Shown: one piece after another, positions 1 through 34,322 of the stretch | Layout: the number at the start of each line of letters is the position of its first letter | Position numbering within the stretch: position 1 is the stretch's first letter | Virus record (IMG/VR): IMGVR_UViG_2675903330_000002 | Length of the DNA stretch: 34,322 nucleotides | Reading direction: 5' to 3' (one strand) | DNA from: a virus | Lineage: Duplodnaviria > Heunggongvirae > Uroviricota > Caudoviricetes | Notes under the pieces: model-generated | Seen by the model: only the letters and a program-made list of their open reading frames with translations | Told to the model about the DNA's origin: nothing | Database searches by the model: none | Made by a program: the position numbers and the translations under genes

Positions 1-318
1 ATGAAAAAGATAGCTGCTATATCATTAATTAGTATTTTTATTATGTCTGGTTGTGCTGTGCATAATGATGAGACAAGTATCGGTAAATTTGGTCTTGCAT
101 ATAAAAGTAATATTCAGCGTAAACTCGATAACCAATACTACACCGAAGCCGAAGCTTCTTTAGCCAGGGGTAGAATATCTGGTGCAGAAAATATAGTAAA
201 AAATGATGCAACTCATTTCTGTGTTACTCAGGGCAAAAAAATGCAAATAGTTGAGCTGAAGACAGAAGGTGTAGGATTACATGGTGTCGCTCGTCTGACA
301 TTCAAATGTGGAGAGTGA
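1..318 (+). CDS. small host lipoprotein (signal peptide with lipobox-like ...IMSGC), left chromosomal flank
   Basis: Complete 105-aa ORF. N-terminal hydrophobic stretch followed by Cys (MKKIAAISLISIFIMSGC) is typical of a lipoprotein signal. Lies outside the att core. It may correspond to E. coli yegR by position and size, but I do not recognise the sequence itself. Confidence 0.5.
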   Translation: MKKIAAISLISIFIMSGCAVHNDETSIGKFGLAYKSNIQRKLDNQYYTEAEASLARGRISGAENIVKNDATHFCVTQGKKMQIVELKTEGVGLHGVARLTFKCGE

Positions 319-477
319 GAATATTTTTTGGTAAGCGTCAAATATGCGCGTTCTGGCTGTGCGTAGCCGGAACCTGTGGGAGCACGATGCCGATAAGTGA
401 AAGGCATCGTGCTATGAAGGAGGATTCTATCGATGTGGTCAATGGAAGACGGTTACCAGAGATAGGGCTTATGCATA

Positions 478-504
478 AAAAAATAAGCCCGTGTAAGGGA
501 GATT
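478..504. repeat. attL core, 27-bp direct repeat AAAAAATAAGCCCGTGTAAGGGAGATT
   Basis: Exact 27-nt copy of the sequence at 32790-32816, and as I recall it this is the P2 att core. Lies immediately outside the 3' end of int. Confidence 0.8.
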
Positions 505-583
505 TAGGGTGTCACCAGTAGGGGCTTTCAACGGTACAATGCGGGTTTGAGCGGCATAAATTACCACTGAAAGCCCTTAAACG

Positions 584-1597
584 TTACTCTACTGTGGACA
601 CTGTGTGGACACTCTCGGCTTCAGTACCACCTCTTAGCGGATTAAGAGAAATGGCGTCCTGAAGGTACTCTGGCGCAAAATGAGCGTAAACCATAGTTTG
701 CTCAATCCGCGTGTGACCTAGTATCCGTTGTAGCGTGATAATACTTCCTCCATTAATCATGAAATGAGTGGCAAAGCTGTGCCTTAGTGCATGTGTGGCT
801 TGCCCCGTTGGCAAATCCGGTTTTATTGCTTTCATTGTTCGTCTGAAGCGAGGGTAATCAGCATCAGGGAATAAAAAACCTCGTTTGTTATCCGCGATCA
901 TTTTGGCAACAGCCTCTGAGATCGGGACGGTGCGTGGTTTGTTTGTTTTCGTTTTAACAAACGTGACGCGGTTATGGATGATATTTTCTGCTTTCAAACG
1001 AGCTGCTTCTCCCCAACGTGCTCCTGTACTCAGGCAAAGAATCGCAATCTTTTTGTTGTCGCCGTCAAGTGCTGCAAGCAGTAAGGCAATTTCTTCCTGT
1101 GTGAGATAGCCTGTTTCTGGTTTTTCCTCCTTAAGCCTCTTTGTCCCTCTGATAGGGTGCTCACCAAAGAATAACTCCGCTTCAATCAGGGCTGTAAACA
1201 TGCCGCTAATACATGTTAAATCACGATTGATACTCGAAGGTTTAATACCCTGACTTCTTCGGGTGGCGCAGTACTGGCTGATAAGGGATTTCGTAATTTG
1301 AAATGCGCATGGGTCATTCGTTATTTTTGTGAAGATTTCAATTTTTCCAAGATTAGATTTCCCATGCTCTTCGTGTTTACCCTTTAAATCCCACCAGATC
1401 TGTGTCAGCTCCGACAGACGCCGCTTGTCTGTTGGTTTTGATAGCCATTCTTTATTGTGGTGGTTGTACAACGTGTATTTCTCGAAAGCGACAGCTTCGC
1501 TTTTCTTATCAAACTTCCTACGGATGCGTTTTCCATTACGTCCAGTAGGGCGGATGTCCACTTCATATCGACCATCATCGAGTTTTTTGATTGCCAT
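584..1597 (-). CDS. int: tyrosine integrase (P2 Int-like), 337 aa
   Basis: 337-aa ORF adjacent to the att core. C-terminal catalytic region shows ...ATHALRHSFATHF...LGHTRIEQTMVYAHF. ATG at 1597 is preceded by GGAGGG. Confidence 0.9.
   Translation of the reverse strand: MAIKKLDDGRYEVDIRPTGRNGKRIRRKFDKKSEAVAFEKYTLYNHHNKEWLSKPTDKRRLSELTQIWWDLKGKHEEHGKSNLGKIEIFTKITNDPCAFQITKSLISQYCATRRSQGIKPSSINRDLTCISGMFTALIEAELFFGEHPIRGTKRLKEEKPETGYLTQEEIALLLAALDGDNKKIAILCLSTGARWGEAARLKAENIIHNRVTFVKTKTNKPRTVPISEAVAKMIADNKRGFLFPDADYPRFRRTMKAIKPDLPTGQATHALRHSFATHFMINGGSIITLQRILGHTRIEQTMVYAHFAPEYLQDAISLNPLRGGTEAESVHTVSTVE
593..611. promoter_or_regulatory. candidate Int arm-type binding sites (TGTGGACA x2, direct, about 11 bp apart)
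   Basis: Tandem TGTGGACA at 593-600 and 604-611 inside the 3' end of int. A matching pair TGTGGTCA/TGTGGACG occurs at 32731-32750 on the other arm. Confidence 0.4.
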
Positions 1598-1712
1598 CAG
1601 AAAACCCTCCGAGTGGTGTGTTTTTTTGCGACTACTAATCGCTTTTTTCGTGGTGGCTGAAATTTAGCCACCAATAGTAGGCACTTGTGATGAATATATT
1701 CACGATGAATTG

Positions 1713-2012
1713 TTAACCAGTCTTTTGACCGGAGTGGGGCGACGTTGTTTCGTTTTGCCCAAAGTGTGCGAGAGCGGGCGCAATTTGCCCGGACTCAGGA
1801 GCGATCTGATTGGTCATGAACCATAAAGTGTATTTGGTGAATTGTGGGGTCTGCAGGATGTTCATCATGACATCTGTTGGAGGTGTTGAACGACCACTTT
1901 CATAGTAACTCAGCGTGCCATACGGAACCCCTGTTAAATCAGCAAGTTGTTGTCTGCTCAAATACTCTGATTTTCGCATTAAGACTATCTTCTCGCTTAT
2001 CGTGTTTGACAT
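1713..2012 (-). CDS. C: immunity repressor C (P2 C-like), 99 aa
   Basis: 99-aa ORF divergent from cox with an HTH-like segment (LSRQQLADLTGVPYGTLSYYESG). Position and size match P2 C. Confidence 0.85.
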   Translation of the reverse strand: MSNTISEKIVLMRKSEYLSRQQLADLTGVPYGTLSYYESGRSTPPTDVMMNILQTPQFTKYTLWFMTNQIAPESGQIAPALAHFGQNETTSPHSGQKTG

Positions 2013-2126
2013 GGTGTTTAGATCTCAATAGTATTTAGTTTAGATATAGATTGTTTAGTGCTTGGATGTGGGCACTAAAAGGCATTATAAGACATTAAAC
2101 GCAATTCATGAGGGCTAGAGGACGAC
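2013..2126. promoter_or_regulatory. C/cox divergent promoter-operator region with direct repeats
   Basis: GTTTAGAT repeated at 2016-2023 and 2038-2045 (22 bp apart), with a further GTTTAG at 2053. P2 C repressor is known to bind direct repeats flanking the early promoter. Confidence 0.45.
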
Positions 2127-2402
2127 ATGAGCAAGCAAGTAACACTCATGACTGATGCGATTCCTTATCAGGAGTTCGCAAAACTAATAGGAAAATCGAC
2201 AGGAGCGGTTCGTCGGATGATCGATAAAGGAAAGCTGCCTGTAATTGATATGACCGATCCACAATCAGCTTCAGGTCGTGCAGGTGAATATTGGGTATAC
2301 CTTCCGGCATGGAATAACGGACTAAAACTGGCTTATGAAAGCCGCCCTAAAGAGATTCGTGACGGCTGGTTGATGTGGTTAGGTCTCGGTGAACCACGTT
2401 AA
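2127..2402 (+). CDS. cox: Cox (excisionase / transcriptional switch), 91 aa
   Basis: 91-aa ORF divergent from C, with AGAGGA upstream of the ATG. Size and position as P2 Cox. Confidence 0.85.
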   Translation: MSKQVTLMTDAIPYQEFAKLIGKSTGAVRRMIDKGKLPVIDMTDPQSASGRAGEYWVYLPAWNNGLKLAYESRPKEIRDGWLMWLGLGEPR

Positions 2403-2412
2403 GGAGAACCGT

Positions 2413-2583
2413 ATGAATGAGCCTCGTTGTATTGCTCAGTTACTGCGTAACGAAAGCCCCAGGGCGATTGACTTCACCATCACCCACGGTAAGGGGCGTA
2501 AGGGAATCATTATCCGCACCAAAAAACAGAGTCCGTTAAAAAAGGCTCTGACCTTTCTGAAAAGCCGGAGGGTATGGAAATGA
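2413..2583 (+). CDS. P2 orf78-like small protein (56 aa)
   Basis: ATG at 2413 preceded by AAGGAG. The six-frame track gives a longer 64-aa ORF from an upstream alternative start. Confidence 0.6.
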   Translation: MNEPRCIAQLLRNESPRAIDFTITHGKGRKGIIIRTKKQSPLKKALTFLKSRRVWK

Positions 2584-3080
2584 CAGTGATGACGCTCAAT
2601 CTCGTTGAAAAACAGCCAGCAGCTATGCGCCGGATAATTGGTAAGCATCTTGCCGTTCCTCGCTGGCAGGATACATGTGATTATTATAATCAGATGATGG
2701 AGCGCGAACGGCTAACAGTTTGCTTTCATGCGCAGTTAAAACAGCGTCACGCAACGATGCGTTTTGAAGAAATGAACGACGTCGAACGTGAACGACTGGT
2801 ATGTGCAATTGATGAATTGCGTGGGGCATTCTCAAAACGCCGTCAGGTTGGCGCAAGTGAGTATGCATATATTAGTTTTTTAACAGTCAGTCAGCGTCGT
2901 ACTTTATTTATGCATGCCGGATTGACTGAAAAAGAATTCAACCAGCCATACTGGCGAATTAATGAAGAGTCATGTTACTGGCGTGATGCTTTATTCCGTG
3001 CATTACGTGAATTATTCAGTCTGTTTGAGTATGCACCGACAATTCTGACGTCGGTAAAACCAGAGCAATATCTGCATTAA
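2580..3080 (+). CDS. B: replication protein B-like (166 aa)
   Basis: ORF in the P2 B position. Start taken as the second ATG (2580) to match the expected size; the ATG at 2574 is also possible. Confidence 0.65.
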   Translation: MTVMTLNLVEKQPAAMRRIIGKHLAVPRWQDTCDYYNQMMERERLTVCFHAQLKQRHATMRFEEMNDVERERLVCAIDELRGAFSKRRQVGASEYAYISFLTVSQRRTLFMHAGLTEKEFNQPYWRINEESCYWRDALFRALRELFSLFEYAPTILTSVKPEQYLH

Positions 3081-3143
3081 GTAATTAACCAGAGTTTTTA
3101 ACGCACTTAATCGTGCGGGGCTTCTTTTTGCCTGGAGAAAGTC

Positions 3144-3368
3144 ATGCATACAGTTTCTGAAAATCAGTGCGGTAAATACGCATTACTGCTGCAACAGGCC
3201 AGAACCGAAGCACAGGCCGACGCTGCGACGCGCTTTTCTTCTCATCTTGACGCCATGATTCGCCACATAACAAAGGCGGAGTTATCCCGCGTGGAGATAG
3301 TCGAGCTGCTCAGTCAGGAGTCGGAAAAATTTCACAATATCGGATTGTCTCGCGGGGAGGTGCTTTGA
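3144..3368 (+). CDS. P2 orf80-like hypothetical protein (74 aa)
   Basis: ATG preceded by GGAGAAAG. Part of a tightly packed early operon. Confidence 0.6.
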
Positions 3369-3667
3369 TGTCCTGTTCTCATTCAGTTGTATTACTGAAT
3401 AACGCCTTAAAAATCGCCGTTATGGAAAATGGTGATTTGTCTCTTATTCAACTTGGTCTTGATAAAGAAAAACGCGACATAACTGAATCTGTTATCGCGA
3501 TTTATCAGAATGAATTAAACCTCCTGTCTGATGTGGTCAATTTACTTGTTAAACGCGCTGTATTCCACAAGCAAATTTCCTCCGTGGATGAACTGACAAA
3601 ATTAACGACAGAACTTGCCAGTTATTGCGCTGATGTATCCAGGAAACTTAACGATAAAAGGAGCTGA
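3368..3667 (+). CDS. P2 orf81-like hypothetical protein (99 aa)
   Basis: ATG at 3368 overlaps the stop of the preceding ORF (TGATG). The track ORF starts at a TTG three bases upstream. Confidence 0.6.
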   Translation: MSCSHSVVLLNNALKIAVMENGDLSLIQLGLDKEKRDITESVIAIYQNELNLLSDVVNLLVKRAVFHKQISSVDELTKLTTELASYCADVSRKLNDKRS

Positions 3668-3669
3668 TA

Positions 3670-3894
3670 ATGCCGGACAACGTAGATTTTATTCAGGAAC
3701 AACAGACTGAATTACTGGAGCGCCAGATTAACGCGGCAAGGGTAAAACATTGCGGTGCTTCTGCGCTGGTTTGCGAAGAGTGTGACGCGCCAATACCTGC
3801 TGCCCGTCGTGCGGCTTATCCGTCAGCCACGCGTTGTGTTTCCTGTCAGTCAGTCTTTGAAGCAAAAAACAAACATTACCGGAGAACGGCATGA
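3670..3894 (+). CDS. TraR/DksA-family C4 zinc-finger protein (P2 orf82-like), 74 aa
   Basis: CxxC...CxxC pattern (CEECDAPIP...RCVSCQ). AAAAGGAG upstream of the ATG. Confidence 0.7.
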   Translation: MPDNVDFIQEQQTELLERQINAARVKHCGASALVCEECDAPIPAARRAAYPSATRCVSCQSVFEAKNKHYRRTA

Positions 3895-4166
3895 GTATTC
3901 GTATTGAAATTGGCGAACGTTATGTCGTTACCAGTGACAGCTTTCAGTTTATTCTCCACGAGAAAAAGAGAGCGGAAAGCGGTAAAAACGCCGGTCAGGA
4001 ATGGCTGTCGGTGGTTGGTTATTACCCGAAATTAAGCCAGCTCGTTTCCGGCCTGATGCATCACGATATTCTGACCGGAAGCGCAAAGTCTTTTGCTGAT
4101 TTAAACGTGCAGGTTGAGCAACTCAGCAAGCGTTGTTCAGAGGCTTTTGGCTCATATGGCCGTTAA
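3891..4166 (+). CDS. P2 orf83-like hypothetical protein (91 aa)
   Basis: ORF with ATG at 3891 overlapping the upstream stop. Its 3' end overlaps the start of A. Confidence 0.55.
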   Translation: MSIRIEIGERYVVTSDSFQFILHEKKRAESGKNAGQEWLSVVGYYPKLSQLVSGLMHHDILTGSAKSFADLNVQVEQLSKRCSEAFGSYGR

Positions 4167-6432
4167 AGCCTCCGGGCGTTTTGTCCCTCCGTCAGCATTT
4201 GCCGCAGGCACCGGTAAGGCGTTTACCGGTGCTTATGCATGGAACGCGCCACGCGAGGCTGTCGGGCGCGAAAGACCCCTTACACGTGACGAGATGCGTC
4301 AGGTGCAAGGTGTTTTATCCACGATTAACCGCCTGCCTTACTTTTTGCGCTCGCTGTTTACTTCACGCTATGACTACATCCGGCGCAATAAAAGCCCGGT
4401 GCACGGGTTTTATTTTCTCACATCCACTTTTCAGCGTCGTTTATGGCCGCGCATTGAGCGTGTGAATCAGCGCCATGAAATGAACACCGACGCGTCGTTG
4501 CTGTTTCTGGCAGAGCGTGACCATTATGCGCGTCTGCCGGGGATGAATGACAAGGAGCTGAAAAAGTTTGCCGCCCGTATCTCATCGCAGCTTTTCATGA
4601 TGTATGAGGAACTCTGCGATGCCTGGGTGGATGCGCATGGCGAAAAAGAATCGCTGTTTACGGATGAGGCGCAGGCTCACCTCTATGGTCATGTTGCTGG
4701 TGCTGCACGTGCTTTCAATATTTCCCCTCTCTACTGGAAAAAATACCGTAAAGGGCAGATGACCACGAGGCAGGCATATTCTGCCATTGCCCGTCTGTTT
4801 AACGATGAGTGGTGGACCCATCAGCTTAAAGGCCAGCGTATGCGCTGGCATGAGGCGTTACTGATTGCTGTCGGGGAGGTCAATAAAGACCGTTCTCCTT
4901 ATGCCAGTAAACATGCCATTCGTGATGTGCGTGCACGCCGCCAGGCAAATCTGGAATTTCTTAAATCGTGTGATCTCGAAAACAGGGAAACCGGCGAGCG
5001 CATCGACCTTATCAGTAAGGTGATGGGCAGTATTTCTAATCCTGAAATTCGCCGGATGGAGCTGATGAACACCATTGCCGGTATTGAGCGTTACGCCGCA
5101 GCAGAGGGTGATGTGGGGATGTTTATCACGCTGACCGCGCCGTCAAAGTATCACCCGACACGTCAGGTCGGAAAAGGCGAAAGTAAAACCGTCCAGCTTA
5201 ATCACGGCTGGAATGATGAGGCATTTAATCCAAAGGATGCGCAGCGATATCTCTGCCGTATCTGGAGCCTGATGCGCACGGCATTCAAGGATAATGATTT
5301 ACAGGTCTACGGTTTGCGTGTCGTCGAGCCACACCACGACGGAACGCCGCACTGGCATATGATGCTTTTTTGTAATCCACGCCAGCGTAACCAGATTATC
5401 GAAATCATGCGTCGCTACGCGCTCAAAGAGGATGGAGACGAAAGAGGAGCTGCGCGAAACCGTTTTCAGGCAATACACCTTAACCGGGGCGGTGCTGCGG
5501 GATATATCGCGAAATACATTTCAAAAAACATCGACGGCTATGCACTGGATGGTCAGCTCGATAACGATACCGGCAGGCCGCTGAAAGACACTGCCGCGGC
5601 TGTTACCGCATGGGCGTCAACGTGGCGCATTCCGCAATTTAAAACGGTTGGCCTGCCGACAATGGGGGCTTACCGTGAACTACGCAAATTGCCTCGCGGC
5701 GTCAGCATTGCTGATGAGTTTGACGAACGCGTCGAGGCTGCACGCGCTGCCGCAGACAGTGGCGATTTTGCGCTGTATATCAGCGCGCAGGGTGGGGCAA
5801 ATGTCCCGCGCGATTGTCAGACTGTCAGGGTCGCCCGTAGCCCGTCGGATGACGTTAACGAGTACGAGGAAGAGGTCGAGAGAGTGGTCGGCATTTACGC
5901 GCCGCATCTCGGCGCGCGTCATATTCATATCACCAGAACGACGGACTGGCGCATTGTGCCGAAAGTTCCGGTCGTTCAGCCTTTGACTTTAAAAAGCGGC
6001 ATCGCCGCGCCTCGGAGTCCTGTCAATAACTGTGGAAAGCTCACCGGTGGTGATACTTCGTTACCGGCTCCCACACCTTCTGAGCACGCCGCAGCAGTGC
6101 TTAATCTGGTAGATGACGGTGTTATCGAATGGAATGACCAGGAGGTCGTGAGGGCGCTCAGAGGTGCATTAAAACACGGTCTGAGAAGACCAAACCGTCA
6201 GCAAAGAAACGGAAGCCCGTTAAAACCGCATGAAATAGCGCCATCGGCCAGACTGACCCGGTCGGAACGAATGCAAATTACCCGTATCCGCGTTGACCTT
6301 GCTCAGAACGGTATCAGGCCACAGCGATGGGAGCTTGAGGCGCTGGCGCGTGGCGCGACCGTAAATTATGACGGGGAAAAATTCACGTATCCGGTCGCTG
6401 ATGAGTGGCCGGGATTCTCAACAAACATATAA
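4156..6432 (+). CDS. A: replication initiation endonuclease A (rolling-circle, HUH-type)
   Basis: About 758-aa ORF in the P2 gpA position, with an H-x-H metal-binding motif (HWHMMLF) and nearby Tyr residues. The track ORF starts at a TTG at 4114; the first ATG is at 4156. Confidence 0.85.
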   Translation: MAVKASGRFVPPSAFAAGTGKAFTGAYAWNAPREAVGRERPLTRDEMRQVQGVLSTINRLPYFLRSLFTSRYDYIRRNKSPVHGFYFLTSTFQRRLWPRIERVNQRHEMNTDASLLFLAERDHYARLPGMNDKELKKFAARISSQLFMMYEELCDAWVDAHGEKESLFTDEAQAHLYGHVAGAARAFNISPLYWKKYRKGQMTTRQAYSAIARLFNDEWWTHQLKGQRMRWHEALLIAVGEVNKDRSPYASKHAIRDVRARRQANLEFLKSCDLENRETGERIDLISKVMGSISNPEIRRMELMNTIAGIERYAAAEGDVGMFITLTAPSKYHPTRQVGKGESKTVQLNHGWNDEAFNPKDAQRYLCRIWSLMRTAFKDNDLQVYGLRVVEPHHDGTPHWHMMLFCNPRQRNQIIEIMRRYALKEDGDERGAARNRFQAIHLNRGGAAGYIAKYISKNIDGYALDGQLDNDTGRPLKDTAAAVTAWASTWRIPQFKTVGLPTMGAYRELRKLPRGVSIADEFDERVEAARAAADSGDFALYISAQGGANVPRDCQTVRVARSPSDDVNEYEEEVERVVGIYAPHLGARHIHITRTTDWRIVPKVPVVQPLTLKSGIAAPRSPVNNCGKLTGGDTSLPAPTPSEHAAAVLNLVDDGVIEWNDQEVVRALRGALKHGLRRPNRQQRNGSPLKPHEIAPSARLTRSERMQITRIRVDLAQNGIRPQRWELEALARGATVNYDGEKFTYPVADEWPGFSTNI

Positions 6433-6535
6433 AAATGATTGAAATGGTTGATTTTGCTTCCACTTGATGGTTGGTATCAGCAACTGATGGATCATGCGGA
6501 ACTGCGTGGCGATCTTGCTTTGGAAGCATGTCATT

Positions 6536-6754
6536 ATGACTAATGCATACATTACTAGCTATGCGTCCGGTTCCGCCATTGTACTCGTGCAAGAGTCTGC
6601 GGCTGATGGCTATTGTTTACAAATTATGGTCAAAGAGAATCTGACCCTCTACGAGTTGGTCGGAGGGACTGAGATCGTCAGTGATAACTGCAGCCGTATG
6701 GGAGAAATCAATAATCCCAACCGTCCATATTTCTACCTTCACGCGTGCCCATAA
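6536..6754 (+). CDS. hypothetical small protein (orphan ORF between A and the RT gene)
   Basis: ORF only, with no clear Shine-Dalgarno sequence. It occupies the region where P2 has orf91. May be non-coding. Confidence 0.2.
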   Translation: MTNAYITSYASGSAIVLVQESAADGYCLQIMVKENLTLYELVGGTEIVSDNCSRMGEINNPNRPYFYLHACP

Positions 6755-6780
6755 TCTGTCACCACGTTGACCATAGAAAA

Positions 6781-6825
6781 CCCCGTCGACGCTGAAACTC
6801 GCTTTCAGTGCTGGCGGGGGTGAAC
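6781..6825 (-). terminator. possible rho-independent terminator for the minus-strand RT gene
   Basis: CCCCG (6781-6785) pairs with CGGGG (6815-6819), with an inner CTGAAA/TTTCAG stem. On the minus strand the hairpin is followed by TTTTCT. Confidence 0.3.
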
Positions 6826-6919
6826 AACGAGCTTGCGAGGCGTTAGGGATGTCGAAATTTCATATGACTGTTCGCTTTAATGCTTAACGAAGTCATGTTG
6901 AGTTAATAACATTGTTTCG

Positions 6920-8464
6920 TTAAGCGCTGTGTTCCTTGTCGAATAAGTTCACTTCTTCTGGTGTAATATCATTATCCATTTCTTCGAATGCATCTAAATC
7001 CACAATTTTTGTTTTTTTCAAAATTGATAGTATTTTCTGTTTGTTTTTACTTTTGGCTGAGCCCGGAATCCACTCTACATCCCACAGGCCATCAATGGTA
7101 AATGTTTTTTTTCCCTTGAGTTCATCATTTATGCGTTGACATAGGGCTGTTTTGTAATCGCCTTCCCATTGTGTGTGTATCTTCCCTTGAACTCGTTGAA
7201 ACCAAATATCTAACATTTCAGTATTTGGTTGTTTACCTAGTTTACAATGAAGTTGTTGTAACTTGCCAAATTTGAGTTCATCGTCGTCATAAAGGAAGGT
7301 CAAGAGTTTTGCGAAAATAGCCATTCCCACTGGGTAGGTGGTTGGGTTTTTAGCCATGATGCTTGAAATAATTCCAAGCATTGCATCTAGTTGATGCCCA
7401 CTATTTGTGATCTTTTTCTTCCTAAATAATTTTCGCAAGAAATCATTTAAATATCTAACTGTAATTTTGGAGTTTTGATGTTTTAAAGAAAATAAATATA
7501 TTGCATACAACATTTTCTGTAGGGAGTTGAACGACCTTTCTATAATATATTCTTTTTTTGCTGATTTAAGGGAGTGAAGAATGATGTCGTCATGTAGTTC
7601 TGTTTTTCTTGAGTTTAAATCAAGCCCAAACTCACCTAAGACCTCAACCAAACACTTTGAGATTTTGTCCAAATCATCTTTACTGCTTGAAAATATTCGA
7701 TAATCATCTCTGTAGCGAACTACTTTGTAATCCGTTATTTTTTGCTCTTCAGTTTTTTTTCTTAGCTGTAAATCAATTTCGCCTAAAATTAATTCGGCAA
7801 ATGTATCCATCAACGTACTACCCAATGGTATTCCGTTTGTCTGATTACTCATCATCATCTGGATATGAGTGTCAATCAATCGTCCTGGGTTATTGTTATT
7901 TTCTTTCTTTTTGGCCTCTTCTTTTGAGATGAATACCCATTCAAAGCTATGAGTGTAAATAGAAGGGTAGAAGTTTGAAATATCTGTGCTGAACATGAAC
8001 TCATACTCAAGAGCCAATGAAAGACTTTTTTGTTCAAAATCTTCCCACCAGTTTAAAACAGATGCAGCTACGTTTGAGGTGTTCTTTTTGCTCACTGGGG
8101 TACTTGAGCATAAAAAAAGATCATTAGACTCAAACTCTCTAAATTTATTCTTTATAGCCTTCCAGTTGGAAGGGGATGTAATAAGTTTACAAAAATACAC
8201 GTAGTACAGAGGATTAATTAGTGTTATTCGTCGCCAGCTATATAAGCCATCTTTGCTGACTAAAACCTCGTAATTTATATTCTTCCCCATCAATGACTTG
8301 GAGTCAGGTTGGAAGTTGATTTTACCTTCATCTATCGCGGAGTTGATTTCTTCAAGCAAGGAAGAAAAATCGACATAACTGGGTAGCTCCAGAGTAGTGT
8401 ATGAATCATGCTGCAGAAAATACTTAAGCGCTCTACCAGTAGTTAATTCATAAATCTTTTTCAT
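6920..8464 (-). CDS. Abi-type reverse transcriptase (AbiA/AbiK/Abi-P2-like), 515 aa, in the P2 tin/old slot
   Basis: RT palm motifs readable in the translation: RRITLINP (motif 1), FSTDISNFYPSIY (motif A), NGIPLGSTLMDTFAEL (motif B), VRYRDDYRIF (YxDD, motif C), GLDLNSRKTEL (motif D/E). An extra C-terminal domain of about 175 aa follows. Start taken at MKKIYEL (8464); the track's longer form starts at 8590. The gene is AT-rich relative to the phage backbone. Confidence 0.75.
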   Translation of the reverse strand: MKKIYELTTGRALKYFLQHDSYTTLELPSYVDFSSLLEEINSAIDEGKINFQPDSKSLMGKNINYEVLVSKDGLYSWRRITLINPLYYVYFCKLITSPSNWKAIKNKFREFESNDLFLCSSTPVSKKNTSNVAASVLNWWEDFEQKSLSLALEYEFMFSTDISNFYPSIYTHSFEWVFISKEEAKKKENNNNPGRLIDTHIQMMMSNQTNGIPLGSTLMDTFAELILGEIDLQLRKKTEEQKITDYKVVRYRDDYRIFSSSKDDLDKISKCLVEVLGEFGLDLNSRKTELHDDIILHSLKSAKKEYIIERSFNSLQKMLYAIYLFSLKHQNSKITVRYLNDFLRKLFRKKKITNSGHQLDAMLGIISSIMAKNPTTYPVGMAIFAKLLTFLYDDDELKFGKLQQLHCKLGKQPNTEMLDIWFQRVQGKIHTQWEGDYKTALCQRINDELKGKKTFTIDGLWDVEWIPGSAKSKNKQKILSILKKTKIVDLDAFEEMDNDITPEEVNLFDKEHSA

Positions 8465-8670
8465 AATTAGTGATTTCTTCTTAAGTTGCGCACAAATAAC
8501 TACCTGTTTTCTATCATGATAACGATGCGAATGCGAGCAATTCAGGAAGTGCATTACTCTGCATCGAAGCGCACGCAAGTCAGAGAACAATAACTGCCTG
8601 GCGACATCAGGACTGGCGCGCTAGTTGAGTGGTCATGCAACTGCATTAAAACCGCCCCATGAAGCGGGCG

Positions 8671-8689
8671 GGCGAGGCGGGGGAAGCAC
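8671..8689. other. cos site (19-nt cohesive-end sequence GGCGAGGCGGGGGAAGCAC)
   Basis: Matches the P2/186 cohesive-end sequence as I recall it, with at most one difference. Lies between the A-side genes and Q as in P2, within a GC-rich dyad region. Confidence 0.7.
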
Positions 8690-8859
8690 TGCGCGCTAAA
8701 CGATGTCGCTGGCTTGCAGTTACCCGGTTGAAATTCTTATTTTTTTGTTGCATTATTCTTAGCGCACCAGCGATTCGCTTGGTATGCGGCAGTCAACAAC
8801 ATTAAATTGTCAGTTTTTGCTTTTACAAAAAAGCGTCCACTATGGACCTATCAGCGAGG

Positions 8860-9000
8860 CCCCACCGTCGTCAACTACGATGGTGCCGTAGCCGACGACA
8901 TTACGTACGGTCGAAAGATAGCAGAGGCTGTTGCTGACAATTGTTGATGTAAGCATCTCTGCTGTTCCACCCTTGAGTATGGGAAGACCGTACGTAACTT
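8860..9000 (+). ncRNA. candidate structured non-coding RNA upstream of the retron-type RT (possible msr/msd-like element)
   Basis: Perfect 12-bp inverted repeat TTACGTACGGTC (8901-8912) and GACCGTACGTAA (8986-8997), the latter 17 nt before the RT start codon. A compound hairpin GTCGTC-A-CTACG-loop-CGTAG-CC-GACGAC lies at 8867-8899, and an inner AGCAGAG/CTCTGCT stem at 8920-8963. Boundaries and strand are not established. Confidence 0.3.
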
Positions 9001-9014
9001 TGAATTTGAATGGT

Positions 9015-10205
9015 ATGTTTATGGATAAATTTAAACCATACAGCAAATCCAATGCTCCTATCACAACACTTGAAAAGTTGTCAAAGGCTTTATCGATTTC
9101 TGTTGAAGAGCTTAAAGCTATTGCAGAATTACCATTAGATGAGAAATATACTCTAAAAGAAATTCCCAAAATTGACGGAAGCAAACGGATTGTCTACTCC
9201 CTGCATCCTAAAATGAGATTATTACAGAGTAGAATTAATAAACGTATCTTTAAGGAATTGGTTGTTTTTCCTTCATTTTTGTTTGGTTCAGTTCCCAGTA
9301 AAAATGATGTTTTAAATTCTAATGTCAAACGTGACTATGTTTCATGTGCAAAGGCTCATTGTGGAGCAAAAACAGTTCTCAAGGTGGATATAAGTAATTT
9401 TTTCGATAATATCCATAGAGATCTGGTTAGGAGCGTGTTTGAGGAGATATTGCATATTAAGGATGAGGCTCTTGAATACTTGGTGGATATATGTACTAAG
9501 GATGATTTTGTCGTACAGGGGGCCTTAACATCAAGCTATATAGCAACTTTGTGTTTATTCGCTGTTGAAGGGGATGTGGTAAGACGTGCGCAGAGGAAAG
9601 GACTTGTTTATACGCGTTTGGTAGATGATATTACCGTGTCATCTAAAATAAGTAATTATGATTTTTCTCAAATGCAAAGCCATATAGAGAGGATGCTTTC
9701 TGAGCATGACTTGCCGATAAATAAGCGCAAAACTAAAATATTTCACTGTTCATCTGAACCTATAAAAGTACATGGTTTAAGAGTTGACTATGACTCACCT
9801 CGACTACCATCCGATGAAGTCAAAAGAATCAGGGCATCTATACATAATTTGAAATTACTGGCGGCAAAAAATAACACAAAAACAAGTGTTGCATACAGAA
9901 AAGAATTCAATAGATGTATGGGGAGAGTGAATAAGCTTGGCCGTGTTGCGCATGAAAAATATGAATCATTCAAGAAACAGTTGCAGGCAATAAAACCGAT
10001 GCCATCTAAAAGAGATGTTGCTGTGATTGATGCAGCTATAAAAAGTTTAGAGTTGTCGTATTCGAAAGGTAATCAAAATAAACATTGGTATAAAAGAAAA
10101 TATGATTTGACGAGATATAAGATGATTATTCTTACTCGCTCTGAATCATTTAAAGAAAAACTGGAGTGTTTTAAATCTAGATTGGCATCTTTAAAACCAT
10201 TATGA
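9015..10205 (+). CDS. retron-type reverse transcriptase (about 396 aa)
   Basis: Motifs align in order with retron RTs such as Ec86 (from memory): SKALSISVEEL (N-terminal), RIVYSLHP (motif 1), AKAHCGA (NAxxH-like), KVDISNFFDNI (motif A), VVQGALTSSYIATL (motif B), YTRLVDDITVS (motif C), INKRKTKI, KVHGLRV (VTG-like, Thr replaced by His), IRASIHNL. Start taken at the first ATG (9015); the track ORF begins at a TTG at 8931. Confidence 0.75.
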   Translation: MFMDKFKPYSKSNAPITTLEKLSKALSISVEELKAIAELPLDEKYTLKEIPKIDGSKRIVYSLHPKMRLLQSRINKRIFKELVVFPSFLFGSVPSKNDVLNSNVKRDYVSCAKAHCGAKTVLKVDISNFFDNIHRDLVRSVFEEILHIKDEALEYLVDICTKDDFVVQGALTSSYIATLCLFAVEGDVVRRAQRKGLVYTRLVDDITVSSKISNYDFSQMQSHIERMLSEHDLPINKRKTKIFHCSSEPIKVHGLRVDYDSPRLPSDEVKRIRASIHNLKLLAAKNNTKTSVAYRKEFNRCMGRVNKLGRVAHEKYESFKKQLQAIKPMPSKRDVAVIDAAIKSLELSYSKGNQNKHWYKRKYDLTRYKMIILTRSESFKEKLECFKSRLASLKPL

Positions 10206-10909
10206 ATGCAAATATTAGACTTCTCAAATATATTGTCGGTGTGTCGTCAGCTCTTTTTTTGATTTTTTCGCTAATTTCTCTTTTTGAAACTATTCAGAAT
10301 GAAAAGCTATATGAGCGTGATATATGCTTCGATAGCCAGTGCTTAAAATTTTTTGCGGAAAAAACATCTGGTATAGTAATGTATTTTCAGGCGTTTGGAT
10401 GGCTTATAACAACTTTTGTTACCGTTTTTGGTGTTATGATTGCTTTGATGACATATAACGCTGGAGTTAAAAATAATAATAATAGTAATTACACTAGTCA
10501 TCTGACGATGTTTAGAGAATTTGCAAGTGCTGAGTTAACTAAAAGAAGTAGCATCTATCCAGAGAAAGTTAATTTTTTTAGATGGTATAGGGTTATGTTC
10601 CCTGAAGCGCAAGGCGGTGATATATCTGTTTCGAGAGATTATCTAGAAATAATATCTAGAATCAAATGTGTTATTGAGGAAGCCAATGCACATATTACAG
10701 AGGAAAATAAAGACTATAAATATAAAACTCATCAGAGAAAAATGATGGCTGTTTTGGATGAAATCGGTATATCGATTAGTAATGGGCCCAAAAATATTTT
10801 TATTGAGGTTGAGAGTCAAATTTTGGATTATATCGATACTATTAATTTGTCATTTTGTCACTCCTCATCAGTGATAGAATTAAGTAGAGTAAAAAGGAAG
10901 TATATATAG
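10202..10909 (+). CDS. two-transmembrane-helix protein, putative retron effector (235 aa)
   Basis: ATGA overlap with the RT stop indicates translational coupling. Two hydrophobic helices (LLKYIVGVSSALFLIFSLISLF and GIVMYFQAFGWLITTFVTVFGVMIALMTY) precede a soluble domain of about 150 aa with no motif I recognise. Confidence 0.65.
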   Translation: MNANIRLLKYIVGVSSALFLIFSLISLFETIQNEKLYERDICFDSQCLKFFAEKTSGIVMYFQAFGWLITTFVTVFGVMIALMTYNAGVKNNNNSNYTSHLTMFREFASAELTKRSSIYPEKVNFFRWYRVMFPEAQGGDISVSRDYLEIISRIKCVIEEANAHITEENKDYKYKTHQRKMMAVLDEIGISISNGPKNIFIEVESQILDYIDTINLSFCHSSSVIELSRVKRKYI

Positions 10910-10911
10910 TT

Positions 10912-10940
10912 AAGTTGGCGGGATTGCATTCCGCCAACTT
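10912..10940. terminator. hairpin terminator between convergent effector gene and Q
   Basis: 10-bp perfect stem AAGTTGGCGG/CCGCCAACTT with a 9-nt loop, followed by TTATATATTTA. Lies in the 42-bp gap between two convergent stop codons. Confidence 0.5.
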
Positions 10941-10951
10941 TATATATTTAC

Positions 10952-11971
10952 TTATAAGTTATAATCAAGGAATTTTATGACTTCCATATCTAACCATTCA
11001 TTTATTGACTTTATTCTCTCCTGTAATGGAATGAGTTCATTGCGGACAAAGACCTTTGCCACTTTTTCAATATCTCCTAGTGACCCGACATTCTCCGGCT
11101 TACCGCCCATCAACTGAAAGGGGATGCGGTGTGCGTCCAGGAGATCTGCGGCGCTGACTTTTTTGATATTAAAAAAATCGTCCTTCGTCGCCACTTCACT
11201 GAGGGGGATAATTTTAATGCCGTCGGCTTTCCCCTGTGGGGCATAGAGAAACAGGTTTTTAAAGTTGTTGCGGCCTTTCGACTTAACCATGTTTTCGCGA
11301 AGCATTTCGATATCGTTGCGATCCTGCACGGCATCGGTGACATACATGATGTATCCGGCATGAGCGCCGTTTTCGTAATACTTGCGGCGGAACAGCGTGG
11401 CCGACTCATTCAGCCAGGCAGAGTTAAGGGCGCTGAGATATTCCGGCAGGCCGTACAGCTCCTGATTGATATCCGGCTCCAGCAGGTGAAACACGGAGCC
11501 GGGCGCGAAGGCTGTCGGCTCGTTGAAGGACGGCACCCACCAGTAAACATCCTCCTCCACGCCACGGCGGGTATATTTTGCCGGTGAGGTTTCCAGTCTG
11601 ATGACCTTACCGGTGGTGCTGTAACGCTTTTCCAGAAACGCATTACCGAACACCAGAAAATCCAGCACAAAGCGGCTGAAATCCTGCTGGGACAGCCACG
11701 GGTGCGGGATAAACGTTGAAGCCAGAATATTGCGTTTAACGTAAATCGGTGAGCTGTGATGCACGGCAGCACGCAGGCTTTTTGCCAGACCGGTAAAGCT
11801 GACCGGTGGCTCATACCATCTGCCGTTACTGATGCACTCGACGTAATCCAGAATATCACGGCGGTCGAGTACCGGCACCGGCTCACCAAAGGTGAATGCC
11901 TCCATTTTCGGGGCGCTGGCAGTCATTGTTTTCACCGCTGGCTGCGGTGTTTTCCCTTTTTTCTTACTCAT
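10952..11971 (-). CDS. Q: portal protein (gpQ-like), 339 aa
   Basis: Position and size as P2 Q. Start overlaps the stop of P (ATGA). Confidence 0.85.
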   Translation of the reverse strand: MSKKKGKTPQPAVKTMTASAPKMEAFTFGEPVPVLDRRDILDYVECISNGRWYEPPVSFTGLAKSLRAAVHHSSPIYVKRNILASTFIPHPWLSQQDFSRFVLDFLVFGNAFLEKRYSTTGKVIRLETSPAKYTRRGVEEDVYWWVPSFNEPTAFAPGSVFHLLEPDINQELYGLPEYLSALNSAWLNESATLFRRKYYENGAHAGYIMYVTDAVQDRNDIEMLRENMVKSKGRNNFKNLFLYAPQGKADGIKIIPLSEVATKDDFFNIKKVSAADLLDAHRIPFQLMGGKPENVGSLGDIEKVAKVFVRNELIPLQERIKSINEWLDMEVIKFLDYNL

Positions 11972-13743
11972 CAGTAAAACTCCAGAATGGTGGATGTCAG
12001 CGGGGTGCTGATACCGGCGGTGAGTGGCTCATTTAACAGGGCGTGCATGGTCGCCCAGGCGAGATCGGCGTGGCTGGCTTCCTCGCTGCGGCTGGCCTCA
12101 TAGGTGGCGCTGCGTCCGCTGCTGGTCATGGTCTTGCGGATAGCCATAAACGAGCTGGTGATGTCGGTGGCGCTGACGTCATATTCCAGACAGCCACGGC
12201 GGATAACGTCTTTTGCCTTGAGCACCATTGCGGTTTTCATTTCCGGCGTGTAGCGGATATCGCGCGCGGCGGGATAGAACGAGCGCACGAGCTGGAACAC
12301 GCCGACACCGAGGCCGGTGGCATCAATCCCGATGTATTCAACGTTATATTTTTCGGTGAGTTTGCGGATGGATTCCGCCTGGGTGGCAAAGTCCATGCCT
12401 TTCCACTGGTGACGCTCAAGTATTCTGAATTTGCCACCGGCCACCACCGGCGGTGCCAGTACCACGCATCCGGCGCTGTCGCCACGGTGTGACGGGTCGT
12501 AACCAATCCATACCGGGCGGGAGCCGAACGGATTTGCGGCAAACGGCGCATAGTCTTCCCATTCTTCCAGCGTGTCGACCATGCAACGTTGCAGCTCCTC
12601 GAACGGGAACACCGACGCCTTGTCGTCAACAAATTCACACATGAACAGGTTTTTAAAATCGTCGGCGCTGTTTTCACGTTTGAGCTGCTCAATGTCGAAC
12701 AGCGTGCAGCCGCCTTTCAGGGCGTCCTCAATGGTGACAATCTGCCGCCACTGGCCGTCCGCACAGAGAAGACCTCCGGCAAGGGCGTTATGACTGACGT
12801 CGATTTCCACGCGTTCGGCGGCGCTGGCGCGTCCCCGGTTGAACAGTTCACCCGACCAGAACGGGTAGGCGTCGTGCGCCAGCGTGGACGGGGTGGAGAA
12901 ATAGGTCGAGCGCAGGTGACTCTGTGAGGCCATACCTGATGCCACCTTACGCAGTACCTGAAAATTCGGGATCCAGAAAATCTCGTCGACGTACAGGTCG
13001 CCGTTATGGCTCTGTGCGGTGTTGGAGTTGGTGCCGAGAAAAATCAGTTTTGCGCCGTTATTGCCCAGGACAATCGGGTCACCGGTCAGGTCAACGTCAA
13101 CCAGCCGGGCAAAGGCGATGATGTATTCGCGGAACACATACGCCTGCGTTTTACTGGCCGACAGAAAAATCTGGTTATGACCGGTTTTCAGGGCGCGCAG
13201 CAGCGCCTCGCGGGAAAAATAAAACGTCGCGCCAATCTGGCGGGATTTCAGGATATCGCGGATGCGGTGCTCAAGCCCGGCGCGATACCAGTGCAACTGA
13301 TATTCGAAAGACTGCTCAAAGAAAATCTGCTCCAGCTTTTCGATGGCCTCGTCACTGAAAAAATTCTTTTTCGGTTTGCGACGCCCGCCTTTGTTGCGGT
13401 TAGCGACGTTCGGATTAAGGTCTGCCTCGTTGCCGGTCTGACTGTAGCGGTTGACCCGTGCCAGTCGTTCAATCTGACGTCCCAGCAGGTCAATTTCCTT
13501 GAAGTCACCGCCGGTTTTCTGCGGTTTGATGATGAGCTGGGTCAGCCGCGCTTCCAGACTCATTTCGACACGGCTGATGGGGGCAACGCTGTCCCAGCCG
13601 TCGCGCTGTTTCCAGCTCTGCACCGTCGGGCGTTTCATCTGCAACATGGCGGCAATCTGCGGCACGGAAAACCCCTGCCAGTACAGCAGCGCCGCCTGAC
13701 GACGCGGGTCGTGTAAAAGAGTGGTGTCTGTGGTGATGGTCAT
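11971..13743 (-). CDS. P: terminase large (ATPase) subunit (gpP-like), about 590 aa
   Basis: Large ORF divergent from O. Start taken at the internal ATG (13743) preceded by GAGGT, which gives the P2-like size; the track ORF extends to 13773. Confidence 0.85.
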   Translation of the reverse strand: MTITTDTTLLHDPRRQAALLYWQGFSVPQIAAMLQMKRPTVQSWKQRDGWDSVAPISRVEMSLEARLTQLIIKPQKTGGDFKEIDLLGRQIERLARVNRYSQTGNEADLNPNVANRNKGGRRKPKKNFFSDEAIEKLEQIFFEQSFEYQLHWYRAGLEHRIRDILKSRQIGATFYFSREALLRALKTGHNQIFLSASKTQAYVFREYIIAFARLVDVDLTGDPIVLGNNGAKLIFLGTNSNTAQSHNGDLYVDEIFWIPNFQVLRKVASGMASQSHLRSTYFSTPSTLAHDAYPFWSGELFNRGRASAAERVEIDVSHNALAGGLLCADGQWRQIVTIEDALKGGCTLFDIEQLKRENSADDFKNLFMCEFVDDKASVFPFEELQRCMVDTLEEWEDYAPFAANPFGSRPVWIGYDPSHRGDSAGCVVLAPPVVAGGKFRILERHQWKGMDFATQAESIRKLTEKYNVEYIGIDATGLGVGVFQLVRSFYPAARDIRYTPEMKTAMVLKAKDVIRRGCLEYDVSATDITSSFMAIRKTMTSSGRSATYEASRSEEASHADLAWATMHALLNEPLTAGISTPLTSTILEFY

Positions 13744-13916
13744 GAATACCTCGCCGTGATGAATACACGGCAAGGCTACTGAGTCGCGCCCCGCGATTCG
13801 CTAAGGTGCTGTTGTGTCAGTGATAAGCCATCCGGGACTGATGGCGGAGGATGCGCATCGTCGGGAAACTGATGCCGACATGTGACTCCTCTAATCACTA
13901 TTCAGGACTCCTGACA

Positions 13917-14771
13917 ATGGCAAAAAAAGTCTCAAAATTCTTTCGTATCGGCGTTGAGGGTGACACCTGTGACGGGCGTGTCATCAGTGCGCAGGATATT
14001 CAGGAAATGGCCGAAACCTTTGACCCGCGAGTCTATGGTTGCCGCATTAACCTGGAACATCTGCGCGGCATCCTGCCTGACGGTATTTTTAAGCGTTACG
14101 GCGATGTGGTCGAACTGAAGGCCGAAAAGATTGATGACGATTCGGCGCTGAAAGGCAAATGGGCGCTGTTTGCGAAAATCACCCCGACCGATGACCTTAT
14201 CGCGATGAACAAGGCCGCGCAGAAGGTCTATACCTCAATGGAAATTCAGCCGAACTTTGCCAACACCGGCAAATGTTATCTGGTGGGGCTGGCCGTCACC
14301 GATGACCCGGCAAGCCTCGGCACGGAATACCTGGAATTCTGCCGCACGGCAAAACACAACCCCCTGAACCGCTTCAAATTAAGCCCTGAAAACCTGATTT
14401 CAGTGGCAACGCCTGTTGAGCTGGAATTTGAAGACCTGCCTGAAACCGTGTTCACCGCCCTGACCGAAAAGGTGAAATCCATTTTTGGCCGCAAACAGGC
14501 CAGCGATGACGCCCGTCTGAATGACGTGCATGAAGCGGTGACCGCTGTTGCTGAACATGTGCAGGAAAAACTGAGCGCCACTGAGCAGCGCCTCGCTGAG
14601 ATGGAAACCGCCTTTTCCGCACTTAAGCAGGATGTGACTGACAGGGCGGATGAAACCAGCCAGGCATTCACCCGCCTGAAAAACAGCCTCGACCACACCG
14701 AAAGTCTGACCCAGCAGCGCCGCAGCAAGGCCACCGGCGGTGGCGGTGACGCCCTGATGACGAACTGCTGA
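13917..14771 (+). CDS. O: capsid scaffolding protein (gpO-like), 284 aa
   Basis: Start at MAKKVSKF (13917). Position and size as P2 O. Confidence 0.8.
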   Translation: MAKKVSKFFRIGVEGDTCDGRVISAQDIQEMAETFDPRVYGCRINLEHLRGILPDGIFKRYGDVVELKAEKIDDDSALKGKWALFAKITPTDDLIAMNKAAQKVYTSMEIQPNFANTGKCYLVGLAVTDDPASLGTEYLEFCRTAKHNPLNRFKLSPENLISVATPVELEFEDLPETVFTALTEKVKSIFGRKQASDDARLNDVHEAVTAVAEHVQEKLSATEQRLAEMETAFSALKQDVTDRADETSQAFTRLKNSLDHTESLTQQRRSKATGGGGDALMTNC

Positions 14772-14829
14772 CCGGCGTCAGTCAGTCCGGGAAAACCTTC
14801 ACGATTAACCCTTAATTTCAGGAAAAACT

Positions 14830-15903
14830 ATGCGCCAGGAAACCCGCTTTAAATTTAATGCCTACCTGTCCCGTGTTGCCGAACTGAACGGCATCGACGC
14901 CGGTGATGTGTCGAAAAAATTCACCGTTGAACCGTCGGTCACCCAGACCCTGATGAACACCATGCAGGAGTCCTCTGATTTTCTGACCCGCATCAACATT
15001 GTGCCGGTCAGCGAAATGAAAGGGGAAAAAATTGGTATTGGTGTCACCGGCTCCATCGCCAGCACCACCGACACCGCCGGTGGCACCGAGCGTCAGCCGA
15101 AGGACTTCTCGAAGCTGGCGTCAAACAAGTACGAATGCGACCAGATTAACTTCGATTTTTATATCCGCTACAAAACGCTTGACCTGTGGGCGCGTTATCA
15201 GGATTTCCAGCTTCGTATCCGTAACGCCATTATCAAACGCCAGTCCCTTGATTTCATCATGGCCGGTTTTAACGGTGTGAAGCGTGCCGAAACCTCTGAC
15301 CGCAGCAGTAATCCGATGTTGCAGGATGTGGCGGTCGGCTGGCTGCAGAAATACCGCAATGAAGCCCCGGCGCGCGTGATGAGCAAGGTCACTGACGAGG
15401 AAGGCCGCACCACCTCTGAGGTCATCCGCGTGGGTAAGGGCGGTGATTATGTAAGCCTCGATGCACTGGTGATGGATGCGACCAACAACCTGATTGAGCC
15501 GTGGTATCAGGAAGACCCTGACCTTGTGGTGATTGTGGGGCGTCAGCTACTGGCGGACAAGTATTTCCCCATCGTCAACAAGGAGCAGGACAACAGCGAA
15601 ATGCTGGCCGCTGACGTCATCATCAGCCAGAAACGCATCGGCAACCTGCCAGCGGTACGCGTCCCGTACTTCCCGGCGGATGCGATGCTCATCACGAAGC
15701 TGGAAAACCTGTCCATCTACTACATGGATGACAGCCATCGCCGCGTGATTGAGGAAAACCCGAAACTCGACCGCGTGGAGAACTACGAGTCAATGAACAT
15801 TGATTACGTGGTGGAGGACTACGCCGCCGGTTGTCTGGTGGAAAAAATTAAGGTCGGTGATTTCTCCACACCGGCTAAGGCGACCGCAGAGCCGGGAGCG
15901 TAA
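14830..15903 (+). CDS. N: major capsid protein (gpN-like), 357 aa
   Basis: Synteny and size match P2 N. Confidence 0.85.
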   Translation: MRQETRFKFNAYLSRVAELNGIDAGDVSKKFTVEPSVTQTLMNTMQESSDFLTRINIVPVSEMKGEKIGIGVTGSIASTTDTAGGTERQPKDFSKLASNKYECDQINFDFYIRYKTLDLWARYQDFQLRIRNAIIKRQSLDFIMAGFNGVKRAETSDRSSNPMLQDVAVGWLQKYRNEAPARVMSKVTDEEGRTTSEVIRVGKGGDYVSLDALVMDATNNLIEPWYQEDPDLVVIVGRQLLADKYFPIVNKEQDNSEMLAADVIISQKRIGNLPAVRVPYFPADAMLITKLENLSIYYMDDSHRRVIEENPKLDRVENYESMNIDYVVEDYAAGCLVEKIKVGDFSTPAKATAEPGA

Positions 15904-15906
15904 CCG

Positions 15907-16650
15907 ATGACGAGTCCCGCACAGCGCCACATGATGCGGGTCTCGGCAGCGATGACCGCGCAGCGGGAAGCCGCCCCGCTGCGACATGCAACTGTCTATG
16001 AGCAGATGCTGGTCAAGCTGGCCGCAGACCAGCGCACACTGAAAGCGATTTATTCAAAAGAGCTGAAGGCCGCGAAAAAACGCGAACTGCTGCCGTTCTG
16101 GTTGCCGTGGGTGAACGGCGTGCTGGAGCAGGGCAAAGGTGCACAGGATGACATTCTGATGACGGTCATGCTGTGGCGTCTGGATACCGGCGATATTGCC
16201 GGTGCGCTGGAGATTGCCCGTTATGCCCTGAAGTACGGGCTGACCATGCCGGGTAAACACCGCCGCACCCCGCCGTACATGTTCACCGAGGAGGTGGCGC
16301 TTGCGGCCATGCGCGCTCACGCTGCCGGTGAATCCGTGGATATCCGACTGCTGACGGACACCCTTGAACTGACCGCTGCTGCTGACATGCCTGATGAAGT
16401 GCGCGCAAAGCTGCACAAAATCACCGGTCTGTTTCTGCGTGACGGTGGTGATGCCGCCGGTGCGCTGGCGCACCTGCAACGTGCGACACAGCTCGACTGT
16501 CAGGCAGGCGTCAAAAAAGAGATTGAACGACTGGAGCGGGAACTGAAACCGAAGCCGGAGCCGCAGCCAAAAGCGGCCACCCGCGCCCCGCGTAAGAGCC
16601 GGAGTGCGACACCGGCAAAACGTGGGCGCCCGAAAAAGAAAGCCAGTTAA
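15907..16650 (+). CDS. M: terminase small/endonuclease subunit (gpM-like), 247 aa
   Basis: Synteny and size. Basic Lys/Arg-rich C-terminus. Confidence 0.8.
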   Translation: MTSPAQRHMMRVSAAMTAQREAAPLRHATVYEQMLVKLAADQRTLKAIYSKELKAAKKRELLPFWLPWVNGVLEQGKGAQDDILMTVMLWRLDTGDIAGALEIARYALKYGLTMPGKHRRTPPYMFTEEVALAAMRAHAAGESVDIRLLTDTLELTAAADMPDEVRAKLHKITGLFLRDGGDAAGALAHLQRATQLDCQAGVKKEIERLERELKPKPEPQPKAATRAPRKSRSATPAKRGRPKKKAS

Positions 16651-16749
16651 CAACCGAATGCGCCCCGCGCCAGGGCGGCACGCCGGTCAGTGAGGGTGAA
16701 TCACCTGACACTGCACCGGCGTCCACCGCCCGACTTTTCAGAGGTAGTC

Positions 16750-17259
16750 ATGATGACGCTGATTATTCCGCGAAAGGAGGCTCCCGTGTCCGGTGAGGGT
16801 ACGGTGGTCATCCCGCAACCGGCAGGCGACGAGCCGGTGATTAAAAACACGTTCTTTTTTCCCGATATCGACCCGAAGCGCGTCCGGGAACGTATGCGCC
16901 TTGAGCAGACCGTCGCCCCCGCCCGTCTGCGTGAGGCCATCAAGTCAGGCATGGCTGAAACGAATGCGGAGCTGTACGAGTACCGCGAACAGAAAATTGC
17001 CGCCGGTTTTACGCGTCTGGCTGACGTCCCGGCGGACGACATCGACGGTGAAAGCATCAAAGTTTTTTACTACGAGCGCGCCGTGTGTGCGATGGCGACC
17101 GCATCGCTTTATGAGCGTTATCGCGGCGTGGATGCCAGTGCGAAAGGCGACAAGAAGGCCGACAGCATTGACAGCACCATTGATGAACTGTGGCGGGATA
17201 TGCGCTGGGCAGTGGCGCGCATCCAGGACAAGCCGCGCTGCATCGTGAGTCAAATCTGA
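16750..17259 (+). CDS. L: head completion/stabilisation protein (gpL-like), 169 aa
   Basis: Start at the ATG preceded by GAGGT (16750). Synteny. Confidence 0.8.
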   Translation: MMTLIIPRKEAPVSGEGTVVIPQPAGDEPVIKNTFFFPDIDPKRVRERMRLEQTVAPARLREAIKSGMAETNAELYEYREQKIAAGFTRLADVPADDIDGESIKVFYYERAVCAMATASLYERYRGVDASAKGDKKADSIDSTIDELWRDMRWAVARIQDKPRCIVSQI

Positions 17260-17462
17260 TGAAGACCTTTGCGCTACAGGGCGACACGCTCGATGCCATT
17301 TGTGTCCGGTATTACGGGCGCACTGAGGGCGTGGTTGAGACCGTGCTCGCCGCAAATCCGGGACTGGCTGAACTGGGGGCGGTGCTGCCGCACGGCATCG
17401 CCGTCGAACTGCCCGACGTTCAGACCGCGCCCGTGGCTGAAACTGTCAATCTGTGGGAGTAA
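17259..17462 (+). CDS. X: tail protein X-like, 67 aa
   Basis: ATGA overlap with the L stop. Size as P2 X. Confidence 0.7.
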   Translation: MKTFALQGDTLDAICVRYYGRTEGVVETVLAANPGLAELGAVLPHGIAVELPDVQTAPVAETVNLWE

Positions 17463-17465
17463 CGC

Positions 17466-17747
17466 ATGACAGCAGAAGAAAAAAGCGTCCTGTCGCTTTT
17501 CATGATTGGGGTGCTGATTGTTGTCGGCAAGGTGCTTGCCGGTGGTGAACCCATCACCCCGCGTCTGTTTATCGGGCGCATGTTGCTCGGTGGTTTTGTC
17601 TCGATGGTTGCCGGTGTTGTTCTGGTGCAGTTTCCTGACCTGTCACTGCCTGCGGTGTGCGGTATCGGCTCCATGCTGGGTATCGCCGGTTATCAGGTGA
17701 TTGAGATTGCCATTCAGCGCCGCTTTAAGGGCAGGGGGAAACAGTAA
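17466..17747 (+). CDS. Y: holin (gpY-like), 93 aa
   Basis: Small protein with hydrophobic helices (VLSLFMIGVLIVVGKVLAGG..., LLGGFVSMVAGVVLVQF) and a charged C-terminus, immediately upstream of the endolysin. Confidence 0.8.
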   Translation: MTAEEKSVLSLFMIGVLIVVGKVLAGGEPITPRLFIGRMLLGGFVSMVAGVVLVQFPDLSLPAVCGIGSMLGIAGYQVIEIAIQRRFKGRGKQ

Positions 17748-18244
17748 TGCCGGTAATTAACATGCATCAGAATATCGCCGCCTTTCTCGACATGCTGGCC
17801 GTGTCCGAAGGGACGGCGAACCATCCGCTGACGAAAAACCGGGGCTATGACGTGATAGTCACCGGACTGGACGGAAAGCCGGAAATCTTCACCGACTACA
17901 GTGACCACCCGTTCGCACATGGCCGACCGGCGAAGGTGTTTAACCGTCGCGGTGAAAAATCCACGGCCTCCGGTCGCTATCAGCAGCTTTACCTGTTCTG
18001 GCCGCATTACCGCAAACAGCTTGCCCTGCCGGATTTCAGTCCGTTGTCACAGGACAGACTCGCCATTCAGTTGATCCGCGAACGCGGTGCGCTGGATGAC
18101 ATCCGGGCGGGACGCATTGAGCGCGCCATTTCACGCTGTTGCAATATCTGGGCGTCCCTGCCGGGTGCCGGTTACGGTCAGCGTGAGCATTCACTGGAAA
18201 AACTGGTCACCGTCTGGCGTACCGCCGGCGGTGTACCGGCTTAA
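17747..18244 (+). CDS. K: endolysin / lysozyme (gpK-like), 165 aa
   Basis: Position in the lysis cassette and size as P2 K. Confidence 0.8.
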   Translation: MPVINMHQNIAAFLDMLAVSEGTANHPLTKNRGYDVIVTGLDGKPEIFTDYSDHPFAHGRPAKVFNRRGEKSTASGRYQQLYLFWPHYRKQLALPDFSPLSQDRLAIQLIRERGALDDIRAGRIERAISRCCNIWASLPGAGYGQREHSLEKLVTVWRTAGGVPA

Positions 18245-18258
18245 ACGGAGTAAACACC

Positions 18259-18684
18259 ATGAAGAAATTATCCCTTTCACTGATGCTGAATGTGTCGCTG
18301 GCGCTGATGCTGGCACTGTCCCTGATTTACCCGCAGAGCGTGGCCGTCAATTTTGTCGCCGCCTGGGCGATTCTGGCGACGGTTATCTGTGTGGTTGCCG
18401 GTGGTGTCGGCGTGTATGCCACTGAGTATGTGCTGGAACGCTACGGGCGGGAGCTGCCACCGGAATCGCTGGCCGTGAAGATTGTCGCGTCGCTGTTTTT
18501 GCAGCCGGTGCCGTGGCGCAGACGGGCGGCGGCTCTGGTGGTGATGGTGGCGACGTTTATCTCGCTGGTCGCTGCCGGGTGGATTTTTACCGCGCTGATT
18601 TACCTCGTGGCGTCGGTGTTCTTCCGGTTGATACGCACGGCCTGTCGTCAGCGTTTTGAGGGGCGGGAACCATGTCAAAGCTGA
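18259..18684 (+). CDS. lysA: LysA-like membrane protein (lysis timing), 141 aa
   Basis: Multi-helix hydrophobic protein following K. Size as P2 LysA. Confidence 0.7.
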   Translation: MKKLSLSLMLNVSLALMLALSLIYPQSVAVNFVAAWAILATVICVVAGGVGVYATEYVLERYGRELPPESLAVKIVASLFLQPVPWRRRAAALVVMVATFISLVAAGWIFTALIYLVASVFFRLIRTACRQRFEGREPCQS

Positions 18685-19097
18685 TGATTGTGCTGGTTGT
18701 GTTGTTATCACTGGCGGTGGCCGGTCTGTTTCTGGCGAAGCATGAAAACGCCAGCCTGCGCACCTTGCTGGACAGGGCGAACAACGTCGCCAACGGGCAG
18801 CAGACGACCATCACCATGCTGAAAAATCAGCTTCATGTTGCCCTCGCCAGAGCAGACAAAAACGAGCTGGCGCAGGTGGCACTGCGTCAGGAACTGGAGA
18901 ACGCGGCGAAGCGTGAAGCACAGCGCGAGAAAACCATCACGAGGTTACTGAATGAAAACGAAGATTTTCGCCGCTGGTACGGCGCTGGCCTGCCTGATGC
19001 TGTGCGCCGGTTGCACCAGCGCCCGGCCTGCACCGACGCCAGTGATTGTCGCCAACGCCTGCCCGAAAGTGAGCCTTTGCCCGATGCCGGGCAGTGA
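18672..19097 (+). CDS. lysB: LysB, Rz-like inner-membrane spanin, 141 aa
   Basis: N-terminal transmembrane helix (MSKLMIVLVVLLSLAVAGLFLA) followed by a coiled-coil-like periplasmic domain. Confidence 0.75.
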   Translation: MSKLMIVLVVLLSLAVAGLFLAKHENASLRTLLDRANNVANGQQTTITMLKNQLHVALARADKNELAQVALRQELENAAKREAQREKTITRLLNENEDFRRWYGAGLPDAVRRLHQRPACTDASDCRQRLPESEPLPDAGQ

Positions 19098-19242
19098 CCC
19101 GGAGACGAACGGCGATTTAAGTGCCGATATCCGACAGCTTGAGAACGCGCTGGCACGCTGTGCCAGCCAGGTAAAAATGATTAAACACTGTCAGGACGAA
19201 AACGATGCTCAAACCCGACAGCCTGCGCAGGGCGCTGACTGA
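18952..19242 (+). CDS. lysC: LysC, Rz1-like outer-membrane lipoprotein spanin, 96 aa
   Basis: Starts inside lysB in another frame. Lipoprotein signal with lipobox (...LMLCAGCTS) and a Pro-rich mature region. Confidence 0.7.
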   Translation: MKTKIFAAGTALACLMLCAGCTSARPAPTPVIVANACPKVSLCPMPGSDPETNGDLSADIRQLENALARCASQVKMIKHCQDENDAQTRQPAQGAD

Positions 19243-19672
19243 TGCCGTCACGGTGCTGAAAACCAGTCCCGAGATGCTGCGGATATTCGTTGATAACGGG
19301 AGTATTGCCTCCACGCTGGCGACGTCGTTGTCATTCGAAAAGCGTTACACGCTCAATGTGATTGTGACCGACTTTACCGGTGATTTTGACCTGCTCATCG
19401 TGCCTGTGCTGGCGTGGCTGCGGGAAAATCAGCCCGACATCATGACCACCGACGCAGGCCAGAAAAAGGGCTTCACGTTTTATGCAGACATCAACAATGA
19501 CAGCAGCTTTGATATCAGCATCAGCCTGATGCTGACCGAGCGCACGCTGGTCAGTGAGGTGGACGGCGCACTGCATGTGAAGAATATCCCGGAACCCACG
19601 CCGCCGGAGCCGGTCACCCGCCCGGTGGAGCTTTATATCAATGGCGAACTGGTGAGCAAGTGGGATGAATGA
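19205..19672 (+). CDS. R: tail completion protein R-like, 155 aa
   Basis: Synteny and size. Confidence 0.75.
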   Translation: MLKPDSLRRALTDAVTVLKTSPEMLRIFVDNGSIASTLATSLSFEKRYTLNVIVTDFTGDFDLLIVPVLAWLRENQPDIMTTDAGQKKGFTFYADINNDSSFDISISLMLTERTLVSEVDGALHVKNIPEPTPPEPVTRPVELYINGELVSKWDE

Positions 19673-20117
19673 GTTTAAGCGTTTTGAAGACCGGCTGACC
19701 GGACTGATTGAATCTCTGTCACCGTCAGGGCGTCGGCGACTGAGCGCCGAACTGGCGAAACGTCTGCGGCAGAGTCAGCAGCGTCGGGTGATGGCTCAGA
19801 AAGCCCCGGACGGCACACCCTACGCGCCACGCCAGCAGCAGAGCGCCAGAAAAAAGACTGGTCGTGTTAAGCGAAAAATGTTTGCGAAACTTATCACCAG
19901 TCGTTTTTTGCATATCCGCGCCAGCCCGGAACAGGCATCAATGGAGTTTTACGGCGGGAAGTCACCGAAAATCGCCAGCGTGCATCAGTTCGGTCTGTCG
20001 GAAGAAAACCGGAAAGACGGTAAGAAAATTGATTATCCGGCGCGTCCTCTGCTCGGCTTTACCAGTGAGGATGTGCAGATGATTGAAGAGATTATCCTGG
20101 CTCACCTCGACCGTTAG
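19665..20117 (+). CDS. S: tail completion protein S-like, 150 aa
   Basis: Synteny and size. Confidence 0.75.
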   Translation: MNEFKRFEDRLTGLIESLSPSGRRRLSAELAKRLRQSQQRRVMAQKAPDGTPYAPRQQQSARKKTGRVKRKMFAKLITSRFLHIRASPEQASMEFYGGKSPKIASVHQFGLSEENRKDGKKIDYPARPLLGFTSEDVQMIEEIILAHLDR

Positions 20118-20183
20118 TTGTGCCATTCCTGACACCTCATCGTCACATTGCCGCCGGTATGACCCGGCGGCATCCTTCCCGTT

Positions 20184-20819
20184 ATGAACACTCTCGCAAA
20201 TATTCAGGAACTCGCGCGCGCACTGCGCAACATGATTCGCACCGGCCTTGTCGTCGAAACCGACCTTAACGCCGGTCGCTGCCGTGTGCAGACCGGCGGC
20301 ATGTGCACCGACTGGCTTCAGTGGCTGACCCATCGCGCCGGACGTTCGCGCACGTGGTGGGCACCTTCCGAGGGGGAACAGGTGCTGATTCTGGCCGTGG
20401 GCGGTGAACTCGACACAGCGTTCGTTCTGCCGGGGATTTATTCCGGTGATAACCCCGCGCCGTCTGCGTCGGCGGATGCCCTGCATATCCGTTTCCCTGA
20501 CGGGGCGGTGATTGAGTATGAACCCGAAACCAGTGCACTCACGGTAAGCGGAATTAAAACGGCCAGCGTGACGGCTTCTGATTCTGTTACTACCACGGTG
20601 CCGGTGGTCACGGTGAAAGCATCAACCCGCGTCACCCTGGACACACCGGAGGTGGTCTGCACCAACAAGCTGACTACTGGCTCGCTGGAAGTGCAGAAGG
20701 GCGGGAAGATGCACGGCAACATCGAGCATACCGGTGGTGAACTCTCATCAAACGGTAAGGTACTGCATACCCATAAACACCCCGGCGATAGTGGCGGCAC
20801 AACAGGGGGACCTCTATGA
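20184..20819 (+). CDS. V: baseplate spike/assembly protein V-like, 211 aa
   Basis: Synteny and size. Confidence 0.8.
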   Translation: MNTLANIQELARALRNMIRTGLVVETDLNAGRCRVQTGGMCTDWLQWLTHRAGRSRTWWAPSEGEQVLILAVGGELDTAFVLPGIYSGDNPAPSASADALHIRFPDGAVIEYEPETSALTVSGIKTASVTASDSVTTTVPVVTVKASTRVTLDTPEVVCTNKLTTGSLEVQKGGKMHGNIEHTGGELSSNGKVLHTHKHPGDSGGTTGGPL

Positions 20820-21163
20820 CTGCGCGTTATCTCGGAATGAATCGCAGTGATGGCCTGACGGTCACTGACCTTGAGCATATCAGCCAGAGTATCGGCGATA
20901 TCCTGCGTACACCGGTCGGCTCACGGGTGATGCGTCGTGATTACGGCTCGTTGCTGGCGTCAATGATTGACCAGCCGCAGGCCCCGGCGCTTGAGTTGCA
21001 GATTAAGGCCGCCTGTTACATGGCGGTGCTGAAATGGGAACCCCGCGTCACCCTGTCATCCGTCACCACTGAGCGCAGTTTTGACGGGCGAATGACGGTC
21101 ACGTTAACCGGCCGGCACAACGACACCGGCCAGCCACTTTCGTTAACCATCCCTGTGAGTTGA
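20816..21163 (+). CDS. W: baseplate protein W-like, 115 aa
   Basis: Synteny and size. Confidence 0.8.
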   Translation: MTARYLGMNRSDGLTVTDLEHISQSIGDILRTPVGSRVMRRDYGSLLASMIDQPQAPALELQIKAACYMAVLKWEPRVTLSSVTTERSFDGRMTVTLTGRHNDTGQPLSLTIPVS

Positions 21164-21167
21164 AACC

Positions 21168-22076
21168 ATGCCGATTATCGACCTGAACCAGCTACCCGCA
21201 CCGGATGTGGTCGAGGAGCTGGATTTTGAAACCATTCTTGCTGAACGCAAGGCGACACTGATTTCCCTTTACCCGGAAGACCAGCAGGAGGCGGTCGCCC
21301 GTACCCTGACGCTGGAATCCGAGCCTATCGTCAAACTGCTGGAGGAAAACGCTTATCGTGAGCTTATCTGGCGTCAGCGTGTGAATGAGGCCGCACGGGC
21401 GGTAATGCTGGCCTGTGCCGCCGGTAATGACCTTGATGTGATTGGTGCCAATTACAACACCACACGCCTGATTATCACCCCGGCAGATGATTCGACCATC
21501 CCGCCGACACCGGCAGTGATGGAGTCTGACACCGATTATCGTCTGCGTATTCAGCAGGCGTTTGAGGGCTTAAGCGTCGCCGGGTCGGTGGGTGCCTATC
21601 AGTATCATGGTCGCAGTGCCGACGGGCGTGTCGCGGATATCTCTGTCACCAGTCCGTCTCCGGCCTGCGTCACCATCTCTGTGCTGTCACGTGAGAATAA
21701 CGGTGTGGCATCCGAAGACCTGCTGGCTGTGGTACGTAACGCCCTTAATGGCGAGGATGTCAGGCCGGTGGCCGACCGCGTGACCGTGCAGTCTGCCGTC
21801 ATCGTTGAATACCAGATAAACGCCACGCTTTACCTTTACCCTGGTCCCGAAAGCGAACCCATTCGCGCTGCCGCCGTGAAAAAACTGGAAGCGTATATCA
21901 CGGCACAGCACCGGCTGGGGCGTGACATCCGTCTGTCTGCCATTTATGCCGCTTTGCATGTGGAAGGTGTGCAGCGTGTCGAACTGGCTGCACCACTGGC
22001 CGACATCGTGCTCAACAGTACGCAGGCGTCTTTCTGTACCGAATACCGCGTCGTGACCGGAGGCTCGGATGAGTGA
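21168..22076 (+). CDS. J: baseplate protein J-like, 302 aa
   Basis: Synteny and size. Confidence 0.8.
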   Translation: MPIIDLNQLPAPDVVEELDFETILAERKATLISLYPEDQQEAVARTLTLESEPIVKLLEENAYRELIWRQRVNEAARAVMLACAAGNDLDVIGANYNTTRLIITPADDSTIPPTPAVMESDTDYRLRIQQAFEGLSVAGSVGAYQYHGRSADGRVADISVTSPSPACVTISVLSRENNGVASEDLLAVVRNALNGEDVRPVADRVTVQSAVIVEYQINATLYLYPGPESEPIRAAAVKKLEAYITAQHRLGRDIRLSAIYAALHVEGVQRVELAAPLADIVLNSTQASFCTEYRVVTGGSDE

Positions 22077-22680
22077 TTCGCGCCTGCTGCCGACCGGCTC
22101 ATCACTGCTTGAAGTCGCCGCCGCAAAAGCCTGTGCGGAAATTGAAAAAACGCCGGTCAGTATTCGTGAGCTGTGGAACCCGGATACCTGTCCGGCAAAT
22201 CTGCTGCCGTGGCTGGCGTGGTCATTTTCTGTTGACCGCTGGGATGATAAGTGGCCGGAAGCGACAAAACGCGCTGTTATCCGCGATGCGTATTTCATTC
22301 ACTGCCATAAGGGCACTATAGGCGCAATCCGGCGTGTGGTGGAGCCGCTCGGCTATCTGATTGAGGTGAGGGAGTGGTGGCAACTCAACGAGGAGCCGGG
22401 GACGTTCCGTATCGTTGTTGGCGTGCTTGAGCAGGGTATTACCGAGGAAATGTATCAGGAGCTGGAGCGCCTCGTTGCTGATGCAAAACCGGCAAGCCGC
22501 CATCTGACGGGACTGGCTATCAGTTTAAGTACAACCGGCAACATTTTTGCCGGTGCGGGATGCTATCACGGTGACGCCCTGACGGTTTATCCCTACACCC
22601 CGGAGGCCATTATTGTCGGAGGGGATTATTTCCCGGCCTCGGCCATTCATTTAATTGATAACCTGAGAGTAAACGCATGA
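22069..22680 (+). CDS. I: baseplate/tail protein I-like, 203 aa
   Basis: Synteny, immediately upstream of the tail-fibre gene. Confidence 0.75.
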   Translation: MSDSRLLPTGSSLLEVAAAKACAEIEKTPVSIRELWNPDTCPANLLPWLAWSFSVDRWDDKWPEATKRAVIRDAYFIHCHKGTIGAIRRVVEPLGYLIEVREWWQLNEEPGTFRIVVGVLEQGITEEMYQELERLVADAKPASRHLTGLAISLSTTGNIFAGAGCYHGDALTVYPYTPEAIIVGGDYFPASAIHLIDNLRVNA

Positions 22681-23894
22681 CAGTGAAATACTACGCCATT
22701 CTGACTAATCAGGGCGCGGCACGGCTGGCTAACGCGACGATGCTCGGCAGTAAGCTGAATCTGACGCAAATGGCCGTTGGTGATGCAAATGGTGTCTTGC
22801 CGACACCAGACCCGGCACAGACAAAACTGATTAACCAGAAACGCATCGCGCCGCTGAATCTTCTGAGTGTTGACCCGAACAACCAGAGCCAGATTATTGC
22901 GGAGCAAATCATCCCTGAGAACGAGGGCGGATTCTGGATCCGTGAGATTGGGCTTTATGATGATGAAGGCGTACTCATTGCGGTGGCGAACTGCCCGGAA
23001 ACGTACAAACCGCAGTTACAGGAAGGCAGTGGTCGTACCCAGACTATCCGCATGATTCTGGTTGTCACGAATACCGAAGCTATCACGCTGAAAATCGATC
23101 CGTCGGTGGTACTGGCGACCCGTAAATACGTGGATGATGAAGTCCTGGAATTAAAGCTGTATGTGGATGACCAGATGAGAAACCACATTGCCGCACAGGA
23201 TCCTCATACCCAGTATGCGCAGAAACATAATCCGACATTTACCGGAGAACCAAAAGCGCCGACGCCTGCCGCAGGAAATAACACCACGCGGATTGCGACC
23301 ACTGAGTTTGTTCAGGCCGCTATTACCGCTCTGATTAACGGTGCGCCAGCCACGCTGGACACACTGAAAGAAATTGCCGCAGCCATTAACAATGACCCGA
23401 AATTCAGTACCACCATTAACAATGCGCTGTCAGGTAAGCAGCCACTGGATGAGACGCTGACTCATTTGAGTGGAAAGGATGTTGCCGGTCTTCTCGCATA
23501 CCTTGGTTTGGGAGAAGCGGCAACGAGGAACGTCGGAACGGATACCGGGCAAGTACCAGATATGAGTAGTTTTACAACGGGGCACTCTGGAGCAGCAGAC
23601 TGGCCGAATCCTAAATCTGGATGGAGTAAGGGGCCGGATGGGGTAATTACACAATGGGGTATTTTCGGTTTCCCCGTTGGACAGACAGGGACGAATGTTG
23701 TTTTCCCGCTACCTTTCCCCGCGCGGGTCGAATCAATTACACTGACAATGGCAGATATACAGGAGTCTCTGCTTTCTCCAGCAACCATGCCTGCTTATGG
23801 AGTTAACTCAACTGGTACTTCAAGAACGGGTTTTACAGCCCGTATGTCAGGCGCCGGTGGGTTTAATCTTTGCTATATAGCGAAAGGGAGATAA
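22677..23894 (+). CDS. H: tail fibre protein (H-like), constant N-terminal part plus invertible C-terminal cassette, 405 aa
   Basis: N-terminus MTVKYYAILTNQGAARLANA is typical of P2/Mu-type tail fibres. A crossover site lies inside the gene at 23491-23516, about codon 272. Confidence 0.85.
   Translation: MTVKYYAILTNQGAARLANATMLGSKLNLTQMAVGDANGVLPTPDPAQTKLINQKRIAPLNLLSVDPNNQSQIIAEQIIPENEGGFWIREIGLYDDEGVLIAVANCPETYKPQLQEGSGRTQTIRMILVVTNTEAITLKIDPSVVLATRKYVDDEVLELKLYVDDQMRNHIAAQDPHTQYAQKHNPTFTGEPKAPTPAAGNNTTRIATTEFVQAAITALINGAPATLDTLKEIAAAINNDPKFSTTINNALSGKQPLDETLTHLSGKDVAGLLAYLGLGEAATRNVGTDTGQVPDMSSFTTGHSGAADWPNPKSGWSKGPDGVITQWGIFGFPVGQTGTNVVFPLPFPARVESITLTMADIQESLLSPATMPAYGVNSTGTSRTGFTARMSGAGGFNLCYIAKGR
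23491..23516. repeat. left crossover site for DNA invertase (hix/gix-like, 26 bp)
   Basis: TTCTCGCATACC-TT-GGTTTGGGAGAA is in inverted orientation to the site at 25351-25376 and shares the half-site TTCTCCCAAACC. Confidence 0.75.
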
Positions 23895-23898
23895 CAGA

Positions 23899-24342
23899 AT
23901 GAATAAAGTTAAAAGTGTTTACAGCCCGTCCGAAAATGCAATCTACAACGCAGCGCTATATGAAAGTTATATCAAGGAGGGGACATGGCCGCAGGATGGT
24001 ATTGAAATCAGCGATGAGGATGCTGTCAGATTTAATGGGGGAAATAAGCCAACAGGAAAAATGCTGGGAATGGTTTCAGGGACCCTTGCATGGGTTGATG
24101 AGCCGCCGCTTTCACCAGAACAGAAAATATCAGATGCAGAAAACATGAAAGCCACATTTCGTGCAAAAGCTGACAGTGAAATATCCTGGCGTCAGGATGC
24201 TGTTGATGCTGGTATCGCAACTGATGAAGAAACTTCAACTCTCACCCAATGGAAGAAATACCGTGTGCTGCTGATGCGTGTTGATACGTCAACAGCACCC
24301 GATATTGAATGGCCTACGCCTCCGGCAGCTCAGGCCAGATGA
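23899..24342 (+). CDS. tail fibre assembly protein (G/U-like), ON orientation, 147 aa
   Basis: Follows the tail fibre gene. Its C-terminus (...VDTSTAPDIEWPTPP) resembles that of the convergent paralogue. Confidence 0.75.
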   Translation: MNKVKSVYSPSENAIYNAALYESYIKEGTWPQDGIEISDEDAVRFNGGNKPTGKMLGMVSGTLAWVDEPPLSPEQKISDAENMKATFRAKADSEISWRQDAVDAGIATDEETSTLTQWKKYRVLLMRVDTSTAPDIEWPTPPAAQAR

Positions 24343-24907
24343 CATCCGGCGCGGTGCTGGTATCTGTTACCGTCACCGCGTCAATGTAATCCAGCACGGC
24401 GTTAAGTCGGGTTGTTTCTGCCTGCGTCAGCTTCCGTCCGGCCTGTAATTTCAGTTGAATCAGACTGATGGAAGCCATTGCAGCATCAATCAGCGACTGG
24501 CGCTGTGCTTCTGCTGCGTCTACTGCGGCACTATGCTGTGCCTCAGTATCTGTCACCCATTTCTCACCATCCCATTTATCGTATGGCGTTAACGGTGAAA
24601 GCGTGACATAACCGTCTTTGATGGCACCGATATAATCCACTGTAACAGCTGCGCCATTTTCGATTGAGTAAACAGTCTCATTGCGGTGGTCTTCTTCATG
24701 GCTCCATCCCTTACCCGTAAATACTGCCACTTTCCCCGGAATGTATTCGCCCGGGTCAATACCAGTGGAACAGGCGGGCATACTTACGCCAGTATTAATA
24801 TATTCATCAGACCAGCCCGTATACTCAGATGTTTCAGCATCATAATAAAAACAACGCATATCGCCCGGCACTGTAGCCAGCCCATTTTCATCAAAAACAG
24901 GTTTCAT
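24314..24907 (-). CDS. alternative tail fibre assembly protein (U'-like), OFF orientation, 197 aa
   Basis: Convergent with and overlapping the previous gene at 24314-24342. C-terminal motif ...TDTSTAPDVIWPELP. Confidence 0.7.
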   Translation of the reverse strand: MKPVFDENGLATVPGDMRCFYYDAETSEYTGWSDEYINTGVSMPACSTGIDPGEYIPGKVAVFTGKGWSHEEDHRNETVYSIENGAAVTVDYIGAIKDGYVTLSPLTPYDKWDGEKWVTDTEAQHSAAVDAAEAQRQSLIDAAMASISLIQLKLQAGRKLTQAETTRLNAVLDYIDAVTVTDTSTAPDVIWPELPEA

Positions 24908-25404
24908 TATTTAGCCCTCACCAGAAAGTTAAATGCAATATTTCGCGGTCTGACAGCAACAAAATTCACACCATCACCCACAGAGTTACTGGTGAAATTA
25001 AATCGTGAAAATCCTGGCTGATTTCCGGCGATGCCATCATGAAAGTTAATTGCGTGTCCCGCACCTTCGCCTATATTCCCGGCAAACTGAGAAAAGTTTG
25101 TAGCTGCCTGCCAGCTTAATAATTCGCGACCACCGTCTGCACCTCGCCCGTCATCCCAGATACGAATGAAATCACCGCGGGCTTCAGGTAATACCAGCGA
25201 AGGAAATACTTTCGCCAGCACAGGATAATCAGTGGCAGAGAATTTCGCGCCGCTGAACTTCAAAAACACCATACTGGACCAGCTGTCGATTACAGTATTT
25301 GGCATTGCAGCGGACGGCCAGAAGAACGGAACGCCAATAGCTGGAGCACCTTCTCCCAAACCAACGTTTATGAAAATGCAGAGATAATGGCTAACTGGCA
25401 TCAT
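24907..25404 (-). CDS. alternative tail-fibre C-terminal cassette (H'v), promoterless in this orientation
   Basis: The ORF's 5' end runs through the right crossover site and encodes ...NVGLGEGAP, matching the LGLGE junction in H. It has no independent start context. A functional product is expected only after inversion. Confidence 0.6.
   Translation of the reverse strand: MMPVSHYLCIFINVGLGEGAPAIGVPFFWPSAAMPNTVIDSWSSMVFLKFSGAKFSATDYPVLAKVFPSLVLPEARGDFIRIWDDGRGADGGRELLSWQAATNFSQFAGNIGEGAGHAINFHDGIAGNQPGFSRFNFTSNSVGDGVNFVAVRPRNIAFNFLVRAK
25351..25376. repeat. right crossover site for DNA invertase (hix/gix-like, 26 bp)
   Basis: TTCTCCCAAACC-AA-CGTTTATGAAAA lies immediately upstream of the invertase gene and resembles Hin/Gin/Cin crossover sites. 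Confidence 0.75.
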
Positions 25405-25431
25405 CCCCGGTTTTTATTCAGGGGGTTGATC

Positions 25432-26025
25432 ATGCTTATTGGCTATGTACGCGTGTCAACAAATGACCAGAACACCGATTTGCAACGTAGTGCGCTGAAC
25501 TGCGCGGGATGTGAGCGGATTTTTGAGGATAAAATCAGCGGCACTAAGTCCGACAGACCGGGGCTGAAAAAACTGCTCAGGACACTATCGGCAGGAGACA
25601 CGCTGGTAGTCTGGAAGCTGGACAGGCTGGGGCGTAGTATGCGGCATCTGGTCATTCTGGTTGAGGAGCTGCGCGAACGCGGCGTTAATTTTCGCAGCCT
25701 GACAGATGCTATTGATACCAGCACGCCGATGGGGCGTTTTTTCTTTCATGTGATGGGTGCCCTGGCTGAAATGGAGCGAGAACTCATTGTCGAGCGGACA
25801 CGCGCCGGACTGGAAGCGGCCAGAGCCAAAGGGCGTATTGGTGGCAGACGTCCGAAGCTCACCGCGAGTGAGTGGGAACAGGCAGGACGGTTGCTGGCTG
25901 CGGGTGAATCACGTCAACGCGTGGCGCTGATTTTTGATATTGGCCTGTCCACGCTCTATAAAAAATTCCCCTCATCAGCGGCAAAGAATAAATTGTGTCA
26001 TCCCTTAGCCAACCGGGACAAATAG
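25432..26025 (+). CDS. serine recombinase, Gin/Hin/Cin/Pin-family DNA invertase (about 197 aa)
   Basis: N-terminus MLIGYVRVSTNDQNTDLQR contains the catalytic Ser of the resolvase/invertase fold. C-terminal HTH ...GESRQRVALIFDIGLSTLYKKFP. ATG at 25432 preceded by AGGGGG. Occupies the slot where P2 has Z/fun. Confidence 0.9.
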   Translation: MLIGYVRVSTNDQNTDLQRSALNCAGCERIFEDKISGTKSDRPGLKKLLRTLSAGDTLVVWKLDRLGRSMRHLVILVEELRERGVNFRSLTDAIDTSTPMGRFFFHVMGALAEMERELIVERTRAGLEAARAKGRIGGRRPKLTASEWEQAGRLLAAGESRQRVALIFDIGLSTLYKKFPSSAAKNKLCHPLANRDK

Positions 26026-26084
26026 CCTGACATCTCCGGCACAACTGAAAATAACACTCACCCATTAACCACGGAGTTAAACGG

Positions 26085-27275
26085 ATGAGTGACTATCATC
26101 ACGGCGTGCAGGTGCTGGAGATTAACGACGGCACCCGCGTCATTTCCACCGTATCCACCGCCATTGTTGGCATGGTCTGCACGGCCAGCGATGCGGATGC
26201 GGAAACCTTCCCCGTCAATAAACCGGTGCTGATCACCAATGTGCAGAGCGCGATTGCAAAGGCCGGTAAAAAAGGCACGCTGGCGGCATCGTTGCAGGCC
26301 ATCGCTGACCAGTCAAAACCGGTCACCGTTGTCGTGCGCGTGGAAGACGGAACCGGCGACGACGAAGAAACGAAACTCGCGCAGACCGTTTCCAATATCA
26401 TCGGCACCACTGACGAAAACGGTCAGTACACCGGACTGAAAGCCCTGCTGGCGGCGGAGTCGGTAACCGGTGTTAAACCGCGTATTCTTGGTGTGCCGGG
26501 ACTGGACACCAAAGAGGTGGCGGTTGCACTGGCATCCGTCTGTCAGAAGCTGCGCGCTTTCGGGTATATCAGCGCATGGGGCTGTAAAACCATTTCCGAG
26601 GTGAAAGCCTACCGCCAGAATTTCAGCCAGCGTGAGCTGATGGTCATCTGGCCGGATTTCCTCGCATGGGATACGGTCACCAGTACCACCGCCACCGCGT
26701 ATGCCACCGCCCGTGCGCTGGGTCTGCGTGCCAAAATCGACCAGGAGCAGGGCTGGCATAAAACGCTGTCCAACGTCGGGGTGAACGGTGTTACCGGCAT
26801 CAGCGCATCTGTATTCTGGGATTTGCAGGAGTCCGGCACCGATGCTGACCTGCTTAACGAGTCAGGCGTCACAACGCTGATTCGCCGTGACGGTTTCCGC
26901 TTCTGGGGTAACCGTACCTGCTCTGATGACCCGCTGTTCCTCTTTGAAAACTACACCCGCACCGCGCAGGTGCTGGCCGACACGATGGCTGAGGCGCATA
27001 TGTGGGCGGTGGACAAGCCTATCACCGCAACGCTGATTCGCGACATCGTTGACGGCATCAATGCCAAATTCCGTGAGCTGAAAACAAACGGCTATATCGT
27101 GGATGCGACCTGCTGGTTCAGCGAAGAATCCAACGATGCGGAAACCCTTAAGGCCGGAAAACTGTATATCGACTACGACTATACCCCGGTGCCTCCTCTT
27201 GAAAACCTGACCCTGCGCCAGCGTATTACCGATAAATACCTGGCAAATCTGGTCACCTCGGTTAACAGCAATTAA
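26085..27275 (+). CDS. FI: tail sheath protein (FI-like), 396 aa
   Basis: Synteny and size. Confidence 0.85.
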   Translation: MSDYHHGVQVLEINDGTRVISTVSTAIVGMVCTASDADAETFPVNKPVLITNVQSAIAKAGKKGTLAASLQAIADQSKPVTVVVRVEDGTGDDEETKLAQTVSNIIGTTDENGQYTGLKALLAAESVTGVKPRILGVPGLDTKEVAVALASVCQKLRAFGYISAWGCKTISEVKAYRQNFSQRELMVIWPDFLAWDTVTSTTATAYATARALGLRAKIDQEQGWHKTLSNVGVNGVTGISASVFWDLQESGTDADLLNESGVTTLIRRDGFRFWGNRTCSDDPLFLFENYTRTAQVLADTMAEAHMWAVDKPITATLIRDIVDGINAKFRELKTNGYIVDATCWFSEESNDAETLKAGKLYIDYDYTPVPPLENLTLRQRITDKYLANLVTSVNSN

Positions 27276-27287
27276 GGAGCCTGACCG

Positions 27288-27806
27288 ATGGCAATGCCGC
27301 GCAAACTCAAGTTAATGAACGTCTTTCTGAACGGCTACAGCTATCAGGGCGTTGCAAAGTCCGTCACGCTGCCAAAACTGACCCGTAAGCTCGAAAACTA
27401 TCGCGGTGCGGGGATGAACGGCAGCGCACCGGTAGACCTCGGCCTTGATGACGATGCGCTGTCAATGGAGTGGTCGCTCGGGGGCTTCCCGGATTCGGTT
27501 ATCTGGGAGCTTTACGCCGCAACCGGCGTGGATGCCGTGCCGATTCGTTTTGCAGGCTCTTACCAGCGCGACGATACCGGCGAAACGGTGGCCGTCGAAG
27601 TGGTCATGCGTGGACGTCAGAAAGAAATCGACACCGGCGAGGGTAAACAGGGAGAAGACACCGAGTCGAAAATCTCCGTGGTCTGCACCTATTTCCGGCT
27701 GACGATAGACGGTAAGGAGCTGGTCGAAATCGACACCATCAACATGATTGAGAAGGTGAACGGCGTCGACCGGCTGGAGCAACACCGCCGCAATATCGGC
27801 CTGTGA
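27288..27806 (+). CDS. FII: tail tube protein (FII-like), 172 aa
   Basis: Synteny and size. Confidence 0.85.
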   Translation: MAMPRKLKLMNVFLNGYSYQGVAKSVTLPKLTRKLENYRGAGMNGSAPVDLGLDDDALSMEWSLGGFPDSVIWELYAATGVDAVPIRFAGSYQRDDTGETVAVEVVMRGRQKEIDTGEGKQGEDTESKISVVCTYFRLTIDGKELVEIDTINMIEKVNGVDRLEQHRRNIGL

Positions 27807-27862
27807 TTTTCATCCGGTCAGCCTGGCTGACCGGTTAACCCCGATTCAGAAGTGAGAAAACC

Positions 27863-28138
27863 ATGAACAAAGAAAACGTCATTACCCTGGACAATCCGGT
27901 CAAACGTGGTGAGCAGGTTATCGAACAGGTCACGCTGATGAAACCCAATGCCGGGACGCTGCGCGGTGTCAGTCTGGCTGCAGTCGCGAACTCCGAAGTC
28001 GATGCACTGATTAAAGTGCTGCCGCGCATGACGGCACCGATGCTGACCGAGCAGGAAGTCGCCGCGCTGGAACTGCCTGACCTTGTGGCGCTGGCCGGTA
28101 AGGTGGTCGGTTTTTTGTCGCCGAACTCGGTGCAGTGA
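27863..28138 (+). CDS. E: tail assembly chaperone E, 91 aa
   Basis: Small ORF between FII and T that ends just after a T-run slippery sequence. Confidence 0.8.
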   Translation: MNKENVITLDNPVKRGEQVIEQVTLMKPNAGTLRGVSLAAVANSEVDALIKVLPRMTAPMLTEQEVAALELPDLVALAGKVVGFLSPNSVQ

Positions 28139-28290
28139 CGTTTCCGAAAAATCTCTCGGTCGATGACCTGATGGCGGATGTGGCAGTGATATTTCACTGG
28201 CCGCCATCAGAACTGTATCCCATGAGCCTGACCGAACTCATCACATGGCGCGAAAAGGCGCTCCGGCGAAGCGGAAACACGAATGAGTAA
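27863..28290 (+). CDS. E+E' tail assembly chaperone made by -1 programmed ribosomal frameshift (about 141 aa)
   Basis: Slippery sequence G-GTT-TTT-TG at 28109-28117. The -1 frame is open from 28117 to a TAA at 28288-28290 (57 sense codons), which overlaps the start of T. Same architecture as P2 E/E+E'. Confidence 0.65.
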
Positions 28291-30730
28291 CAATGTAAAA
28301 TTACAGGTATTGCTCAGGGCTGTTGACCAGGCATCCCGCCCGTTTAAATCCATCCGCACAGCGAGCAAATCGCTGTCGGGGGATATCCGGGAAACACAAA
28401 AATCACTGCGCGAGCTGAACGGTCAGGCATCCCGTATTGAGGGATTTCGCAATACCAGTGCACAGCTCGCCGTGACTGGTCATGCACTTGAAAAGGCTCG
28501 GCAGGAAGCCGAAGCCCTTGCCACACAGTTTAAAAACACCGAACGTCCGACCCGTGCTCAGGCGAAAGTGCTGGAATCAGCAAAGCGAGCGGCGGAGGAC
28601 TTACAGGCGAAATATAACCGCCTGACGGATTCCGTTAAACGCCAGCAGCGGGAACTGGCCGCTGTGGGAATTAATACCCGCAATCTTGCACATGATGAGC
28701 AGGGGCTGAAAAACCGTATCAGTGAAACCACTGCCCAGCTTAACCGGCAGCGTGACGCGCTGGCGCGTGTCAGTGCGCAACAGGCAAAACTTAACGCAGT
28801 CAAACAGCGTTATCAGGCCGGCAAGGAACTGGCCGGAAATATGGCCTCAGTGGGCGCTGCCGGTGTGGGGATTGCGGCGGCGGGAACGATGGCCGGAGTT
28901 AAGCTGCTGATACCCGGTTATGAGTTTGCGCAGAAAAACTCAGAATTACAGGCTGTGCTCGGAGTGGCAAAAGACTCCGCCGAAATGGCCGCGCTCCGCA
29001 AACAGGCGCGCCAGCTCGGCGACAACACCGCCGCCTCGGCGGATGATGCAGCCGGTGCGCAGATTATCATTGCAAAAGCCGGTGGGGATGTTGATGCCAT
29101 TCAGGCGGCAACGCCGGTCACGCTGAATATGGCGCTGGCGAACCGTCGCACGATGGAGGAAAACGCCGCCCTGTTGATGGGGATGAAATCCGCCTTTCAG
29201 CTTTCAAACGATAAGGTCGCTCATATCGGGGATGTTCTCTCCATGACGATGAACAAAACCGCCGCCGATTTTGACGGCATGAGCGATGCGCTGACCTATG
29301 CCGCACCTGTGGCAAAAAATGCCGGTGTCAGCATTGAAGAAACCGCCGCAATGGTCGGGGCACTGCATGATGCAAAAATTACCGGTTCAATGGCGGGGAC
29401 GGGAAGCCGTGCCGTGTTAAGCCGCCTGCAGGCACCGACGGGAAAAGCATGGGATGCACTCAAAGAGCTTGGAGTGAAAACCTCAGACAGCAAAGGAAAC
29501 ACCCGGCCAATATTTACCATTCTGAAAGAAATGCAGGCCAGTTTTGAGAAAAACCGGCTCGGTACTGCCCAGCAGGCTGAATACATGAAAACTATTTTCG
29601 GGGAGGAGGCCAGCTCAGCCGCCGCCGTGCTGATGACTGCCGCCTCAACCGGAAAGCTGGACAAACTGACCGCTGCGTTTAAAGCCTCAGACGGGAAGAC
29701 CGCCGAGCTGGTAAATATCATGCAGGATAACCTCGGCGGTGACTTTAAGGAGTTTCAGTCCGCTTATGAGGCGGTGGGGACAGACCTGTTTGACCAGCAG
29801 GAAGGCGCACTGCGTAAGCTCACTCAGACGGCCACAAAGTATGTGTTAAAACTCGACGGCTGGATCCAGAAAAACAAATCACTGGCGTCAACCATCGGCC
29901 TCATTGTCGGTGGCGCGCTGGCGCTTATTGGCATCATCGGTGCAATTGGTCTTGTAGCCTGGCCGGTTATCACCGGCATCAATGCCATCATCGCGGCAGC
30001 AGGCGCAATGGGGGCAGTCTTCACGACGGTTGGCAGTGCTGTTATGACCGCCATCGGGGCTATTAGCTGGCCGGTTGTGGCCGTGGTGGCCGCAATTGTC
30101 GCCGGGGCGTTGCTTATCCGTAAATACTGGGAGCCTGTCAGCGCATTCTTTGGCGGTGTGGTTGAAGGGCTGAAAGTGGCATTTGCGCCGGTGGGGGAAC
30201 TGTTCACGCCACTTAAGCCGGTGTTTGACTGGCTGGGTGAAAAGTTACAGGCCGCGTGGCAGTGGTTTAAAAACCTGATTGCCCCGGTTAAAGCCACACA
30301 GGACACCCTGAACCGTTGCCGTGACACGGGGGTCATGTTCGGGCAGGCACTGGCTGACGCGCTGATGCTGCCGCTTAATACGTTCAACAAACTGCGCAGC
30401 GGTATTGACTGGGTACTGGAAAAACTCGGTGTTATCAACAAAGAGTCAGACACACTTGACCAGACCGCTGCCAGAACTCATGCCGCCACGTATGGCACCG
30501 GTGGTTATATTCCGGCGACCAGCTCTTATGCAGGTTATCAGGCTTATCAGCCGGTTACGGCACCGGCTGGCCGCTCTTATGTAGACCAGAGTAAAAACGA
30601 ATATCACATCAGCCTGACGGGTGGTACTGCGCCGGGGACACAGCTTGACCGCCAGTTACAGGATGCGCTCGAAAAATACGAGCGGGATAAACGTGCGCGC
30701 GCCCGTGCCAGCATGATGCATGACGGTTAA
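28283..30730 (+). CDS. T: tail tape-measure protein (T-like), 815 aa
   Basis: Large Ala/Gly-rich protein with an internal hydrophobic segment, downstream of the E/E' chaperones. Size as P2 T. Confidence 0.9.
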   Translation: MSNNVKLQVLLRAVDQASRPFKSIRTASKSLSGDIRETQKSLRELNGQASRIEGFRNTSAQLAVTGHALEKARQEAEALATQFKNTERPTRAQAKVLESAKRAAEDLQAKYNRLTDSVKRQQRELAAVGINTRNLAHDEQGLKNRISETTAQLNRQRDALARVSAQQAKLNAVKQRYQAGKELAGNMASVGAAGVGIAAAGTMAGVKLLIPGYEFAQKNSELQAVLGVAKDSAEMAALRKQARQLGDNTAASADDAAGAQIIIAKAGGDVDAIQAATPVTLNMALANRRTMEENAALLMGMKSAFQLSNDKVAHIGDVLSMTMNKTAADFDGMSDALTYAAPVAKNAGVSIEETAAMVGALHDAKITGSMAGTGSRAVLSRLQAPTGKAWDALKELGVKTSDSKGNTRPIFTILKEMQASFEKNRLGTAQQAEYMKTIFGEEASSAAAVLMTAASTGKLDKLTAAFKASDGKTAELVNIMQDNLGGDFKEFQSAYEAVGTDLFDQQEGALRKLTQTATKYVLKLDGWIQKNKSLASTIGLIVGGALALIGIIGAIGLVAWPVITGINAIIAAAGAMGAVFTTVGSAVMTAIGAISWPVVAVVAAIVAGALLIRKYWEPVSAFFGGVVEGLKVAFAPVGELFTPLKPVFDWLGEKLQAAWQWFKNLIAPVKATQDTLNRCRDTGVMFGQALADALMLPLNTFNKLRSGIDWVLEKLGVINKESDTLDQTAARTHAATYGTGGYIPATSSYAGYQAYQPVTAPAGRSYVDQSKNEYHISLTGGTAPGTQLDRQLQDALEKYERDKRARARASMMHDG

Positions 30731-30744
30731 GGAGGTGACGAAAA

Positions 30745-31224
30745 ATGATGCTCGCGTTAGGTATGTTTGTTTTTATGCGCCAGACGCTGCCACACCAGAC
30801 CATGCAGCGTGAATCAGATTATCGCTGGCCGTCAAATTCCCGTATCGGTAAACGGGATGCCTACCAGTTTCTCGGTGTTGGCGAGGAAAACATGACGCTT
30901 GCCGGTGTGCTTTATCCCGAACTGACCGGCGGCAAGCTGACGATGACCACGCTCAGGATGATGGCTGAGGAAGGCCGGGCGTGGCCGTTGCTGGATGGCA
31001 CCGGCATGATTTACGGCATGTATGTCATCAGCAGGGTGAGTGAAACAGGGAGTATTTTCTTTGCAGACGGCACACCCCGGAAAATTGATTTTACGCTGTC
31101 GCTCACCCGCGTTGATGAATCACTGGCCGCGCTTTATGGCGATATCGGTAAACAGGCGGAATCGCTCATCGGTAAGGCTGGCAGTATGGCGACCAGATTC
31201 ACGGGTATGATGGGGGCGGGATAA
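30745..31224 (+). CDS. U: tail protein U-like, 159 aa
   Basis: Synteny and size. Confidence 0.8.
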   Translation: MMLALGMFVFMRQTLPHQTMQRESDYRWPSNSRIGKRDAYQFLGVGEENMTLAGVLYPELTGGKLTMTTLRMMAEEGRAWPLLDGTGMIYGMYVISRVSETGSIFFADGTPRKIDFTLSLTRVDESLAALYGDIGKQAESLIGKAGSMATRFTGMMGAG

Positions 31225-32387
31225 TGCTGGATGCGCTGACATTTGATGCAGGCAGTACGCTGACGCCGGATTACATGCTGATGCTCGACAGCAGGGATAT
31301 TACCGGCAATATCAGCGACCGTCTGATGAGCATGACCCTGACAGATAACCGGGGCTTTGAGGCTGACCAGCTTGATATTGAACTGAACGATGCCGACGGG
31401 CAGGTCGGGCTGCCGGTTCGTGGCGCTGTCCTGACGGTGTATATCGGCTGGAAAGGTTTTGCCCTGGTATGCAAAGGGAAATTTACCGTTGATGAGGTTG
31501 AACACCGGGGCGCACCGGATGTGGTCACCATCCGCGCCCGGAGTGCAGATTTTCGCGGGACGCTCAATTCCCGCCGGGAAGGCTCCTGGCATGACACCAC
31601 GCTCGGTGCGATTGTTGAGGCGATAGCCACCCGTAACAGGCTGGAAGCCAGTGTCGCTCCGTCACTGGCCGGAATTAAAATCCCGCACATCGACCAGTCG
31701 CAGGAGTCCGATGTGAAATTCCTGACCCGTCTTGCTGAACGCAACGGCGGCGAGGTGTCGGTAAAAATGGGAAAACTGTTGTTTCTCAAAGCGGGGCAGG
31801 GGGTGACGGCCAGCGGTAAAAAAATCCCGCAGGTCACCATAACCCGCAGCGACGGCGACCGCCATCATTTTGCGATTGCTGACCGTGGAGCCTATACCGG
31901 CGTAACGGCAAAGTGGTTACACACCAAAGACCCGAAACCACAAAAGCAGAAGGTAAAACTGAAACGCAAAAAGAAAGAAAAACACCTGCGCGCACTGGAG
32001 CACCCGAAAGCAAAACCGGTCACGCAGAAGAAAGCGCCAAAAGTACCGGAAGCGCGCGAAGGTGAATACATGGCCGGTGAGGCTGACAACGTTTTTGCCC
32101 TGACCACGGTATATGCCACGAAAGCGCAGGCCATGCGCGCCGCTCAGGCGAAGTGGGATAAACTGCAACGGGGGGTGGCGGAGTTCTCCATCAGCCTGGC
32201 TACCGGTCGGGCTGATATTTACACGGAAACGCCGGTCAGAGTGTCAGGCTTTAAGCGCGTCATAGACGAGCAGGACTGGACAATCACTAAGGTGACACAT
32301 TTTCTGAATAATAGCGGCTTCACGACGTCCTTAGAGCTTGAGGTCAGGCTTTCTGATGTGGAGTACGAAACAGAAGATTATGAGTGA
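31224..32387 (+). CDS. D: tail protein D / late control protein D, 387 aa
   Basis: Synteny and size. ATGA overlap with U. Confidence 0.85.
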   Translation: MLDALTFDAGSTLTPDYMLMLDSRDITGNISDRLMSMTLTDNRGFEADQLDIELNDADGQVGLPVRGAVLTVYIGWKGFALVCKGKFTVDEVEHRGAPDVVTIRARSADFRGTLNSRREGSWHDTTLGAIVEAIATRNRLEASVAPSLAGIKIPHIDQSQESDVKFLTRLAERNGGEVSVKMGKLLFLKAGQGVTASGKKIPQVTITRSDGDRHHFAIADRGAYTGVTAKWLHTKDPKPQKQKVKLKRKKKEKHLRALEHPKAKPVTQKKAPKVPEAREGEYMAGEADNVFALTTVYATKAQAMRAAQAKWDKLQRGVAEFSISLATGRADIYTETPVRVSGFKRVIDEQDWTITKVTHFLNNSGFTTSLELEVRLSDVEYETEDYE

Positions 32388-32468
32388 TGTCTTTTGTTTA
32401 TCTGTTTGTTTTATAAGGATAAATTAACTAAAATGGCACTATCAACAAAACCGGAAGAGGTGCTCGCG

Positions 32469-32687
32469 ATGTTTCATTGTCCTTTATGCCAGCATGCCGC
32501 ACATGCGCGTACAAGCCGCTATATCACTGACACGACAAAAGAGCGTTATCACCAGTGCCAGAACGTGAATTGCAGCGCCACGTTCATCACTTATGAGTCG
32601 GTACAGCGATACATCGTGAAGCCGGGAGAAGTCCACGCCGTGAGGCCGCACCCGTTGCCGTCAGGGCAGCAAATTATGTGGATGTAA
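32469..32687 (+). CDS. ogr: Ogr late-gene transcription activator (C4 zinc finger), 72 aa
   Basis: MFHCPLCQHAAHARTSRYITDTTKERYHQCQNVNCSATF... carries CxxC-N22-CxxxxC. ATG preceded by GAGGTG. Last gene before attR, as in P2. Confidence 0.9.
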   Translation: MFHCPLCQHAAHARTSRYITDTTKERYHQCQNVNCSATFITYESVQRYIVKPGEVHAVRPHPLPSGQQIMWM

Positions 32688-32697
32688 TTACAAACAG

Positions 32698-32726
32698 AAA
32701 GCCCCTCAGTCGAGGGGCTTTTTTTG
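32698..32726 (+). terminator. rho-independent terminator after ogr
   Basis: 10-bp stem AAAGCCCCTC/GAGGGGCTTT with a 4-nt loop, followed by a T5 run. Confidence 0.85.
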
Positions 32727-32730
32727 TCGA

Positions 32731-32750
32731 TGTGGTCAATGTGTGGACGT
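32731..32750. promoter_or_regulatory. candidate Int arm-type sites on the right arm (TGTGGTCA ... TGTGGACG)
   Basis: Direct repeats 12 bp apart, resembling the TGTGGACA pair at 593-611. Confidence 0.4.
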
Positions 32751-32789
32751 GACCAGAAATAAATCCTTTTATTTCAATTTGTTGTACGT

Positions 32790-32816
32790 AAAAAATAAGC
32801 CCGTGTAAGGGAGATT
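32790..32816. repeat. attR core, 27-bp direct repeat AAAAAATAAGCCCGTGTAAGGGAGATT
   Basis: Identical to 478-504. Confidence 0.8.
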
Positions 32817-32960
32817 ACACAGGCTAAGGAGGTGGTTCCTGGTACAGCTAGCATTTTATGGGTTATGTTTTTCAGCGAAACGGATGATAACCTTAATAAA
32901 TGCAGCTGTATGTGATCGGTTTCTAAGAATTTTCCATCCGGGAAAAATAATCGAAATTAA

Positions 32961-34322
32961 TCACTTACCGTGTGGGTTACGCGTGGTTTCCCCGGAGAAA
33001 TTACGCATCAGCAGAGCGTAATTGAGCTCAAGATCCTGCGGGACCGGGAGCCACACAGTATAACCATCGCCTGGTGCGACCGGCATCGCTTCACCTTTGG
33101 CGTTTTCCATGTGCTCAAGGGTAAAGTTAATGTTGCCTTGCGGCGTCATCAGCTCAAGGCTGTCGCCAACGGAGAATTTATTTTTCACCGCTACCGCCGC
33201 GAGGTCCCCCTTGCGCTCACCGGTAAACTCACCAACAAACTGCTGGCGGTCAGAAACTGAATAACCGTATTCGTAGTTCTGATAATCGTCGTGAGTATGA
33301 CGACGCAGGAAACCTTCGGTATAGCCACGATGCGCCAGACCTTCCAGAGTTTCCAGCAGGCTGGTATCGAACGGTTTGCCCGCAGCGGCGTCATCGATAG
33401 CTTTACGGTAAACCTGTGCGGTGCGTGCGCAATAGTAGAAAGATTTAGTACGGCCTTCGATTTTCAGCGAATGCACGCCCATTTTGGTCAGGCGTTCTAC
33501 ATGGGCGATGGCGCGCAGATCTTTCGAGTTCATGATGTAAGTGCCGTGCTCATCTTCAAACGCGGTCATATACTCGCCCGGACGCTGGGCTTCTTCGATC
33601 ATAAACACTTTGTCGGTTGGCGCGCCGATACCCAGCGTCGGCTCAACATTTTGCACCGGAATCGGCTCGTACTTGTGTACGATGTTGCCAACGTCATCTT
33701 CTTTCCCTTCCTGGACGTTGTACTCCCAGCGGCAGGCGTTGGTGCAGGTACCCTGGTTCGGATCGCGCTTGTTGATATAGCCAGAGAGCAGGCAGCGACC
33801 GGAGTAGGCCATGCACAGTGCGCCGTGAACGAAGATCTCGATCTCCATATCCGGCACCTGATTGCGGATCTCTTCAATCTCTTCCAGCGACAGCTCGCGA
33901 GAGAGGATCACGCGGGTCAGGCCCATTTGCTGCCAGAATTTCACCGTCGCCCAGTTTACGGCGTTAGCCTGCACCGAGAGGTGGATCGGCATTTCAGGGA
34001 AGTGCTCACGCACCAGCATAATCAGCCCTGGATCGGACATAATCAGCGCATCCGGCCCCATTTCCACCACCGGTTTCAGGTCACGGATAAAGGTTTTCAG
34101 CTTGGCGTTGTGCGGTGCAATGTTGACCACGACATAAAACTTTTTCCCCAGCGCGTGGGCTTCATTGATGCCGAGCTGAAGATTTTCGTGGTTGAATTCG
34201 TTGTTGCGCACACGCAGGGAGTAACGCGGCTGGCCCGCATAAACAGCATCTGCGCCATAAGCGAAAGCGTAACGCATATTTTTCAGCGTTCCCGCCGGGG
34301 AAAGGAGTTCCGGTTTAAACAT
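32961..34322 (-). CDS. yegQ: peptidase-U32-family protein (YegQ-like), 453 aa, right chromosomal flank
   Basis: Complete ORF with the U32 signature E-x-F-x-H-G-A-L-C-x-A-Y-S-G-R-C (EIFVHGALCMAYSGRC). In E. coli K-12, yegQ lies next to the P2-remnant gene ogrK, which fits ogr being the adjacent phage gene here. Confidence 0.7.
   Translation of the reverse strand: MFKPELLSPAGTLKNMRYAFAYGADAVYAGQPRYSLRVRNNEFNHENLQLGINEAHALGKKFYVVVNIAPHNAKLKTFIRDLKPVVEMGPDALIMSDPGLIMLVREHFPEMPIHLSVQANAVNWATVKFWQQMGLTRVILSRELSLEEIEEIRNQVPDMEIEIFVHGALCMAYSGRCLLSGYINKRDPNQGTCTNACRWEYNVQEGKEDDVGNIVHKYEPIPVQNVEPTLGIGAPTDKVFMIEEAQRPGEYMTAFEDEHGTYIMNSKDLRAIAHVERLTKMGVHSLKIEGRTKSFYYCARTAQVYRKAIDDAAAGKPFDTSLLETLEGLAHRGYTEGFLRRHTHDDYQNYEYGYSVSDRQQFVGEFTGERKGDLAAVAVKNKFSVGDSLELMTPQGNINFTLEHMENAKGEAMPVAPGDGYTVWLPVPQDLELNYALLMRNFSGETTRNPHGK

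Follow-up and report, generated by a model that had tools for sequence, protein, structure and literature searches.

A P2-type prophage at the 3' end of the small RNA gene cyaR in Escherichia coli

What occupies the 32.3 kb between yegR and yegQ/trhP in this Escherichia coli DNA, where exactly does the element end, and what became of the gene at which it entered? The window, by which we mean the whole stretch of 34,322 nucleotides that was analysed (IMG/VR record IMGVR_UViG_2675903330_000002), carries the 27-bp sequence AAAAAATAAGCCCGTGTAAGGGAGATT at each end of the element (Table 1). The two copies are 100% identical and their identity stops at both edges. The left copy lies 80 bp from the int ORF and the right copy 102 bp past the end of ogr, confirming the arrangement proposed in an earlier, sequence-only reading of this DNA. 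The pair is the only perfect direct repeat of at least 18 nt reported in the window; the chance expectation for perfect 27-nt repeats in 34 kb is about 3e-8.

The junctions identify this repeat as an att core, as that reading had supposed: each is an exact hybrid between P2 attP and an unoccupied E. coli site, B-O-P' on the left and P-O-B' on the right. Aligned with P2 attP and with the genome of BY63, attL consists of the BY63 left arm, the core and the P2 P' arm, and attR of the P2 P arm (with one mismatch), the core and the BY63 right arm. The sites of the P2 attP arms are divided accordingly, with the Cox boxes and two repeats of the P2-type Int P' arm consensus tgTGGaCa (PMC3448106) at attL and the Int arm and IHF sites at attR. 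Exact copies of TGTGGACA occur only twice in the whole window, both at the P'-arm sites (593-611). When the empty site is reconstructed with a single core, BY63 matches it in one piece at 100%. Of 5,426 complete E. coli genomes, the set over which all genome counts were taken, 4,565 likewise have the two flanks side by side.

The element is almost certainly a P2-type temperate phage (Peduovirus) whose recombination and immunity module is essentially that of P2 itself, integrated at attB locI, the 3' end of cyaR. The junction anatomy, the empty site, the protein identity, the completeness of the genes and the frequency of occupied sites were each observed directly. This attB, at the end of cyaR between yegR and yegQ/trhP, is well known as the site that P2 prefers in E. 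coli. Integration would have proceeded by Int-catalysed, IHF-assisted site-specific recombination between attP and the E. coli attB. Strand exchange inside the 27-bp identity would divide attP, sending the P' arm (Cox boxes, two TGTGGACA Int arm sites and int) to attL and the P arm (ogr terminator, Int arm site and IHF site) to attR.

Table 1. Features of the prophage and its host flanks, in window coordinates
Feature	Position	Strand	Evidence
yegR (host left flank)	1-318	+	1-495 100% identical to K-12; named yegR in K-12, BY63 and 042
Putative decayed copy of P2 Int P-arm site in host B arm (relic)	430-465	+	28/36 aligned columns identical to 32727-32762
attL core, 27 bp	478-504	.	Identical to P2 attP core 24356-24382, 27/27
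Cox-binding region of attP, P' side	521-594	+	P2 24399-24472, offset 23878, sequence identical; placed by identity to P2
int, P2 tyrosine integrase	584-1597	-	336/337 aa identical to P2 Int; one change, M264T
Int P'-arm sites, two TGTGGACA repeats at 593-600 and 604-611	592-618	+	P2 annotation 24470-24496
C immunity repressor	1713-2012	-	99/99 aa identical to P2 C
cox excisionase/repressor	2127-2402	+	91/91 aa identical to P2 Cox
Early/replication genes orf78, B, orf80-83, A	2389-6432	+	P2 ORF order and lengths; ~97% DNA identity to P2
AbiP2-type reverse transcriptase, replacing tin/old	6920-8590	-	PADLOC AbiP2 4.7e-160; Pfam RVT_1
cos, 19-nt cohesive end	8671-8689	+	GGCGAGGCGGGGGAAGCAC, 1 mismatch against P2 cohesive end
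Type IV (Ec48-type) retron	8931-10909	+	RT ORF 8931-10205, 2TM effector 10202-10909
Q (portal) and P (large terminase)	10952-13773	-	ORF lengths as in P2 and pro147
Late genes O N M L X Y K lysA lysB lysC R S V W J I	13851-22680	+	ORF lengths compared with P2
H tail fibre, short variant; C-terminal part within invertible segment	22677-23894	+	Pfam Phage_tail_fib, Gp53-like_C
Invertible tail-fibre segment	23491-25376	.	27-nt inverted repeats 23491-23517 and 25350-25376
Serine DNA invertase, replacing P2 Z/fun	25387-26025	+	Pfam Resolvase 3.1e-52, HTH_7
Tail genes FI FII E E' T U D	26085-32387	+	ORF lengths as in P2: 396, 172, 91, 815, 159, 387 aa
ogr late activator	32469-32687	+	72/72 aa identical to P2 Ogr
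Int P-arm site of attP	32727-32754	+	Identical to P2 protein_bind 24293-24320
IHF site of attP, placed by homology	32758-32791	+	P2 24324-24357, 1 mismatch
attR core, 27 bp, the 3' terminal 27 nt of cyaR	32790-32816	.	L001 2675-2701; cyaR annotated at L001 2615-2701
cyaR (RyeE) sRNA gene, intact	32790-32876	-	Rfam RF00112 match at 32793-32878
yegQ/trhP (host right flank)	32961-34322	-	453-aa ORF; yegQ/trhP annotation in matching genomes

CyaR regulates ompX, among other targets, in a CRP-dependent manner. Its gene went unnoticed in the sequence-only reading, which placed the integration beside yegQ; the locus was correct, and the target is better named as the 3' end of cyaR. The gene matches Rfam RF00112 over model positions 1-85 of 85 with 100.7 bits (gathering score 47), and the 11-bp terminator stem forms in the minimum free energy fold. 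The cyaR region is identical to that of K-12, positions 32817-33209 are 100% identical to K-12-type genomes, and trhP and cyaR stand in the same order as in K-12. How does the gene survive the insertion? The core spans the terminator from its loop through the 3' half of the stem to the U-tract. The phage brings its own copy of these elements, so that cyaR is complete at attR and remains intact in lysogens; attL retains a promoterless 27-bp copy of its end.

A weaker similarity extends to the left of each core. Positions 425-464 and 32722-32761 form an imperfect repeat with 75% identity, and the host copy shares the exact 15-mer TCGATGTGGTCAATG with the P-arm site of the phage. Its local alignment score of 38 compares with a maximum of 28 among shuffled sequences (0 of 2000 shuffles reached it). 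BY63 and 042 carry the same sequence at their empty sites, and the decayed copy was present throughout the E. coli and Shigella empty sites that were compared. Its spacing to the core is close to that in the phage, with an offset of 15 bp, and a hairpin precedes it at the place taken by the ogr terminator in the phage. From these resemblances, the sequence downstream of cyaR may be an attR remnant left by a P2-like prophage of much greater age, with at least three integration generations recorded at the locus; we put this reading marginally short of an even chance. On this view the generations would be represented by the ancient relic, by a remnant of the K-12 type and by this prophage. The first arm repeat, which has been retained, might still be a binding site for the Int N-domain, biasing site choice or directionality at locI. 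A possible fossil arm site within attB could offer a handle on how integration hot spots are reused.

The P2 structural, lysis and replication gene set and cos were all found, a completeness of sequence judged by ORF lengths against P2. Lengths equal those of P2 for N, M, Y, K, lysA, lysB, lysC, R, S, V, W and J; the O, L and X ORFs extend upstream of the P2 start codons, and I is longer (203 aa, 176 in P2; Pfam Tail_P2_I). Q is identical to P2 Q at 326 of 339 residues and diverges in the last ~20. Comparison of the ORFs with the P2 annotation showed orf30 to be absent from the late region and revealed no truncated or frameshifted essential gene: most essential ORFs have the P2 length, and the odd lengths of the others are explained by the choice of start codon, where an ORF runs to its upstream limit, or by variant alleles (Q, I, H and G). 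By gene content and length alone, the prophage is apparently intact, and it would be viable, with Int and Cox together able to bring about excision. A P2 phage carrying this C repressor is not induced by the SOS response, and mitomycin C, proposed earlier as a means of detecting excision, is therefore ill-suited here.

Two defence systems, the AbiP2 gene and the Ec48-type retron, sit on either side of cos, and this cargo is relevant to the phage-resistance phenotypes of the host strain. The retron is recognized by PADLOC as RT_IV (1.4e-176) and 2TM_IV (4.1e-85), and 'retron Ec48 family effector' is the annotation in phage pro147 and in strain 23CRST029. A non-coding gap of 241 bp (8690-8930) separates cos from the RT ORF; a search for an msr-msd RNA upstream of the RT, over positions 8560-9000 at E<=1, gave no Rfam match. 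Further along, the invertible segment holds two sets of fibre tips and chaperones, and its two Caudo_TAP genes lie on opposite strands. With an invertase, inverted repeats and alternative tips and chaperones all present, its sequence has every feature of a Gin/Cin/Pin-type switch, and it presumably acts as one. A near-identical prophage in strain 23CRST029 carries the segment in the opposite orientation. That both orientations occur among near-identical prophages implies a working invertase and recent activity.

Could the 27-bp repeat, instead of being an att site, have arisen when a larger piece of host DNA was duplicated, or when terminator-like sequences recombined homologously? The imperfect 40-nt similarity left of both cores speaks for such an origin, to which we give virtually no credence. 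The similarity is present in empty sites too and is offset by 15 bp; it does not make the core part of a larger duplicated block, because the 33- and 48-nt spacers to the core do not align. The exact 27-bp limits, the P2 attP arm with annotated Int, IHF and Cox sites (and not host sequence) directly inside both copies, and right-hand arms that share nothing refute this origin. A second question concerns K-12, which, as the sequence-only reading stated, holds only ogrK and a D fragment (yegZ) at this place, annotated as the cryptic prophage PR-X. Is the present prophage the undecayed form of that same ancestral integration, eroded in K-12? The two share locus, orientation, the complete attR core within cyaR and the order D-ogr-P arm beside it. 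Of PR-X no more than 629 bp remain, in which the left core breaks off after 18 nt and runs straight into the last ~213 bp of D; this direct fusion indicates that one deletion took int through most of D. Across 615 bp, however, the phage part of the remnant differs from this prophage by 27 differences and one gap (95.45% identity), whereas the host flanks are 100% (left, 495 bp) and 98.56% (right) identical to K-12; for this reason we regard the remnant as a separate, older integration. Occupied and empty sites are moreover scattered through E. coli, which fits repeated independent integrations. A single shared event is thus very unlikely: the earlier reading had the site and the remnant right, and the remnant belongs to a distinct, related P2-like phage.

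The remaining alternative accepts the integration as described and takes the prophage to be defective (cryptic), giving no excision, packaging or plaques. Int carries M264T relative to P2; similarity to P2 stops 9 bp past cos, where the retron begins and replaces the P2-like sequence on the Q side; the C-terminus of Q has diverged from P2; and the H, G and I alleles are unlike those of P2. Against this stand the essential genes, free of truncations and frameshifts, and the two fibre orientations described above. Furthermore pro147, with an identical layout of cos, retron and Q, was recovered as phage by induction (PMC5285337). We therefore consider a defective prophage unlikely, and return to a P2-type phage integrated at the end of cyaR.

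Such an occupant is not unusual. The integration site and this reading of it are already in the literature: the site is documented by the title of Barreiro & Haggard-Ljungquist 1992 (cited in PMC3091744), and Table 2 of Archer et al. 2011 gives 'cyaR RNA' as the place where P2 is inserted in strains W, B and K-12 of E. coli (PMC3032704). In 805 of the 5,426 complete genomes, about 15%, a P2-type int adjoins yegR (contiguous yegR-core-int), and at least 80% of the present element is found at the cyaR locus in 37. The best match to the attL junction among these genomes is 99.5%; none reaches 100%. The locus is a known hot spot of integration, and the element has hundreds of similar counterparts there. 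The analysis serves mainly to correct the annotation and to fix the exact ends of the prophage, and has little importance beyond that; the exact attL, attR and attB sequences can be used for prophage curing or PCR typing.

Compared with P2 at locI, the prophage shares the 27-bp core, near-identical annotated attP arms, gene order and cos (one mismatch), with ~97% DNA identity over shared genes, a single change in Int and complete identity of C, Cox and Ogr. It lacks old, tin, orf91, orf30 and Z/fun and has instead AbiP2, the Ec48-type retron, and the invertase with its invertible fibre segment; its H, G and I alleles are also distinct from those of P2. Escherichia phage pro147 (Peduovirus pro147) is 98.2% identical in one piece over window positions 2413-22505 and has in common the AbiP2-type RT, cos, the Ec48-type retron, Q, P and the late genes. 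Its integrase and immunity region differs, however, so that the match begins only after cox, and its tail-fibre/Z region differs and lacks an invertase. By published insertion site, the P2-like prophages Wphi2 of E. coli W and P2*B of E. coli B occupy the same cyaR site, whereas retron Ec86 of E. coli B is carried by a different prophage, at rybB (PMC3032704).

P2-type integrases mostly direct integration 'between other genes'; 186 targets tRNA-Ile, and Fels-2 and SopE-phi target ssrA (PMC3448106). The present case resembles phages and islands that enter at the 3' terminus of a tRNA, tmRNA or sRNA gene, where the att core likewise repeats that terminus and the gene for the small stable RNA survives. 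It differs from the elements that target tRNA genes or ssrA in that its target is the terminator of an Hfq-dependent sRNA and not a tRNA-like structure.

The boundaries of the prophage are drawn by a 27-bp sequence, AAAAAATAAGCCCGTGTAAGGGAGATT, that occurs twice in the window, as attL at 478-504 and as attR at 32790-32816. The two copies are identical, the identity stops precisely at either edge, and the chance expectation for such repeats is about 3e-8. The sequence-only reading, which described a perfect direct repeat with int just inside its left copy and ogr just inside its right copy, is borne out on each of these points by the alignment and by the ORF positions (see the table).

Features of the window and of the P2 reference attachment site (coordinates refer to the window unless marked P2)
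Feature	Coordinates	Strand	Remark
yegR (host)	1-318	+	window begins exactly at its start codon
Integrase ORF	584-1597	-	80 bp inside left core copy
AbiP2-type reverse transcriptase	6920-8590	-	PADLOC 4.7e-160
cos, 19-nt cohesive end	8671-8689		1 mismatch to P2
Type IV/Ec48-type retron reverse transcriptase	8931-10205		PADLOC 1.4e-176
Retron 2TM effector	10202-10909		PADLOC 4.1e-85
Serine invertase	25387-26025		in position of P2 Z/fun
ogr	32469-32687	+	ends 102 bp short of right core copy
yegQ/trhP (host)	32961-34322	-	window finishes exactly at its start codon
P2 attP, Int P arm	P2 24293-24320
P2 attP, IHF site	P2 24324-24357
P2 attP, core	P2 24356-24383
P2 attP, Cox sites	P2 24399-24472
P2 attP, Int P' arm	P2 24470-24496

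Using the annotation in P2's own record as the attP reference, we find that the window 27-mer is the P2 attP core. Rightward of the left core lies the P' side of P2, which includes the Cox region and, at 593-611, two TGTGGACA arm repeats; leftward of the right core lies the P side, with the ogr terminator, the Int P-arm site and the IHF site, at one mismatch. The sequences outside both cores are host (alignment A2, for all three). The arm consensus of P2-type integrases is tgTGGaCa (PMC3448106). Int-mediated recombination between P2 attP and the host attB would be predicted to leave the junctions B-O-P' and P-O-B' (O being the core, B and P the host and phage arms), and the junctions of the window show that pattern. 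The corresponding empty site exists: E. coli strain BY63 carries the left flank, a single core and the right flank in one piece at 100% identity. Among 5,426 complete E. coli genomes, counting as a match at least 80% of the query in one place, the reconstructed empty site is found with its flanks adjacent in 4,565, so the flanks are contiguous in prophage-free genomes.

In pairwise protein comparisons the integrase is identical to P2 Int at 336 of 337 residues (the sole change is M264T), and C (99/99), Cox (91/91) and Ogr (72/72) are identical throughout. Judged by these proteins, the prophage carries the recombination and immunity module of P2 itself. P2 with this C repressor is not known to be SOS-inducible.

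What does the phage integrate into? The sequence-only reading placed integration beside yegQ. The locus is right, but Rfam and the K-12 annotation give a more exact target that it overlooked. Rfam scores 32793-32878 (minus strand) as a complete CyaR (RyeE) small RNA, at 100.7 bits where the gathering score is 47, and the 27-bp core, placed on K-12 coordinates, is precisely the final 27 nt of annotated cyaR. Because of this coincidence the true integration target is the 3' end of cyaR. In the fold of the terminator the core supplies the loop, the 3' half of its 11-bp stem and the U-tract; the phage brings a copy of the cyaR 3' end, and cyaR is therefore regenerated at attR. The attL copy is without the 5' half of the terminator stem. 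Folded together with its phage-side context, it does no better than shuffled sequence (z = 0.02), so by that test it provides neither a second functional terminator nor a second functional sRNA end.

The same site in K-12 holds a relic. The order in MG1655 is trhP, cyaR, the cryptic prophage PR-X (ogrK and yegZ, a fragment of D) and yegR. The K-12 attR is complete (alignment A1), whereas the left core ends after 18 nt (AAAAAATAAGCCCGTGTA) and is fused straight to the 3' ~213 bp of D (positions 3300-3330 of the MG1655 locus, L001, corresponding to window 478-495). A single deletion, from inside attL to inside D, therefore created PR-X; its joint shows no obvious microhomology. Could PR-X be a decayed copy of the present element? 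We reject this, since the phage part diverges more than the host flanks: across 615 bp it shows 27 mismatches and one gap against this prophage (95.45% identity), whereas the host DNA matches at 100% over 495 bp on the left and at 98.56% on the right. PR-X is thus what remains of a related, separate integration. The claim that K-12 holds only an ogrK/D-fragment remnant at this locus agrees with the annotation, but the remnant records a different event. To the right of attR (32817-34322), the first ~390 bp are 100% identical to K-12-type genomes and all 22 mismatches to K-12 fall further into yegQ; across the left flank (1-495) there is no mismatch. Such unevenness looks like a recombination mosaic around a hot spot.

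Each core has, on its left, a copy of a second, imperfect repeat (D2), a 40-nt similarity at 75%. Within it the 15-mer TCGATGTGGTCAATG is exactly conserved at 430-444 and 32727-32741 and is found nowhere else, with chance predicting none, and the latter copy is the beginning of P2's annotated Int P-arm site. Local alignment of the left arms, 430-465 against 32727-32762, matches 28 of 36 columns with a score of 38, reached by none of 2,000 shuffles; beyond the 15-mer, 13 of the 21 further columns match. The same alignment of the right arms, B' against P', shows nothing. The host block follows a hairpin at ~383-413. An exact-pattern, species-wide scan for arm repeat, gap and core returned six stretches only, all from Escherichia or Shigella, and confirmed the spacing in E. 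coli and Shigella.

How did a sequence resembling a phage arm come to lie in host DNA? We reject the idea that the core repeat belongs to a larger duplicated block: the core identity is confined to 27 bp with sharp edges, the host block sits 15 bp nearer the core than the phage P-arm site, what separates block and core cannot be aligned between the two copies, and empty sites (BY63, 042, and E. coli and Shigella representatives) have the block too. It was therefore not duplicated with the present prophage. The block resembles a decayed phage P arm lodged in the host attB, and its presence in empty sites suggests, most simply, the attR scar of a much older P2-like prophage; alternatively, the phage may have captured host sequence. 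Some strains, of the 042, NC101 and SF-166 type, carry a ~170-bp AT-rich insertion or replaced stretch directly past the yegR stop (117-286 of the 042 locus, L004; after window 318), and their yegR measures 324 nt where that of the window has 318 nt. In the 042 and NC101 type we rejected this extra stretch as a core phage relic; it is far from the core and unlike the P2 arms.

Completeness was judged by ORF order and length against the P2 annotation, with pairwise protein comparisons. The ORFs follow P2 gene for gene. Exact P2 lengths are kept by int, C, cox, orf80-83, N, M, Y, K, lysA, lysB, lysC, R, S, V, W, J, FI, FII, E, T, U, D and ogr; B, A, P, O, L and X differ solely in ORF extent upstream of the P2 start codon; and Q, I, H and G represent allelic variants, of which Q is 96% identical to P2 Q and departs from it over the last ~20 residues. 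P2's old, tin, orf91, orf30 and Z/fun are absent, all marked non-essential in its record; the AbiP2-type reverse transcriptase, the retron and the serine invertase take their places. From this gene content we infer that the prophage is probably intact.

The cos site is flanked by two reverse-transcriptase defence systems, AbiP2 and the retron. Only 9 bp past cos the likeness to the left end of P2 gives out, which places the retron between cos and the portal gene Q; a search for its msr RNA gave no Rfam match in 8560-9000. A GC-rich hairpin, GTTGGCGGGATTGCATTCCGCCAAC (10914-10938), occupies part of the 42 bp that separate the retron effector from Q, which converges on it, and is likely a bidirectional terminator replacing P2's tQ. 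Between A and AbiP2, in place of P2 orf91, an 86-aa ORF (6494-6754) has no Pfam or PADLOC match; the annotation of Escherichia phage pro147 has a 219-nt hypothetical gene at this position. Phage pro147 shares the cos/RT layout (98.2% identity over window 2413-22505) and was recovered by induction (PMC5285337), which makes this layout consistent with a live phage.

Two 27-nt inverted repeats, at 23491-23517 (inside H) and 25350-25376 (just upstream of the invertase), bracket two opposed fibre tip/chaperone sets. Strain 23CRST029 carries at the same locus a near-identical, otherwise collinear prophage with this segment in the opposite orientation (window 23491-26025, invertase included, corresponds to 33991-36429 of its locus, L012); window 23518-24147 is without counterpart there. 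Such inversion is characteristic of a Gin/Cin/Pin-type host-range switch.

Occupation of the site is common, at about one in seven complete E. coli genomes. The yegR-core-int junction occurs in 805 of the 5,426 genomes (about 15%) and the D/ogr-core-cyaR-yegQ junction in 920, K-12-type remnants among them; window 1-25000, with the same locus and cargo, is matched in 37 at 98-98.8% identity. The finding is real and, with these refinements, correctly interpreted, and the one mildly novel thread is the putative fossil of a P-arm site in attB's host arm. In other respects the element is of a familiar type, and its site has been described before. In 1992 Barreiro and Haggard-Ljungquist reportedly established both the K-12 remnant and the identity of 27 bp at the preferred site. 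Their study is cited in PMC3091744. Table 2 of PMC3032704 (Archer et al. 2011) names 'cyaR RNA' as the insertion site occupied in E. coli W by Wphi2 (P2), in E. coli B by P2*B and in K-12 by 'ogr-D''.

Follow-up and report, generated by a model that had tools for sequence, protein, structure and literature searches.

Defence cargo next to cos in P2-like phages

The gpA-gpQ interval of P2-like phages is a known hotspot for variable cargo (Rousset et al. 2022, PMC9122126), with conserved flanks and a position next to cos (see also Odegrip et al. 2006). In P2 itself it holds old and tin. OLD, an ATPase-TOPRIM tRNase encoded to the left of cos, is abortive and is triggered when RecBCD is inhibited by lambda Gam or T7 gp5.9 (bioRxiv 10.64898/2026.07.10.737580). 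Another occupant, Abi-P2, is a template-independent, protein-primed DNA polymerase that uses its own tyrosine as the primer for untemplated DNA; exclusion of T5 was shown for the allele of P2-EC30, not for that of P2-EC58 (PMC9508834). As far as the entry in the reference list of PMC6868368 goes, Dodd and Egan 1996 described retrons Ec67 and Ec86 of 186-related prophages as replacing the DNA from cos to a terminator.

We analysed a stretch of 34,322 nucleotides (IMG/VR record IMGVR_UViG_2675903330_000002; hereafter the window), whose region between genes A and Q matches this hotspot in location, flanks and adjacency to cos, with no essential difference; we add breakpoints at base level and a division into a left and a right side. 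The island is 99.9% identical to that of Escherichia phage pro147 (NC_028896) over 5.4 kb, and the backbone, in which the P2 gene set is complete, is 97-98% identical to that of the same inducible phage. The window departs from pro147 at 1-2412 (integrase/immunity), at 22506-25992 (tail fibre/invertase) and at one base of the cohesive end, and one RefSeq genome is 100% identical to it over 6000-11400, including this cos variant. The left module is shared with P2-EC58 (AM157368) at 99.6% identity. Furthermore, in Table S5B of Rousset et al. the Abi-P2 sequence of the window is that of system 16 ('RT-Abi-P2', 184 loci), and its retron proteins are those of system 22 ('Type IV retron', 147 loci). 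A hotspot carrying Abi-P2 and retron Ec48 is real but ordinary, being already known with both systems catalogued. We put at about 90% the probability that the region represents the variable hotspot next to cos in a P2-like (pro147-like) prophage, with two independent, self-contained abortive-infection systems and a minimal packaging site between them.

Two cargo modules flank cos

The left backbone flank is gene A, encoding the replication endonuclease (4156-6432, plus strand; Pfam Phage_GPA, 2.5e-123; also supported by the pro147 annotation and blastn against P2), and the right flank is the portal gene Q (10952-11971, minus strand; Pfam Phage_portal). Homology to P2 in blastn breaks off at 6423, close to the end of gene A, reappears only at 8642-8697, and continues from 11013, within gene Q. 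The left module (6424-8641), delimited by comparison with P2 and with prophages carrying other cargo, holds Abi-P2 together with a small ORF and a junction element where P2 has orf91-tin-old. The right module (8698-11012), delimited against P2 and two prophages whose right side is empty (L010 and L011), takes the place of the ~170-bp cos-Q spacer of P2 and runs from the retron Ec48 unit through a terminator into a variant 3' end of Q. The distance from cos to the stop codon of Q is 2262 bp, compared with 167 bp in P2. According to the breakpoint and a comparison of the C-termini, the retron module includes the last ~20 codons of Q (10952-11012), which differ from those of P2, gpQ having 339 residues here and 344 in P2.

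The original prediction, made from the sequence of the window, that the tin-old region had been replaced and the cos-to-Q interval expanded agrees with these breakpoints. It had also placed two reverse transcriptase (RT) genes in one AT-rich island, transcribed divergently from the cos spacer. Both RT-like ORFs are real and divergent, with the cohesive end between them, but they belong to two independent modules, one encoding a retron RT and the other the Abi-P2 polymerase. The cargo is indeed foreign and AT-rich relative to the phage genes, with differences from the backbone apparent in the computed composition. The GC content is 0.371 over 6433-10950 as a whole, and the three cargo genes range from 0.32 to 0.35 with third-position values (GC3) of 0.27-0.36 (Abi-P2, 0.351 and 0.359; retron RT, 0.346 and 0.289; effector, 0.315 and 0.271), compared with 0.51-0.57 and 0.55-0.71 for the flanking phage genes (gpA, 0.538 and 0.549; gpQ, 0.507 and 0.609; gpP, 0.573 and 0.709) and a GC content of 0.572 for the backbone at 11972-23000. 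Exceptions are the 487 bp directly 3' of gene A (6433-6919), which are only mildly low (0.458), and the centre of the region, where the cos core (0.68) and the retron leader (0.48) are not AT-rich, so that GC peaks at 0.49 in 8501-9000. Low GC is a mark of horizontally acquired cargo.

The left module encodes Abi-P2

The small ORF (6536-6754, plus strand) encodes 72 residues, is not AT-rich, matches phrog_13272 (1.9e-54), a family of unknown function, and corresponds to ORF85 of P2-EC58 if it starts at 6494. It is annotated in pro147 and P2-EC58 and absent from the variant of the left module in LR882050. It is followed by an element of ~87 bp (6760-6846), found at 80-90% identity in many P2-like prophages with different left cargo. 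When 6433-6919 was used as a 487-bp query, 333 genomes were matched, and below the full-length matches most of those listed were to this sub-segment; it is probably a junction or terminator piece common to these prophages.

Abi-P2 (6920-8464, minus strand; 514 residues) is an RT-like abortive-infection polymerase matching the PADLOC AbiP2 profile over positions 4-487 of 489 (4.7e-160) as well as Pfam RVT_1. With an alternative upstream start at 8554 it becomes the 544-residue 'orf544', and the gene is identical to orf544 of P2-EC58. Compared with the structure of Abi-P2 from P2-EC30 (PDB 7r08; Figiel et al. 2022, PMC9508834), it shows 75% identity over 508 residues (E = 6.8e-258) and the same domain layout, with the catalytic YRDD and the priming tyrosine (Y30, equivalent to Tyr61 in 7r08) retained; the difference is that the window carries the EC58 allele. 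The upstream region (8465-8641, minus strand) is part of the left module and presumably holds the promoter, given the orientation of the gene. A consensus scan of this region gave no convincing promoter; in P2, the old-tin mRNA starts ~150 bp to the left of cos.

The right module matches retron Ec48

By its sequence, the right module is retron Ec48/Retron-Eco6 of type IV, in which a non-coding RNA is followed by genes for a reverse transcriptase and an effector with two transmembrane segments. It agrees with the described retron (Mao et al. 1997, Millman et al. 2020, Mestre et al. 2020) in the ncRNA, the motifs of the RT, the overlap of the effector gene and the order of the genes, with no difference in sequence. 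The RT (9021-10205, plus strand; 394 residues, alternative start 9015) matches PADLOC RT_IV (1.4e-176) and Pfam RVT_1 (5.2e-31), and carries KVHG and CAKAH, which correspond to the VHG and non-Asn NAXXH hallmarks of Ec48 (PMC6868368). From a conserved ATG at 8979, an open frame continues into the RT gene in just 3 of 36 homologous loci, and the 408-residue RT annotated from this codon is probably wrong; the D216/D217 numbering of Millman fits the RT ORF if it is started there. The effector gene (10202-10909, plus strand; PADLOC 2TM_IV, 4.1e-85) overlaps the RT stop codon in an ATGA. Its product is named 'retron Ec48 family effector membrane protein' in RefSeq, is identical to that of system 22 in Table S5B, and has hydrophobic segments at residues ~5-32 and ~58-86. 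Finally, a terminator scan identified a hairpin at 10912-10940 with a 13-bp stem and T/A runs on both sides. It lies at the position of tQ in P2 and is likely a bidirectional terminator serving the retron operon and the Q-P operon.

A predicted leader RNA domain beyond the catalogued ncRNA

Aligning the string given for Retron-Eco6 in the supplement of the retron census placed the ncRNA (msr-msd) at 8742-8927 (plus strand), with only three single-base indels originating from text extraction. Within it, the a1 arm AATTGTCAG (8805-8813, plus strand) forms a perfect inverted repeat with 8934-8942 (the a2 arm), and all nine pairs of the resulting helix A show compensatory changes across 39 type IV loci. 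G8813 is likely the branching G. The census RT-DNA string departs from the window exactly at 8811-8813, hinting weakly at the same base.

A conserved 3' domain was delimited at 8901-8997 (plus strand). It consists of helix B (8901-8912 with 8986-8997), a long hairpin (about 8917-8927 with 8956-8966) carrying the a2 arm in its loop, and a small hairpin (8969-8972 with 8981-8984) with a conserved loop. RNAalifold found compensatory changes in 27 of the 29 pairs of this domain; by pair counts, helix B has them in 12 of 12, with 89% pairing. The covariation score was 0.489, compared with 0.226 in shuffles (0/500) and at most 0.205 when slid, and the fold z-score was -5.3. As judged from the aligned loci, the leader contains two helices that cross each other, both supported by covariation, and a conserved 3' domain outside the catalogued ncRNA, so that the comparative analysis adds to the known retron a predicted RNA domain at 8928-8997 and a long-range helix crossing it.

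The msd template, 8861-8908 (plus strand), includes a hairpin at 8864-8884 and corresponds to a 48-nt msDNA, or 45 nt if the end is 8864; RT-DNAs of 48 nt and of 3 nt less have been reported (PMC8989520). The census field '130;136', taken as a donor-insertion site, maps to the loop 8871-8877. The census RT-DNA string starts at the complement of C8908, which is 25 nt upstream of the a2 arm and inside the second conserved helix, and because of this the textbook priming model maps uncleanly onto the RNA, whose predicted geometry is non-canonical.

The cos core is retained between the modules

Between A and Q, conservation with P2 is limited to the 56-bp cos core (8642-8697; 96% in blastn), and comparison of multiple phages showed divergence immediately outside it. 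It contains the 19-nt cohesive end GGCGAGGCGGGGGAAGCAC (8671-8689, plus strand), identified by direct reading and comparison with the cosL and cosR features of P2. Position 13 of this end (8683) is G instead of the A found in pro147 and 11 other relatives checked, P2 included; pro483 has a single substitution at position 14 instead. The expectation that cargo on both sides would leave the packaging signal intact is supported by the retained core and by the nearly identical island of pro147. Since the latter is induced by mitomycin and yields plaques and virions (PMC5285337), cos works with such cargo. Packaging would be unaffected if, as we propose, all that terminase needs lies within the conserved core; for the copy in the window this is left as a prediction because of the A-to-G change at position 13, absent from pro147.

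Distribution of the modules and alternative explanations

Among 5,426 complete E. coli genomes, the A-Q query matched 1,745. The Abi-P2 module was found in 64, the retron module in 57 (at least 99% identity) and both in 42, rather than being conserved at this position across most P2-like phages. The retron is accompanied on the left of cos by the same Abi-P2, a divergent Abi-P2 (LR882050) or a DUF7380 protein (GN02461 and 755), while Abi-P2 faces the retron, an empty side (CE0032f and MS 198-1) or a different 333-residue ORF. Left and right are separate modules, reassorting among E. coli prophages, with the left commonly occupied and the right usually empty: an empty cos-Q junction occurs in at least 1,539 of the complete genomes, and of 12 retron-free phages and prophages, 10 have a right side of 167-170 bp, namely P2, seven further phages and two Abi-P2 prophages. 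All 57 retron copies are chromosomal, and in every copy inspected the retron lies between cos and the portal gene.

The two RT-like genes could instead form one mutually dependent two-polymerase defence system, as DRT3 uses two RTs, with cos between them by chance. They co-occur far above chance, with this Abi-P2 allele present in 42 of the 57 retron genomes and a divergent Abi-P2 also opposite the retron in LR882050, and Abi-P2 gives a weaker match to Drt3b (4.3e-39). However, the co-occurrence is explained by linkage, the systems being separated by only 2.2 kb within one successful prophage lineage, and each gene set matches, end to end, a complete and separately characterised system. Each also occurs without the other, Abi-P2 opposite the empty sides and the retron beside DUF7380; Ec48 defends when cloned without Abi-P2 (bioRxiv 10.1101/2020.06.21.156273), and Rousset et al. 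list the two separately. We therefore regard mutual dependence as very improbable. Even less credible is an insertion of selfish mobile retroelements, such as a group II intron or a diversity-generating retroelement (DGR), beside cos. Both proteins do carry RVT_1, and the boundaries of the retron module are sharp, but the top profile matches are to defence families with near-complete coverage, and the modules are exchanged between conserved phage anchors instead of being scattered in genomes. An Rfam search of 6300-11100 found no intron, DGR or other family even at E<=1, and the cargo RT units have neither a maturase or endonuclease domain nor a template/variable repeat pair.

The view that the cargo is silenced ballast, decaying in a defective prophage with intact genes by chance and a disused cos, is as improbable as mutual dependence. 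The substitution in the cohesive end, the AT-rich genes typical of H-NS targets (bioRxiv 10.64898/2026.09.05.749240) and the immunity and tail-fibre regions that differ from pro147 would fit such decay. Against this, every ORF is full length and at least 99% conserved over dozens of genomes from different hosts, and the P2 backbone is complete and close to that of an inducible phage. The cos variant recurs in the identical RefSeq genome, and pro483 too has a cohesive-end substitution, albeit a different one.

Implications for P2-like prophages

Two independent systems around a conserved cos remain our preferred reading. Each side would be swapped as a cassette by recombination, with the 56-bp cos core as a fixed hinge; the outer anchors would lie at the end of gene A on the left and the 3' end of Q on the right. 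To the left of cos, Abi-P2 would act as a single-gene abortive-infection system. On the right, the Ec48 RT would copy part of the upstream non-coding RNA into the 48-nt msDNA, and, acting with the effector, it would kill the cell once RecBCD is inactivated by a phage protein, for instance lambda Gam or T7 gp5.9 (bioRxiv 10.1101/2020.06.21.156273). This arrangement resembles Ec67 and Ec86, which, as far as the listed reference tells, likewise lie between cos and a terminator adjoining the portal gene, although these are other retron types (an RT-Toprim fusion in Ec67, an NDT effector in Ec86) in another phage subgroup. The cargo also has the hotspot in common with P2 old and tin, and Ec48 the RecBCD-inhibition trigger with OLD, to which its proteins are unrelated; the OLD function absent on the left would have an analogous guard on the right of cos. 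The presence of Abi-P2 in 42 of the 57 retron genomes could be due to co-selection and not just to linkage. By analogy with retron Eco1, which is silenced by H-NS in a P2-like remnant (bioRxiv 10.64898/2026.09.05.749240), low GC would probably make the cargo genes targets of H-NS, and both systems may be silenced in the native prophage.

Two cassettes hinged on the cos core

Comparison with P2 divided the interval between gene A (4156-6432, plus strand) and gene Q (10952-11971, minus strand) at sharp boundaries. Homology to P2 ends at 6423, returns only for 8642-8697 and resumes at 11013. Because the same junctions (6423/6424, 8641/8642, 8697/8698 and 11012/11013) recur against both P2 and E. 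coli prophages with other cargo, the interval resolves into two cassettes, 6424-8641 and 8698-11012, with the 56-bp cos core as their hinge. In prophages that combine a left gene of the DUF7380 family with the same retron, similarity to the window begins at 8628; in those that have the same Abi-P2 but lack a retron, it stops at 8697 and restarts at 11013. Around cos, identity runs from about ...CTGCATTAAAACC to ...TGCGCGC, with divergence directly outside.

The right cassette includes its own terminator hairpin (10912-10940) and its own last 20 codons of gene Q (10952-11012), gpQ comprising 339 aa here versus 344 aa in P2. Since this Q tail travels with the retron cassette and differs from that of P2, the C-terminus of the portal protein tolerates replacement. 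It reads …EWLDMEVIKFLDYNL in the window against …GWLGQEVIRFKNYSLDTDND in P2.

Cassette frequencies were counted among 5,426 complete E. coli genomes, 1,745 of which matched a query spanning A to Q. The Abi-P2 cassette was present in 64 genomes, the retron cassette in 57 and both together in 42. To its left, the retron is partnered by this Abi-P2, by a divergent Abi-P2 or by DUF7380; to its right, the Abi-P2 is partnered by the retron, by an empty side or by an unrelated 333-aa ORF. The exact Abi-P2 allele occurs in 42 of the 57 retron-bearing genomes, from humans, dogs, horses, poultry and wastewater, a co-occurrence indicative of a single successful prophage lineage or, possibly, of the two being selected together.

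The Abi-P2 cassette was also found, within a P2-like gene set, in two records annotated as plasmids: the 66.8-kb 'plasmid unnamed2' of E. coli MS 198-1 (NZ_CP146689) and a 216-kb record (NZ_CP018956). These could reflect a phage-plasmid state, integration into a plasmid or an assembly artefact. In many complete E. coli chromosomes (e.g. NZ_LR882050 and NZ_CP048604), coordinate 1 is the start codon of gene A, which places the island at 1845-7245; assembly-rotation tools apparently choose the P2 replication gene as the chromosome start.

Base composition of the cargo

The original prediction described the sequence as AT-rich from the end of A to the stop of Q. A sliding GC profile indeed revealed troughs of 0.31-0.37 at about 7000-8500 and 9000-11000, compared with 0.52-0.60 in the backbone, and a peak of 0.49 at 8501-9000 between both troughs. 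The GC and GC3 values were 0.351 and 0.359 for the Abi-P2 ORF (6920-8464), 0.346 and 0.289 for the retron reverse transcriptase (RT) ORF (9021-10205), and 0.315 and 0.271 for the two-transmembrane (2TM) effector ORF (10202-10909). The backbone proteins gpA (0.538 and 0.549), gpQ (0.507 and 0.609) and gpP (0.573 and 0.709) are encoded by less AT-rich genes. AT-richness does not extend to the 487 bp directly downstream of gene A (0.458), the cos core (0.68) or the retron leader (0.48), and low GC is therefore a property of the three cargo genes, for which the description holds, and not of the whole interval. The AT-richness fits a recent horizontal acquisition. In BL21, H-NS/StpA bind to and silence the low-GC genes of retron Eco1, which resides in a P2-like remnant (bioRxiv 10.64898/2026.09.05.749240), and by analogy such silencing is plausible for the low-GC genes of this island.

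An Abi-P2 gene to the left of cos

The minus-strand ORF at 6920-8464, located between gene A and cos, is identified by its sequence as Abi-P2. It contains an RVT_1 (Pfam) domain and matches the PADLOC AbiP2 profile at 4.7e-160 over profile positions 4-487 of 489, the runner-up being Drt6 (3.8e-47), and the 514-aa product has the catalytic YRDD (the YxDD motif of the family) at residues 251-254. The solved Abi-P2 structure 7r08 aligns with residues 1-508 (E 6.8e-258, 75% identity over 508 residues), including the entire family-specific C-terminal helical domain. The priming tyrosine is kept, with Y30 (LELPSYVDF) aligning with Tyr61 (LELPAYINF) of 7r08, the priming residue of that enzyme (PMC9508834). 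The DNA of the left part shares 99.6% identity with the record of P2-EC58 (AM157368), and the two founding genes of Abi-P2 include the 'orf544' of P2-EC58 (PMC9508834). In CE0032f and MS 198-1, no cargo gene other than Abi-P2 is annotated between A and Q.

Downstream of the small ORF that shares the left cassette lies an element of ~87 bp (6760-6846), which is found at 80-90% identity in genomes without this cargo, for example ~2.9 kb after the start of gene A. A 487-bp query including this element matched 333 genomes, and the element looks like a junction or terminator piece common to different left-side cassettes.

A type IV retron to the right of cos

RVT_1 is also present in the plus-strand RT ORF, such that the two RVT_1 ORFs flank the spacer in divergent orientation. 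This second RT matches the PADLOC RT_IV profile at 1.4e-176 (positions 2-385 of 386), and its translation contains KVHG and CAKAH; the Ec48 RT is peculiar in having VHG for VTG and in the replacement of the Asn in NAXXH (PMC6868368). The start of the following ORF overlaps the RT stop by 4 nt (10202-10205). Its product matches 2TM_IV (4.1e-85), has two hydrophobic helices within residues 5-86 and is labeled 'retron Ec48 family effector membrane protein' in RefSeq. A 2TM effector directly downstream of, or overlapping, the RT is the type IV arrangement (PMC7736814), and we assign the plus-strand pair by homology to retron Ec48 (Retron-Eco6, type IV).

The RT start requires some care. The 408-aa RT annotation beginning at ATG 8979 is the version used by Millman and by Rousset, and the D216/D217 numbering of Millman matches the RT ORF if it is begun there. 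This ATG is nearly invariant, yet it opens an ORF running into the RT gene in just 3 of 36 homologous loci, for which reason we reject it as the RT start and read it as an RNA element; a start at 9015 or 9021 is more likely. ATG 8979 forms part of a conserved RNA hairpin. Within the retron ncRNA, the inducible phage pro147 (NC_028896) carries an antisense annotation, ORF32 'hypothetical protein' (8840-8956, minus strand), which is probably spurious. No RefSeq record seen carried a retron ncRNA annotation.

Other arrangements of two RTs were also considered. In a DRT3-like system, both RTs would belong to one operon and share an ncRNA; here the genes are divergent, have cos between them and occur apart in other prophages, which argues against such a unit. 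A group II intron or a diversity-generating retroelement (DGR) would be expected to have intron RNA domains or a template/variable repeat pair beside its RT, but the RT profiles favour the retron and Abi families, and an Rfam E-value search of 6300-11100 returned no retron or other RNA family at E ≤ 1. With the gathering thresholds, Rfam found no family in the island, and its only match in the whole window was CyaR in the host flank. A promoter consensus scan returned 13 sites versus 17 expected by chance and gave no reliable promoter call.

The retron leader RNA

The ncRNA of Retron-Eco6 in the published retron census corresponds to 8742-8927, with a sequence equal to that of the window. The RT-DNA string of the census begins at the complement of C8908 and the reported RT-DNA length is 48 nt, or 3 nt shorter (PMC8989520), which places the msd template at 8861/8864-8908. 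The census field '130;136', in our reading the donor-insertion site, corresponds to the loop 8871-8877.

To look at conservation of the leader, we collected 48 type IV loci from other genera (RT identity 41-57%) and aligned 39 of their leaders on sequence alone (alignment A2). RNAalifold predicted 29 pairs in these leaders, 27 with compensatory changes. For a structure that we specified ourselves, as distinct from the RNAalifold output, compensatory changes across the 39 loci were found in 9/9 pairs of helix A (8805-8813 / 8934-8942, arms a1 and a2) and in 12/12 pairs of helix B (8901-8912 / 8986-8997), where 89% of cells were paired; the overall covariation score of the same structure was 0.489, versus 0.226 in shuffles (0/500 reached 0.489) and at most 0.205 with the partners slid. 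A long hairpin at about 8917-8927 / 8956-8966 is also conserved, as is a small one at 8969-8984, whose loop is the most conserved of the region. The leader structure is thus well supported by covariation.

Helices A and B cross, and the loop of the long hairpin contains the a2 arm. Helix B takes in the first eight template bases and also the RT-DNA start at 8908, 25 nt from the a2 arm; its 3' arm (b2), an RNA copy of the msDNA 5' end, is separated by 24 nt from the RT start codon downstream. G8813 is the probable branching G. Templates adjoining a2 (8886-8933) or b2 (8938-8985) are both contradicted by the census, with its RT-DNA start at 8908 and its field in the loop 8871-8877. A permuted retron with its branching G in b2 (G8990) fares no better, the position being mostly A in the homologues of alignment A2.

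The conserved 3' domain (8928-8997) lies entirely outside the census ncRNA. We consider it possible, if rather unlikely, that the functional type IV retron ncRNA, that of Ec48 included, is larger and more complex than the census version. Speculatively, the leader could act as a pseudoknot or two-state switch gating msDNA synthesis. Alternatively, it could link the production of msDNA to translation of the RT and effector, as in the sister type VI retrons, where a multi-arm 'hybrid RNA' is used and msDNA synthesis derepresses translation; such coupling in type IV is a reasonable idea by analogy, equally speculative.

Cargo around cos and packaging

The P2-type cohesive end GGCGAGGCGGGGGAAGCAC is found at 8671-8689, between the divergent RVT_1 ORFs. 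We located cos and measured both of its sides in 13 loci with different cargo. The left slot spans 1.2-3.3 kb and is occupied in all 13, by cargo including old/tin, cdtABC, Fic, DUF4209, DUF4238 and an exoribonuclease. In P2 and nine other relatives, the right slot measures 167-170 bp; the retron brings it to 2262 bp, and one further prophage has 1438 bp there. At least 1,539 E. coli genomes possess the empty cos-Q junction. These lengths and the frequency of the empty junction bear out the original prediction that the cos-Q interval is normally short, and right-side cargo is a minority state. The P2 hotspot hence consists of one slot on either side of a 56-bp cos core, of which the left was occupied in all phages checked and the right is mostly empty.

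Cargo on both sides of cos had also been expected to leave packaging functional. The island of pro147 is 99.9% identical to that of the window. This phage was induced with mitomycin C, plaques on several strains and has been visualised as a myovirus (PMC5285337), so that packaging is compatible, as had been anticipated, with cargo flanking the 56-bp core on either side. Over most of the genome, the window and pro147 are 97-98% identical, and they differ at 1-2412 and 22506-25992. At position 13 of the cohesive end (8683), the window has G, whereas pro147, P2 and the other relatives checked have A (GGGGGAAGCAC versus GGGGAAAGCAC); the cohesive end of pro483 deviates at position 14, not 13. One RefSeq genome is 100% identical to the window over 6000-11400, cohesive-end variant included.

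Flanking regions of the prophage

The invertible tail-fibre region is a site of difference between the window and pro147. Within 22677-26025, it comprises in order a tail-fibre gene, a tail-fibre assembly gene, a second assembly gene and an alternative fibre C-terminus, the last two inverted, and then a Hin/Gin-type resolvase (25387-26025). Together, these elements are an invertible host-range segment. At the right end of the prophage (32394-34322), an ogr-like gene (32394-32687) adjoins the sRNA gene CyaR (32793-32878, minus strand, 100.7 bits) and a U32 peptidase gene (yegQ-like). In E. coli K-12, this neighbourhood is home to the ogrK P2 remnant.

Discussion

The island is real, was correctly interpreted overall in the original prediction and is already known. 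A hotspot between gpA and gpQ beside cos was reportedly described by Odegrip et al. in 2006. It was described systematically by Rousset et al. in 2022 (PMC9122126), whose Table S5B lists exactly these proteins as system 16 ('RT-Abi-P2', 184 loci) and system 22 ('Type IV retron', 147 loci). According to a 1996 report, as relayed in PMC6868368, retrons replace DNA between cos and a terminator in 186-related prophages. One published phage genome and 42 RefSeq genomes contain the same island.

Abi-P2 enzymes are RT-like polymerases that form trimers and carry out untemplated DNA synthesis covalently primed on a tyrosine; the biochemistry and the exclusion of T5 were demonstrated for the EC30 homologue only (PMC9508834). 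By analogy with this homologue, the Abi-P2 of the window would be a template-independent, protein-primed DNA polymerase whose tyrosine-primed synthesis acts in phage exclusion. Defence by Ec48 requires the RT, the ncRNA and the membrane effector; the system protects against phages of three families, triggers cell death when RecBCD is inhibited by lambda Gam or T7 gp5.9, and cannot be maintained in recB cells (bioRxiv 10.1101/2020.06.21.156273). The retron of the window may, as described for Ec48, produce a 48-nt branched msDNA and guard RecBCD through abortive infection.

In P2, the left slot is normally occupied by old, whereas the window has Abi-P2 there. The old gene of P2 is itself an abortive system triggered by RecBCD inhibition (bioRxiv 10.64898/2026.07.10.737580). 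Since old and Ec48 share this trigger, we infer that the prophage swapped old for Abi-P2 while bearing a functional analogue of old across cos. A prophage that has lost old thus has, opposite its former slot, a retron triggered by the same logic.

For annotation, an 'AT-rich island with two RTs' becomes two named, experimentally characterised defence systems with base-level boundaries. Neither the two-slot hotspot nor the parallel between the old and retron triggers changes current understanding. The structure of the retron RNA is the one part that may be an addition to knowledge, about the retron family rather than the island: should efficient msDNA synthesis depend on the conserved 3' RNA domain, Eco6-type constructs ending at 8927 would lack part of the functional RNA.

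Follow-up and report, generated by a model that had tools for sequence, protein, structure and literature searches.

The window, the whole 34,322-nucleotide stretch of DNA analyzed here, carries a reverse transcriptase (RT) gene on its minus strand at 6920..8464, between gene A, which ends at 6432, and the phage cos site. This gene is a well-preserved version of Abi-P2, a known and structurally solved phage-defence enzyme of E. coli P2-like prophages. The following features were identified in the region:

6424..8641, no strand: variable TO (tin/old) slot between gene A and cosR, seen as a gap in P2 homology
6494..6754, plus strand: ORF85, a small open reading frame (ORF) on the gene A strand at the position of P2 orf91
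6777..6819, minus strand: candidate intrinsic terminator, an imperfect hairpin followed by UUUU, seen by folding, missed by the pattern scan and with a non-significant segment z-score
6920..8464, minus strand: Abi-P2 gene, P2-EC58 orf544-type allele, 514 codons plus stop (ORF list, PADLOC AbiP2, PDB 7r08)
8465..8641, minus strand: allele-specific 5' leader or promoter region of 177 nt with no homology to P2, 186 or P2-EC30
8671..8689, plus strand: cos 19-nt cohesive end GGCGAGGCGGGGGAAGCAC, read from the sequence and aligned to P2 cosR at the end of the P2 record
8931..10205, plus strand: second RT, of an Ec48-type retron, on the far side of cos (PADLOC RT_IV, E = 1e-176)
8931-10909, RT on the plus strand: retron module, the RT followed by an Ec48-family 2TM effector

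Gene boundaries and genomic slot

The ORF listing gave a minus-strand frame of 6920..8590, which would encode 556 aa from an upstream TTG, and the 2006 annotation of the P2-EC58 homologue begins 30 codons upstream of the ATG at 8464 (544 aa). Both longer ORFs were dropped as the start on the grounds of an unconserved extension and the lengths of homologues. The ATG at 8464, giving 514 residues plus a stop, is the start best supported by sequence comparison, with five lines of evidence: DNA homology with the P2-EC30 allele stops exactly at this ATG, the N-terminal extensions of the GenBank proteins ORF544 and ORF570 are mutually unrelated, full-length homologues are mostly about 514 aa, the 1545-nt gene is the one annotated by RefSeq/PGAP and in the pro147 record, and the crystallised construct begins at the equivalent MKK. 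The 30-codon extension in the P2-EC58 annotation, which is unconserved in the EC30 allele, is probably untranslated. A preliminary description of the locus had the frame right and gave the protein as 515 aa, a figure that counts the stop codon; the protein has 514 aa. A match to Pfam RVT_1 (aa 142-291) scored 41.7 bits against a gathering score of 29.6, which excludes a chance ORF at 6920..8464.

P2 homology in this part of the window is confined to 6301-6423 and 8642-8689, and the corresponding interval of P2 holds orf91, tin and old. Because the P2 backbone stops at 6423 and returns at 8642, the alignment shows that the Abi-P2 gene, which adjoins cos and is oriented like old and tin, stands in place of orf91-tin-old, in agreement with the earlier assignment to the P2 tin/old slot. 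The tin/old interval is a described hotspot (PMC9122126). Location between gene A and cos does not strictly define Abi-P2, since distant members are placed elsewhere. The terminator candidate falls within a 186-like backbone segment (6778-6846), and a pattern scan of the interval from cos to the ATG found no sigma-70-like promoter on the minus strand.

Family placement and closest relatives

All five motifs of the RT palm were found where the preliminary description had put them. The protein is divided as follows:

aa 1 to about 293, 7586..8464, minus strand: RT-like domain of fingers and palm with no thumb (RVT_1; last beta strand of the model at aa 289-291)
Tyr30 codon, 8375..8377, minus strand: predicted protein-priming residue, the equivalent of Tyr61 in 7R08
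aa 78-85, 8210-8233, minus strand: RRITLINP, motif read from the translation
aa 161-169, 7958-7984, minus strand: DISNFYPSI, motif A with catalytic Asp161
aa 211-220, 7805-7834, minus strand: GIPLGSTLMD, motif read from the translation
aa 251-254, 7703-7714, minus strand: YRDD catalytic motif
aa 283-290, 7595-7618, minus strand: LNSRKTEL, motif read from the translation
aa about 294-514, 6923..7585, minus strand: C-terminal all-alpha helical (alpha-solenoid) domain (AlphaFold model, 7R08 superposition)

The PADLOC AbiP2 HMM matched end to end with E = 5e-160 and 531.5 bits, residues 1-512 of the protein aligning to positions 4-487 of the 489-position profile, and PDB 7r08, the Abi-P2 of P2-EC30, matched over aa 1-508 (E = 7e-258). 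Sequence comparison thus establishes membership in the Abi-P2 family. An AlphaFold model of the protein (pLDDT 86.5) contained only helices from aa 294, and its best Foldseek match was 7r08 at full length (TM 0.91/0.96, rmsd 2.0 Å, 508 columns), giving the window protein a predicted 7R08-like fold. The HMM placement and structure prediction proposed in the preliminary description both came out in favour of its reading. The extra C-terminal domain that it had noticed is present and helical, at about 220 aa (aa ~294-514) and not the suggested 175 or so. In 7R08 this domain has 11 helices, sits at the position of the thumb, which Abi-P2 lacks, and lines the DNA channel (PMC9508834).

Membership of another class 1 UG/Abi family (DRT6/UG12, UG14, DRT4/UG15 or AbiK) has a negligible probability. 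The HMMs of these families also matched significantly (Drt6 3e-47; UG14 3e-44; Drt4 4e-43, 146 bits; AbiK 1e-30) and their overall folds are related to that of the window protein; however, AbiP2 scored more than 370 bits above all of them, Drt6 being second best at 159.7 bits, and was the sole model that spanned the C-terminal domain end to end. The TM score to 7R08 was 0.91 compared to at most 0.60 for the rest (DRT6 0.60, DRT4 0.58, AbiK 0.56, AbiA 0.46). NCBIfam Drt4, Drt3b and Drt5 remained far under their cut-offs (Drt4 122 bits against 450), and tests for membership in DRT4 or DRT6 failed. Retron membership failed as well, the best retron match being NCBIfam retron_St85_RT with 34.8 bits against a 235-bit cut-off.

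Conservation of the catalytic and putative priming residues was evident from an alignment of 28 homologues with identities down to 35%, in which Y30, D161 and Y251-R252-D253-D254 were invariant. The arginine in the Y/FxDD motif, conserved in Abi-P2, is a hallmark of the group (PMC2602772), and the YRDD of the window protein, with this hallmark in place, is a further point against the other class 1 families. Tyr30 was invariant inside L27-P28-x-Y30, and Y15 varied. The 7R08 numbering is that of a tagged PDB chain with 31 extra N-terminal residues, so that residue 1 of the query aligns to residue 32 of the chain. In that enzyme a Y61F variant lost DNA polymerisation and a Y46F variant retained it (PMC9508834).

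The closest known relative is orf544 of P2-EC58 (GenBank AM157368, CAJ43157; deposited 2006; Odegrip et al. 2006), which is effectively the same gene. DNA identity is 99.6% over window 6377-8656, 511/514 residues are identical (99.4%; substitutions K105R, G451E and S472N), and the flanks are identical in kind to those of the window, including ORF85 and the cos-proximal end. The P2-EC58 record ends short of cos, so this comparison covers the Abi-P2 side and not the retron side. The second relative is P2-EC30 orf570 (PDB 7R08; Figiel et al. 2022, PMC9508834), with 74.9% identity over the whole length and the same domain order, priming tyrosine, YRDD, genomic slot and orientation. Divergence from P2-EC30 is greatest at the C-terminal end, where the 114 residues from aa 401 to 514 show 66% identity. 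The leader upstream of the EC30 gene is unrelated to that of the window, and the EC30 locus is without ORF85 and the 186-like segment. Both orf570 and orf544 were named Abi-P2 (PMC9508834), and the identities to these type proteins, together with 531 bits for AbiP2 compared to 160 for Drt6, bear out the earlier Abi-type, possibly Abi-P2, reading.

More distant are DRT6 (UG12) and DRT4 (UG15), the second-best HMM and fold matches of the window protein, with about 17-20% identity and TM 0.56-0.60. As in Abi-P2, a single protein combines an RT-like domain with an alpha-helical repeat domain, and both carry out protein-primed, template-independent ssDNA synthesis and defend against T5 (PMC12783706). 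DRT4, however, is a stable hexamer whose priming residue, Tyr125, is in the palm (PMC12783706), whereas that of Abi-P2 is in a fingers loop. AbiK of Lactococcus lactis shares with Abi-P2 an RT-like plus helical architecture with no thumb, Tyr-primed untemplated synthesis and a three-fold oligomer, but its helical domain has no sequence similarity to that of Abi-P2 and 16 helices compared to 11 (PMC9508834). AbiK is also a DNA-stabilised hexamer, plasmid-borne and found in Gram-positive hosts, and its chains gave TM 0.44-0.56 with the window protein.

Stand-alone status and neighbouring genes

Apart from this gene, the ORF listing has no substantial ORF on the minus strand from gene A to cos, in line with the earlier remark that no partner gene lies on the same strand. 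The RT was also the only gene common to four contexts, namely the window, P2-EC30, a Salmonella 186-like prophage and an unrelated E. coli island; comparison of these loci establishes it as a stand-alone gene, as had been claimed. Of 5426 complete E. coli genomes, 64 (about 1.2%) carried the allele intact and at 99% identity or more. The EC58-type is the commoner allele.

Of the neighbouring genes, ORF85 might serve this Abi-P2 allele as a functional partner, either a regulator or an antitoxin, in a two-gene system. ORF85 DNA was found in 64/5426 genomes, equal to the RT allele and with overlapping accession lists, among phage records it occurred only with this allele, and it matched a PHROG of unknown function. 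All copies are, however, at least 99% identical, so that the co-occurrence in E. coli is uninformative and may reflect a single recently spread 2.2-kb haplotype. ORF85 has no PGAP gene call, lies on the gene A strand, exceeds the RT in GC content and is split from it by the 186-like segment. It is missing from the Salmonella locus and from the P2-EC30 locus, where T5 resistance is attributed to orf570, and these absences rule it out as an obligate partner. We consider any partnership quite improbable.

The RT at 8931..10205 belongs to a retron that is independent of the Abi-P2 gene. Its effector is of the Ec48 family (NCBIfam 226.7 bits against a cut-off of 65), and inverted repeats alone gave no confident assignment of the a1/a2 boundaries. 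About 470 nt separate the two RT genes, which are on opposite strands of one low-GC stretch, and both are present in 42 of the 64 allele-bearing E. coli genomes, an arrangement that could suggest halves of a DRT3-like (UG3+UG8) two-RT system. That hypothesis has next to no probability and was ruled out by the identity of the neighbour as a type IV retron RT with an Ec48-family effector, by the HMM scores, by the phage cos between the genes and by their independent occurrence. Drt3b reached only 109.5-133.3 bits in PADLOC, compared to 531 for AbiP2, and 117.4 bits against a cut-off of 350 in NCBIfam; Drt3a gave 32.1 bits against 200, and DRT3 membership failed. The retron is missing in about a third of the allele-bearing genomes, for example H57, and the P2-EC30 and Salmonella loci carry Abi-P2 without it. 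The cos separates the Abi-P2 and retron modules, and the locus is a tidy case of two independent RT-based defence modules on either side of a phage cos.

An RNA partner was also considered, in which the enzyme would be a templated RT copying an unrecognised nearby ncRNA as DRT2, DRT9 or retrons do. The related defence RTs DRT2, DRT9 and DRT3 use ncRNAs, and the allele-specific 177-nt leader at 8465-8641 is unexplained. Folding of this leader, however, detected no significant RNA structure (z = +0.74), and Rfam gave no match in 6300-11100 at E <= 1, in a scan that also missed the retron msr/msd. No flanking RNA is conserved, as the EC30 and EC58 alleles are homologous only in the ORF and in 36 nt of its 3' flank, and the homologue polymerises without added nucleic acid and has no thumb for holding a duplex (PMC9508834). 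A templated enzyme is accordingly very improbable. We conclude with high confidence that the window protein is Abi-P2, a stand-alone class 1 UG/Abi RT-like DNA polymerase, and that its gene occupies the tin/old slot of a P2-like prophage as a lysogenic-conversion (phage-exclusion) gene.

Proposed mechanism and significance

All experiments on the enzyme (T5 exclusion, in vitro synthesis, Y61F and the trimer) were performed on the 75%-identical EC30 allele, and no experiment on the exact EC58-type allele was found in the literature. orf570 of P2-EC30 is reported to confer resistance to T5 (Odegrip et al. 2006, as cited in PMC9508834, PMC9226505 and PMC2602772). The preliminary description had mentioned T5 exclusion by an RT in this slot of P2-like coliphages, which agrees with the finding reported for EC30 orf570 and concerns that allele, not the one in the window. 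Its statement that Abi RTs synthesise untemplated DNA by protein priming agrees with the template-independent, protein-primed synthesis shown in vitro for Abi-P2, using the EC30 enzyme (PMC9508834). The purified EC30 enzyme had no bound DNA, and its in vitro products fell into only two classes, one near 40 nt and the other >100 nt (PMC9508834).

By analogy with the EC30 enzyme, template-independent protein-primed synthesis, trimerisation and T5 exclusion may be expected of the window allele. The protein would consist of fingers and palm with no thumb, the place of the thumb and of the template strand being taken by the alpha-solenoid of about 220 aa, and would assemble into trimers, possibly dimers of trimers. 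DNA synthesis would begin on the Tyr30 hydroxyl of Abi-P2 itself and proceed as untemplated extension of ssDNA by the D161 / YRDD (D253, D254) active site, requiring neither an RNA partner nor a second protein. In a lysogen this activity would exclude superinfecting phages, which for the EC30 allele include T5.

For the step from synthesis to defence we tentatively prefer, as a guess that may well prove wrong, the model described for DRT4/DRT6, two families that also act against T5 and come nearest to the window protein in HMM score as well as in fold. In such a step (PMC12783706), ssDNA would be made constitutively and cleared by the host exonuclease I (SbcB), until a phage ssDNA-binding protein shields it and toxic ssDNA accumulates, aborting the infection. 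A point against it is that the purified EC30 enzyme was DNA-free and made only the two product classes in vitro, so that constitutive synthesis in vivo would be an assumption for Abi-P2. Phage specificity could differ from that of EC30, as the two proteins diverge most in their C-terminal third. It is unlikely that the EC58-type allele is functionally non-equivalent to the EC30 enzyme, with the divergent C-terminus and unrelated leader and/or the strictly co-inherited ORF85 giving it another phage range or control, and with its pairing with the retron (42/64) being complementary or cooperative instead of a chance linkage.

Earlier publications cover the gene and its family name, its location in P2-like phages, and the crystal structure and biochemistry of a 75%-identical homologue, and PADLOC and DefenseFinder already detect Abi-P2. 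The locus therefore carries little weight as a discovery and its value is practical: the EC58-type allele could be used to address how untemplated synthesis leads to phage exclusion, including the model involving SbcB and a phage ssDNA-binding protein.

The prophage and its tin/old slot

The window is a P2-like prophage. Its identity to Escherichia phage pro147 is 98.2% in 2413-22505 and 96.8% in 25993-32776, and two segments differ. The left end (1-2412; integrase and immunity side) gave no megablast match to pro147, unlike the remainder of the early region, so this prophage is a mosaic relative of pro147 and not pro147 itself. No tRNA genes were found in the window. Across the slot 6433-10951, identity reached 99.9% with pro147 and 100% with an E. 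coli chromosome.

Features of the slot and of the pro147-divergent segment
ending at 6432: gene A (replication nickase)
6494-6754, plus strand: ORF85, 86 aa, phrog_13272 of unknown function
6920-8464, minus strand: Abi-P2 reverse transcriptase (RT)
8671-8689: 19-nt cohesive end GGCGAGGCGGGGGAAGCAC, aligning to the P2 cosR feature
8931-10205, plus strand: retron RT, type IV (PADLOC RT_IV, E=1e-176), start probably 9015 as in the pro147 annotation
10202-10909, plus strand: 2TM effector, Ec48 family, overlapping the retron RT (NCBIfam retron_Ec48_2TM, 226.7 bits vs cut-off 65)
from 10952, minus strand: portal gene Q and terminase gene P
22677-23894: tail-fibre gene
24314-24907, strand opposite to the preceding gene: second tail-fibre assembly gene (Caudo_TAP), with a 165-aa ORF
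25387-26025: serine recombinase (Resolvase and HTH_7), after the 165-aa ORF

Homology to the P2 backbone breaks off at 6423 and picks up again at 8642. P2's own interval there consists of orf91, tin and old, and the RT gene therefore occupies the tin/old slot, as the preliminary description had proposed, and it shares the orientation of old and tin, which read leftward in P2 and start about 150 nt from cosR. The Abi-P2 gene region has a GC content of 34-36% vs 52-60% in the phage backbone. The A-to-Q region around cos is a P2 defence hotspot (PMC9122126) and AbiP2 is among the systems listed for P2-like phages (PMC13586616). A GC-rich hairpin with a T-run (CCGCCCGCTTCATGGGGCGG TTTT; 8652-8671, minus strand) abuts the cos end and would block leftward transcription into the Abi-P2 gene. 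The pro147-divergent segment (22506-25992, chiefly 24314-26025) resembles an invertible host-range cassette of the Gin/Cin/Hin type, located on the Z/fun side of the phage.

Identity of the reverse transcriptase

The minus-strand ORF extends from 8590 (TTG) to 6920 and encodes 514 residues plus a stop codon from the ATG at 8464, which is the best-supported start among the candidates. DNA homology to the P2-EC30 allele (6884-8464), which begins 36 nt beyond the stop codon, ends exactly at this ATG; the N-terminal extensions of ORF544 and ORF570 in the 2006 GenBank annotations are mutually unrelated; full-length homologues are mostly about 514 aa; and RefSeq annotates a 1545-nt gene. The protein is thus 514 aa rather than the 515 aa first given, and all five RT motifs quoted with that length are found in it. 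Residues 142-291 matched Pfam RVT_1 above the gathering threshold.

RT motifs of the Abi-P2 protein (minus strand)
8210-8233: RRITLINP, aa 78-85
7958-7984: DISNFYPSI, aa 161-169
7805-7834: GIPLGSTLMD, aa 211-220
7703-7714: YRDD, aa 251-254
7595-7618: LNSRKTEL, aa 283-290

HMM placement put AbiP2 first, with residues 1-512 aligned to positions 4-487 of the 489-position PADLOC profile (E=5e-160, 531.5 bits), ahead of Drt6 (160 bits), UG14 (150), Drt4 (146), Drt3b (133) and AbiK (105). NCBIfam holds no Abi-P2 model, and its Drt4, Drt3b and Drt5 models scored far under their cut-offs. The top PDB sequence match (E=7e-258, query 1-508 vs chain 32-540) was 7r08, the Abi-P2 of phage P2-EC30 (PMC9508834). 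An AlphaFold model built from a 28-sequence alignment (pLDDT 86.5, pTM 0.88) also had 7r08 as its first Foldseek match (TM 0.91/0.96, rmsd 2.0 Å), with DRT6 (TM 0.60), DRT4 (0.58), AbiK (0.56) and AbiA (0.46) far below. From about residue 294 onward the predicted structure consists of alpha helices only, giving a C-terminal helical domain of about 220 aa rather than the roughly 175 aa of the preliminary description. The original observation is thus confirmed, and its interpretation as an Abi-type RT is supported with small corrections.

Identity to orf570 of P2-EC30 was 74.9% overall (aa 1-100, 71%; 101-300, 83%; 301-400, 73%; 401-514, 66%), and identity to orf544 of P2-EC58 was 99.4% (three substitutions), with the P2-EC58 record matching window 6377-8656 at 99.6%. 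Both are named Abi-P2 genes in PMC9508834. The gene is therefore already known: its sequence was deposited in 2006, it has been given a name, and its homologue has provided the structural characterisation.

Neighbouring genes and other genomic contexts

No further substantial minus-strand ORF was found from gene A to cos, in line with the reported lack of a same-strand partner. ORF85 follows gene A at the position of P2 orf91 and had no Pfam match. Its DNA was present in 64 complete E. coli genomes, exactly the count obtained for the Abi-P2 allele; in phage records it was seen only together with that EC58-type allele. ORF85 was rejected as an obligate partner because all copies represent one haplotype (at least 99% identical), RefSeq/PGAP does not annotate it as a gene, and the Abi-P2 loci of P2-EC30 and of the Salmonella prophage lack it.

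On the far side of cos from the Abi-P2 gene, between cos and portal gene Q, lies a complete-looking type IV (Ec48/Eco6-family) retron (8790-10909). Upstream of its RT is a strongly structured stretch (8790-9014; z=-4.84), with inverted repeats at 8901-8912/8986-8997 and 8805-8813/8934-8942; no Rfam match to an msr/msd was obtained. A 13-bp palindromic terminator (10912-10940, plus strand) separates the effector from gene Q. The Abi-P2 allele was found at 99% identity or more in 64 of 5426 complete E. coli genomes, 42 of which carried the whole Abi-P2 and retron arrangement; others matched only up to cos, indicating that the two modules are independent. Many complete E. coli chromosome records (e.g., NZ_CP110511, NZ_CP060946, NZ_CP091839) have the RT at exactly 2765-4309, meaning that they begin at the P2 gene A start codon (window 4156). 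This coincidence is presumably not biology but an assembly-rotation artefact, the prophage replication gene having been mistaken for the replicon start by a start-fixing tool.

In P2-EC30 the RT lies immediately after gene A. In a Salmonella 186-like prophage an 82%-identical RT has the portal/cos side on one flank and orf97-like, DinI/tum and gene A on the other. A 37%-identical E. coli relative (5001-6545 of its own record) lies in an integrase/AlpA/DUF6387 island, so the Abi-P2 family is not limited to P2-like phages. A small H-NS N-terminal-domain protein is encoded directly upstream of this relative and may merit a look. The RT is the only gene common to the four contexts compared, and no Rfam family or significant leader structure indicative of an RNA template was found at the Abi-P2 gene.

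Predicted priming, DNA synthesis and phage exclusion

The 7r08 chain has 31 additional N-terminal residues compared to the window protein, so the published Tyr46 and Tyr61 correspond to its Tyr15 and Tyr30, which are both present. In the P2-EC30 enzyme DNA polymerisation was lost in Y61F and retained in Y46F (PMC9508834). Across 28 aligned homologues (identity down to 35%) L27, P28 and Y30 were invariant, as were D161 and Y251-R252-D253-D254, and Y15 was not; the arginine of Y/FxDD is a peculiarity of the Abi-P2 group (PMC2602772). By homology, the protein would form trimers or dimers of trimers, prime synthesis on Tyr30 and carry out untemplated ssDNA extension in a channel lying between its RT-like and helical lobes, the helical domain standing in for thumb and template strand.

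The preliminary description mentioned an RT gene of P2-like phages that excluded T5. This holds for orf570 of P2-EC30, to which PMC9508834, PMC9226505 and PMC2602772 attribute T5 resistance, citing Odegrip et al. 2006; the phenotype was thus reported for that 75%-identical allele rather than for the window allele, and our literature search found no data on the EC58-type allele. The best analogy for how Abi-P2 DNA synthesis leads to exclusion is offered by DRT4/DRT6, where the model has random ssDNA synthesised constitutively and cleared by host SbcB until the T5 DNA-binding protein ORF55 shields it, toxic ssDNA builds up and abortive infection follows (PMC12783706). By this analogy, an SbcB/ssDNA mechanism of the same type may apply to Abi-P2, which we consider possible rather than probable.

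Follow-up and report, generated by a model that had tools for sequence, protein, structure and literature searches.

Is the perfect inverted repeat that lies just upstream of the retron-type reverse transcriptase (RT) gene in the caudoviral record IMGVR_UViG_2675903330_000002 the a1/a2 stem of an unusually compact retron RNA, or does it belong to another part of such an RNA? We addressed this question in the whole 34,322-nt stretch of DNA (hereafter the window, to which all coordinates refer; the RNA features and the two retron genes lie on its plus strand) and in homologous loci. The repeat consists of TTACGTACGGTC at 8901–8912 and GACCGTACGTAA at 8986–8997, which are exactly complementary over 12 bp and 73 nt apart, with the 3′ arm ending 17 nt before the ATG at 9015. 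It is the sole perfect inverted repeat of at least 12 nt with a spacer of up to 250 nt in the window; since ~0.5 such repeats are expected by chance, the repeat by itself is insignificant, and we take it as more than chance because it is conserved with compensatory change in homologous loci. The inverted repeat closes a conserved 3′ domain in a known retron RNA and is not a classical a1/a2 pair. The region is likely the 3′ half of the Retron-Eco6 non-coding RNA (ncRNA), in which a 5′ a1, msr-like hairpins, and the msd would be followed by a pseudoknotted three-way junction.

By gene content and RT identity, the locus is the known type IV retron Ec48 (Retron-Eco6), composed of an RT and a 2TM effector. 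The ORF at 9015–10205 matched Pfam RVT_1 (4e-31) and, over its full length, PADLOC RT_IV (1.1e-176), bearing out its earlier designation as a retron RT. The ORF at 10202–10909 matched PADLOC 2TM_IV (4e-85) and NCBIfam retron_Ec48_2TM (2e-67, exceeding the 65-bit cut-off), a model named “retron Ec48 family effector membrane protein”. The two ORFs overlap at 10202–10205, where the effector start overlaps the RT stop. Because the start codons of homologs align to the equivalent of ATG 9021, the true RT start is probably this codon rather than the one at 9015; an AU-rich leader with the Shine–Dalgarno region of the RT gene (8998–9020) precedes it and is unpaired with the 3′ domain. An RT of the type IV clade, an adjoining and overlapping 2TM gene, and an upstream ncRNA with the published Ec48 msd are all present.

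The setting is a P2-like prophage hotspot: replication gene A (4114–6432) is followed by an AbiP2-type RT on the opposite strand (6920–8590), the cos site (8671–8689, about 210 nt 5′ of the inverted repeat), the retron directly after it, and the portal and terminase genes on the minus strand (10952–13773). The Ec48 retron is said to have been reported originally by Mao et al. 1997. The insert of pAA10, the Ec48 plasmid from E. coli DE147 (Millman et al. 2020), corresponds to the window from about 8543 onward with few differences; RT, 2TM effector, and upstream RNA all match, and in sequence the window is nearly the same as the Ec48 construct that was tested. The RT encoded at the E. coli DE147 genome locus is identical to the window RT. 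Across 5426 complete E. coli genomes, 57 carry this cassette, which is also present in phage pro147. Production of branched msDNA from a specific guanosine is known for Ec48 from the literature. The system and the P2 hotspot are therefore already known, and what seems under-described is the architecture of the RNA. A search of 7500–11500 against Rfam release 15 at permissive thresholds gave no family match, only three chance-level matches (E of at least 1.2, far under gathering scores).

The RNA fold of 8895–9003 reaches −43.2 kcal/mol, whereas dinucleotide shuffles give −24.9 ± 3.0 and none of 200 is as good (z = −6.0). With the RT as query, genome, metagenome, and viral collections yielded about 100 loci at 26–100% RT identity, and the folds upstream of these genes share one architecture from E. 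coli to Marinobacter. A stem of 8–16 bp, enclosing 60–90 nt and ending 3–36 nt 5′ of the RT gene, occurs in 80/80 non-redundant upstream regions and exceeds the 95th percentile of shuffled controls in 83% of them. RNAalifold, applied to 55 non-redundant homolog segments, placed 24 pairs in three helices (8903–8912/8986–8995, 8917–8926/8957–8966, and 8970–8983), 23 of them with compensatory change; 93.9% of cells are paired, compared with 68% in shuffles (0/500 as high) and 36–48% when partners are slid by 1–3 columns, with the qualification that the segment ends were picked by a search for the outer stem, so that outer-stem statistics on these 55 segments lean toward that helix. Hairpins 1 and 2, the covariance-model matches, and the full-length alignment are free of that bias. 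The covariance model built from the 55-segment alignment gave a single match at each locus, immediately upstream of the RT gene and on its strand, in 74 of 85 sources, mostly related type IV loci; RT identity to the window is 40–100%. These matches include loci missed by the stem heuristic, and the sources without a match are the most distant relatives or those without upstream sequence; the window itself has a single match, at 8895–9003. The preliminary description had let its reading hinge on conservation of the repeats in homologous loci, and the repeat is indeed a genuine conserved helix, 94.5% paired and with changes on both sides at 12 of 12 pairs.

In the predicted fold, the repeat closes a three-way junction of ~100 nt, made of the outer stem (8901–8912/8986–8997) and two hairpins. 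Hairpin 1 (8917–8966) has a lower stem at 8917–8926/8957–8966 and an apical loop of ~30 nt; the stem is 91% paired in the homolog segments, with compensatory change at 9 of 10 pairs, and 92.5% paired in the MAFFT alignment. At the top of this stem, G8926 is invariant and G8927 near-invariant. The second extra hairpin noted earlier, within 8920–8963, corresponds to part of the same stem (AGCAGAG/CTCTGCT at 8920–8926/8957–8963). Hairpin 2 (8970–8983) has a CCC/GGG stem that is 94.9% paired in the segments and 98.7% in the MAFFT alignment; its loop and 3′ strand are near-invariant (..UAUGGG, with T8980 and G8981), and it most likely acts as an RT-recognition element. No part of the RNA is more conserved than the stretch between the arms, which carries such near-invariant motifs.

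The position of the msd and the RT-DNA start at 8908 are taken from the literature. The sequenced Eco6 RT-DNA listed in a retron census begins GTACGTAATGTCGTCGG / GTACGTAATGTCGTCGGCTACGG, the complement of 8908 leftward (PMC10849725 supplement), and donor-insertion primers that a second laboratory used for the “replaceable region” of Ec48 fall in the 8867–8899 hairpin (PMC8563936). We judged the census listings to be sequencing-derived, as the Eco1 entry is the true 85-nt msDNA. Mapped on the window, the full Eco6 RT-DNA listing (PMC10849725) spans 8908 to 8749, across the whole 5′ domain. The literature gives msDNA-Ec48 as 48 nt long, or 45 nt by sequencing; the 3′ limit of the msd at 8861 was computed by counting 48 nt leftward from 8908, which places the template of the 48-nt msDNA at 8861–8908. 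The first 8 nt of the 5′ arm at 8901–8912 are accordingly the first templated msd nucleotides, paired with 8990–8997 in the precursor. The msd hairpin, at 8867–8899, is the first of the extra hairpins described earlier, with 13-nt arms that are 85% complementary, and carries a conserved (G)UAG motif at 8888–8891. It is only 55% paired in register in the MAFFT alignment of 53 sequences, as expected because the msd is the variable part of retrons.

That the region belongs to a retron ncRNA, as had been proposed, is borne out by the published Ec48 ncRNA and msd, both of which map there. The proposal that 8901–8912 and 8986–8997 are a1 and a2 around a compact msr–msd does not hold, since the msd sits upstream of the repeat and extends into the 5′ arm. 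Held against the canonical arrangement, the arms do covary; the msd is not found between them, and no conserved G follows the 5′ arm. The base G8913, put forward as the branching guanosine, is present in the window, but the position is G in 16, A in 35, and C in 2 of 53 homologs, and with G in so few it cannot be the family-wide branching guanosine.

The preliminary description had also suspected that the true a1 lies farther upstream, and the comparison supports this: a covarying 5′ partner at 8784–8814 pairs, not with the 3′ arm of the repeat, but with 8933–8956 in the apical loop of the large hairpin 1. Three helices make up the contact, with every pair compensatory: Hc (8784–8787 with 8953–8956) is 88% paired (87.7%), Hb (8792–8798 with 8942–8948) 96% (96.2%), and Ha (8806–8814 with 8933–8941) 72% (72.3%), counted in a sequence-only MAFFT alignment of the whole RNA with 53 sequences. 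A repeat finder likewise reported 8805–8813 and 8793–8799 as complementary to 8934–8942 and 8941–8947. Cognate a1/loop duplexes are stabler than non-cognate ones, with a mean z of −2.4 and a median of 2% of non-cognates as good. When five 5′ segments were paired with seven 3′-domain segments (35 pairs), only a1 versus the hairpin-1 loop gave a signal, z = −3.7, a value biased by the delimitation of a1 with its own loop, so that −2.4 is the unbiased figure. As the only covarying long-range contact, and one that spans the msd, 8784–8814 with 8933–8956 is the best candidate for the true a1/a2. Since a2 sits in the loop of hairpin 1, its pairing with a1 crosses that hairpin as well as the outer stem, which would make the RNA a pseudoknot. 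Between Hc and Hb lies a 4 × 4 internal loop in which A8791 is invariant and the facing G8949 and A8951 are near-invariant; one may speculate that it could form a sharp bend. In many homologs a1 ends in CAG, UAG, or UGG, and the template start at 8908 stands 25 nt from a2 (8933). The palindrome ACAATTGT at 8937–8944, singled out earlier, is present in the window but not conserved, and is a by-product of two adjoining a2 segments.

Toward the 5′ end of the RNA, a consensus scan found a single promoter-like site, TTGAAA-17-CATTAT, a putative sigma-70-like promoter at 8728–8756 (−35 TTGAAA at 8728–8733; −10 CATTAT at 8751–8756; spacer 17). In 33 of 52 homologs, the best −35/−10 match, often with a perfect TTGACA, ends 10–13 nt 5′ of the same alignment column of P0, the 5′-terminal ncRNA hairpin. 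Because the promoter position is conserved relative to P0, the native transcript most likely starts near 8762. P0 itself (8766–8783) folds with compensatory change at 6 of 7 pairs, and its loop-closing G8772 and C8776 are invariant. Beyond a1, two abutting msr-like hairpins occupy 8819–8847 (hpA 8819–8834, hpB 8835–8847) and are 91.6% and 92.1% paired in the MAFFT alignment of 53 sequences; G8819, G8833, and G8835 are near-invariant and C8834 is invariant. The census Eco6 ncRNA maps to ~8743–8927 (PMC10849725), beginning in apparent promoter DNA and stopping inside hairpin 1, and it leaves off everything from a2 through hairpin 2 to the outer stem's 3′ arm. With a start near 8762, its first 19 nt would be promoter DNA. 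The a1/a2 implied by its ends shows no covariation; we rejected 8743–8761 with 8913–8927 as a native stem, given z ~0 and a 5′ strand upstream of the conserved promoter position.

From 5′ to 3′, the RNA would thus start at ~8762 and run through P0, a single-stranded a1 region, two msr-like hairpins, the msd hairpin, and the three-way junction. Reverse transcription would begin at template C8908, in the 5′ arm of the outer stem, and proceed leftward through the msd hairpin to yield the 48-nt msDNA. As the template start falls inside this arm, the outer stem would have to open at initiation, and the arm would be lost to RNase H along with the template. The a1:a2 helix may fold its end back along hairpin 1, as in H-type pseudoknots, and could thereby bring the priming guanosine (G8819, or the less conserved G8813) to the junction atop the outer stem, where the junction with its near-invariant hairpin 2 would dock the RT. 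Template start and a2 abut in canonical retrons; the stretch from template start to a2 (8909–8933) is here held in helices by sequence 3′ of a2, and the 35 segment pairs include no covarying contact that would bring a candidate priming G to the upper end of the outer stem. This 25-nt gap without a bridging contact sits awkwardly with the proposed course, as does the RT-DNA listing that extends to 8749: with a branch in cis at either G8813 or G8819, DNA of that extent should not arise, and trans priming under T7 overexpression would be required.

Candidate priming guanosines differ widely in conservation among the 53 aligned sequences. G8813, the last base of a1, is G in 26, at a point where the alignment is fuzzy, and G8819, the first base of hpA, is G in 49. 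The latter is preceded by a U/A-rich linker that resembles the “TTA-G” branching context of the census, in which branching Gs are often preceded by TTA (PMC10849725). At the top of the 3′ arm, facing the junction, G8986 is G in 45. G8990 was rejected as a primer, for it pairs with template C8908 yet is G in only 17, and so was a primer just 3′ of the outer stem, where the 53 sequences have no conserved G. Neither an ncRNA structure nor a branch position is given in the supplementary material consulted from Simon 2019, Palka 2022, Kong 2021, and Mestre 2020, and a literature search returned no Ec48 structural paper.

How, then, do other readings of the repeat fare? In the canonical one, the repeat is a1/a2, G8913 the branching base, and the 73 nt between the arms a compact msr–msd with its template starting at ~8985; the msDNA would then begin 5′-TTCCCATACTCAAGGG. 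Such a reading draws on the length and position of the repeat, which are like those of the Ec86 a1/a2 (reportedly 12 nt), on the G that follows the 5′ arm, on the conserved and covarying stem, and on the fact that 48 nt leftward from 8984 would also fit within the arms. We nevertheless regard it as very improbable: the sequenced RT-DNA and the engineered msd at 8861–8908 lie outside the arms and overlap the 5′ one, G8913 is G in 16/53 homologs, and conservation within the RNA peaks between the arms, where near-invariant motifs occur, while retrons have a variable msd and the variable hairpin here is 8867–8899. Still more remote, to the point of being negligible, is the reading that the repeat arose by chance or belongs to a phage element with no tie to the retron (a cos-linked sequence or a terminator, for example). 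The chance expectation of ~0.5 perfect 12-mers of this kind per window and a cos site about 210 nt upstream would speak for it, but the compensatory changes recur in Marinobacter, Marinobacterium, and many metagenome loci, wherever a type IV RT is present, and no terminator-like site was called at the repeat. A third reading takes the domain as no more than a 5′-UTR element of the mRNA for RT and effector (a stabilizing hairpin, riboregulator, or translational operator) with no part in reverse transcription. In its favor, the domain ends 10–20 nt before the Shine–Dalgarno sequence in all homologs, and in the related type VI retrons stem-loops 3′ of the msd repress effector translation until msDNA accumulates. 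Yet the loop of hairpin 1 covaries with a1 and the 5′ arm lies in the msd, which makes the 3′ domain physically part of the retron RNA. Moreover, the ribosome-binding site (RBS) is outside the structure, a homolog test found no cognate-specific pairing of either arm of the outer stem with the leader/RBS tail (8998–9020), and the msDNA is without cognate-specific complementarity to the domain or the RBS. We therefore hold a purely regulatory role alone to be unlikely; a regulatory role beside a priming role is possible.

The other alternative, also unlikely though the least so of those considered, is that priming is permuted: the 2′-OH of a guanosine 3′ of the template, best G8986, would start DNA synthesis down the 5′ arm, displacing its own RNA strand. 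On this view the 3′ domain would act as the functional msr, with the 5′ domain merely determining where synthesis terminates. DGR reverse transcriptases are said to prime in this way, from a 2′-OH 3′ of the template; the likeness, which lies in a 2′-OH primer 3′ of the template on the same RNA, is relevant only under permuted priming, and DGRs otherwise differ from retrons in their RT family, accessory protein Avd, adenine mutagenesis, and lack of msDNA. Reportedly (Handa et al. 2018), the DGR template RNA self-primes from a spacer adenosine 3′ of the template. The main support for permuted priming is that RT-DNA through the 5′ domain to 8749 is easily explained without a branch point there. 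In addition, the RT-DNA starts 4 nt below the junction, inside the outer stem; G8986 is G in 45/53; the near-invariant hairpin 2 and the junction adjoin the start site; and clade 3 census constructs, canonically designed, gave no RT-DNA (PMC10849725). Set against these points, the branching G lies 5′ of the msd in all characterized retrons, and Ec48 is described as a regular msDNA in the literature; a start from G8986 predicts DNA beginning 3–4 nt earlier than reported, no helix lies directly behind G8986 for a primer–template duplex, and the msr-like hairpins and a UUA-G-like context are in the 5′ domain. Stated for the class, the idea that type IV retrons are “inside-out”, with the 3′ junction rather than the 5′ hairpins as an RT-docking and priming module, the G8986 2′-OH as primer, and strand invasion of the outer stem, is likewise unlikely; if true, the branch of the msDNA would sit on the 5′ UTR of the mRNA for RT and effector, and the a1:a2 pseudoknot alone would tie the msDNA to the 5′ RNA fragment. 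In a milder form, priming would occur in the 5′ domain with the 3′ domain and pseudoknot indispensable, which would explain the failed clade 3 census constructs. We retain priming from the 5′ domain as the favored reading.

Canonical retron ncRNAs, such as that of Ec86/Retron-Eco1, follow the order a1-G-msr-msd-G-a2. Ec48 shares with them the succession of a 5′ a1, short msr hairpins, and one variable msd hairpin, an a1/a2 pairing of ~20 bp, and an RT gene that follows immediately. It differs in that a2 is not adjacent to the template start but in a hairpin loop 25 nt beyond it, that the stretch from template start to a2 pairs 3′ of a2 and gives a pseudoknotted RNA, that an extra 12-bp stem covers the first templated bases, and that the P0 hairpin precedes a1. 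Another point of comparison is the hybrid RNA of the type VI Retron-Vpa2 (bioRxiv 10.1101/2025.10.22.683967), which belongs to the same RT clade 3, also shows conserved loop motifs, and likewise carries extra structured arms between the msd and an a2-like repeat. The type VI arms hold the RBS, start codon, and coding sequence of a small toxin in a nested fold, and msDNA is proposed to open this riboregulator, whereas the Ec48 domain is non-coding and ends before the RBS. A type VI-like riboregulator responsive to msDNA was rejected for Ec48: the domain ends before the Shine–Dalgarno sequence with no msDNA-complementary repeat, and cognate-specific complementarity of the msDNA to the domain or leader was not found (z from −0.3 to +0.5). 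A departure of clade 3 ncRNAs from the canonical layout is also suspected in the census itself (PMC10849725). Mestre et al. 2020 list a structured RNA family for type IV, so the architecture given here may, in part or in full, have been depicted there already.

As a genome feature, the locus is ordinary, a known defense system in a known P2 hotspot, and for annotation the inverted repeat should not be labeled a1/a2. Ec48 is the model for the “guarding” of RecBCD by retrons, and work is under way to engineer retron RNAs into DNA factories inside cells. The use of the present analysis lies in giving the RNAs of type IV retrons a pseudoknotted fold and boundaries that can be tested: an RNA start probably at P0, a candidate a2 in a hairpin loop, and a conserved three-way junction after the msd. 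The listed Eco6 ncRNA misses half of this junction; if the domain is required, adding it should rescue RT-DNA production by other type IV retrons, and safe donor-insertion sites would be redefined.

The AU-rich hairpin around the RT start is the site of the chance match to Rfam mir-9. A helix between the U-run at 8814–8818 and AAAGA at 8914–8918 was set aside for the family, as it occurs in E. coli-like sequences only and gives no family-wide signal; we keep it as a lead, since it would set G8819 opposite G8913, with the template start at C8912.

The retron census (PMC10849725 supplement) lists an ncRNA for Retron-Eco6 that maps to 8743-8927, and its boundaries differ from those of the RNA described here (8762-8997) at both ends. 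The listed ncRNA begins 5' of the conserved promoter -10 element and stops within hairpin 1, so that a2, hairpin 2, and the outer stem's 3' arm are all absent from it. The RT-DNA listed in the same census, ~159 nt long and running from 8908 to 8749, likewise departs from the 48-nt msDNA. Because this longer product crosses the msr-like hairpins, a1, and the 5'-terminal hairpin P0, it is hard to reconcile with a cis-acting branch point in the 5' domain.

Within the msd, which is otherwise variable, we observed an almost invariant (G)(U/G)AG motif at 8888-8891, located 17-18 nt before the RT-DNA start; of the 49 sequences with a residue at the respective position, 47 keep A8890 and all keep G8891. 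The pseudoknot formed by a1 and a2 also carries conserved residues: two of its helices are separated by a 4x4 internal loop, with 8788-8791 facing 8949-8952, in which A8791 is invariant and G8949 and A8951 are near-invariant. This loop may represent a bend motif of the G-A type.

The most divergent type IV-like loci (L003, L004, L081, L083-L085, and L105), exemplified by Pseudoalteromonas, were not matched by the covariance model of the 3' domain. An outer stem of ~10 bp is nevertheless still present upstream of the RT in these loci, which may encode a variant form of the 3' domain.

At the RT itself, homologous proteins begin at the position equivalent to the second ATG (9021, MDKFKP...) and not the first (9015), and the encoded enzyme is therefore probably 394 aa long rather than 396 aa. 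A mechanical ORF call from a TTG at 8931 passes through the ncRNA and is non-coding. Both candidate RT start codons lie inside an AU-rich hairpin (8994-9058), from which an Rfam mir-9 match was obtained at chance level (E = 1.5); the start region is also predicted to be foldable in several homologs.

Upstream of the retron, the sequence GGCGAGGCGGGGGAAGCAC at 8671-8689 corresponds, with one mismatch, to the 19-nt cohesive end (cos) of P2. The ~70 nt around this putative cos (wider region 8615-8697) are present in ~790 E. coli genomes and are also close to the termini of P2-like phage records. Since the retron promoter starts ~40 nt past the putative cos, the phage genome as packaged would have the retron at its extreme left end. 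The positions of the P2-like replication gene A (4114-6432; Phage_GPA, 2.5e-123), portal (10952-11971, minus strand), and large terminase (11971-13773, minus strand) assign the retron to the hotspot that is bounded by cos and the portal gene. Across cos, a second, divergently oriented RT of the AbiP2 type (6920-8590, minus strand; PADLOC AbiP2, 4.7e-160; Pfam RVT_1) was identified, and thus both P2 hotspots of this prophage harbor RT-based defense genes.

Follow-up and report, generated by a model that had tools for sequence, protein, structure and literature searches.

Retron Ec48 in its P2-like prophage setting and a second conserved helix in its leader RNA

Introduction

What is encoded by a reverse transcriptase (RT) gene that overlaps the gene of a two-transmembrane (two-TM) protein between the cos site and the portal gene of a tailed phage: a known anti-phage retron or a new one? 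The question is raised by IMG/VR record IMGVR_UViG_2675903330_000002, of which the whole stretch of 34,322 nucleotides analysed is referred to here as the window. An earlier note on this DNA had proposed an Ec48-type retron, RT plus two-TM effector, of a divergent or undescribed kind. The Ec48-type part of that interpretation was borne out by every test run; the divergent or undescribed part did not hold, and a noncoding RNA (ncRNA), the part by which a retron is defined, had been overlooked although it is present. The locus is almost certainly the reference retron Ec48 (Retron-Eco6; type IV, RT clade 3), a three-part abortive-infection cargo of a P2-like prophage, and no finding speaks against this identification.

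Retron Ec48 is an already characterised anti-phage system, and the finding is real, not new. It is said to go back to Mao et al. in 1996-97, is among the best-known retrons and served to demonstrate that retron defence against phage works through a guard on RecBCD. As an identification this copy matters little, being the reference sequence in its usual prophage setting. Protein identities, family assignments, ncRNA structure (by covariation) and genomic setting come from the present analysis; that Ec48 makes msDNA, defends against phage, guards RecBCD and needs the TM helices is taken from the literature.

Reverse transcriptase

9021-10205, + strand: retron Ec48 reverse transcriptase (PADLOC RT_IV, Pfam RVT_1, exact match to RT48_ECOLX)

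The RT is 394 aa long from the ATG at 9021, 396 aa from 9015 and 408 aa from 8979. The earlier note had given 396 aa, and the open reading frame 8931..10205 (+) does read so from ATG 9015; the start itself did not stand, the conserved one being 9021, which is kept in 10 homologous loci and is also PGAP's choice. Swiss-Prot and Millman numbering begins at ATG 8979 (408 aa), and in this form the protein is letter for letter RT48_ECOLX, with the RecName 'Retron Ec48 reverse transcriptase'. The catalytic DD corresponds to residues 216/217 in the 408-aa numbering, those mutated by Millman et al.

The motifs reported earlier (SKALSISVEEL, AKAHCGA, DISNFF, QGALTSS, YTRLVDD, KVHGLRV and IRASIHNL) are seen in the 396-aa translation in that order. 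PADLOC RT_IV matches at 585.7 bits (E 1.1e-176; profile positions 2-385 of 386), the next-best PADLOC RT models being RT_V (211 bits) and RT_VI (182 bits), and Pfam RVT_1 matches as well. The best 25 PADLOC matches are nearly all retron RT models, with no DRT model among them. A DRT or Abi class was rejected, as no model exceeded its threshold: among NCBIfam models, Drt3a scored 39.8 bits (cut-off 200), Drt2 33.8 (390) and AbiA 24.1 (250), and the group II intron models fell far below their cut-offs. As read from its sequence, the protein is a retron-clade RT with regions X and Y, and it is a type IV, clade 3 RT.

CAKAH stands in region X and VHG in region Y, so that the H and the G are kept; these are the most conserved residues of NAxxH and VTG, respectively (Mestre et al., PMC7736814). 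The change from VTG to VHG and the C-terminal extension had been taken as marks of a variant. Both are family traits: VHG, LVDD, CAKAH (CAxxH) and the extension of about 110 aa do not vary among the 11 aligned RTs of type IV, which share 55-77% identity.

Two-TM effector

10202-10909, + strand: retron Ec48 effector, 235 aa (PADLOC 2TM_IV, NCBIfam NF038235, TM48_ECOLX, hydropathy, AlphaFold2 model)

The RT stop overlaps the effector start as ATGA at 10202-10205, as noted before. The two N-terminal TM helices claimed for the 235-aa protein are likewise seen, as hydrophobic segments at about residues 5-32 and 58-86, with helices at residues 2-33 and 56-90 of the AlphaFold2 model. Both fall within residues 3-85, the region deleted by Millman et al. 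The C-terminal domain is all-helical in the model and finds no match in the PDB.

The exact effector sequence is named 'Retron Ec48 transmembrane protein' (TM48_ECOLX). PADLOC 2TM_IV matches over its full length (282.9 bits), and NCBIfam NF038235 (retron_Ec48_2TM, an equivalog) matches at 226.7 bits against a cut-off of 65. For the homologues, PF28197 (Retron_Ec48_antiviral) is on record as a precomputed assignment. The profile-HMM check recommended for both proteins thus returned RT_IV and 2TM_IV at full length, with DRT/Abi models below cut-off. A two-TM membrane protein just downstream of, or overlapping, the type IV RT gene is described as cluster 826_1 by Mestre et al.; judged by the ATGA overlap, the profile matches and the TM48_ECOLX name, this arrangement is found here.

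Genomic setting

4114-6432, strand not given: gpA, flank of the hotspot
6920-8467, - strand: AbiP2 reverse transcriptase, on the other side of cos from the retron
8629-8697, no strand: cos region, sharing 95.7% identity with positions 41-110 in the linear genome of phage D8, which is P2-like and has no retron
8671-8689, no strand: cos cohesive-end sequence GGCGAGGCGGGGGAAGCAC, read inside 8629-8697
8698-11012, no strand: variable insert relative to phage D8 (blastn of D8 1-700 against the window; GC drop)
10952-11971, - strand: portal gene, downstream of the retron

The RT and two-TM genes lie between cos and the portal gene, as the earlier note had stated, with cos upstream and the portal gene downstream. 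The sequence at 8671-8689 matches what we take to be the 19-nt cos sequence of P2, and the cos region also matches near the ends of several, but not all, other linear P2-like phage records. The insert replaces D8 positions 111-347, holds the whole retron cassette and the 3' end of the portal gene, and has a GC content of 0.31-0.37 vs about 0.55 in the phage body.

The position on the Q side of cos had also been read as a sign of a variant; it belongs to a defence hotspot already described for P2, namely the gpA-cos-gpQ region in P2-like phages, whose cargo includes retrons (Rousset et al., PMC9122126). By its coordinates the cassette is cargo of this hotspot, a variable insert that borders cos in the gpA-gpQ interval. 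In other P2-like prophages, two homologues (L006 and L009) are found at the same place between gpA and the portal gene. Since AbiP2 and Ec48 flank cos, they would come to lie at opposite ends of the packaged genome after cos cleavage.

The msr-msd RNA and its transcript

8728-8756, + strand: predicted sigma-70-type promoter, TTGAAA-17 nt-CATTAT (consensus scan)
~8764-8956, + strand: retron ncRNA, msr-msd (RNAalifold on 11 loci, pair counts on 13 loci)
8766-8783, + strand: 5' hairpin of the ncRNA (RNAalifold, pair counts)
8784-8813, + strand: a1 arm of the priming stem, pairing with 8934-8956
8819-8834, 8835-8847 and 8858-8887, + strand: msr stem-loops 1-3 (RNAalifold, pair counts)
8886-8933, + strand: predicted msd template of 48 nt, between msr stem-loop 3 and a2
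8934-8956, + strand: a2 arm of the priming stem (RNAalifold, pair counts)
10912-10940, + strand: hairpin resembling an intrinsic terminator (13-bp stem), located between the stop codons of the effector and portal genes

An Rfam scan of 6000-12000 at E <= 1 returned no family, and the ncRNA was therefore defined by comparison of loci. Across 13 loci, 93.3% of cells in its structure are paired and 26 pairs carry compensatory changes, a level reached in none of 500 shuffles. The a1/a2 stem accounts for 18 pairs, 10 of them with compensatory changes and 96-100% paired in the 13 loci, and the three msr hairpins covary as well. Position 8813 is G in all 12 sequences covering it, which makes it a candidate branching guanosine, although the branch point is assigned by inference. 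Comparison of loci thus shows that an msr-msd ncRNA adjoins the RT gene and has an a1/a2 inverted repeat, msr stem-loops and a conserved G as candidate branch point. The leader is more conserved than the proteins.

The msDNA would be the complement of the template at 8886-8933. The predicted template length of 48 nt equals the reported length of msDNA-Ec48; Eco6 RT-DNA has been sequenced at about 48 nt and measured 3 nt shorter at the 3' end (Palka et al., PMC8989520). As DNA, the template folds no better than its shuffles (z -0.5). An Eco6 ncRNA sequence is given neither by Palka 2022 nor by the retron census, where a 'donor location 130;136' with no stated origin is the only entry, and a full-text literature search with strings of the leader sequence returned nothing. 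When viral and metagenome contigs were scanned with the 15-base pattern ACCCTTGANNATGGGNAG, most matches were due to chance; the 12 true ones are near-identical to loci already in the comparison and add no diversity.

The predicted promoter may serve a transcript spanning ncRNA, RT and effector. The same -35/-10 pair with its 17-nt spacing occurs in the closer leaders (L005-L009), which belong to the window-like Enterobacterales clade; it is not evident in L002, L003, L004, L010 and L011. The hairpin at 10912-10940 probably acts as the terminator.

A second conserved helix in the leader

8901-8912, + strand: 5' arm of the helix HB, TTACGTACGGTC, lying within the msd template and forming a perfect 12-nt inverted repeat with 8986-8997
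8970-8983, + strand: small, almost invariant hairpin preceding the 3' arm of HB
8986-8997, + strand: 3' arm of HB, GACCGTACGTAA, in the RT leader, 24 nt upstream of the RT ATG at 9021

HB, a 12-bp helix, is 99.4% paired in 13 loci, with compensatory changes in 4 pairs. The minimum-energy fold of the full leader contains it in all 11 sequences, in one of them as a tie with the a1/a2 fold. No description of HB was found in the literature searched, and the helix falls outside the canonical msr-msd model, which does not explain it. Because HB crosses the a1/a2 priming stem, the leader RNA should be either a pseudoknot or a two-state switch.

A tentative and rather unlikely proposal is that the type IV leader, with HB as pseudoknot or switch, couples the synthesis or amount of msDNA to what becomes of the RT-effector mRNA or to its translation. 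One arm of HB would be lost to reverse transcription and RNase H, and the msDNA, which carries the same 12-mer as the other arm, could displace that arm in new transcripts; such a coupling is therefore possible. If true, it would be akin to the msDNA-dependent riboregulation recently proposed in type VI, a sister group of retrons. HB offers a concrete handle on the sensing of RecBCD by Ec48 and on the control of the effector.

Two further candidates were set aside. Masking of the RT ribosome-binding site by HB found no support, as the unpaired probability at -14..+3 showed no consistent difference between the two conformers in 12 loci. HC, a weaker helix joining 8918-8926 to 8957-8965, reaches only 86% pairing and is disrupted in 4 sequences; it is not established.

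HB could also be read as the real a1/a2 priming stem, with G8913 as branching guanosine, msDNA templated from 8985 back to about 8938 and some other role for the RNA upstream. In Ec86-type retrons the a1/a2 repeat is followed at once by a G, and HB is likewise a perfect 12-bp repeat directly followed by G; its near-complete pairing with four compensatory pairs, its adjoining the RT start and its presence in the minimum-energy folds fit this reading too. However, G8913 is not invariant (C in L257), whereas G8813 is G wherever it is covered. The reading also leaves no stem-loop between branch G and template for recognition by the RT, and leaves unexplained both the covarying 18-pair helix 8784-8813/8934-8956 and the three covarying hairpins. 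The canonical model, by comparison, has exactly 48 nt between stem-loop 3 and a2. A priming role for HB is thus improbable, and the stem at 8784-8813/8934-8956 is retained as a1/a2.

Identity and state of the cassette

In 57 complete E. coli genomes the cassette recurs at 99.9-100% identity, and RefSeq labels the same DNA there 'retron Ec48 family effector membrane protein'. Phage pro147 shares 99.9% identity with the window over 6800-11000.

The cassette might nevertheless be silent or decayed in the prophage, a passenger with no current defence function. AT-rich prophage cargo is often silenced by H-NS, and H-NS silencing of immunity loci is reportedly the subject of a 2026 preprint; the present copy is known from sequence alone. 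Yet both open reading frames are undamaged and match exactly those of the reference, whose activity is known from experiment; the predicted promoter, ncRNA helices and terminator are intact as well, and the near-identity among the 57 complete genomes shows that the sequence has been kept. Silence or decay is accordingly given very little weight.

Virtually no credence is left for a divergent or undescribed retron variant: VHG, LVDD, the long basic C-terminal extension and the Q-side position do differ from the Ec86-type textbook motifs, and the closest solved RT structure (Ec86) matches over residues 15-277 only, at E 2.4e-16, but these motifs and the extension are constant in the type IV RTs aligned, the position is a known hotspot used by other type IV retrons too, and the reading is refuted by the exact-sequence look-ups of both proteins (RT48_ECOLX, TM48_ECOLX).

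Proposed mechanism

For retron Ec48, the promoter at about 8728-8756 would drive one transcript, whose 5' part (~8764-8956) would fold into the msr-msd RNA. The RT (9021-10205) would bind the msr stem-loops, prime from the 2'-OH of a guanosine (candidate G8813) where the a1/a2 stem ends, and copy about 48 nt, from 8933 back to about 8886, into msDNA-Ec48, with RNase H1 removing the template. In published experiments, defence needs both RT activity and the two-TM effector, and the trigger is inhibition of RecBCD by phage proteins such as lambda Gam or T7 gp5.9, or deletion of recB; the triggered cell halts growth or dies before the phage cycle is completed.

For the same exact protein pair, Millman et al. 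described abortive infection triggered by RecBCD inhibition: defence is abolished by RT D216A/D217A or by deletion of effector residues 3-85, Gam and gp5.9 trigger death, and recB mutants cannot be transformed with Ec48 (bioRxiv 10.1101/2020.06.21.156273). Expression of the Eco6 effector alone produced no observed toxicity (Palka et al., PMC8989520), and a simple scheme of a toxin held in check by msDNA is therefore not established for Ec48.

Comparison with known systems

Several systems share single features with Ec48. The two-TM effectors of CBASS likewise use a two-helix membrane anchor as suicide effector, a likeness drawn by Millman et al. (bioRxiv 10.1101/2020.06.21.156273) that is one of analogy; the C-terminal domain of the Ec48 effector matches nothing in the PDB. 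The Old protein (like Tin) is cargo of the same gpA-cos-gpQ hotspot in phage P2 (PMC9122126). Old too kills recB cells, and Gam and gp5.9 activate it (bioRxiv 10.64898/2026.07.10.737580). It differs in consisting of one ABC-ATPase/TOPRIM protein that is accompanied by neither RT, ncRNA nor membrane effector. AbiP2 is likewise an RT-based defence gene of P2-like phages, but is a single protein of the Abi/DRT class without msr-msd RNA or separate effector and stands outside the retron. In P2, Old lies on the gpA side of cos; AbiP2 of P2-EC58 was reportedly described by Odegrip et al. in 2006.

The rest of RT clade 3 consists of type V (Retron-Sen1/Se72) and type VI (Retron-Vpa2) retrons. Lambda Gam is a trigger of type V too, and type VI responds to phage recombination proteins; type VI msDNA is undetectable until triggered and derepresses translation of a toxin, whereas Ec48 msDNA is constitutive (bioRxiv 10.1101/2025.10.22.683967). 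The effectors differ too: a cold-shock-like DNA-binding protein in type V, an HTH protein with a small toxic peptide in type VI and a two-TM protein in Ec48.

The closest RT with a solved structure is that of Retron Ec86/Retron-Eco1 (7v9u and others, E 2.4e-16). Ec86 follows the same general msr-msd priming scheme but is of type II-A3, with a nucleoside deoxyribosyltransferase-like effector. Its RT has 320 aa compared with 394 aa for Ec48, lacks the C-terminal extension, and carries YADD and VTG in place of LVDD and VHG. Its msDNA is an 86-nt hairpin, compared with the 48 nt of Ec48, which are predicted to be nearly unstructured.

From Retron Ec48/Retron-Eco6 itself no difference was found, and only the annotated RT start varies among records (8979, 9015 or 9021). 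The RT, the effector, the operon layout with its ATGA overlap, the upstream msr-msd RNA and the 48-nt template are all shared, and the window presents the native context of the reference system, with AbiP2, cos and Ec48 in one P2 hotspot.

Identity of the Retron

Two overlapping open reading frames lie on the plus strand from 8931 to 10909, where the GC content is 0.31-0.37 vs approximately 0.55 in the phage body. An earlier note had read them as a retron-type reverse transcriptase (RT) coupled to a two-transmembrane (2TM) effector of the Ec48 type. All of the RT motifs it quoted occur, in the claimed order, in the 396-aa protein from ATG 9015, and the start of the 235-aa effector (10202-10909) overlaps the RT stop as ATGA. 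Hydrophobic segments at effector residues ~5-32 and ~58-86 agree with the helices of an AlphaFold2 model, in which an all-helical domain follows long helices at 2-33 and 56-90. Since the two frames, motif order, ATGA overlap, transmembrane segments and AT-richness all hold, the observation is confirmed. The RT start kept across type IV loci is ATG 9021 (394 aa; also the choice of PGAP), and longer forms extend into conserved RNA.

Profile-HMM searches of both proteins uphold the Ec48 type. In PADLOC the RT matches RT_IV over its full length (585.7 bits, E 1e-176), with the sister types V and VI as runner-up models, and the effector matches 2TM_IV, also over its full length (282.9 bits). The NCBIfam equivalog retron_Ec48_2TM scores 226.7 bits on the effector vs a cut-off of 65, and homologues bear the precomputed Pfam annotation PF28197 (Retron_Ec48_antiviral). 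Identity is settled by look-ups of exact sequences: the 235-aa protein is “Retron Ec48 transmembrane protein” (TM48_ECOLX) and the 408-aa form of the RT from ATG 8979 is “RecName: Retron Ec48 reverse transcriptase” (RT48_ECOLX; alternative name ECOR-58). Counted along the 408-aa form, YTRLVDD has its catalytic aspartates at 216/217, the same positions as in the D216A/D217A mutant of Millman et al., whose effector deletion 3-85 covers both predicted helices. Among 5426 complete E. coli genomes, 57 carry the 2361-base cassette at 99.9-100% identity, with the RefSeq label “retron Ec48 family effector membrane protein”, and phage pro147 has it at 99.9% identity. Judged by sequence, the locus is the reference Ec48 retron (Retron-Eco6, type IV) and no variant thereof.

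Three traits had been taken as signs of divergence, and none of them survives comparison with ten further type IV loci (effectors 38-68%, RTs 55-77% identical) and the literature. VHG in place of VTG is no such sign, as VHG (or IHG), LVDD and CAxxHC are invariant across all type IV RTs compared. The original paper on the Ec48 RT reportedly dealt with the LVDD box. The long basic C-terminal extension, approximately 110 residues, is likewise universal in the aligned type IV RTs. The most conserved residues of VTG and NAxxH are G and H, respectively (Mestre et al., PMC7736814), and the RT here retains both. The third trait, a position on the Q side of cos, falls within a published hotspot.

Some relatives depart from this layout. 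Effectors in one subgroup of the Ec48 family (proteins P0068-P0079) measure 345-353 aa and are extended at the N terminus by ~110 residues. A possibly decaying copy is the Cedecea locus (L256, 1429-3541), whose RT is divided between a 250-aa and a 77-aa frame and in which ~130 nt are inserted between the noncoding RNA and the start of the RT.

Prophage Setting and Hotspot

The window is a P2-like prophage with a host peptidase U32 gene at its right end. The gene order is integrase, gene A, AbiP2-type RT, cos, retron, portal and terminase, then head, lysis and tail genes.

Features around the retron
584-1597: integrase
4114-6432: replication gene A
6920-8467, minus strand: AbiP2-type RT (PADLOC AbiP2, 531.6 bits)
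10952-11971: portal gene, downstream of the retron

Sequence matching the cos region (8629-8697) is found at the genome ends of P2-like phages without the retron, near the ends of several, though not all, of the linear P2-like records other than D8. Homology with the retron-less phage D8 ends at 8697 and restarts at 11013; therefore 8698-11012 stands in place of 237 D8 bases. The gpA-cos-gpQ interval is a hotspot of anti-phage systems, retrons included (Rousset et al., PMC9122126), and two of the compared type IV retrons (L006, L009) occupy it in other P2-like prophages. More distant type IV retrons, with effectors 41-44% identical (L254, 1327-3208; L255, 1324-3214; L257, 1320-3217), adjoin an Ogr/Delta gene and an integrase next to focA, a setting that resembles the P4-like satellite hotspot more than a P2-like prophage.

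The final ~20 portal codons (10952-11012) lie within the variable insert and, as D8 homology restarts only at 11013, hotspot exchange seems to take in the 3' end of gpQ. Across cos from the retron, on the gpA side, the AbiP2-type RT runs divergently, and its DNA shares 99.7% identity with record AM157368, the RT of P2-EC58. Two unrelated RT-based defence genes flank cos and would therefore occupy opposite ends of the packaged genome. Farther downstream lies an invertible tail-fibre (host-range) segment (23491-26025).

Features of the invertible segment
22677-23894: tail-fibre gene
23491-23517 and 25350-25376: 27-nt inverted repeats, within or behind the tail-fibre gene
23899-24342 (plus) and 24314-24907 (minus): opposed tail-fibre-assembly genes
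24907-25404, minus strand: alternative open reading frame
25387-26025: serine invertase (Resolvase + HTH_7)

The arrangement is similar to the G segment of Mu and the C segment of P1.

The msr-msd RNA

Conservation in the 260 bases upstream of the RT exceeds that of the proteins. From the structure predicted by RNAalifold (11 loci) and explicit pair counts (13 loci), this stretch, overlooked in the earlier note, is a canonical retron RNA.

Predicted features of the transcript
8728-8756: promoter-like site TTGAAA-17-CATTAT
8766-8783: 5' hairpin (RNAalifold and pair counts)
8784-8813 with 8934-8956: a1/a2 priming stem (18 pairs, 10 compensatory, 96-100% paired)
8819-8834, 8835-8847 and 8858-8887: three msr hairpins (RNAalifold and pair counts)
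3' of the effector: 13-bp terminator hairpin

Across the full structure 93.3% of cells pair and 26 pairs have compensatory changes, a covariation reached in 0/500 shuffles. The candidate branching guanosine, G8813, is a G in each of the 12 sequences that extend over this position. The closer homologues (L005-L009) retain the promoter-like site, which is not evident in more distant leaders. The distance from the last msr hairpin to a2 is exactly 48 nt (8886-8933), a predicted template length that agrees with the 48-nt msDNA behind the name Ec48; Palka et al. (PMC8989520) found Ec48 msDNA to be 3 nt shorter at the 3' end. For this copy, we infer the branch point and msDNA ends. As DNA, the predicted 48-nt msDNA (8886-8933, minus strand) is almost unstructured (-4.9 kcal/mol, z -0.5 vs shuffles), unlike most msDNAs, which form long hairpins; as RNA, the template has a 6-bp stem relying on G-U pairs that the DNA copy lacks.

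Known Mechanism of Defence

The RT copies msd into msDNA, and defence against lambda, T2, T4, T5 and T7-type phages requires RT activity and the effector transmembrane helices (Millman et al., bioRxiv 10.1101/2020.06.21.156273). In the same study, Ec48 escape mutants fell in lambda gam and T7 5.9, expression of the RecBCD inhibitors Gam or the T7 5.9 product was lethal to retron-bearing cells, and Ec48 could not be put into recB mutants; therefore, Ec48 guards RecBCD, triggering abortive infection. Gam was later confirmed as a type IV trigger (bioRxiv 10.1101/2025.10.22.683967), and a 2026 study still describes the sensing of RecBCD status as undetermined (bioRxiv 10.64898/2026.07.10.737580). 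The effector by itself was not toxic in one study (Palka et al., PMC8989520). A PDB search returned no solved structure for the RT or the effector, and no fold relative of the effector model (pLDDT 78).

A Second Conserved Helix in the Leader

The earlier note was right about the kind of system and wrong about its novelty: retron Ec48 and its hotspot were both already known, and the sole possibly new item is a second helix in the leader (HB), of which no description was found in the papers searched. HB is a perfect 12-nt inverted repeat, TTACGTACGGTC (8901-8912) and GACCGTACGTAA (8986-8997), 99.4% paired in 13 loci. Four pairs have compensatory changes, found in the Buttiauxella/Proteus clade, a second E. 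coli variant, Cedecea and Serratia marcescens. The 5' arm of HB belongs to the msd template, and 24 nt separate its 3' arm from the RT start downstream. As the arms alternate (a1, HB 5' arm, a2, HB 3' arm), HB crosses the priming stem. When the entire leader is folded, the minimum-energy structure includes HB in 11/11 sequences, and is better than the best fold containing a1/a2 in ten (by 2.6-12.6 kcal/mol) and tied in one. A small predicted hairpin, CCC-TTGAGTAT-GGG (8970-8983), lies between a2 and the HB 3' arm and is almost invariant in sequence across 13/13 loci.

HB as the true a1/a2 stem was rejected because the next G is not invariant (C in L257), there would be no msr stem-loop, and the better-supported upstream helices would be unaccounted for. 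HB did not consistently mask the RT ribosome-binding site, as judged in 12 loci by the unpaired probability of positions -14 to +3 in the two conformers. The msDNA would bear the 12-mer of the HB 3' arm, so that msDNA or reverse transcription could free that arm. That possibility brings to mind, without amounting to proof, the msDNA-dependent riboregulator put forward for type VI retrons, a sister group (bioRxiv 10.1101/2025.10.22.683967).

What the first reader, a model, noticed from the sequence alone, without database searches (positions are those of the whole stretch)
10202..10909. Putative effector: two TM helices plus an unrecognised soluble domain
The protein downstream of the retron-type RT has two clear membrane helices within its first 85 residues, then about 150 residues of Asn/Lys/Glu-rich sequence with no catalytic motif I can recognise. 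If it is the toxic module, the killing mechanism is not evident from sequence.
Basis: inference. Interest (0 to 1): 0.55.

Follow-up and report, generated by a model that had tools for sequence, protein, structure and literature searches.

The report
Retron Ec48 membrane effector, already known
This gene is the already-described two-transmembrane effector of the E. coli anti-phage retron Ec48 (Retron-Eco6), carried here on a P2-like prophage, so it is a known system rather than a new one, although how the protein kills the cell is still unsolved.

Summary
Window 10202-10909(+) encodes a 235-aa protein with two hydrophobic helices (about residues 10-29 and 62-85) and a roughly 150-residue soluble part. 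Its ATG overlaps the stop codon of a retron RT (ATGA).

It is not new. It matches NCBIfam NF038235 "retron Ec48 family effector membrane protein" (226.7 bits, cutoff 65) and PADLOC 2TM_IV (4e-85). The exact sequence carries the UniRef name TM48_ECOLX. The upstream 399 nt differ at 2 positions from the Ec48 construct of Millman et al. 2020.

Published work on this system shows:
- defence needs RT catalysis and residues 3-85 of this protein;
- the effector alone is not toxic (Palka 2022).

New here:
- A high-confidence AF2 model (pLDDT 95.8) shows an all-alpha protein in which TM2 continues into the soluble domain.
- A C-x4-C motif in the inter-TM loop is family-wide.
- A nearly invariant polar set (E111, Y129, Y147, H177, Q178, E204) sits in the soluble domain.

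Verdict: already known, with low interest as a discovery. The killing mechanism is still open.

The parts
8728..8756 (+). Sigma-70-like promoter candidate (TTGAAA-17-CATTAT) about 50 nt upstream of the ncRNA
   Evidence: It matches 9 of 12 consensus positions. The number of such sites in the region is no higher than in shuffles, so only its position supports it. It lies inside the fragment that Millman et al. cloned with the native promoter.
8805..8942 (+). Retron ncRNA (msr-msd). The a1 arm is 8805-8813 and the a2 arm 8934-8942. The first msr hairpin is 8819-8834 and the second 8835-8847. The msd template lies in roughly 8858-8933. The branching G is probably G8813 (inferred from the conserved 'AG' at the end of a1).
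   Evidence: Inverted repeat I7. MFE fold z = -3.05. In 9 type IV loci, a1/a2 is 98.6% paired with 4 of 8 pairs changed on both sides. Hairpin 1 is 100% paired with 3 of 6 pairs compensatory. Pairing falls to 30-47% when partners are slid. The sequence has no difference from the published Ec48 construct across this stretch. The exact msd ends and the branch point were not verified.
8943..9014 (+). Conserved leader between a2 and the likely RT start. It contains 8986-8997 (GACCGTACGTAA), which is complementary to msd 8901-8912.
   Evidence: It is nearly invariant at the nucleotide level across loci whose effectors are only ~40% identical. The 12-bp long-range helix is 99.1% paired, with one pair changed on both sides (UA in 5 loci, GC in 4). 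Its function is unknown.
8979..10205 (+). Retron reverse transcriptase, type IV (Ec48 RT). ATG 8979 gives the published numbering (YVDD Asp216/217). ATG 9015 or 9021 is the more likely true start.
   Evidence: PADLOC RT_IV 1.4e-176, with the profile starting at residue 36 of the 424-aa ORF. Pfam RVT_1 5e-31. VDD numbering compared with D216A/D217A. RefSeq annotation of phage pro147 starts at the position equivalent to 9015.
10202..10909 (+). Retron Ec48 2TM effector (the finding), 235 aa
   Evidence: NCBIfam NF038235 equivalog, 226.7 bits against a cutoff of 65. PADLOC 2TM_IV 4.1e-85, covering 3-235 of the protein and 5-235 of the profile. The exact sequence is named TM48_ECOLX, 'Retron Ec48 transmembrane protein'. 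RefSeq annotation in 100%-identical E. coli genomes.
10229..10288 (+). TM helix 1 (residues about 10-29)
   Evidence: Hydropathy and AF2 helix 3-33.
10325..10342 (+). C42-x4-C47 motif in the loop between the TM helices, inferred to be periplasmic
   Evidence: C42 is conserved in 97% and C47 in 96% of 141 family members. The spacing of 5 is fixed in 133 of 141. Loop K+R density is 0.087 (net charge -0.9) against 0.167 (net +1.65) for the N-terminus, which favours an N-in / loop-out / C-in topology.
10385..10456 (+). TM helix 2 (residues about 62-85), continuous with a long helix that reaches residue 112
   Evidence: Hydropathy and AF2 helix 56-112.
10457..10906 (+). All-alpha C-terminal domain (residues 86-235), inferred to be cytoplasmic. 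Nearly invariant residues: F104, E111, Y129, G139, Y147, N162, H177, Q178, G189, E204, F218, Y234.
   Evidence: Conservation. AF2 pLDDT is 94-98 over this part. There is no significant structural neighbour.
10912..10940 (+). Intrinsic-terminator-like hairpin (13-bp stem, then a T-rich tail) between the effector and the convergent portal gene

Best explanation
The ORF is the effector of retron Ec48 (Retron-Eco6, type IV retron). The system sits between the cos site and the portal gene of a P2-like prophage.

Anatomy:
- The system has three parts: an msr-msd ncRNA (8805-8942), a retron RT (ending at 10205), and this translationally coupled 235-aa inner-membrane protein.
- I infer an N-in / C-in hairpin topology. 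The short loop carrying a conserved C-x4-C faces the periplasm.
- TM2 runs on as one long helix into a roughly 150-residue all-alpha cytoplasmic domain.

How it works:
- In uninfected cells the RT makes msDNA and the effector stays silent.
- When a phage inhibits RecBCD (lambda Gam, T7 gp5.9), the RT-msDNA module changes state and switches the effector on.
- The effector then compromises the inner membrane and the infected cell stops growing or dies before phage are released (abortive infection).

Shown in the literature for this same sequence:
- defence requires RT catalysis and the TM segment;
- Gam and gp5.9 are the triggers;
- the system is not tolerated in recB-deleted cells;
- the effector alone is not toxic.

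Inferred:
- the topology;
- that the cytoplasmic domain is the receiver contacting the RT-msDNA complex;
- that killing is by oligomerisation or pore formation.
For: Identity:
- NF038235 scores 226.7 bits against a cutoff of 65.
- PADLOC 2TM_IV gives 4.1e-85 and RT_IV 1.4e-176.
- The exact sequence is named TM48_ECOLX.
- Window 8542-8940 equals the first 399 nt of the Millman pAA10 Ec48 insert, with 2 mismatches, both upstream of the ncRNA.
- The published numbering fits this sequence: D216/D217 match the VDD of the ORF counted from ATG 8979, and residues 3-85 are the hydrophobic region found here.
- 100%-identical loci in RefSeq E. coli are annotated the same way, and 57 of 5426 complete genomes carry at least 80% of the query.
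- Phage pro147 carries the locus at 99.9% identity.

Conserved system:
- An RT ORF lies directly upstream and overlaps the effector start in all 8 other loci examined; PADLOC confirmed RT_IV in the three tested (L002-L004), and the other five carry Pfam RVT_1.
- The ncRNA helices covary.

Function:
- Millman et al. 2020, Stokar-Avihail et al. 2022, Zhang et al. 2025 and Palka et al. 2022.

Structure and topology:
- AF2 pLDDT 95.8, pTM 0.80.
- Charge distribution and the C-x4-C motif.
Against: - Nothing argues against the identification.
- On mechanism, no tool result here shows membrane localisation, oligomerisation or pore formation.
- The held preprint only hypothesises a CBASS-like pore.
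- My recollection that the final Cell paper and UniProt report membrane permeabilisation within about 15 min of lambda infection could not be checked in the held library.
- The nearly invariant polar residues in the soluble domain (E111, H177, Q178, E204) would also fit a ligand-binding or catalytic site.
- How RecBCD status reaches the retron is still described as undetermined in 2026.
Confidence: 0.88

Rival explanations
1. Classical tripartite toxin-antitoxin retron, as in Retron-Sen2/St85. The 2TM protein would be constitutively toxic and be held in check by direct binding of RT-msDNA. Phage action on the msDNA would release it.
For: This is the general model for several retrons. The effector and RT are translationally coupled, which would give the fixed stoichiometry a toxin-antitoxin pair needs.
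Against: Palka et al. 2022 found that the Eco6 accessory protein expressed alone was not toxic, unlike the Eco4, Eco9 and Sen2 accessory proteins. An inactive RT abolishes defence but is not reported to kill cells.
Confidence: 0.12
2. The TM hairpin is only a membrane anchor. The conserved all-alpha cytoplasmic domain would be the active part, acting as an enzyme or ligand-gated module on a cytoplasmic or membrane-proximal target, and killing would not be by pore formation.
For: Nearly invariant polar residues lie in the soluble domain (E111, Y129, Y147, N162, H177, Q178, E204) across members with a median ~27% identity to the window protein (20% at the lowest). Outside the Cys pair and A81/Y85, the TM helices are poorly conserved in sequence. 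The soluble domain is as confidently folded as an enzyme domain would be.
Confidence: 0.15
3. A prophage membrane protein unrelated to the retron, such as a holin-like or superinfection-exclusion protein, that happens to sit next to the RT in a P2 cargo hotspot.
For: It lies in the variable cargo region of a P2-like prophage next to another defence gene, AbiP2. Small 2TM proteins are common among holins and Sie proteins.
Against: The same RT-to-2TM pair, with overlapping stop and start, occurs in 8 of 8 loci from other genera. Several are chromosomal and not in P2 prophages. The family HMM is curated as the Ec48 effector. Deletion of its TM region abolishes retron defence.
Confidence: 0.02

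Closest known systems
Retron Ec48 / Retron-Eco6 (type IV retron) effector, Swiss-Prot TM48_ECOLX; NCBIfam NF038235; Pfam PF28197 Retron_Ec48_antiviral; PADLOC 2TM_IV
   Same: The protein sequence is the same one that carries the TM48_ECOLX name. The RT, ncRNA and gene order are the same. The upstream DNA differs at 2 of 399 nt from the experimentally tested construct.
   Different: Nothing of substance differs. The two substitutions (8639 T>A and 8683 A>G, the latter inside the P2 cos sequence) lie upstream of the ncRNA.
Retron-Sen1 (Se72, type V) and type VI retrons (Retron-Vpa2), the other clade-3 retrons
   Same: The RTs are related (PADLOC RT_V 1e-62 and RT_VI 5e-54 on this RT). Triggers are tied to RecBCD or phage recombination: Gam triggers Eco6 and Sen1, while Vpa2 is triggered mainly by lambda Beta plus Exo.
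   Different: The effectors are unrelated. Type V has a cold-shock-domain protein. Type VI has an HTH protein plus a small toxin that is translationally repressed within a hybrid RNA.
Transmembrane effectors of CBASS and other abortive-infection systems
   Same: The logic is the same: a small membrane-spanning protein is held inactive until a cytoplasmic sensor reports infection, then causes loss of membrane integrity. Millman et al. drew this analogy.
   Different: No sequence or fold relationship was detected. The activator here would be an RT-msDNA complex and not a cyclic nucleotide.
P2 Old (OLD-family ATPase-TOPRIM abortive-infection protein)
   Same: It occupies the same variable region of P2-like phages (between gene A and the portal gene). 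It has the same trigger logic: lethal in recB cells and triggered by lambda Gam and T7 gp5.9.
   Different: It is an entirely different protein and effector chemistry, a nuclease/tRNase rather than a membrane protein.

Membership tests
Retron Ec48 family effector membrane protein (NF038235 / PADLOC 2TM_IV / PF28197) | Full-length match to the curated family HMM above its cutoff | tested here: met
   NF038235 equivalog scores 226.7 bits against a cutoff of 65, E 2.3e-67. PADLOC 2TM_IV gives 4.1e-85, covering 3-235 of the protein and 5-235 of the profile. Homologues carry the precomputed Pfam family PF28197 Retron_Ec48_antiviral.
Retron Ec48 family effector membrane protein (NF038235 / PADLOC 2TM_IV / PF28197) | Two N-terminal transmembrane helices followed by a ~150-aa domain without a known fold | tested here: met
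   Hydropathy peaks at 10-28 and 64-83. AF2 gives helices 3-33 and 56-112. There are no significant fold neighbours.
Type IV retron system (Mestre et al. 2020) | Effector gene just downstream of, or overlapping, a clade-3 type IV retron RT | tested here: met
   RT_IV 1.4e-176. The stop and start overlap as ATGA at 10202-10205. The definition is in PMC7736814.
Type IV retron system (Mestre et al. 2020) | msr-msd ncRNA with a1/a2 inverted repeats upstream of the RT | tested here: met
   a1 at 8805-8813 and a2 at 8934-8942. Covariation across 9 loci: 4 of 8 a1/a2 pairs and 3 of 6 hairpin pairs changed on both sides. Rfam has no model that matches.
Retron Ec48 itself (the experimentally studied system) | Sequence identity with the published element | tested here: met
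   397 of 399 nt are identical to the visible part of the pAA10 insert. The protein carries the TM48_ECOLX name. Only the first ~400 nt of the insert are held, so the coding part was compared indirectly.
Retron Ec48 itself (the experimentally studied system) | Anti-phage defence by abortive infection triggered by RecBCD inhibition; production of a ~48-nt msDNA | not testable with these tools
   Literature only.
Tripartite toxin-antitoxin retrons (Sen2/St85-type) | Effector alone is toxic and is neutralised by RT plus msDNA | not testable with these tools
   Palka et al. 2022 report that the Eco6 accessory protein alone is not toxic. This argues against membership but was not tested here.
HPt (histidine phosphotransfer) four-helix bundle | Hpt profile match, with the conserved His in an HPt-type motif | tested here: not met

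The most novel reading that the evidence does not exclude
The cytoplasmic domain of the Ec48 effector would be a fold with no solved relative. Its invariant polar cluster (E111, Y129, Y147, N162, H177-Q178, E204) would be a receptor or catalytic site that reads the state of the RT-msDNA complex, so killing would not be simple pore formation.

In addition, the conserved leader between a2 and the RT start pairs with the msd template (8901-8912 with 8986-8997). This would put expression of the RT-effector operon under msDNA-dependent control, analogous to what was recently found for the sister type VI retrons.
Probability: 0.15. Interest if true: 0.5.

Novelty: already known. Interest (0 to 1): 0.1.

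Why it matters
As a discovery it does not matter, because this is the textbook Ec48 retron. Its practical value is annotation. The window is a P2-like prophage that carries two RT-based defence systems, AbiP2 and retron Ec48, on either side of cos.

The confident model, the topology inference and the list of invariant residues given here are concrete targets for mutagenesis.

Tried and rejected
- Rfam scan of 6000-12000 at E up to 1 gave no hits, so no curated model covers this ncRNA.
- The local Pfam copy gave only noise for the effector. Across 141 family members the only recurrent hit was DUF2207_C (26 members, best E 4e-4), a membrane-protein region that I take to reflect TM composition.
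- PDB sequence searches with 12- and 141-sequence profiles found nothing meaningful. The best hit was a designed coiled coil aligned to the TM region.
- The afdb50 library was unavailable.
- The original msDNA-Ec48 paper (PMC179752) is not held, and Palka's supplement holds no Eco6 RT-DNA sequence. The exact msd ends and the branching G are therefore inferred.
- Three literature searches for a statement on membrane permeabilisation by Ec48 found none in the held library.
- The positive-inside rule on the single sequence was ambiguous, so I evaluated it on the family instead.

Full report
**What is there.**
Window 10202-10909(+) is an ATG-initiated ORF of 235 codons. Its start overlaps the stop of the upstream 424-codon ORF (ttATGAatg).
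- Kyte-Doolittle analysis finds two hydrophobic stretches and nothing else. One peaks at residues 10-28 and the other at 64-83.
- The rest, residues 86-235, is hydrophilic. Ile (17), Ser (16), Glu (13), Asn (12) and Lys (11) are the commonest residues, and there is an Asn run at 91-94.
- The gene is 31.5% GC in a 51% GC window.

**Identification.**
- PADLOC matches the protein end to end to 2TM_IV (4.1e-85) and the upstream ORF to RT_IV (1.4e-176).
- NCBIfam matches the equivalog model NF038235, 'retron Ec48 family effector membrane protein', at 226.7 bits against a curated cutoff of 65.
It carries the UniRef name 'Retron Ec48 transmembrane protein ... RepID=TM48_ECOLX'.
- The supplement of Millman et al. 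2020 shows the first ~400 nt of their Ec48 construct pAA10. These equal window 8542-8940 with two substitutions (8639, 8683), both upstream of the ncRNA.
- The published mutations fit this sequence. D216A/D217A are the YVDD aspartates counted from ATG 8979, and 'delta 3-85' removes the two TM helices.
- Megablast finds the 2.36-kb cassette at 99.9-100% identity in the best-matching RefSeq E. coli genomes, annotated the same way, and 57 of 5426 complete genomes hold at least 80% of it. It is also in Peduovirus pro147.
- This is retron Ec48 (Retron-Eco6), the type IV retron of Mestre et al. 2020.

**Context.**
The window is a complete P2-like prophage.
- The integrase is at 584-1597(-) and gene A at 4114-6432.
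- The portal, terminase and capsid genes run from 10952 onward.
- A host U32 peptidase gene lies at 32961-34322.
- Between gene A and the portal gene lie an AbiP2 reverse transcriptase (6920-8590, minus strand; PADLOC 4.7e-160), the P2 cos sequence (8671-8689), and then the retron.
- Phage pro147 has the same arrangement.
- This variable region is where P2 itself carries old, another abortive system triggered by loss of RecBCD.

**The rest of the system.**
- The ncRNA is bounded by a1 (8805-8813) and a2 (8934-8942).
- I collected eight other type IV loci whose effectors are 38-68% identical: Serratia, Buttiauxella, Xenorhabdus, Kosakonia, Photorhabdus, Proteus and two from unnamed assemblies.
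- All eight have an RT ORF directly upstream that overlaps the effector start. PADLOC confirmed RT_IV in the three tested.
- On their alignment, a1/a2 is 98.6% paired with 4 of 8 pairs changed on both sides. The first msr hairpin is 100% paired with 3 of 6 pairs compensatory. Overall pairing falls from 91.7% to 30-47% when partners are slid by 1-3 columns.
- A terminator-like hairpin follows the effector at 10912-10940.

**What the literature says about function (same sequence).**
- Ec48 defends against phages of three families.
- Defence needs RT catalysis and residues 3-85 of the effector.
- Escape mutants of lambda and T7 map to the RecBCD inhibitors Gam and gp5.9. Expression of either kills Ec48-carrying cells.
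- The system cannot be established in recB-deleted cells.
- Gam alone is a full trigger.
- The RT-ncRNA module is thought to be the RecBCD sensor, because the related Se72 retron shares the trigger but has an unrelated effector.
- Over-expression of the Eco6 accessory protein alone is not toxic, unlike the accessory proteins of Eco4, Eco9 and Sen2. The simple toxin-antitoxin picture therefore does not fit, and the effector appears to need activation.
- As of mid-2026, how RecBCD status is surveyed is still described as undetermined.
- From memory, the final Cell paper and the UniProt entry report membrane permeabilisation within about 15 min of lambda infection. I could not verify this in the held library.

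**What I could add on the protein.**
- A profile search of 1.84 billion representatives finds 233 clusters (105 at E of 1e-30 or lower). Almost all are 205-275 aa and match full length, so the family has one architecture.
- In a 141-member alignment (median ~27% identity to the window protein) the nearly invariant positions are C42, C47, A81, Y85, F104, E111, Y129, G139, Y147, N162, H177, Q178, G189, E204, F218 and Y234.
- The two cysteines sit in the loop between the TM helices with a fixed C-x4-C spacing in 133 of 141 members.
- That loop is net negative (K+R density 0.087), whereas the N-terminus is net positive (0.167). This supports N-in / loop-periplasmic / C-in.
- With the deep alignment AlphaFold2 gives pLDDT 95.8 and pTM 0.80. 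The protein is all-alpha, with helices at 3-33, 45-54, 56-112, 125-132, 145-166, 174-188 and 197-218. TM2 continues without a break into the soluble domain, a natural lever for transmitting a cytoplasmic signal to the membrane.
- Foldseek against the PDB finds nothing (best E 1.1).
- No PDB chain is related by sequence.

**Most likely mechanism.**
The protein is an inner-membrane, C-in hairpin whose cytoplasmic helical domain receives a signal from the RT-msDNA complex when phage proteins disable RecBCD. Activation then compromises the membrane, probably through oligomerisation of the TM hairpins, and aborts the infection.
- Identification as the Ec48 effector: about 0.97.
- Membrane damage as the killing step: about 0.6-0.7.
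- The main alternative is an enzymatic or ligand-binding role for the conserved soluble domain, with the TM hairpin acting as an anchor: about 0.15.

**Verdict.**
It is already known and of low interest as a finding.

Noticed in passing
window 8943-9014, pairing 8901-8912 with 8986-8997: The ~70 nt between a2 and the likely RT start are almost invariant at the nucleotide level across type IV loci whose effectors are only ~40% identical. They contain a perfect 12-nt complement of the msd template (TTACGTACGGTC / GACCGTACGTAA). Across 9 loci this long-range helix is 99.1% paired, with one pair changed on both sides (UA in 5, GC in 4). The segment has the same sequence as part of the predicted msDNA, so reverse transcription would free it. 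This may be msDNA-dependent control of RT and effector expression, reminiscent of type VI retrons. It also implies that ATG 8979, the basis of the published residue numbering, is probably not the real RT start.
   Followed up: partly
window 6920-8590 (-): A second, unrelated defence reverse transcriptase of the AbiP2 type (PADLOC 4.7e-160). Its likely true start is the ATG at residue 43 of the ORF, which gives 514 aa as annotated in phage pro147. Two RT-based systems therefore flank the cos site. The first 67 nt of the query (8590-8656) match the end of the P2-EC58 record AM157368 at 100%.
   Followed up: partly
window 8671-8689: P2 cohesive-end sequence GGCGAGGCGGGGGAAGCAC, lying between AbiP2 and the retron. 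It differs by one base (8683 A>G) from the sequence in the Millman Ec48 construct. In the packaged linear genome the two defence cassettes would therefore sit at opposite ends.
   Followed up: no
window 24314-26025: A serine invertase (Resolvase + HTH_7, 25387-26025, plus strand) lies next to oppositely oriented ORFs: a tail-fibre assembly ORF (24314-24907, minus strand) and a 165-aa ORF (24907-25404, minus strand). They sit downstream of the tail fibre gene. This looks like an invertible host-range segment at the position of the P2 Z/fun hotspot.
   Followed up: no
window 584-1597 (-) and 32961-34322 (-): The phage integrase is at the left end and a host U32 peptidase gene at the right end. 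From memory the latter is yegQ-like, the site of the cryptic P2 remnant in E. coli K-12. The window therefore spans essentially the whole prophage.
   Followed up: no
L002 154-2205, L003 95-2146, L007 1-720: In Buttiauxella, Xenorhabdus and Photorhabdus the type IV retron lies directly downstream of a large helicase gene. In L002 this is a Hachiman HamB helicase (PADLOC 2.6e-281); the same-sized L003 ORF was not scanned, and the L007 gene carries DEAD/ResIII helicase domains. These loci are in chromosomal defence islands and not in P2 prophages.
   Followed up: no
window 10325-10342 (effector residues 42-47): The C-x4-C motif in the inter-TM loop is the most conserved feature of the whole family after F104 (96-97% of 141 members, fixed spacing in 133). 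I do not know of it being discussed. It could be a periplasmic disulfide or a metal or redox site.
   Followed up: partly

Follow-up and report, generated by a model that had tools for sequence, protein, structure and literature searches.

Switches of this kind, in which a serine invertase inverts a DNA segment between two short sites, are well known and widespread, and earlier publications describe inversion in P2-like prophages. In Mu (the G segment, inverted by Gin) and P1 (the C segment, inverted by Cin), the constant part Sc lies outside the segment, the Sv-U and S'v-U' cassettes lie inside it, and the invertase gene is adjacent to the segment on the outside and reads away from it. The e14 element of E. 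coli K-12 has a P segment of the same layout, with the 5' part of a fibre gene, two cassettes with convergent tfa genes, and the invertase gene for PinE; PinE and PinQ have both been shown to invert e14 at the same 16-bp repeat (PMC12529663). In Salmonella, the H segment is inverted by Hin, another Din-family serine invertase that acts on 26-bp sites, but hin lies inside its own segment, and inversion flips a promoter that serves flagellin genes instead of exchanging the 3' end of a gene. The Hin enhancer is 65 bp long, has a Fis site at each end, and lies about 100 bp from hixL (PMC3798978). McLean et al. tied activation by Fis and the enhancer to K47, R48, and K51 of Hin, which are basic residues of helix B, and to Q151, R154, and L155, which belong to helix 1 of the DNA-binding domain (PMC3798978).

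The window analyzed here, by which we mean the whole stretch of 34,322 nucleotides, is a P2-like prophage of E. coli. We took as the mark of a P2-like phage (Peduovirus) the gene order int, C, cox ... A, hotspot, Q P O N M L ... V W J I H, FI FII E T U D, ogr, together with the P2 att core; the window encodes Tail_P2_I, tail sheath, and integrase domains and is colinear with an annotated P2-type prophage. Its pF promoter region is near-identical to that of P2, and a 27-bp direct repeat is present at 478-504 and 32790-32816. In P2, Z/fun lies between G and FI and H encodes 669 amino acids. A first-pass annotation had placed a tail-fibre inversion switch at the Z/fun position and had described H here as much shorter than P2 H. 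Both statements hold, as the tail sheath gene FI follows the switch at 26085 and H encodes 405 amino acids. Among P2-like phages such an arrangement is nothing out of the ordinary: it is annotated in phage pro483 and others, the P2 Z/fun hotspot is described as a frequent location of a DNA invertase, and inversion in culture has been demonstrated for P2-like prophages of EPEC (PMC4272514). The P2-like loci closest to ours (the EPEC E2348/69 prophages, pro483, "P2" of O157:H43 T22, E. coli W, and Salmonella Fels-2, whose Fin is cited as a member of the family [PMC4272514, PMC12529663]) share the backbone and lie, as here, between H and FI; they have a DNA invertase together with two fibre cassettes and two tfa genes, and they differ only in the combination of cassettes. 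One EPEC prophage differs further in having three inverted repeats and four variants, whereas our locus has two sites. We put at about 0.9 the probability that the tail-fibre operon of this apparently complete P2-like prophage contains a site-specific inversion switch of the Pin/Gin/Cin type that still works or did so until very recently. The invertible segment and the part of H that precedes it are made up as follows.

22677 to 23490, plus strand: Hc, the constant 5' part of the tail-fibre gene H (Pfam Phage_tail_fib N-terminal domain, residues 1-150, E 1.3e-62)
23491-23516: crossover site 1, inside H, TTCTCGCATACCTTGGTTTGGGAGAA, with halves TTCTCGCATACC and GGTTTGGGAGAA on either side of TT; codes for ..LLAYLGLGE
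23517 to 23894, plus strand: cassette A (Hv), the presently expressed C-terminal tip of H, 125 aa (Pfam Gp53-like_C, residues 320-404, E 1.4e-09)
23899 to 24342, plus strand: tail-fibre assembly chaperone of cassette A, 147 aa (Pfam Caudo_TAP, E 9.8e-33; phrog_188 tail fiber assembly protein, E 1.9e-51)
24314 to 24907, minus strand: tail-fibre assembly chaperone of cassette B, 197 aa (Pfam Caudo_TAP, E 1.2e-26; phrog_105, E 2.4e-84)
24907 to 25350, minus strand: cassette B (H'v), the presently silent alternative tip, 147 aa, fused in frame upon in-silico inversion
25351-25376: crossover site 2, TTCTCCCAAACCAACGTTTATGAAAA, with halves TTCTCCCAAACC and CGTTTATGAAAA on either side of AA; 81 bp upstream of the invertase ATG

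The two sites are imperfectly palindromic, 26 bp long, and inverted with respect to each other, and they have the same central dinucleotide, as is typical of the Din family. They bracket a segment of 1.86 kb that contains two alternative 3' cassettes of the tail-fibre gene, each with one assembly-chaperone gene. The half-site that the first-pass annotation had found in common between them is evident in the 14-mer TTCTCCCAAACCAA, of which the 34-kb window contains exactly two copies, one on each strand; no match to it was found in 100 dinucleotide-preserving shuffles. Within 22600-26100, the sites form the longest inverted repeat, with arms of 27 nt that are 81% complementary and 1832 nt apart. 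The arms match perfectly over only 15 bp (CTTCTCCCAAACCAA), a length too short for efficient recombination by RecA. When a 12-mer was searched with two mismatches allowed, the additional matches were limited to the outer half of site 1 and to positions 1007 and 6695; the total of five, against a mean of 2.8 expected by chance, indicates that a third site is absent. A multiple-inversion system, such as a shufflon, Min of p15B, or the three-repeat P2-like locus of EPEC, was considered and ruled out, there being only two sites in the window. The e14 P segment has an invertase-proximal site identical to site 2, and the e14 site is also matched by the inner half of site 1; positions 25349-25364 form the CCTTCTCCCAAACCAA repeat, at which e14 is inverted by PinE and PinQ. 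The sites of our locus differ from gix at several positions. Among related loci, the central AA is invariant in 131 sites, the site 1 allele is the commonest H-internal site, and each of the two sites has the allele most often seen in its class.

Hc lies outside the segment and is 42% identical to residues 27-255 of P2 H. We inverted the segment in silico at the central dinucleotides (23503/4 and 25363/4) and obtained an in-frame H' of 427 aa in place of the H of 405 aa, which bears out the fusion of the H constant region to H'v that had been predicted. The two proteins have their first 280 aa in common, since the opening residues that the site encodes do not change with orientation. Thus the constant 5' part lies outside the segment, both alternative 3' parts lie inside it and are in frame, each tip has a dedicated chaperone gene behind it, and the invertase gene adjoins the segment on the outside, as in Mu G, P1 C, and e14 P. 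The two assembly genes are convergent, as had also been noted, and their 3' ends overlap by 29 nt. The C-terminal 63 aa of the cassette A chaperone are 43% identical to Mu U and 40% identical to P2 G, and the 3' 316 nt of the cassette B chaperone gene are 93% identical to the tfaP/tfaE overlap region of e14. The stop codon of cassette B overlaps the start of its chaperone gene. Cassette B matches the C-terminal ends of the tail-fibre families phrog_3100 (E 5.5e-49) and phrog_523 (E 1.1e-39), which are collar-type fibre ends, and gave only a weak match to Pfam Collar (E 0.061). No similarity between cassettes A and B was detected by BLASTP. By analogy with Mu and P1, this arrangement suggests that the two tips differ in receptor or host specificity, and the segment probably exchanges the tip of the tail fibre and hence the host range.

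The invertase gene and its upstream region contain the following features.

25377 to 25431, no strand: spacer between site 2 and the invertase gene
25432 to 26025, plus strand: serine DNA invertase of the Pin/Gin/Cin/Hin family, 197 aa (Pfam Resolvase, E 2.5e-52; HTH_7, E 1.1e-12)
25454 to 25516: putative Fis-dependent recombinational enhancer in the 5' coding region of the invertase gene, from a motif scan
25454-25468: Fis-like 15-bp core TGTCAACAAATGACC, at ATG+29, from the same scan
25502-25516: Fis-like 15-bp core GCGCGGGATGTGAGC, at ATG+77, from the same scan

The invertase gene is intact, lies outside the segment, and is transcribed away from it, beginning 56 bp past the end of site 2 (55 intervening bases). 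Members of the Din family are about 190 aa long and have Ser9/10 as their nucleophile. The product of our gene is likewise a small serine recombinase with a resolvase-type catalytic domain and a C-terminal helix-turn-helix, and it is akin to characterized members of the Din family: it is 87.3% identical to PinE of e14 over 181 aa and 78.8% identical to Mu Gin over 184 aa, and it matches the Mu Gin structure 3uj3 (E 1.1e-94) and phrog_125, DNA invertase (E 8.4e-100). The active-site serine, on which the earlier reading of a switch had been made to hinge, is present as Ser9 within VRVSTNDQ and aligns with Ser9 of Gin; 3uj3 is the S9A crystal form and has A at this position. In an alignment with Hin, K46, K47, R50, Q150, R153, and L154 correspond to the residues of Hin on which dependence on Fis and the enhancer has been mapped, and the same residues are seen in the alignment with Gin, in keeping with membership of the family. 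The layout of the locus is that of Mu G and P1 C, as first proposed, but Pin and the e14 P segment are closer to it than Hin or Gin, because site 2 is identical to that of e14 and the invertase is 87% identical to PinE but 79% identical to Gin. The e14 segment is also close in length (1797 bp, compared with 1860 bp here), whereas Mu G is about 3 kb. The variable tips differ from those of e14, with matches at the DNA level only in the 316-nt tfa stretch and in the region of the site and invertase. Moreover, e14 is a defective lambdoid remnant whose fibre gene lies outside any complete virion module, and the phage backbone here is P2-like, unlike those of Mu and P1.

Several observations bear on the putative Fis-dependent enhancer within the 5' coding region of the invertase gene. 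The centers of the two Fis-like cores are 48 bp apart and lie 97.5 and 145.5 bp from the center of site 2, a geometry that agrees with that published for Hin. A motif scan found Fis-like cores at the same two positions in Mu gin, and both cores are kept in all 68 distinct homologous genes. The degenerate motif pair is weakly specific alone, with four pairs in the window against 1.7 expected. Synonymous diversity of the invertase gene is lowest at codons 1-15 and dips again at codons 22-30, although the 5' drop could equally reflect constraints on translation initiation, or recombination. No sigma-70-like promoter of the invertase gene came up in a consensus scan.

The close kinship with e14 raises the question of which enzyme acts at these sites. 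Flipping might be carried out mainly in trans by PinE of e14 or by PinQ and PinR of Qin and Rac, with the element's own gene dispensable. The matches to the e14 sites would allow this; the e14 sequence is inverted efficiently by PinQ, which is only 38% identical to PinE, and cross-action within the family has been documented (PMC12529663). In addition, 3019 of 5,426 complete E. coli genomes match the region, at a median of two places per genome. However, action in trans is compatible with a working switch and does not exclude it, and site and gene are conserved together: in most of 79 related loci from viral contigs, about 80 bp (78-81) separate a half-site from the invertase gene downstream of it. 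This fixed spacing implies selection on the cis pair, and we regard flipping mainly in trans as unlikely. An inverted partner is found approximately 1.6-2.5 kb further upstream in about 50 of the 79 contigs. Three of the related contigs (L030, L059, and L066) carry three to four half-sites.

Genome comparisons show that the segment, as assembled, occurs in both orientations with breakpoints inside the sites, so that the proposal of a switch does not meet the objection of a single fixed orientation. The 3349-bp region inverted in silico matched E. coli PigCaeca_1 in one piece at 99.0% identity and 100% coverage, whereas the best match to the uninverted form among the 5,426 complete E. coli genomes covered only 81%, and none was full length. 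Relative to PigCaeca_1, positions 23500-25367 of the window lie on the reverse strand (99.7% identity) and both flanks lie on the forward strand; the breakpoints fall inside both sites, that on the H side within 23500-23517. The 427-aa H' frame is intact in PigCaeca_1 and is 98.1% identical to the predicted fusion. One and the same prophage occupies a shared chromosomal position in E. coli E5 and E7, and its segment (99.94% identical) is flipped between them at identical sites. All four types of junction occur among the 5,426 genomes (in 9, 67, 253, and 30 genomes). Cassette A is found elsewhere in both the expressed and the silent position (L047 versus L050; 9 versus 30 genomes), and cassettes are seen in both orientations among the related viral contigs.

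Such differences could be old events if the locus were a frozen relic, its architecture inherited and its invertase, expression, or enhancer dead in this element. The lack of a detected sigma-70-like promoter upstream of the invertase gene, the putative standing of the enhancer, and the single orientation seen in the window would all fit this explanation. Against it, the invertase frame is intact with all checked residues present, neither site departs from the commonest allele of its class, and near-identical prophages differ by the flip only (segments 99.7% and 99.94% identical), which argues that the events were recent. We consider a frozen relic very unlikely. That the flips are assembly artefacts or products of RecA-mediated recombination between short inverted repeats is extremely unlikely: inverted repeats can mislead assemblers, and the comparisons rest on finished assemblies of unknown read support, but the perfectly matched arms are short, the breakpoints coincide with Din-type 26-bp sites of invariant central dinucleotide, a dedicated invertase gene lies next to the segment, independent genomes and viral contigs show the event again, and inversion has been verified by PCR or qPCR in related systems (PMC4272514, PMC12529663).

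If the locus is a working switch, transcription of the late operon would cover the codons for residues 1-280 of H, the constant part, before entering the 1.86-kb segment. In the present orientation H would end in the gp53-like tip (405 aa) and be followed by the 147-aa chaperone; after inversion it would end in the unrelated collar-type tip (427 aa), followed by the 197-aa chaperone. By analogy with its relatives, the invertase would bind both sites as dimers, and the sites would be brought together with the Fis-bound enhancer, located in the first 85 nt of the invertase gene and about 98 bp from the near site. Ser9 would then cut at the central AA/TT, one pair of subunits would rotate by 180 degrees, and the strands would be religated. 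A population of lysogens could in this way give rise to particles of two receptor specificities. The dependence on Fis and the enhancer, the catalytic details, and the difference in host range between the two forms are all carried over from described systems, and we infer them here on that footing.

The biology adds nothing new to the switches described in e14, Mu, and P1, and related sequences occur in more than half of the E. coli genomes searched. The element illustrates bet-hedging on host range by a temperate phage, and it carries a warning for annotation: assemblies fix one arbitrary orientation, and automated pipelines call the silent cassette a pseudogene and sometimes do the same with an intact flipped H.

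In the spacer, an 18-aa leader, MMPVSHYLCIFINVGLGE, begins at a minus-strand ATG (25404) and continues via site 2 into the cassette in the silent position. As the leader starts outside the segment and reads through site 2, either silent tip forms a complete open reading frame with it, of 143 or 165 aa depending on the cassette. If such an orphan tip were produced, and StfE2 of e14 is claimed to be, a surface receptor might be masked by it, and inversion would then toggle the exclusion of other phages in the lysogen besides the host range of released virions; we think this second role quite unlikely. In the window the frame runs from 24907 to 25404 on the minus strand (165 aa), and the leader is conserved across divergent spacers.

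We found that the window is a stretch of E. coli chromosome bearing a complete P2-like prophage. Its ends are marked by two direct copies of a 27-bp repeat, a P2-type att core, and an integrase and a repressor-like HTH protein are encoded between them. From the replication gene to ogr, with the portal, terminase, capsid, lysis, baseplate and tail genes in between, the sequence is colinear with a P2-type prophage annotated in E. coli PigCaeca_1. The right flank is host DNA containing the CyaR sRNA gene and yegQ. The right copy of the repeat overlaps the 3' end of the CyaR gene, adjoining yegQ.

Features of the prophage and its right flank
478-504 and 32790-32816: 27-bp direct repeat AAAAAATAAGCCCGTGTAAGGGAGATT, prophage ends, copies ~32.3 kb apart
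584-1597, minus: integrase
6920-8590, minus: ORF in the old/tin hotspot
8931-10205, plus: ORF in the old/tin hotspot
10202-10909, plus: ORF in the old/tin hotspot
22069-22680: gene I (Tail_P2_I)
22677-23894: tail-fibre gene H, 405 aa (Phage_tail_fib N-terminal domain and Gp53-like_C)
23899-24342, plus: chaperone of cassette A, 147 aa (Caudo_TAP)
24314-24907, minus: convergent chaperone of cassette B, 197 aa (Caudo_TAP)
24907-25404, minus: cassette-B ORF, no Pfam match
25432-26025, plus: invertase, 197 aa (Resolvase and HTH_7)
26085-27275: tail sheath gene FI
32793-32878, minus: host CyaR sRNA gene

As the first-pass annotation had proposed, H is much shorter than P2 H (405 versus 669 aa), and the locus occupies the Z/fun position: in P2, Z/fun lies between G and FI, and here the invertase module precedes FI. 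The stretch 25993-26084, in which the invertase gene ends (last ~10 codons plus stop), is nearly identical to the P2 pF late-promoter/activator-site region upstream of FI, and this places the right-hand junction between the invertase module and the P2 backbone at ~25993. The C-terminal extension of the invertase beyond Gin and Pin is encoded by this promoter DNA.

The two inverted 26-bp crossover sites, site 1 within H (23491-23516, TTCTCGCATACCTTGGTTTGGGAGAA) and site 2 upstream of the invertase (25351-25376, TTCTCCCAAACCAACGTTTATGAAAA), lie at exactly the positions given in the first-pass annotation and form the longest inverted repeat in 22600-26100. The half-site they were said to share is also real: the 14-mer TTCTCCCAAACCAA is present as one copy on each strand of the window and was not matched in 100 shuffles. 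We inverted the segment in silico by cutting and rejoining at the central dinucleotides of the two sites. Both site sequences were unchanged by the inversion, and the predicted in-frame fusion was obtained, with H residues 1-280 joined to the minus-strand cassette in a 427-aa protein (H'); the H' frame ends in a stop codon that overlaps the 197-aa chaperone gene at its start. The layout is that of the Mu G / P1 C switches to which the locus had been likened, as the constant 5' part of H (Hc) lies outside the segment, two tip-plus-chaperone cassettes with convergent Caudo_TAP assembly genes (one plus, one minus) lie inside it, and the invertase lies outside, adjacent and reading away. The present tip (cassette A) and the silent alternative (cassette B) are unrelated in sequence. 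Default Pfam thresholds gave no domain in cassette B, for which the sole match was Collar (E 0.061), and in PHROGs it falls among tail-fibre C-terminal ends (phrog_3100, E 5.5e-49; phrog_523, E 1.1e-39). A shufflon-like, multi-site reading of the window was rejected, as no third crossover site was found; the element is of the two-site form.

When the uninverted 3349 bp was used as the query, no full-length match was found in phages (best coverage 55%) or in 5,426 complete E. coli genomes (best coverage 81%). The same 3349 bp inverted in silico matched PigCaeca_1, a public genome that carries the element in the opposite orientation, at 99.0% identity over 100% of its length and in a single piece; a near-identical copy was found only with this query. 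Alignment of the window with PigCaeca_1 gave three blocks: 11013-23517 forward (97.5%), 23500-25367 on the reverse strand (99.7%) and 25350-34322 forward (8973 bp, to the window end; 100.000%). The breakpoints therefore lie inside sites 1 and 2. The predicted fusion ORF is intact in PigCaeca_1 (427 aa, 98.1% identical). In E. coli E5 and E7 a single kind of prophage occupies one chromosomal position, with its 1.79-kb segment (99.94% identical between the two strains) flipped between identical 26-bp sites. We also surveyed complete E. coli genomes with 201-nt junction probes, and all four junction types were present.

Junctions in complete E. coli genomes
Hc joined to cassette A: 9 genomes
Hc joined to cassette B: 67 genomes
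Cassette B next to the invertase: 253 genomes
Cassette A next to the invertase: 30 genomes

The reading of the locus as a Pin/Gin-type tail-fibre switch in a P2-like prophage is supported. It is plausible that other resident Pin-type invertases flip the segment in trans, which would be no alternative to the mechanism. The proposal that the switch is a frozen relic is unlikely, because the invertase gene is intact, the crossover sites match the consensus, and near-identical prophages differ by the flip alone. Assembly artefacts or RecA recombination are an improbable source of the flips between genomes, since perfect identity between the site arms extends over only 15 bp, the breakpoints fall at Din-type sites and the flip recurs in independent records.

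We also compared 79 related viral contigs. In most of these loci a half-site precedes the invertase start by ~80 bp (78-81), and in ~50 of the 79 an inverted partner lies ~1.6-2.5 kb further upstream. The central AA is invariant (131/131 sites), and sites 1 and 2 of the window are the commonest allele of their respective classes. The same cassettes occur in either orientation (locus L047 versus L050, and L035 versus L034 and L036). Some related contigs (L030, L059 and L066) contain three or four half-site copies, and L030 also has two invertase starts; these may be duplicated or shufflon-like, multi-site forms of the locus, comparable to the EPEC locus with three repeats.

Comparison of L035 (IMGVR_UViG_2700989285_000008) with window 21900-27500 revealed 96-100% identity over the whole invertible segment and only 68-81% in the flanking Hc, invertase and sheath genes. 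These alignments suggest that the segment is exchanged as a unit among P2-like phages that are only distantly related, with its limits at the crossover sites or close to them. The PigCaeca_1 prophage matches the window as a mosaic, with 97.5% identity over 11013-23517 versus 100.000% from 25350, which suggests that the two recombined recently and that the exchange broke at the invertible segment or close to it.

The design of the switch is common to Mu G, P1 C and e14 P, and by sequence the closest relative is Pin/e14. The invertase-proximal site of the e14 P segment is identical to site 2, the inner half of its other site is identical to that of site 1, and window 25349-25364 is the e14 CCTTCTCCCAAACCAA repeat, at which PinE and PinQ have been shown by experiment to invert e14 (PMC12529663). 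In phage pro483, the "P2" of O157:H43 and others, the annotation of this position lists a DNA invertase along with two fibre pieces and two chaperones. In EPEC E2348/69, reproducible inversion was detected in a two-repeat and in a three-repeat P2-like prophage (Goldberg et al., 2014; PMC4272514). A 2024 preprint notes that the P2 Z/fun hotspot frequently holds a DNA invertase, with the neighbouring genes inverted, and the same invertase family includes Fin, from the Salmonella P2-like prophage Fels-2. The switch in the window is an ordinary element of an already known kind, with a design already documented in P2-like elements.

The invertase matches crystal structures of Mu Gin (E 1e-94) and shares 78.8% identity with Gin and 87.3% with e14 PinE; the active-site serine is present as Ser9 in VRVSTNDQ. 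The residues specific to Fis/enhancer-dependent invertases (Hin K47, R48, K51, Q151, R154 and L155; McLean et al., PMC3798978) are conserved when it is aligned with the Hin sequence, and Gin shows the same residues. By analogy with the family, invertase dimers would occupy both sites, an invertasome would be assembled on the Fis-bound enhancer, Ser9 would cleave at the central dinucleotide, and one subunit pair would rotate by 180 degrees before religation of the DNA.

The first-pass annotation had pointed to the 5' part of the invertase gene for a Fis-dependent enhancer. Two 15-bp cores there, at 25454-25468 and 25502-25516, conform to the classical Fis pattern. Measured between centres they are 48 bp apart and lie 97.5 and 145.5 bp, respectively, from site 2; the enhancer itself is putative. 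Mu gin has Fis-like cores at both of these positions, and both cores are kept in 68/68 distinct homologous genes, among which synonymous diversity is lowest at codons 1-15 with a second dip at codons 22-30, a profile that is suggestive but not decisive. The geometry matches that published for the Hin enhancer, which is 65 bp long with a Fis site at each end and lies ~100 bp from hixL. The spacing in Hin is reportedly also 48 bp, as attributed to Johnson, Glasgow and Simon in 1987. The degenerate Fis motif is weakly specific (240 matches in the window; four 48-bp pairs versus 1.7 expected), so assignment of the putative enhancer rests on position and homology and not on the motif. A sigma-70 consensus scan of 23300-26200 yielded no promoter, and terminator-like matches in this interval were weak and uninformative.

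The only reading here with some novelty concerns a minus-strand leader. A double ATG (25399-25404) opens an 18-aa leader, MMPVSHYLCIFINVGLGE, that runs through site 2 into the silent cassette, and together they form a complete ORF of 165 aa at present and 143 aa after inversion. The leader is kept across divergent spacer variants (related loci L007-L085), and PGAP labels the equivalent ORF "gp53-like domain-containing protein". The arrangement resembles that of StfE/StfE2 in e14, where StfE2 is reported to block T2 adsorption; by analogy, the lysogen might express the silent-cassette ORF, with an effect like that of StfE2.

The silent cassette is called an "incomplete" pseudogene by RefSeq (PGAP), which in PigCaeca_1 (L003) also breaks H' up into two partial pseudogenes, despite the intact 427-aa ORF. 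Such pseudogene labels at invertible genes (L001, 3001-3834 and 5114-5573; L003, 16824-18107; L087, 15001-16506) look like a systematic annotation artefact.

Outside the tail region, window 6408-11013, between the replication and portal genes, is the P2 old/tin hotspot and holds two defence modules with reverse transcriptases, an AbiP2-type DRT (PADLOC AbiP2, E 4.7e-160) and a type IV retron (RT_IV, E 1.4e-176; 2TM_IV effector, E 4.1e-85); an Rfam search of 8450-9050 for the msr/msd RNA near the retron RT gave no match. At this hotspot PigCaeca_1 instead has DprA and a hypothetical gene.
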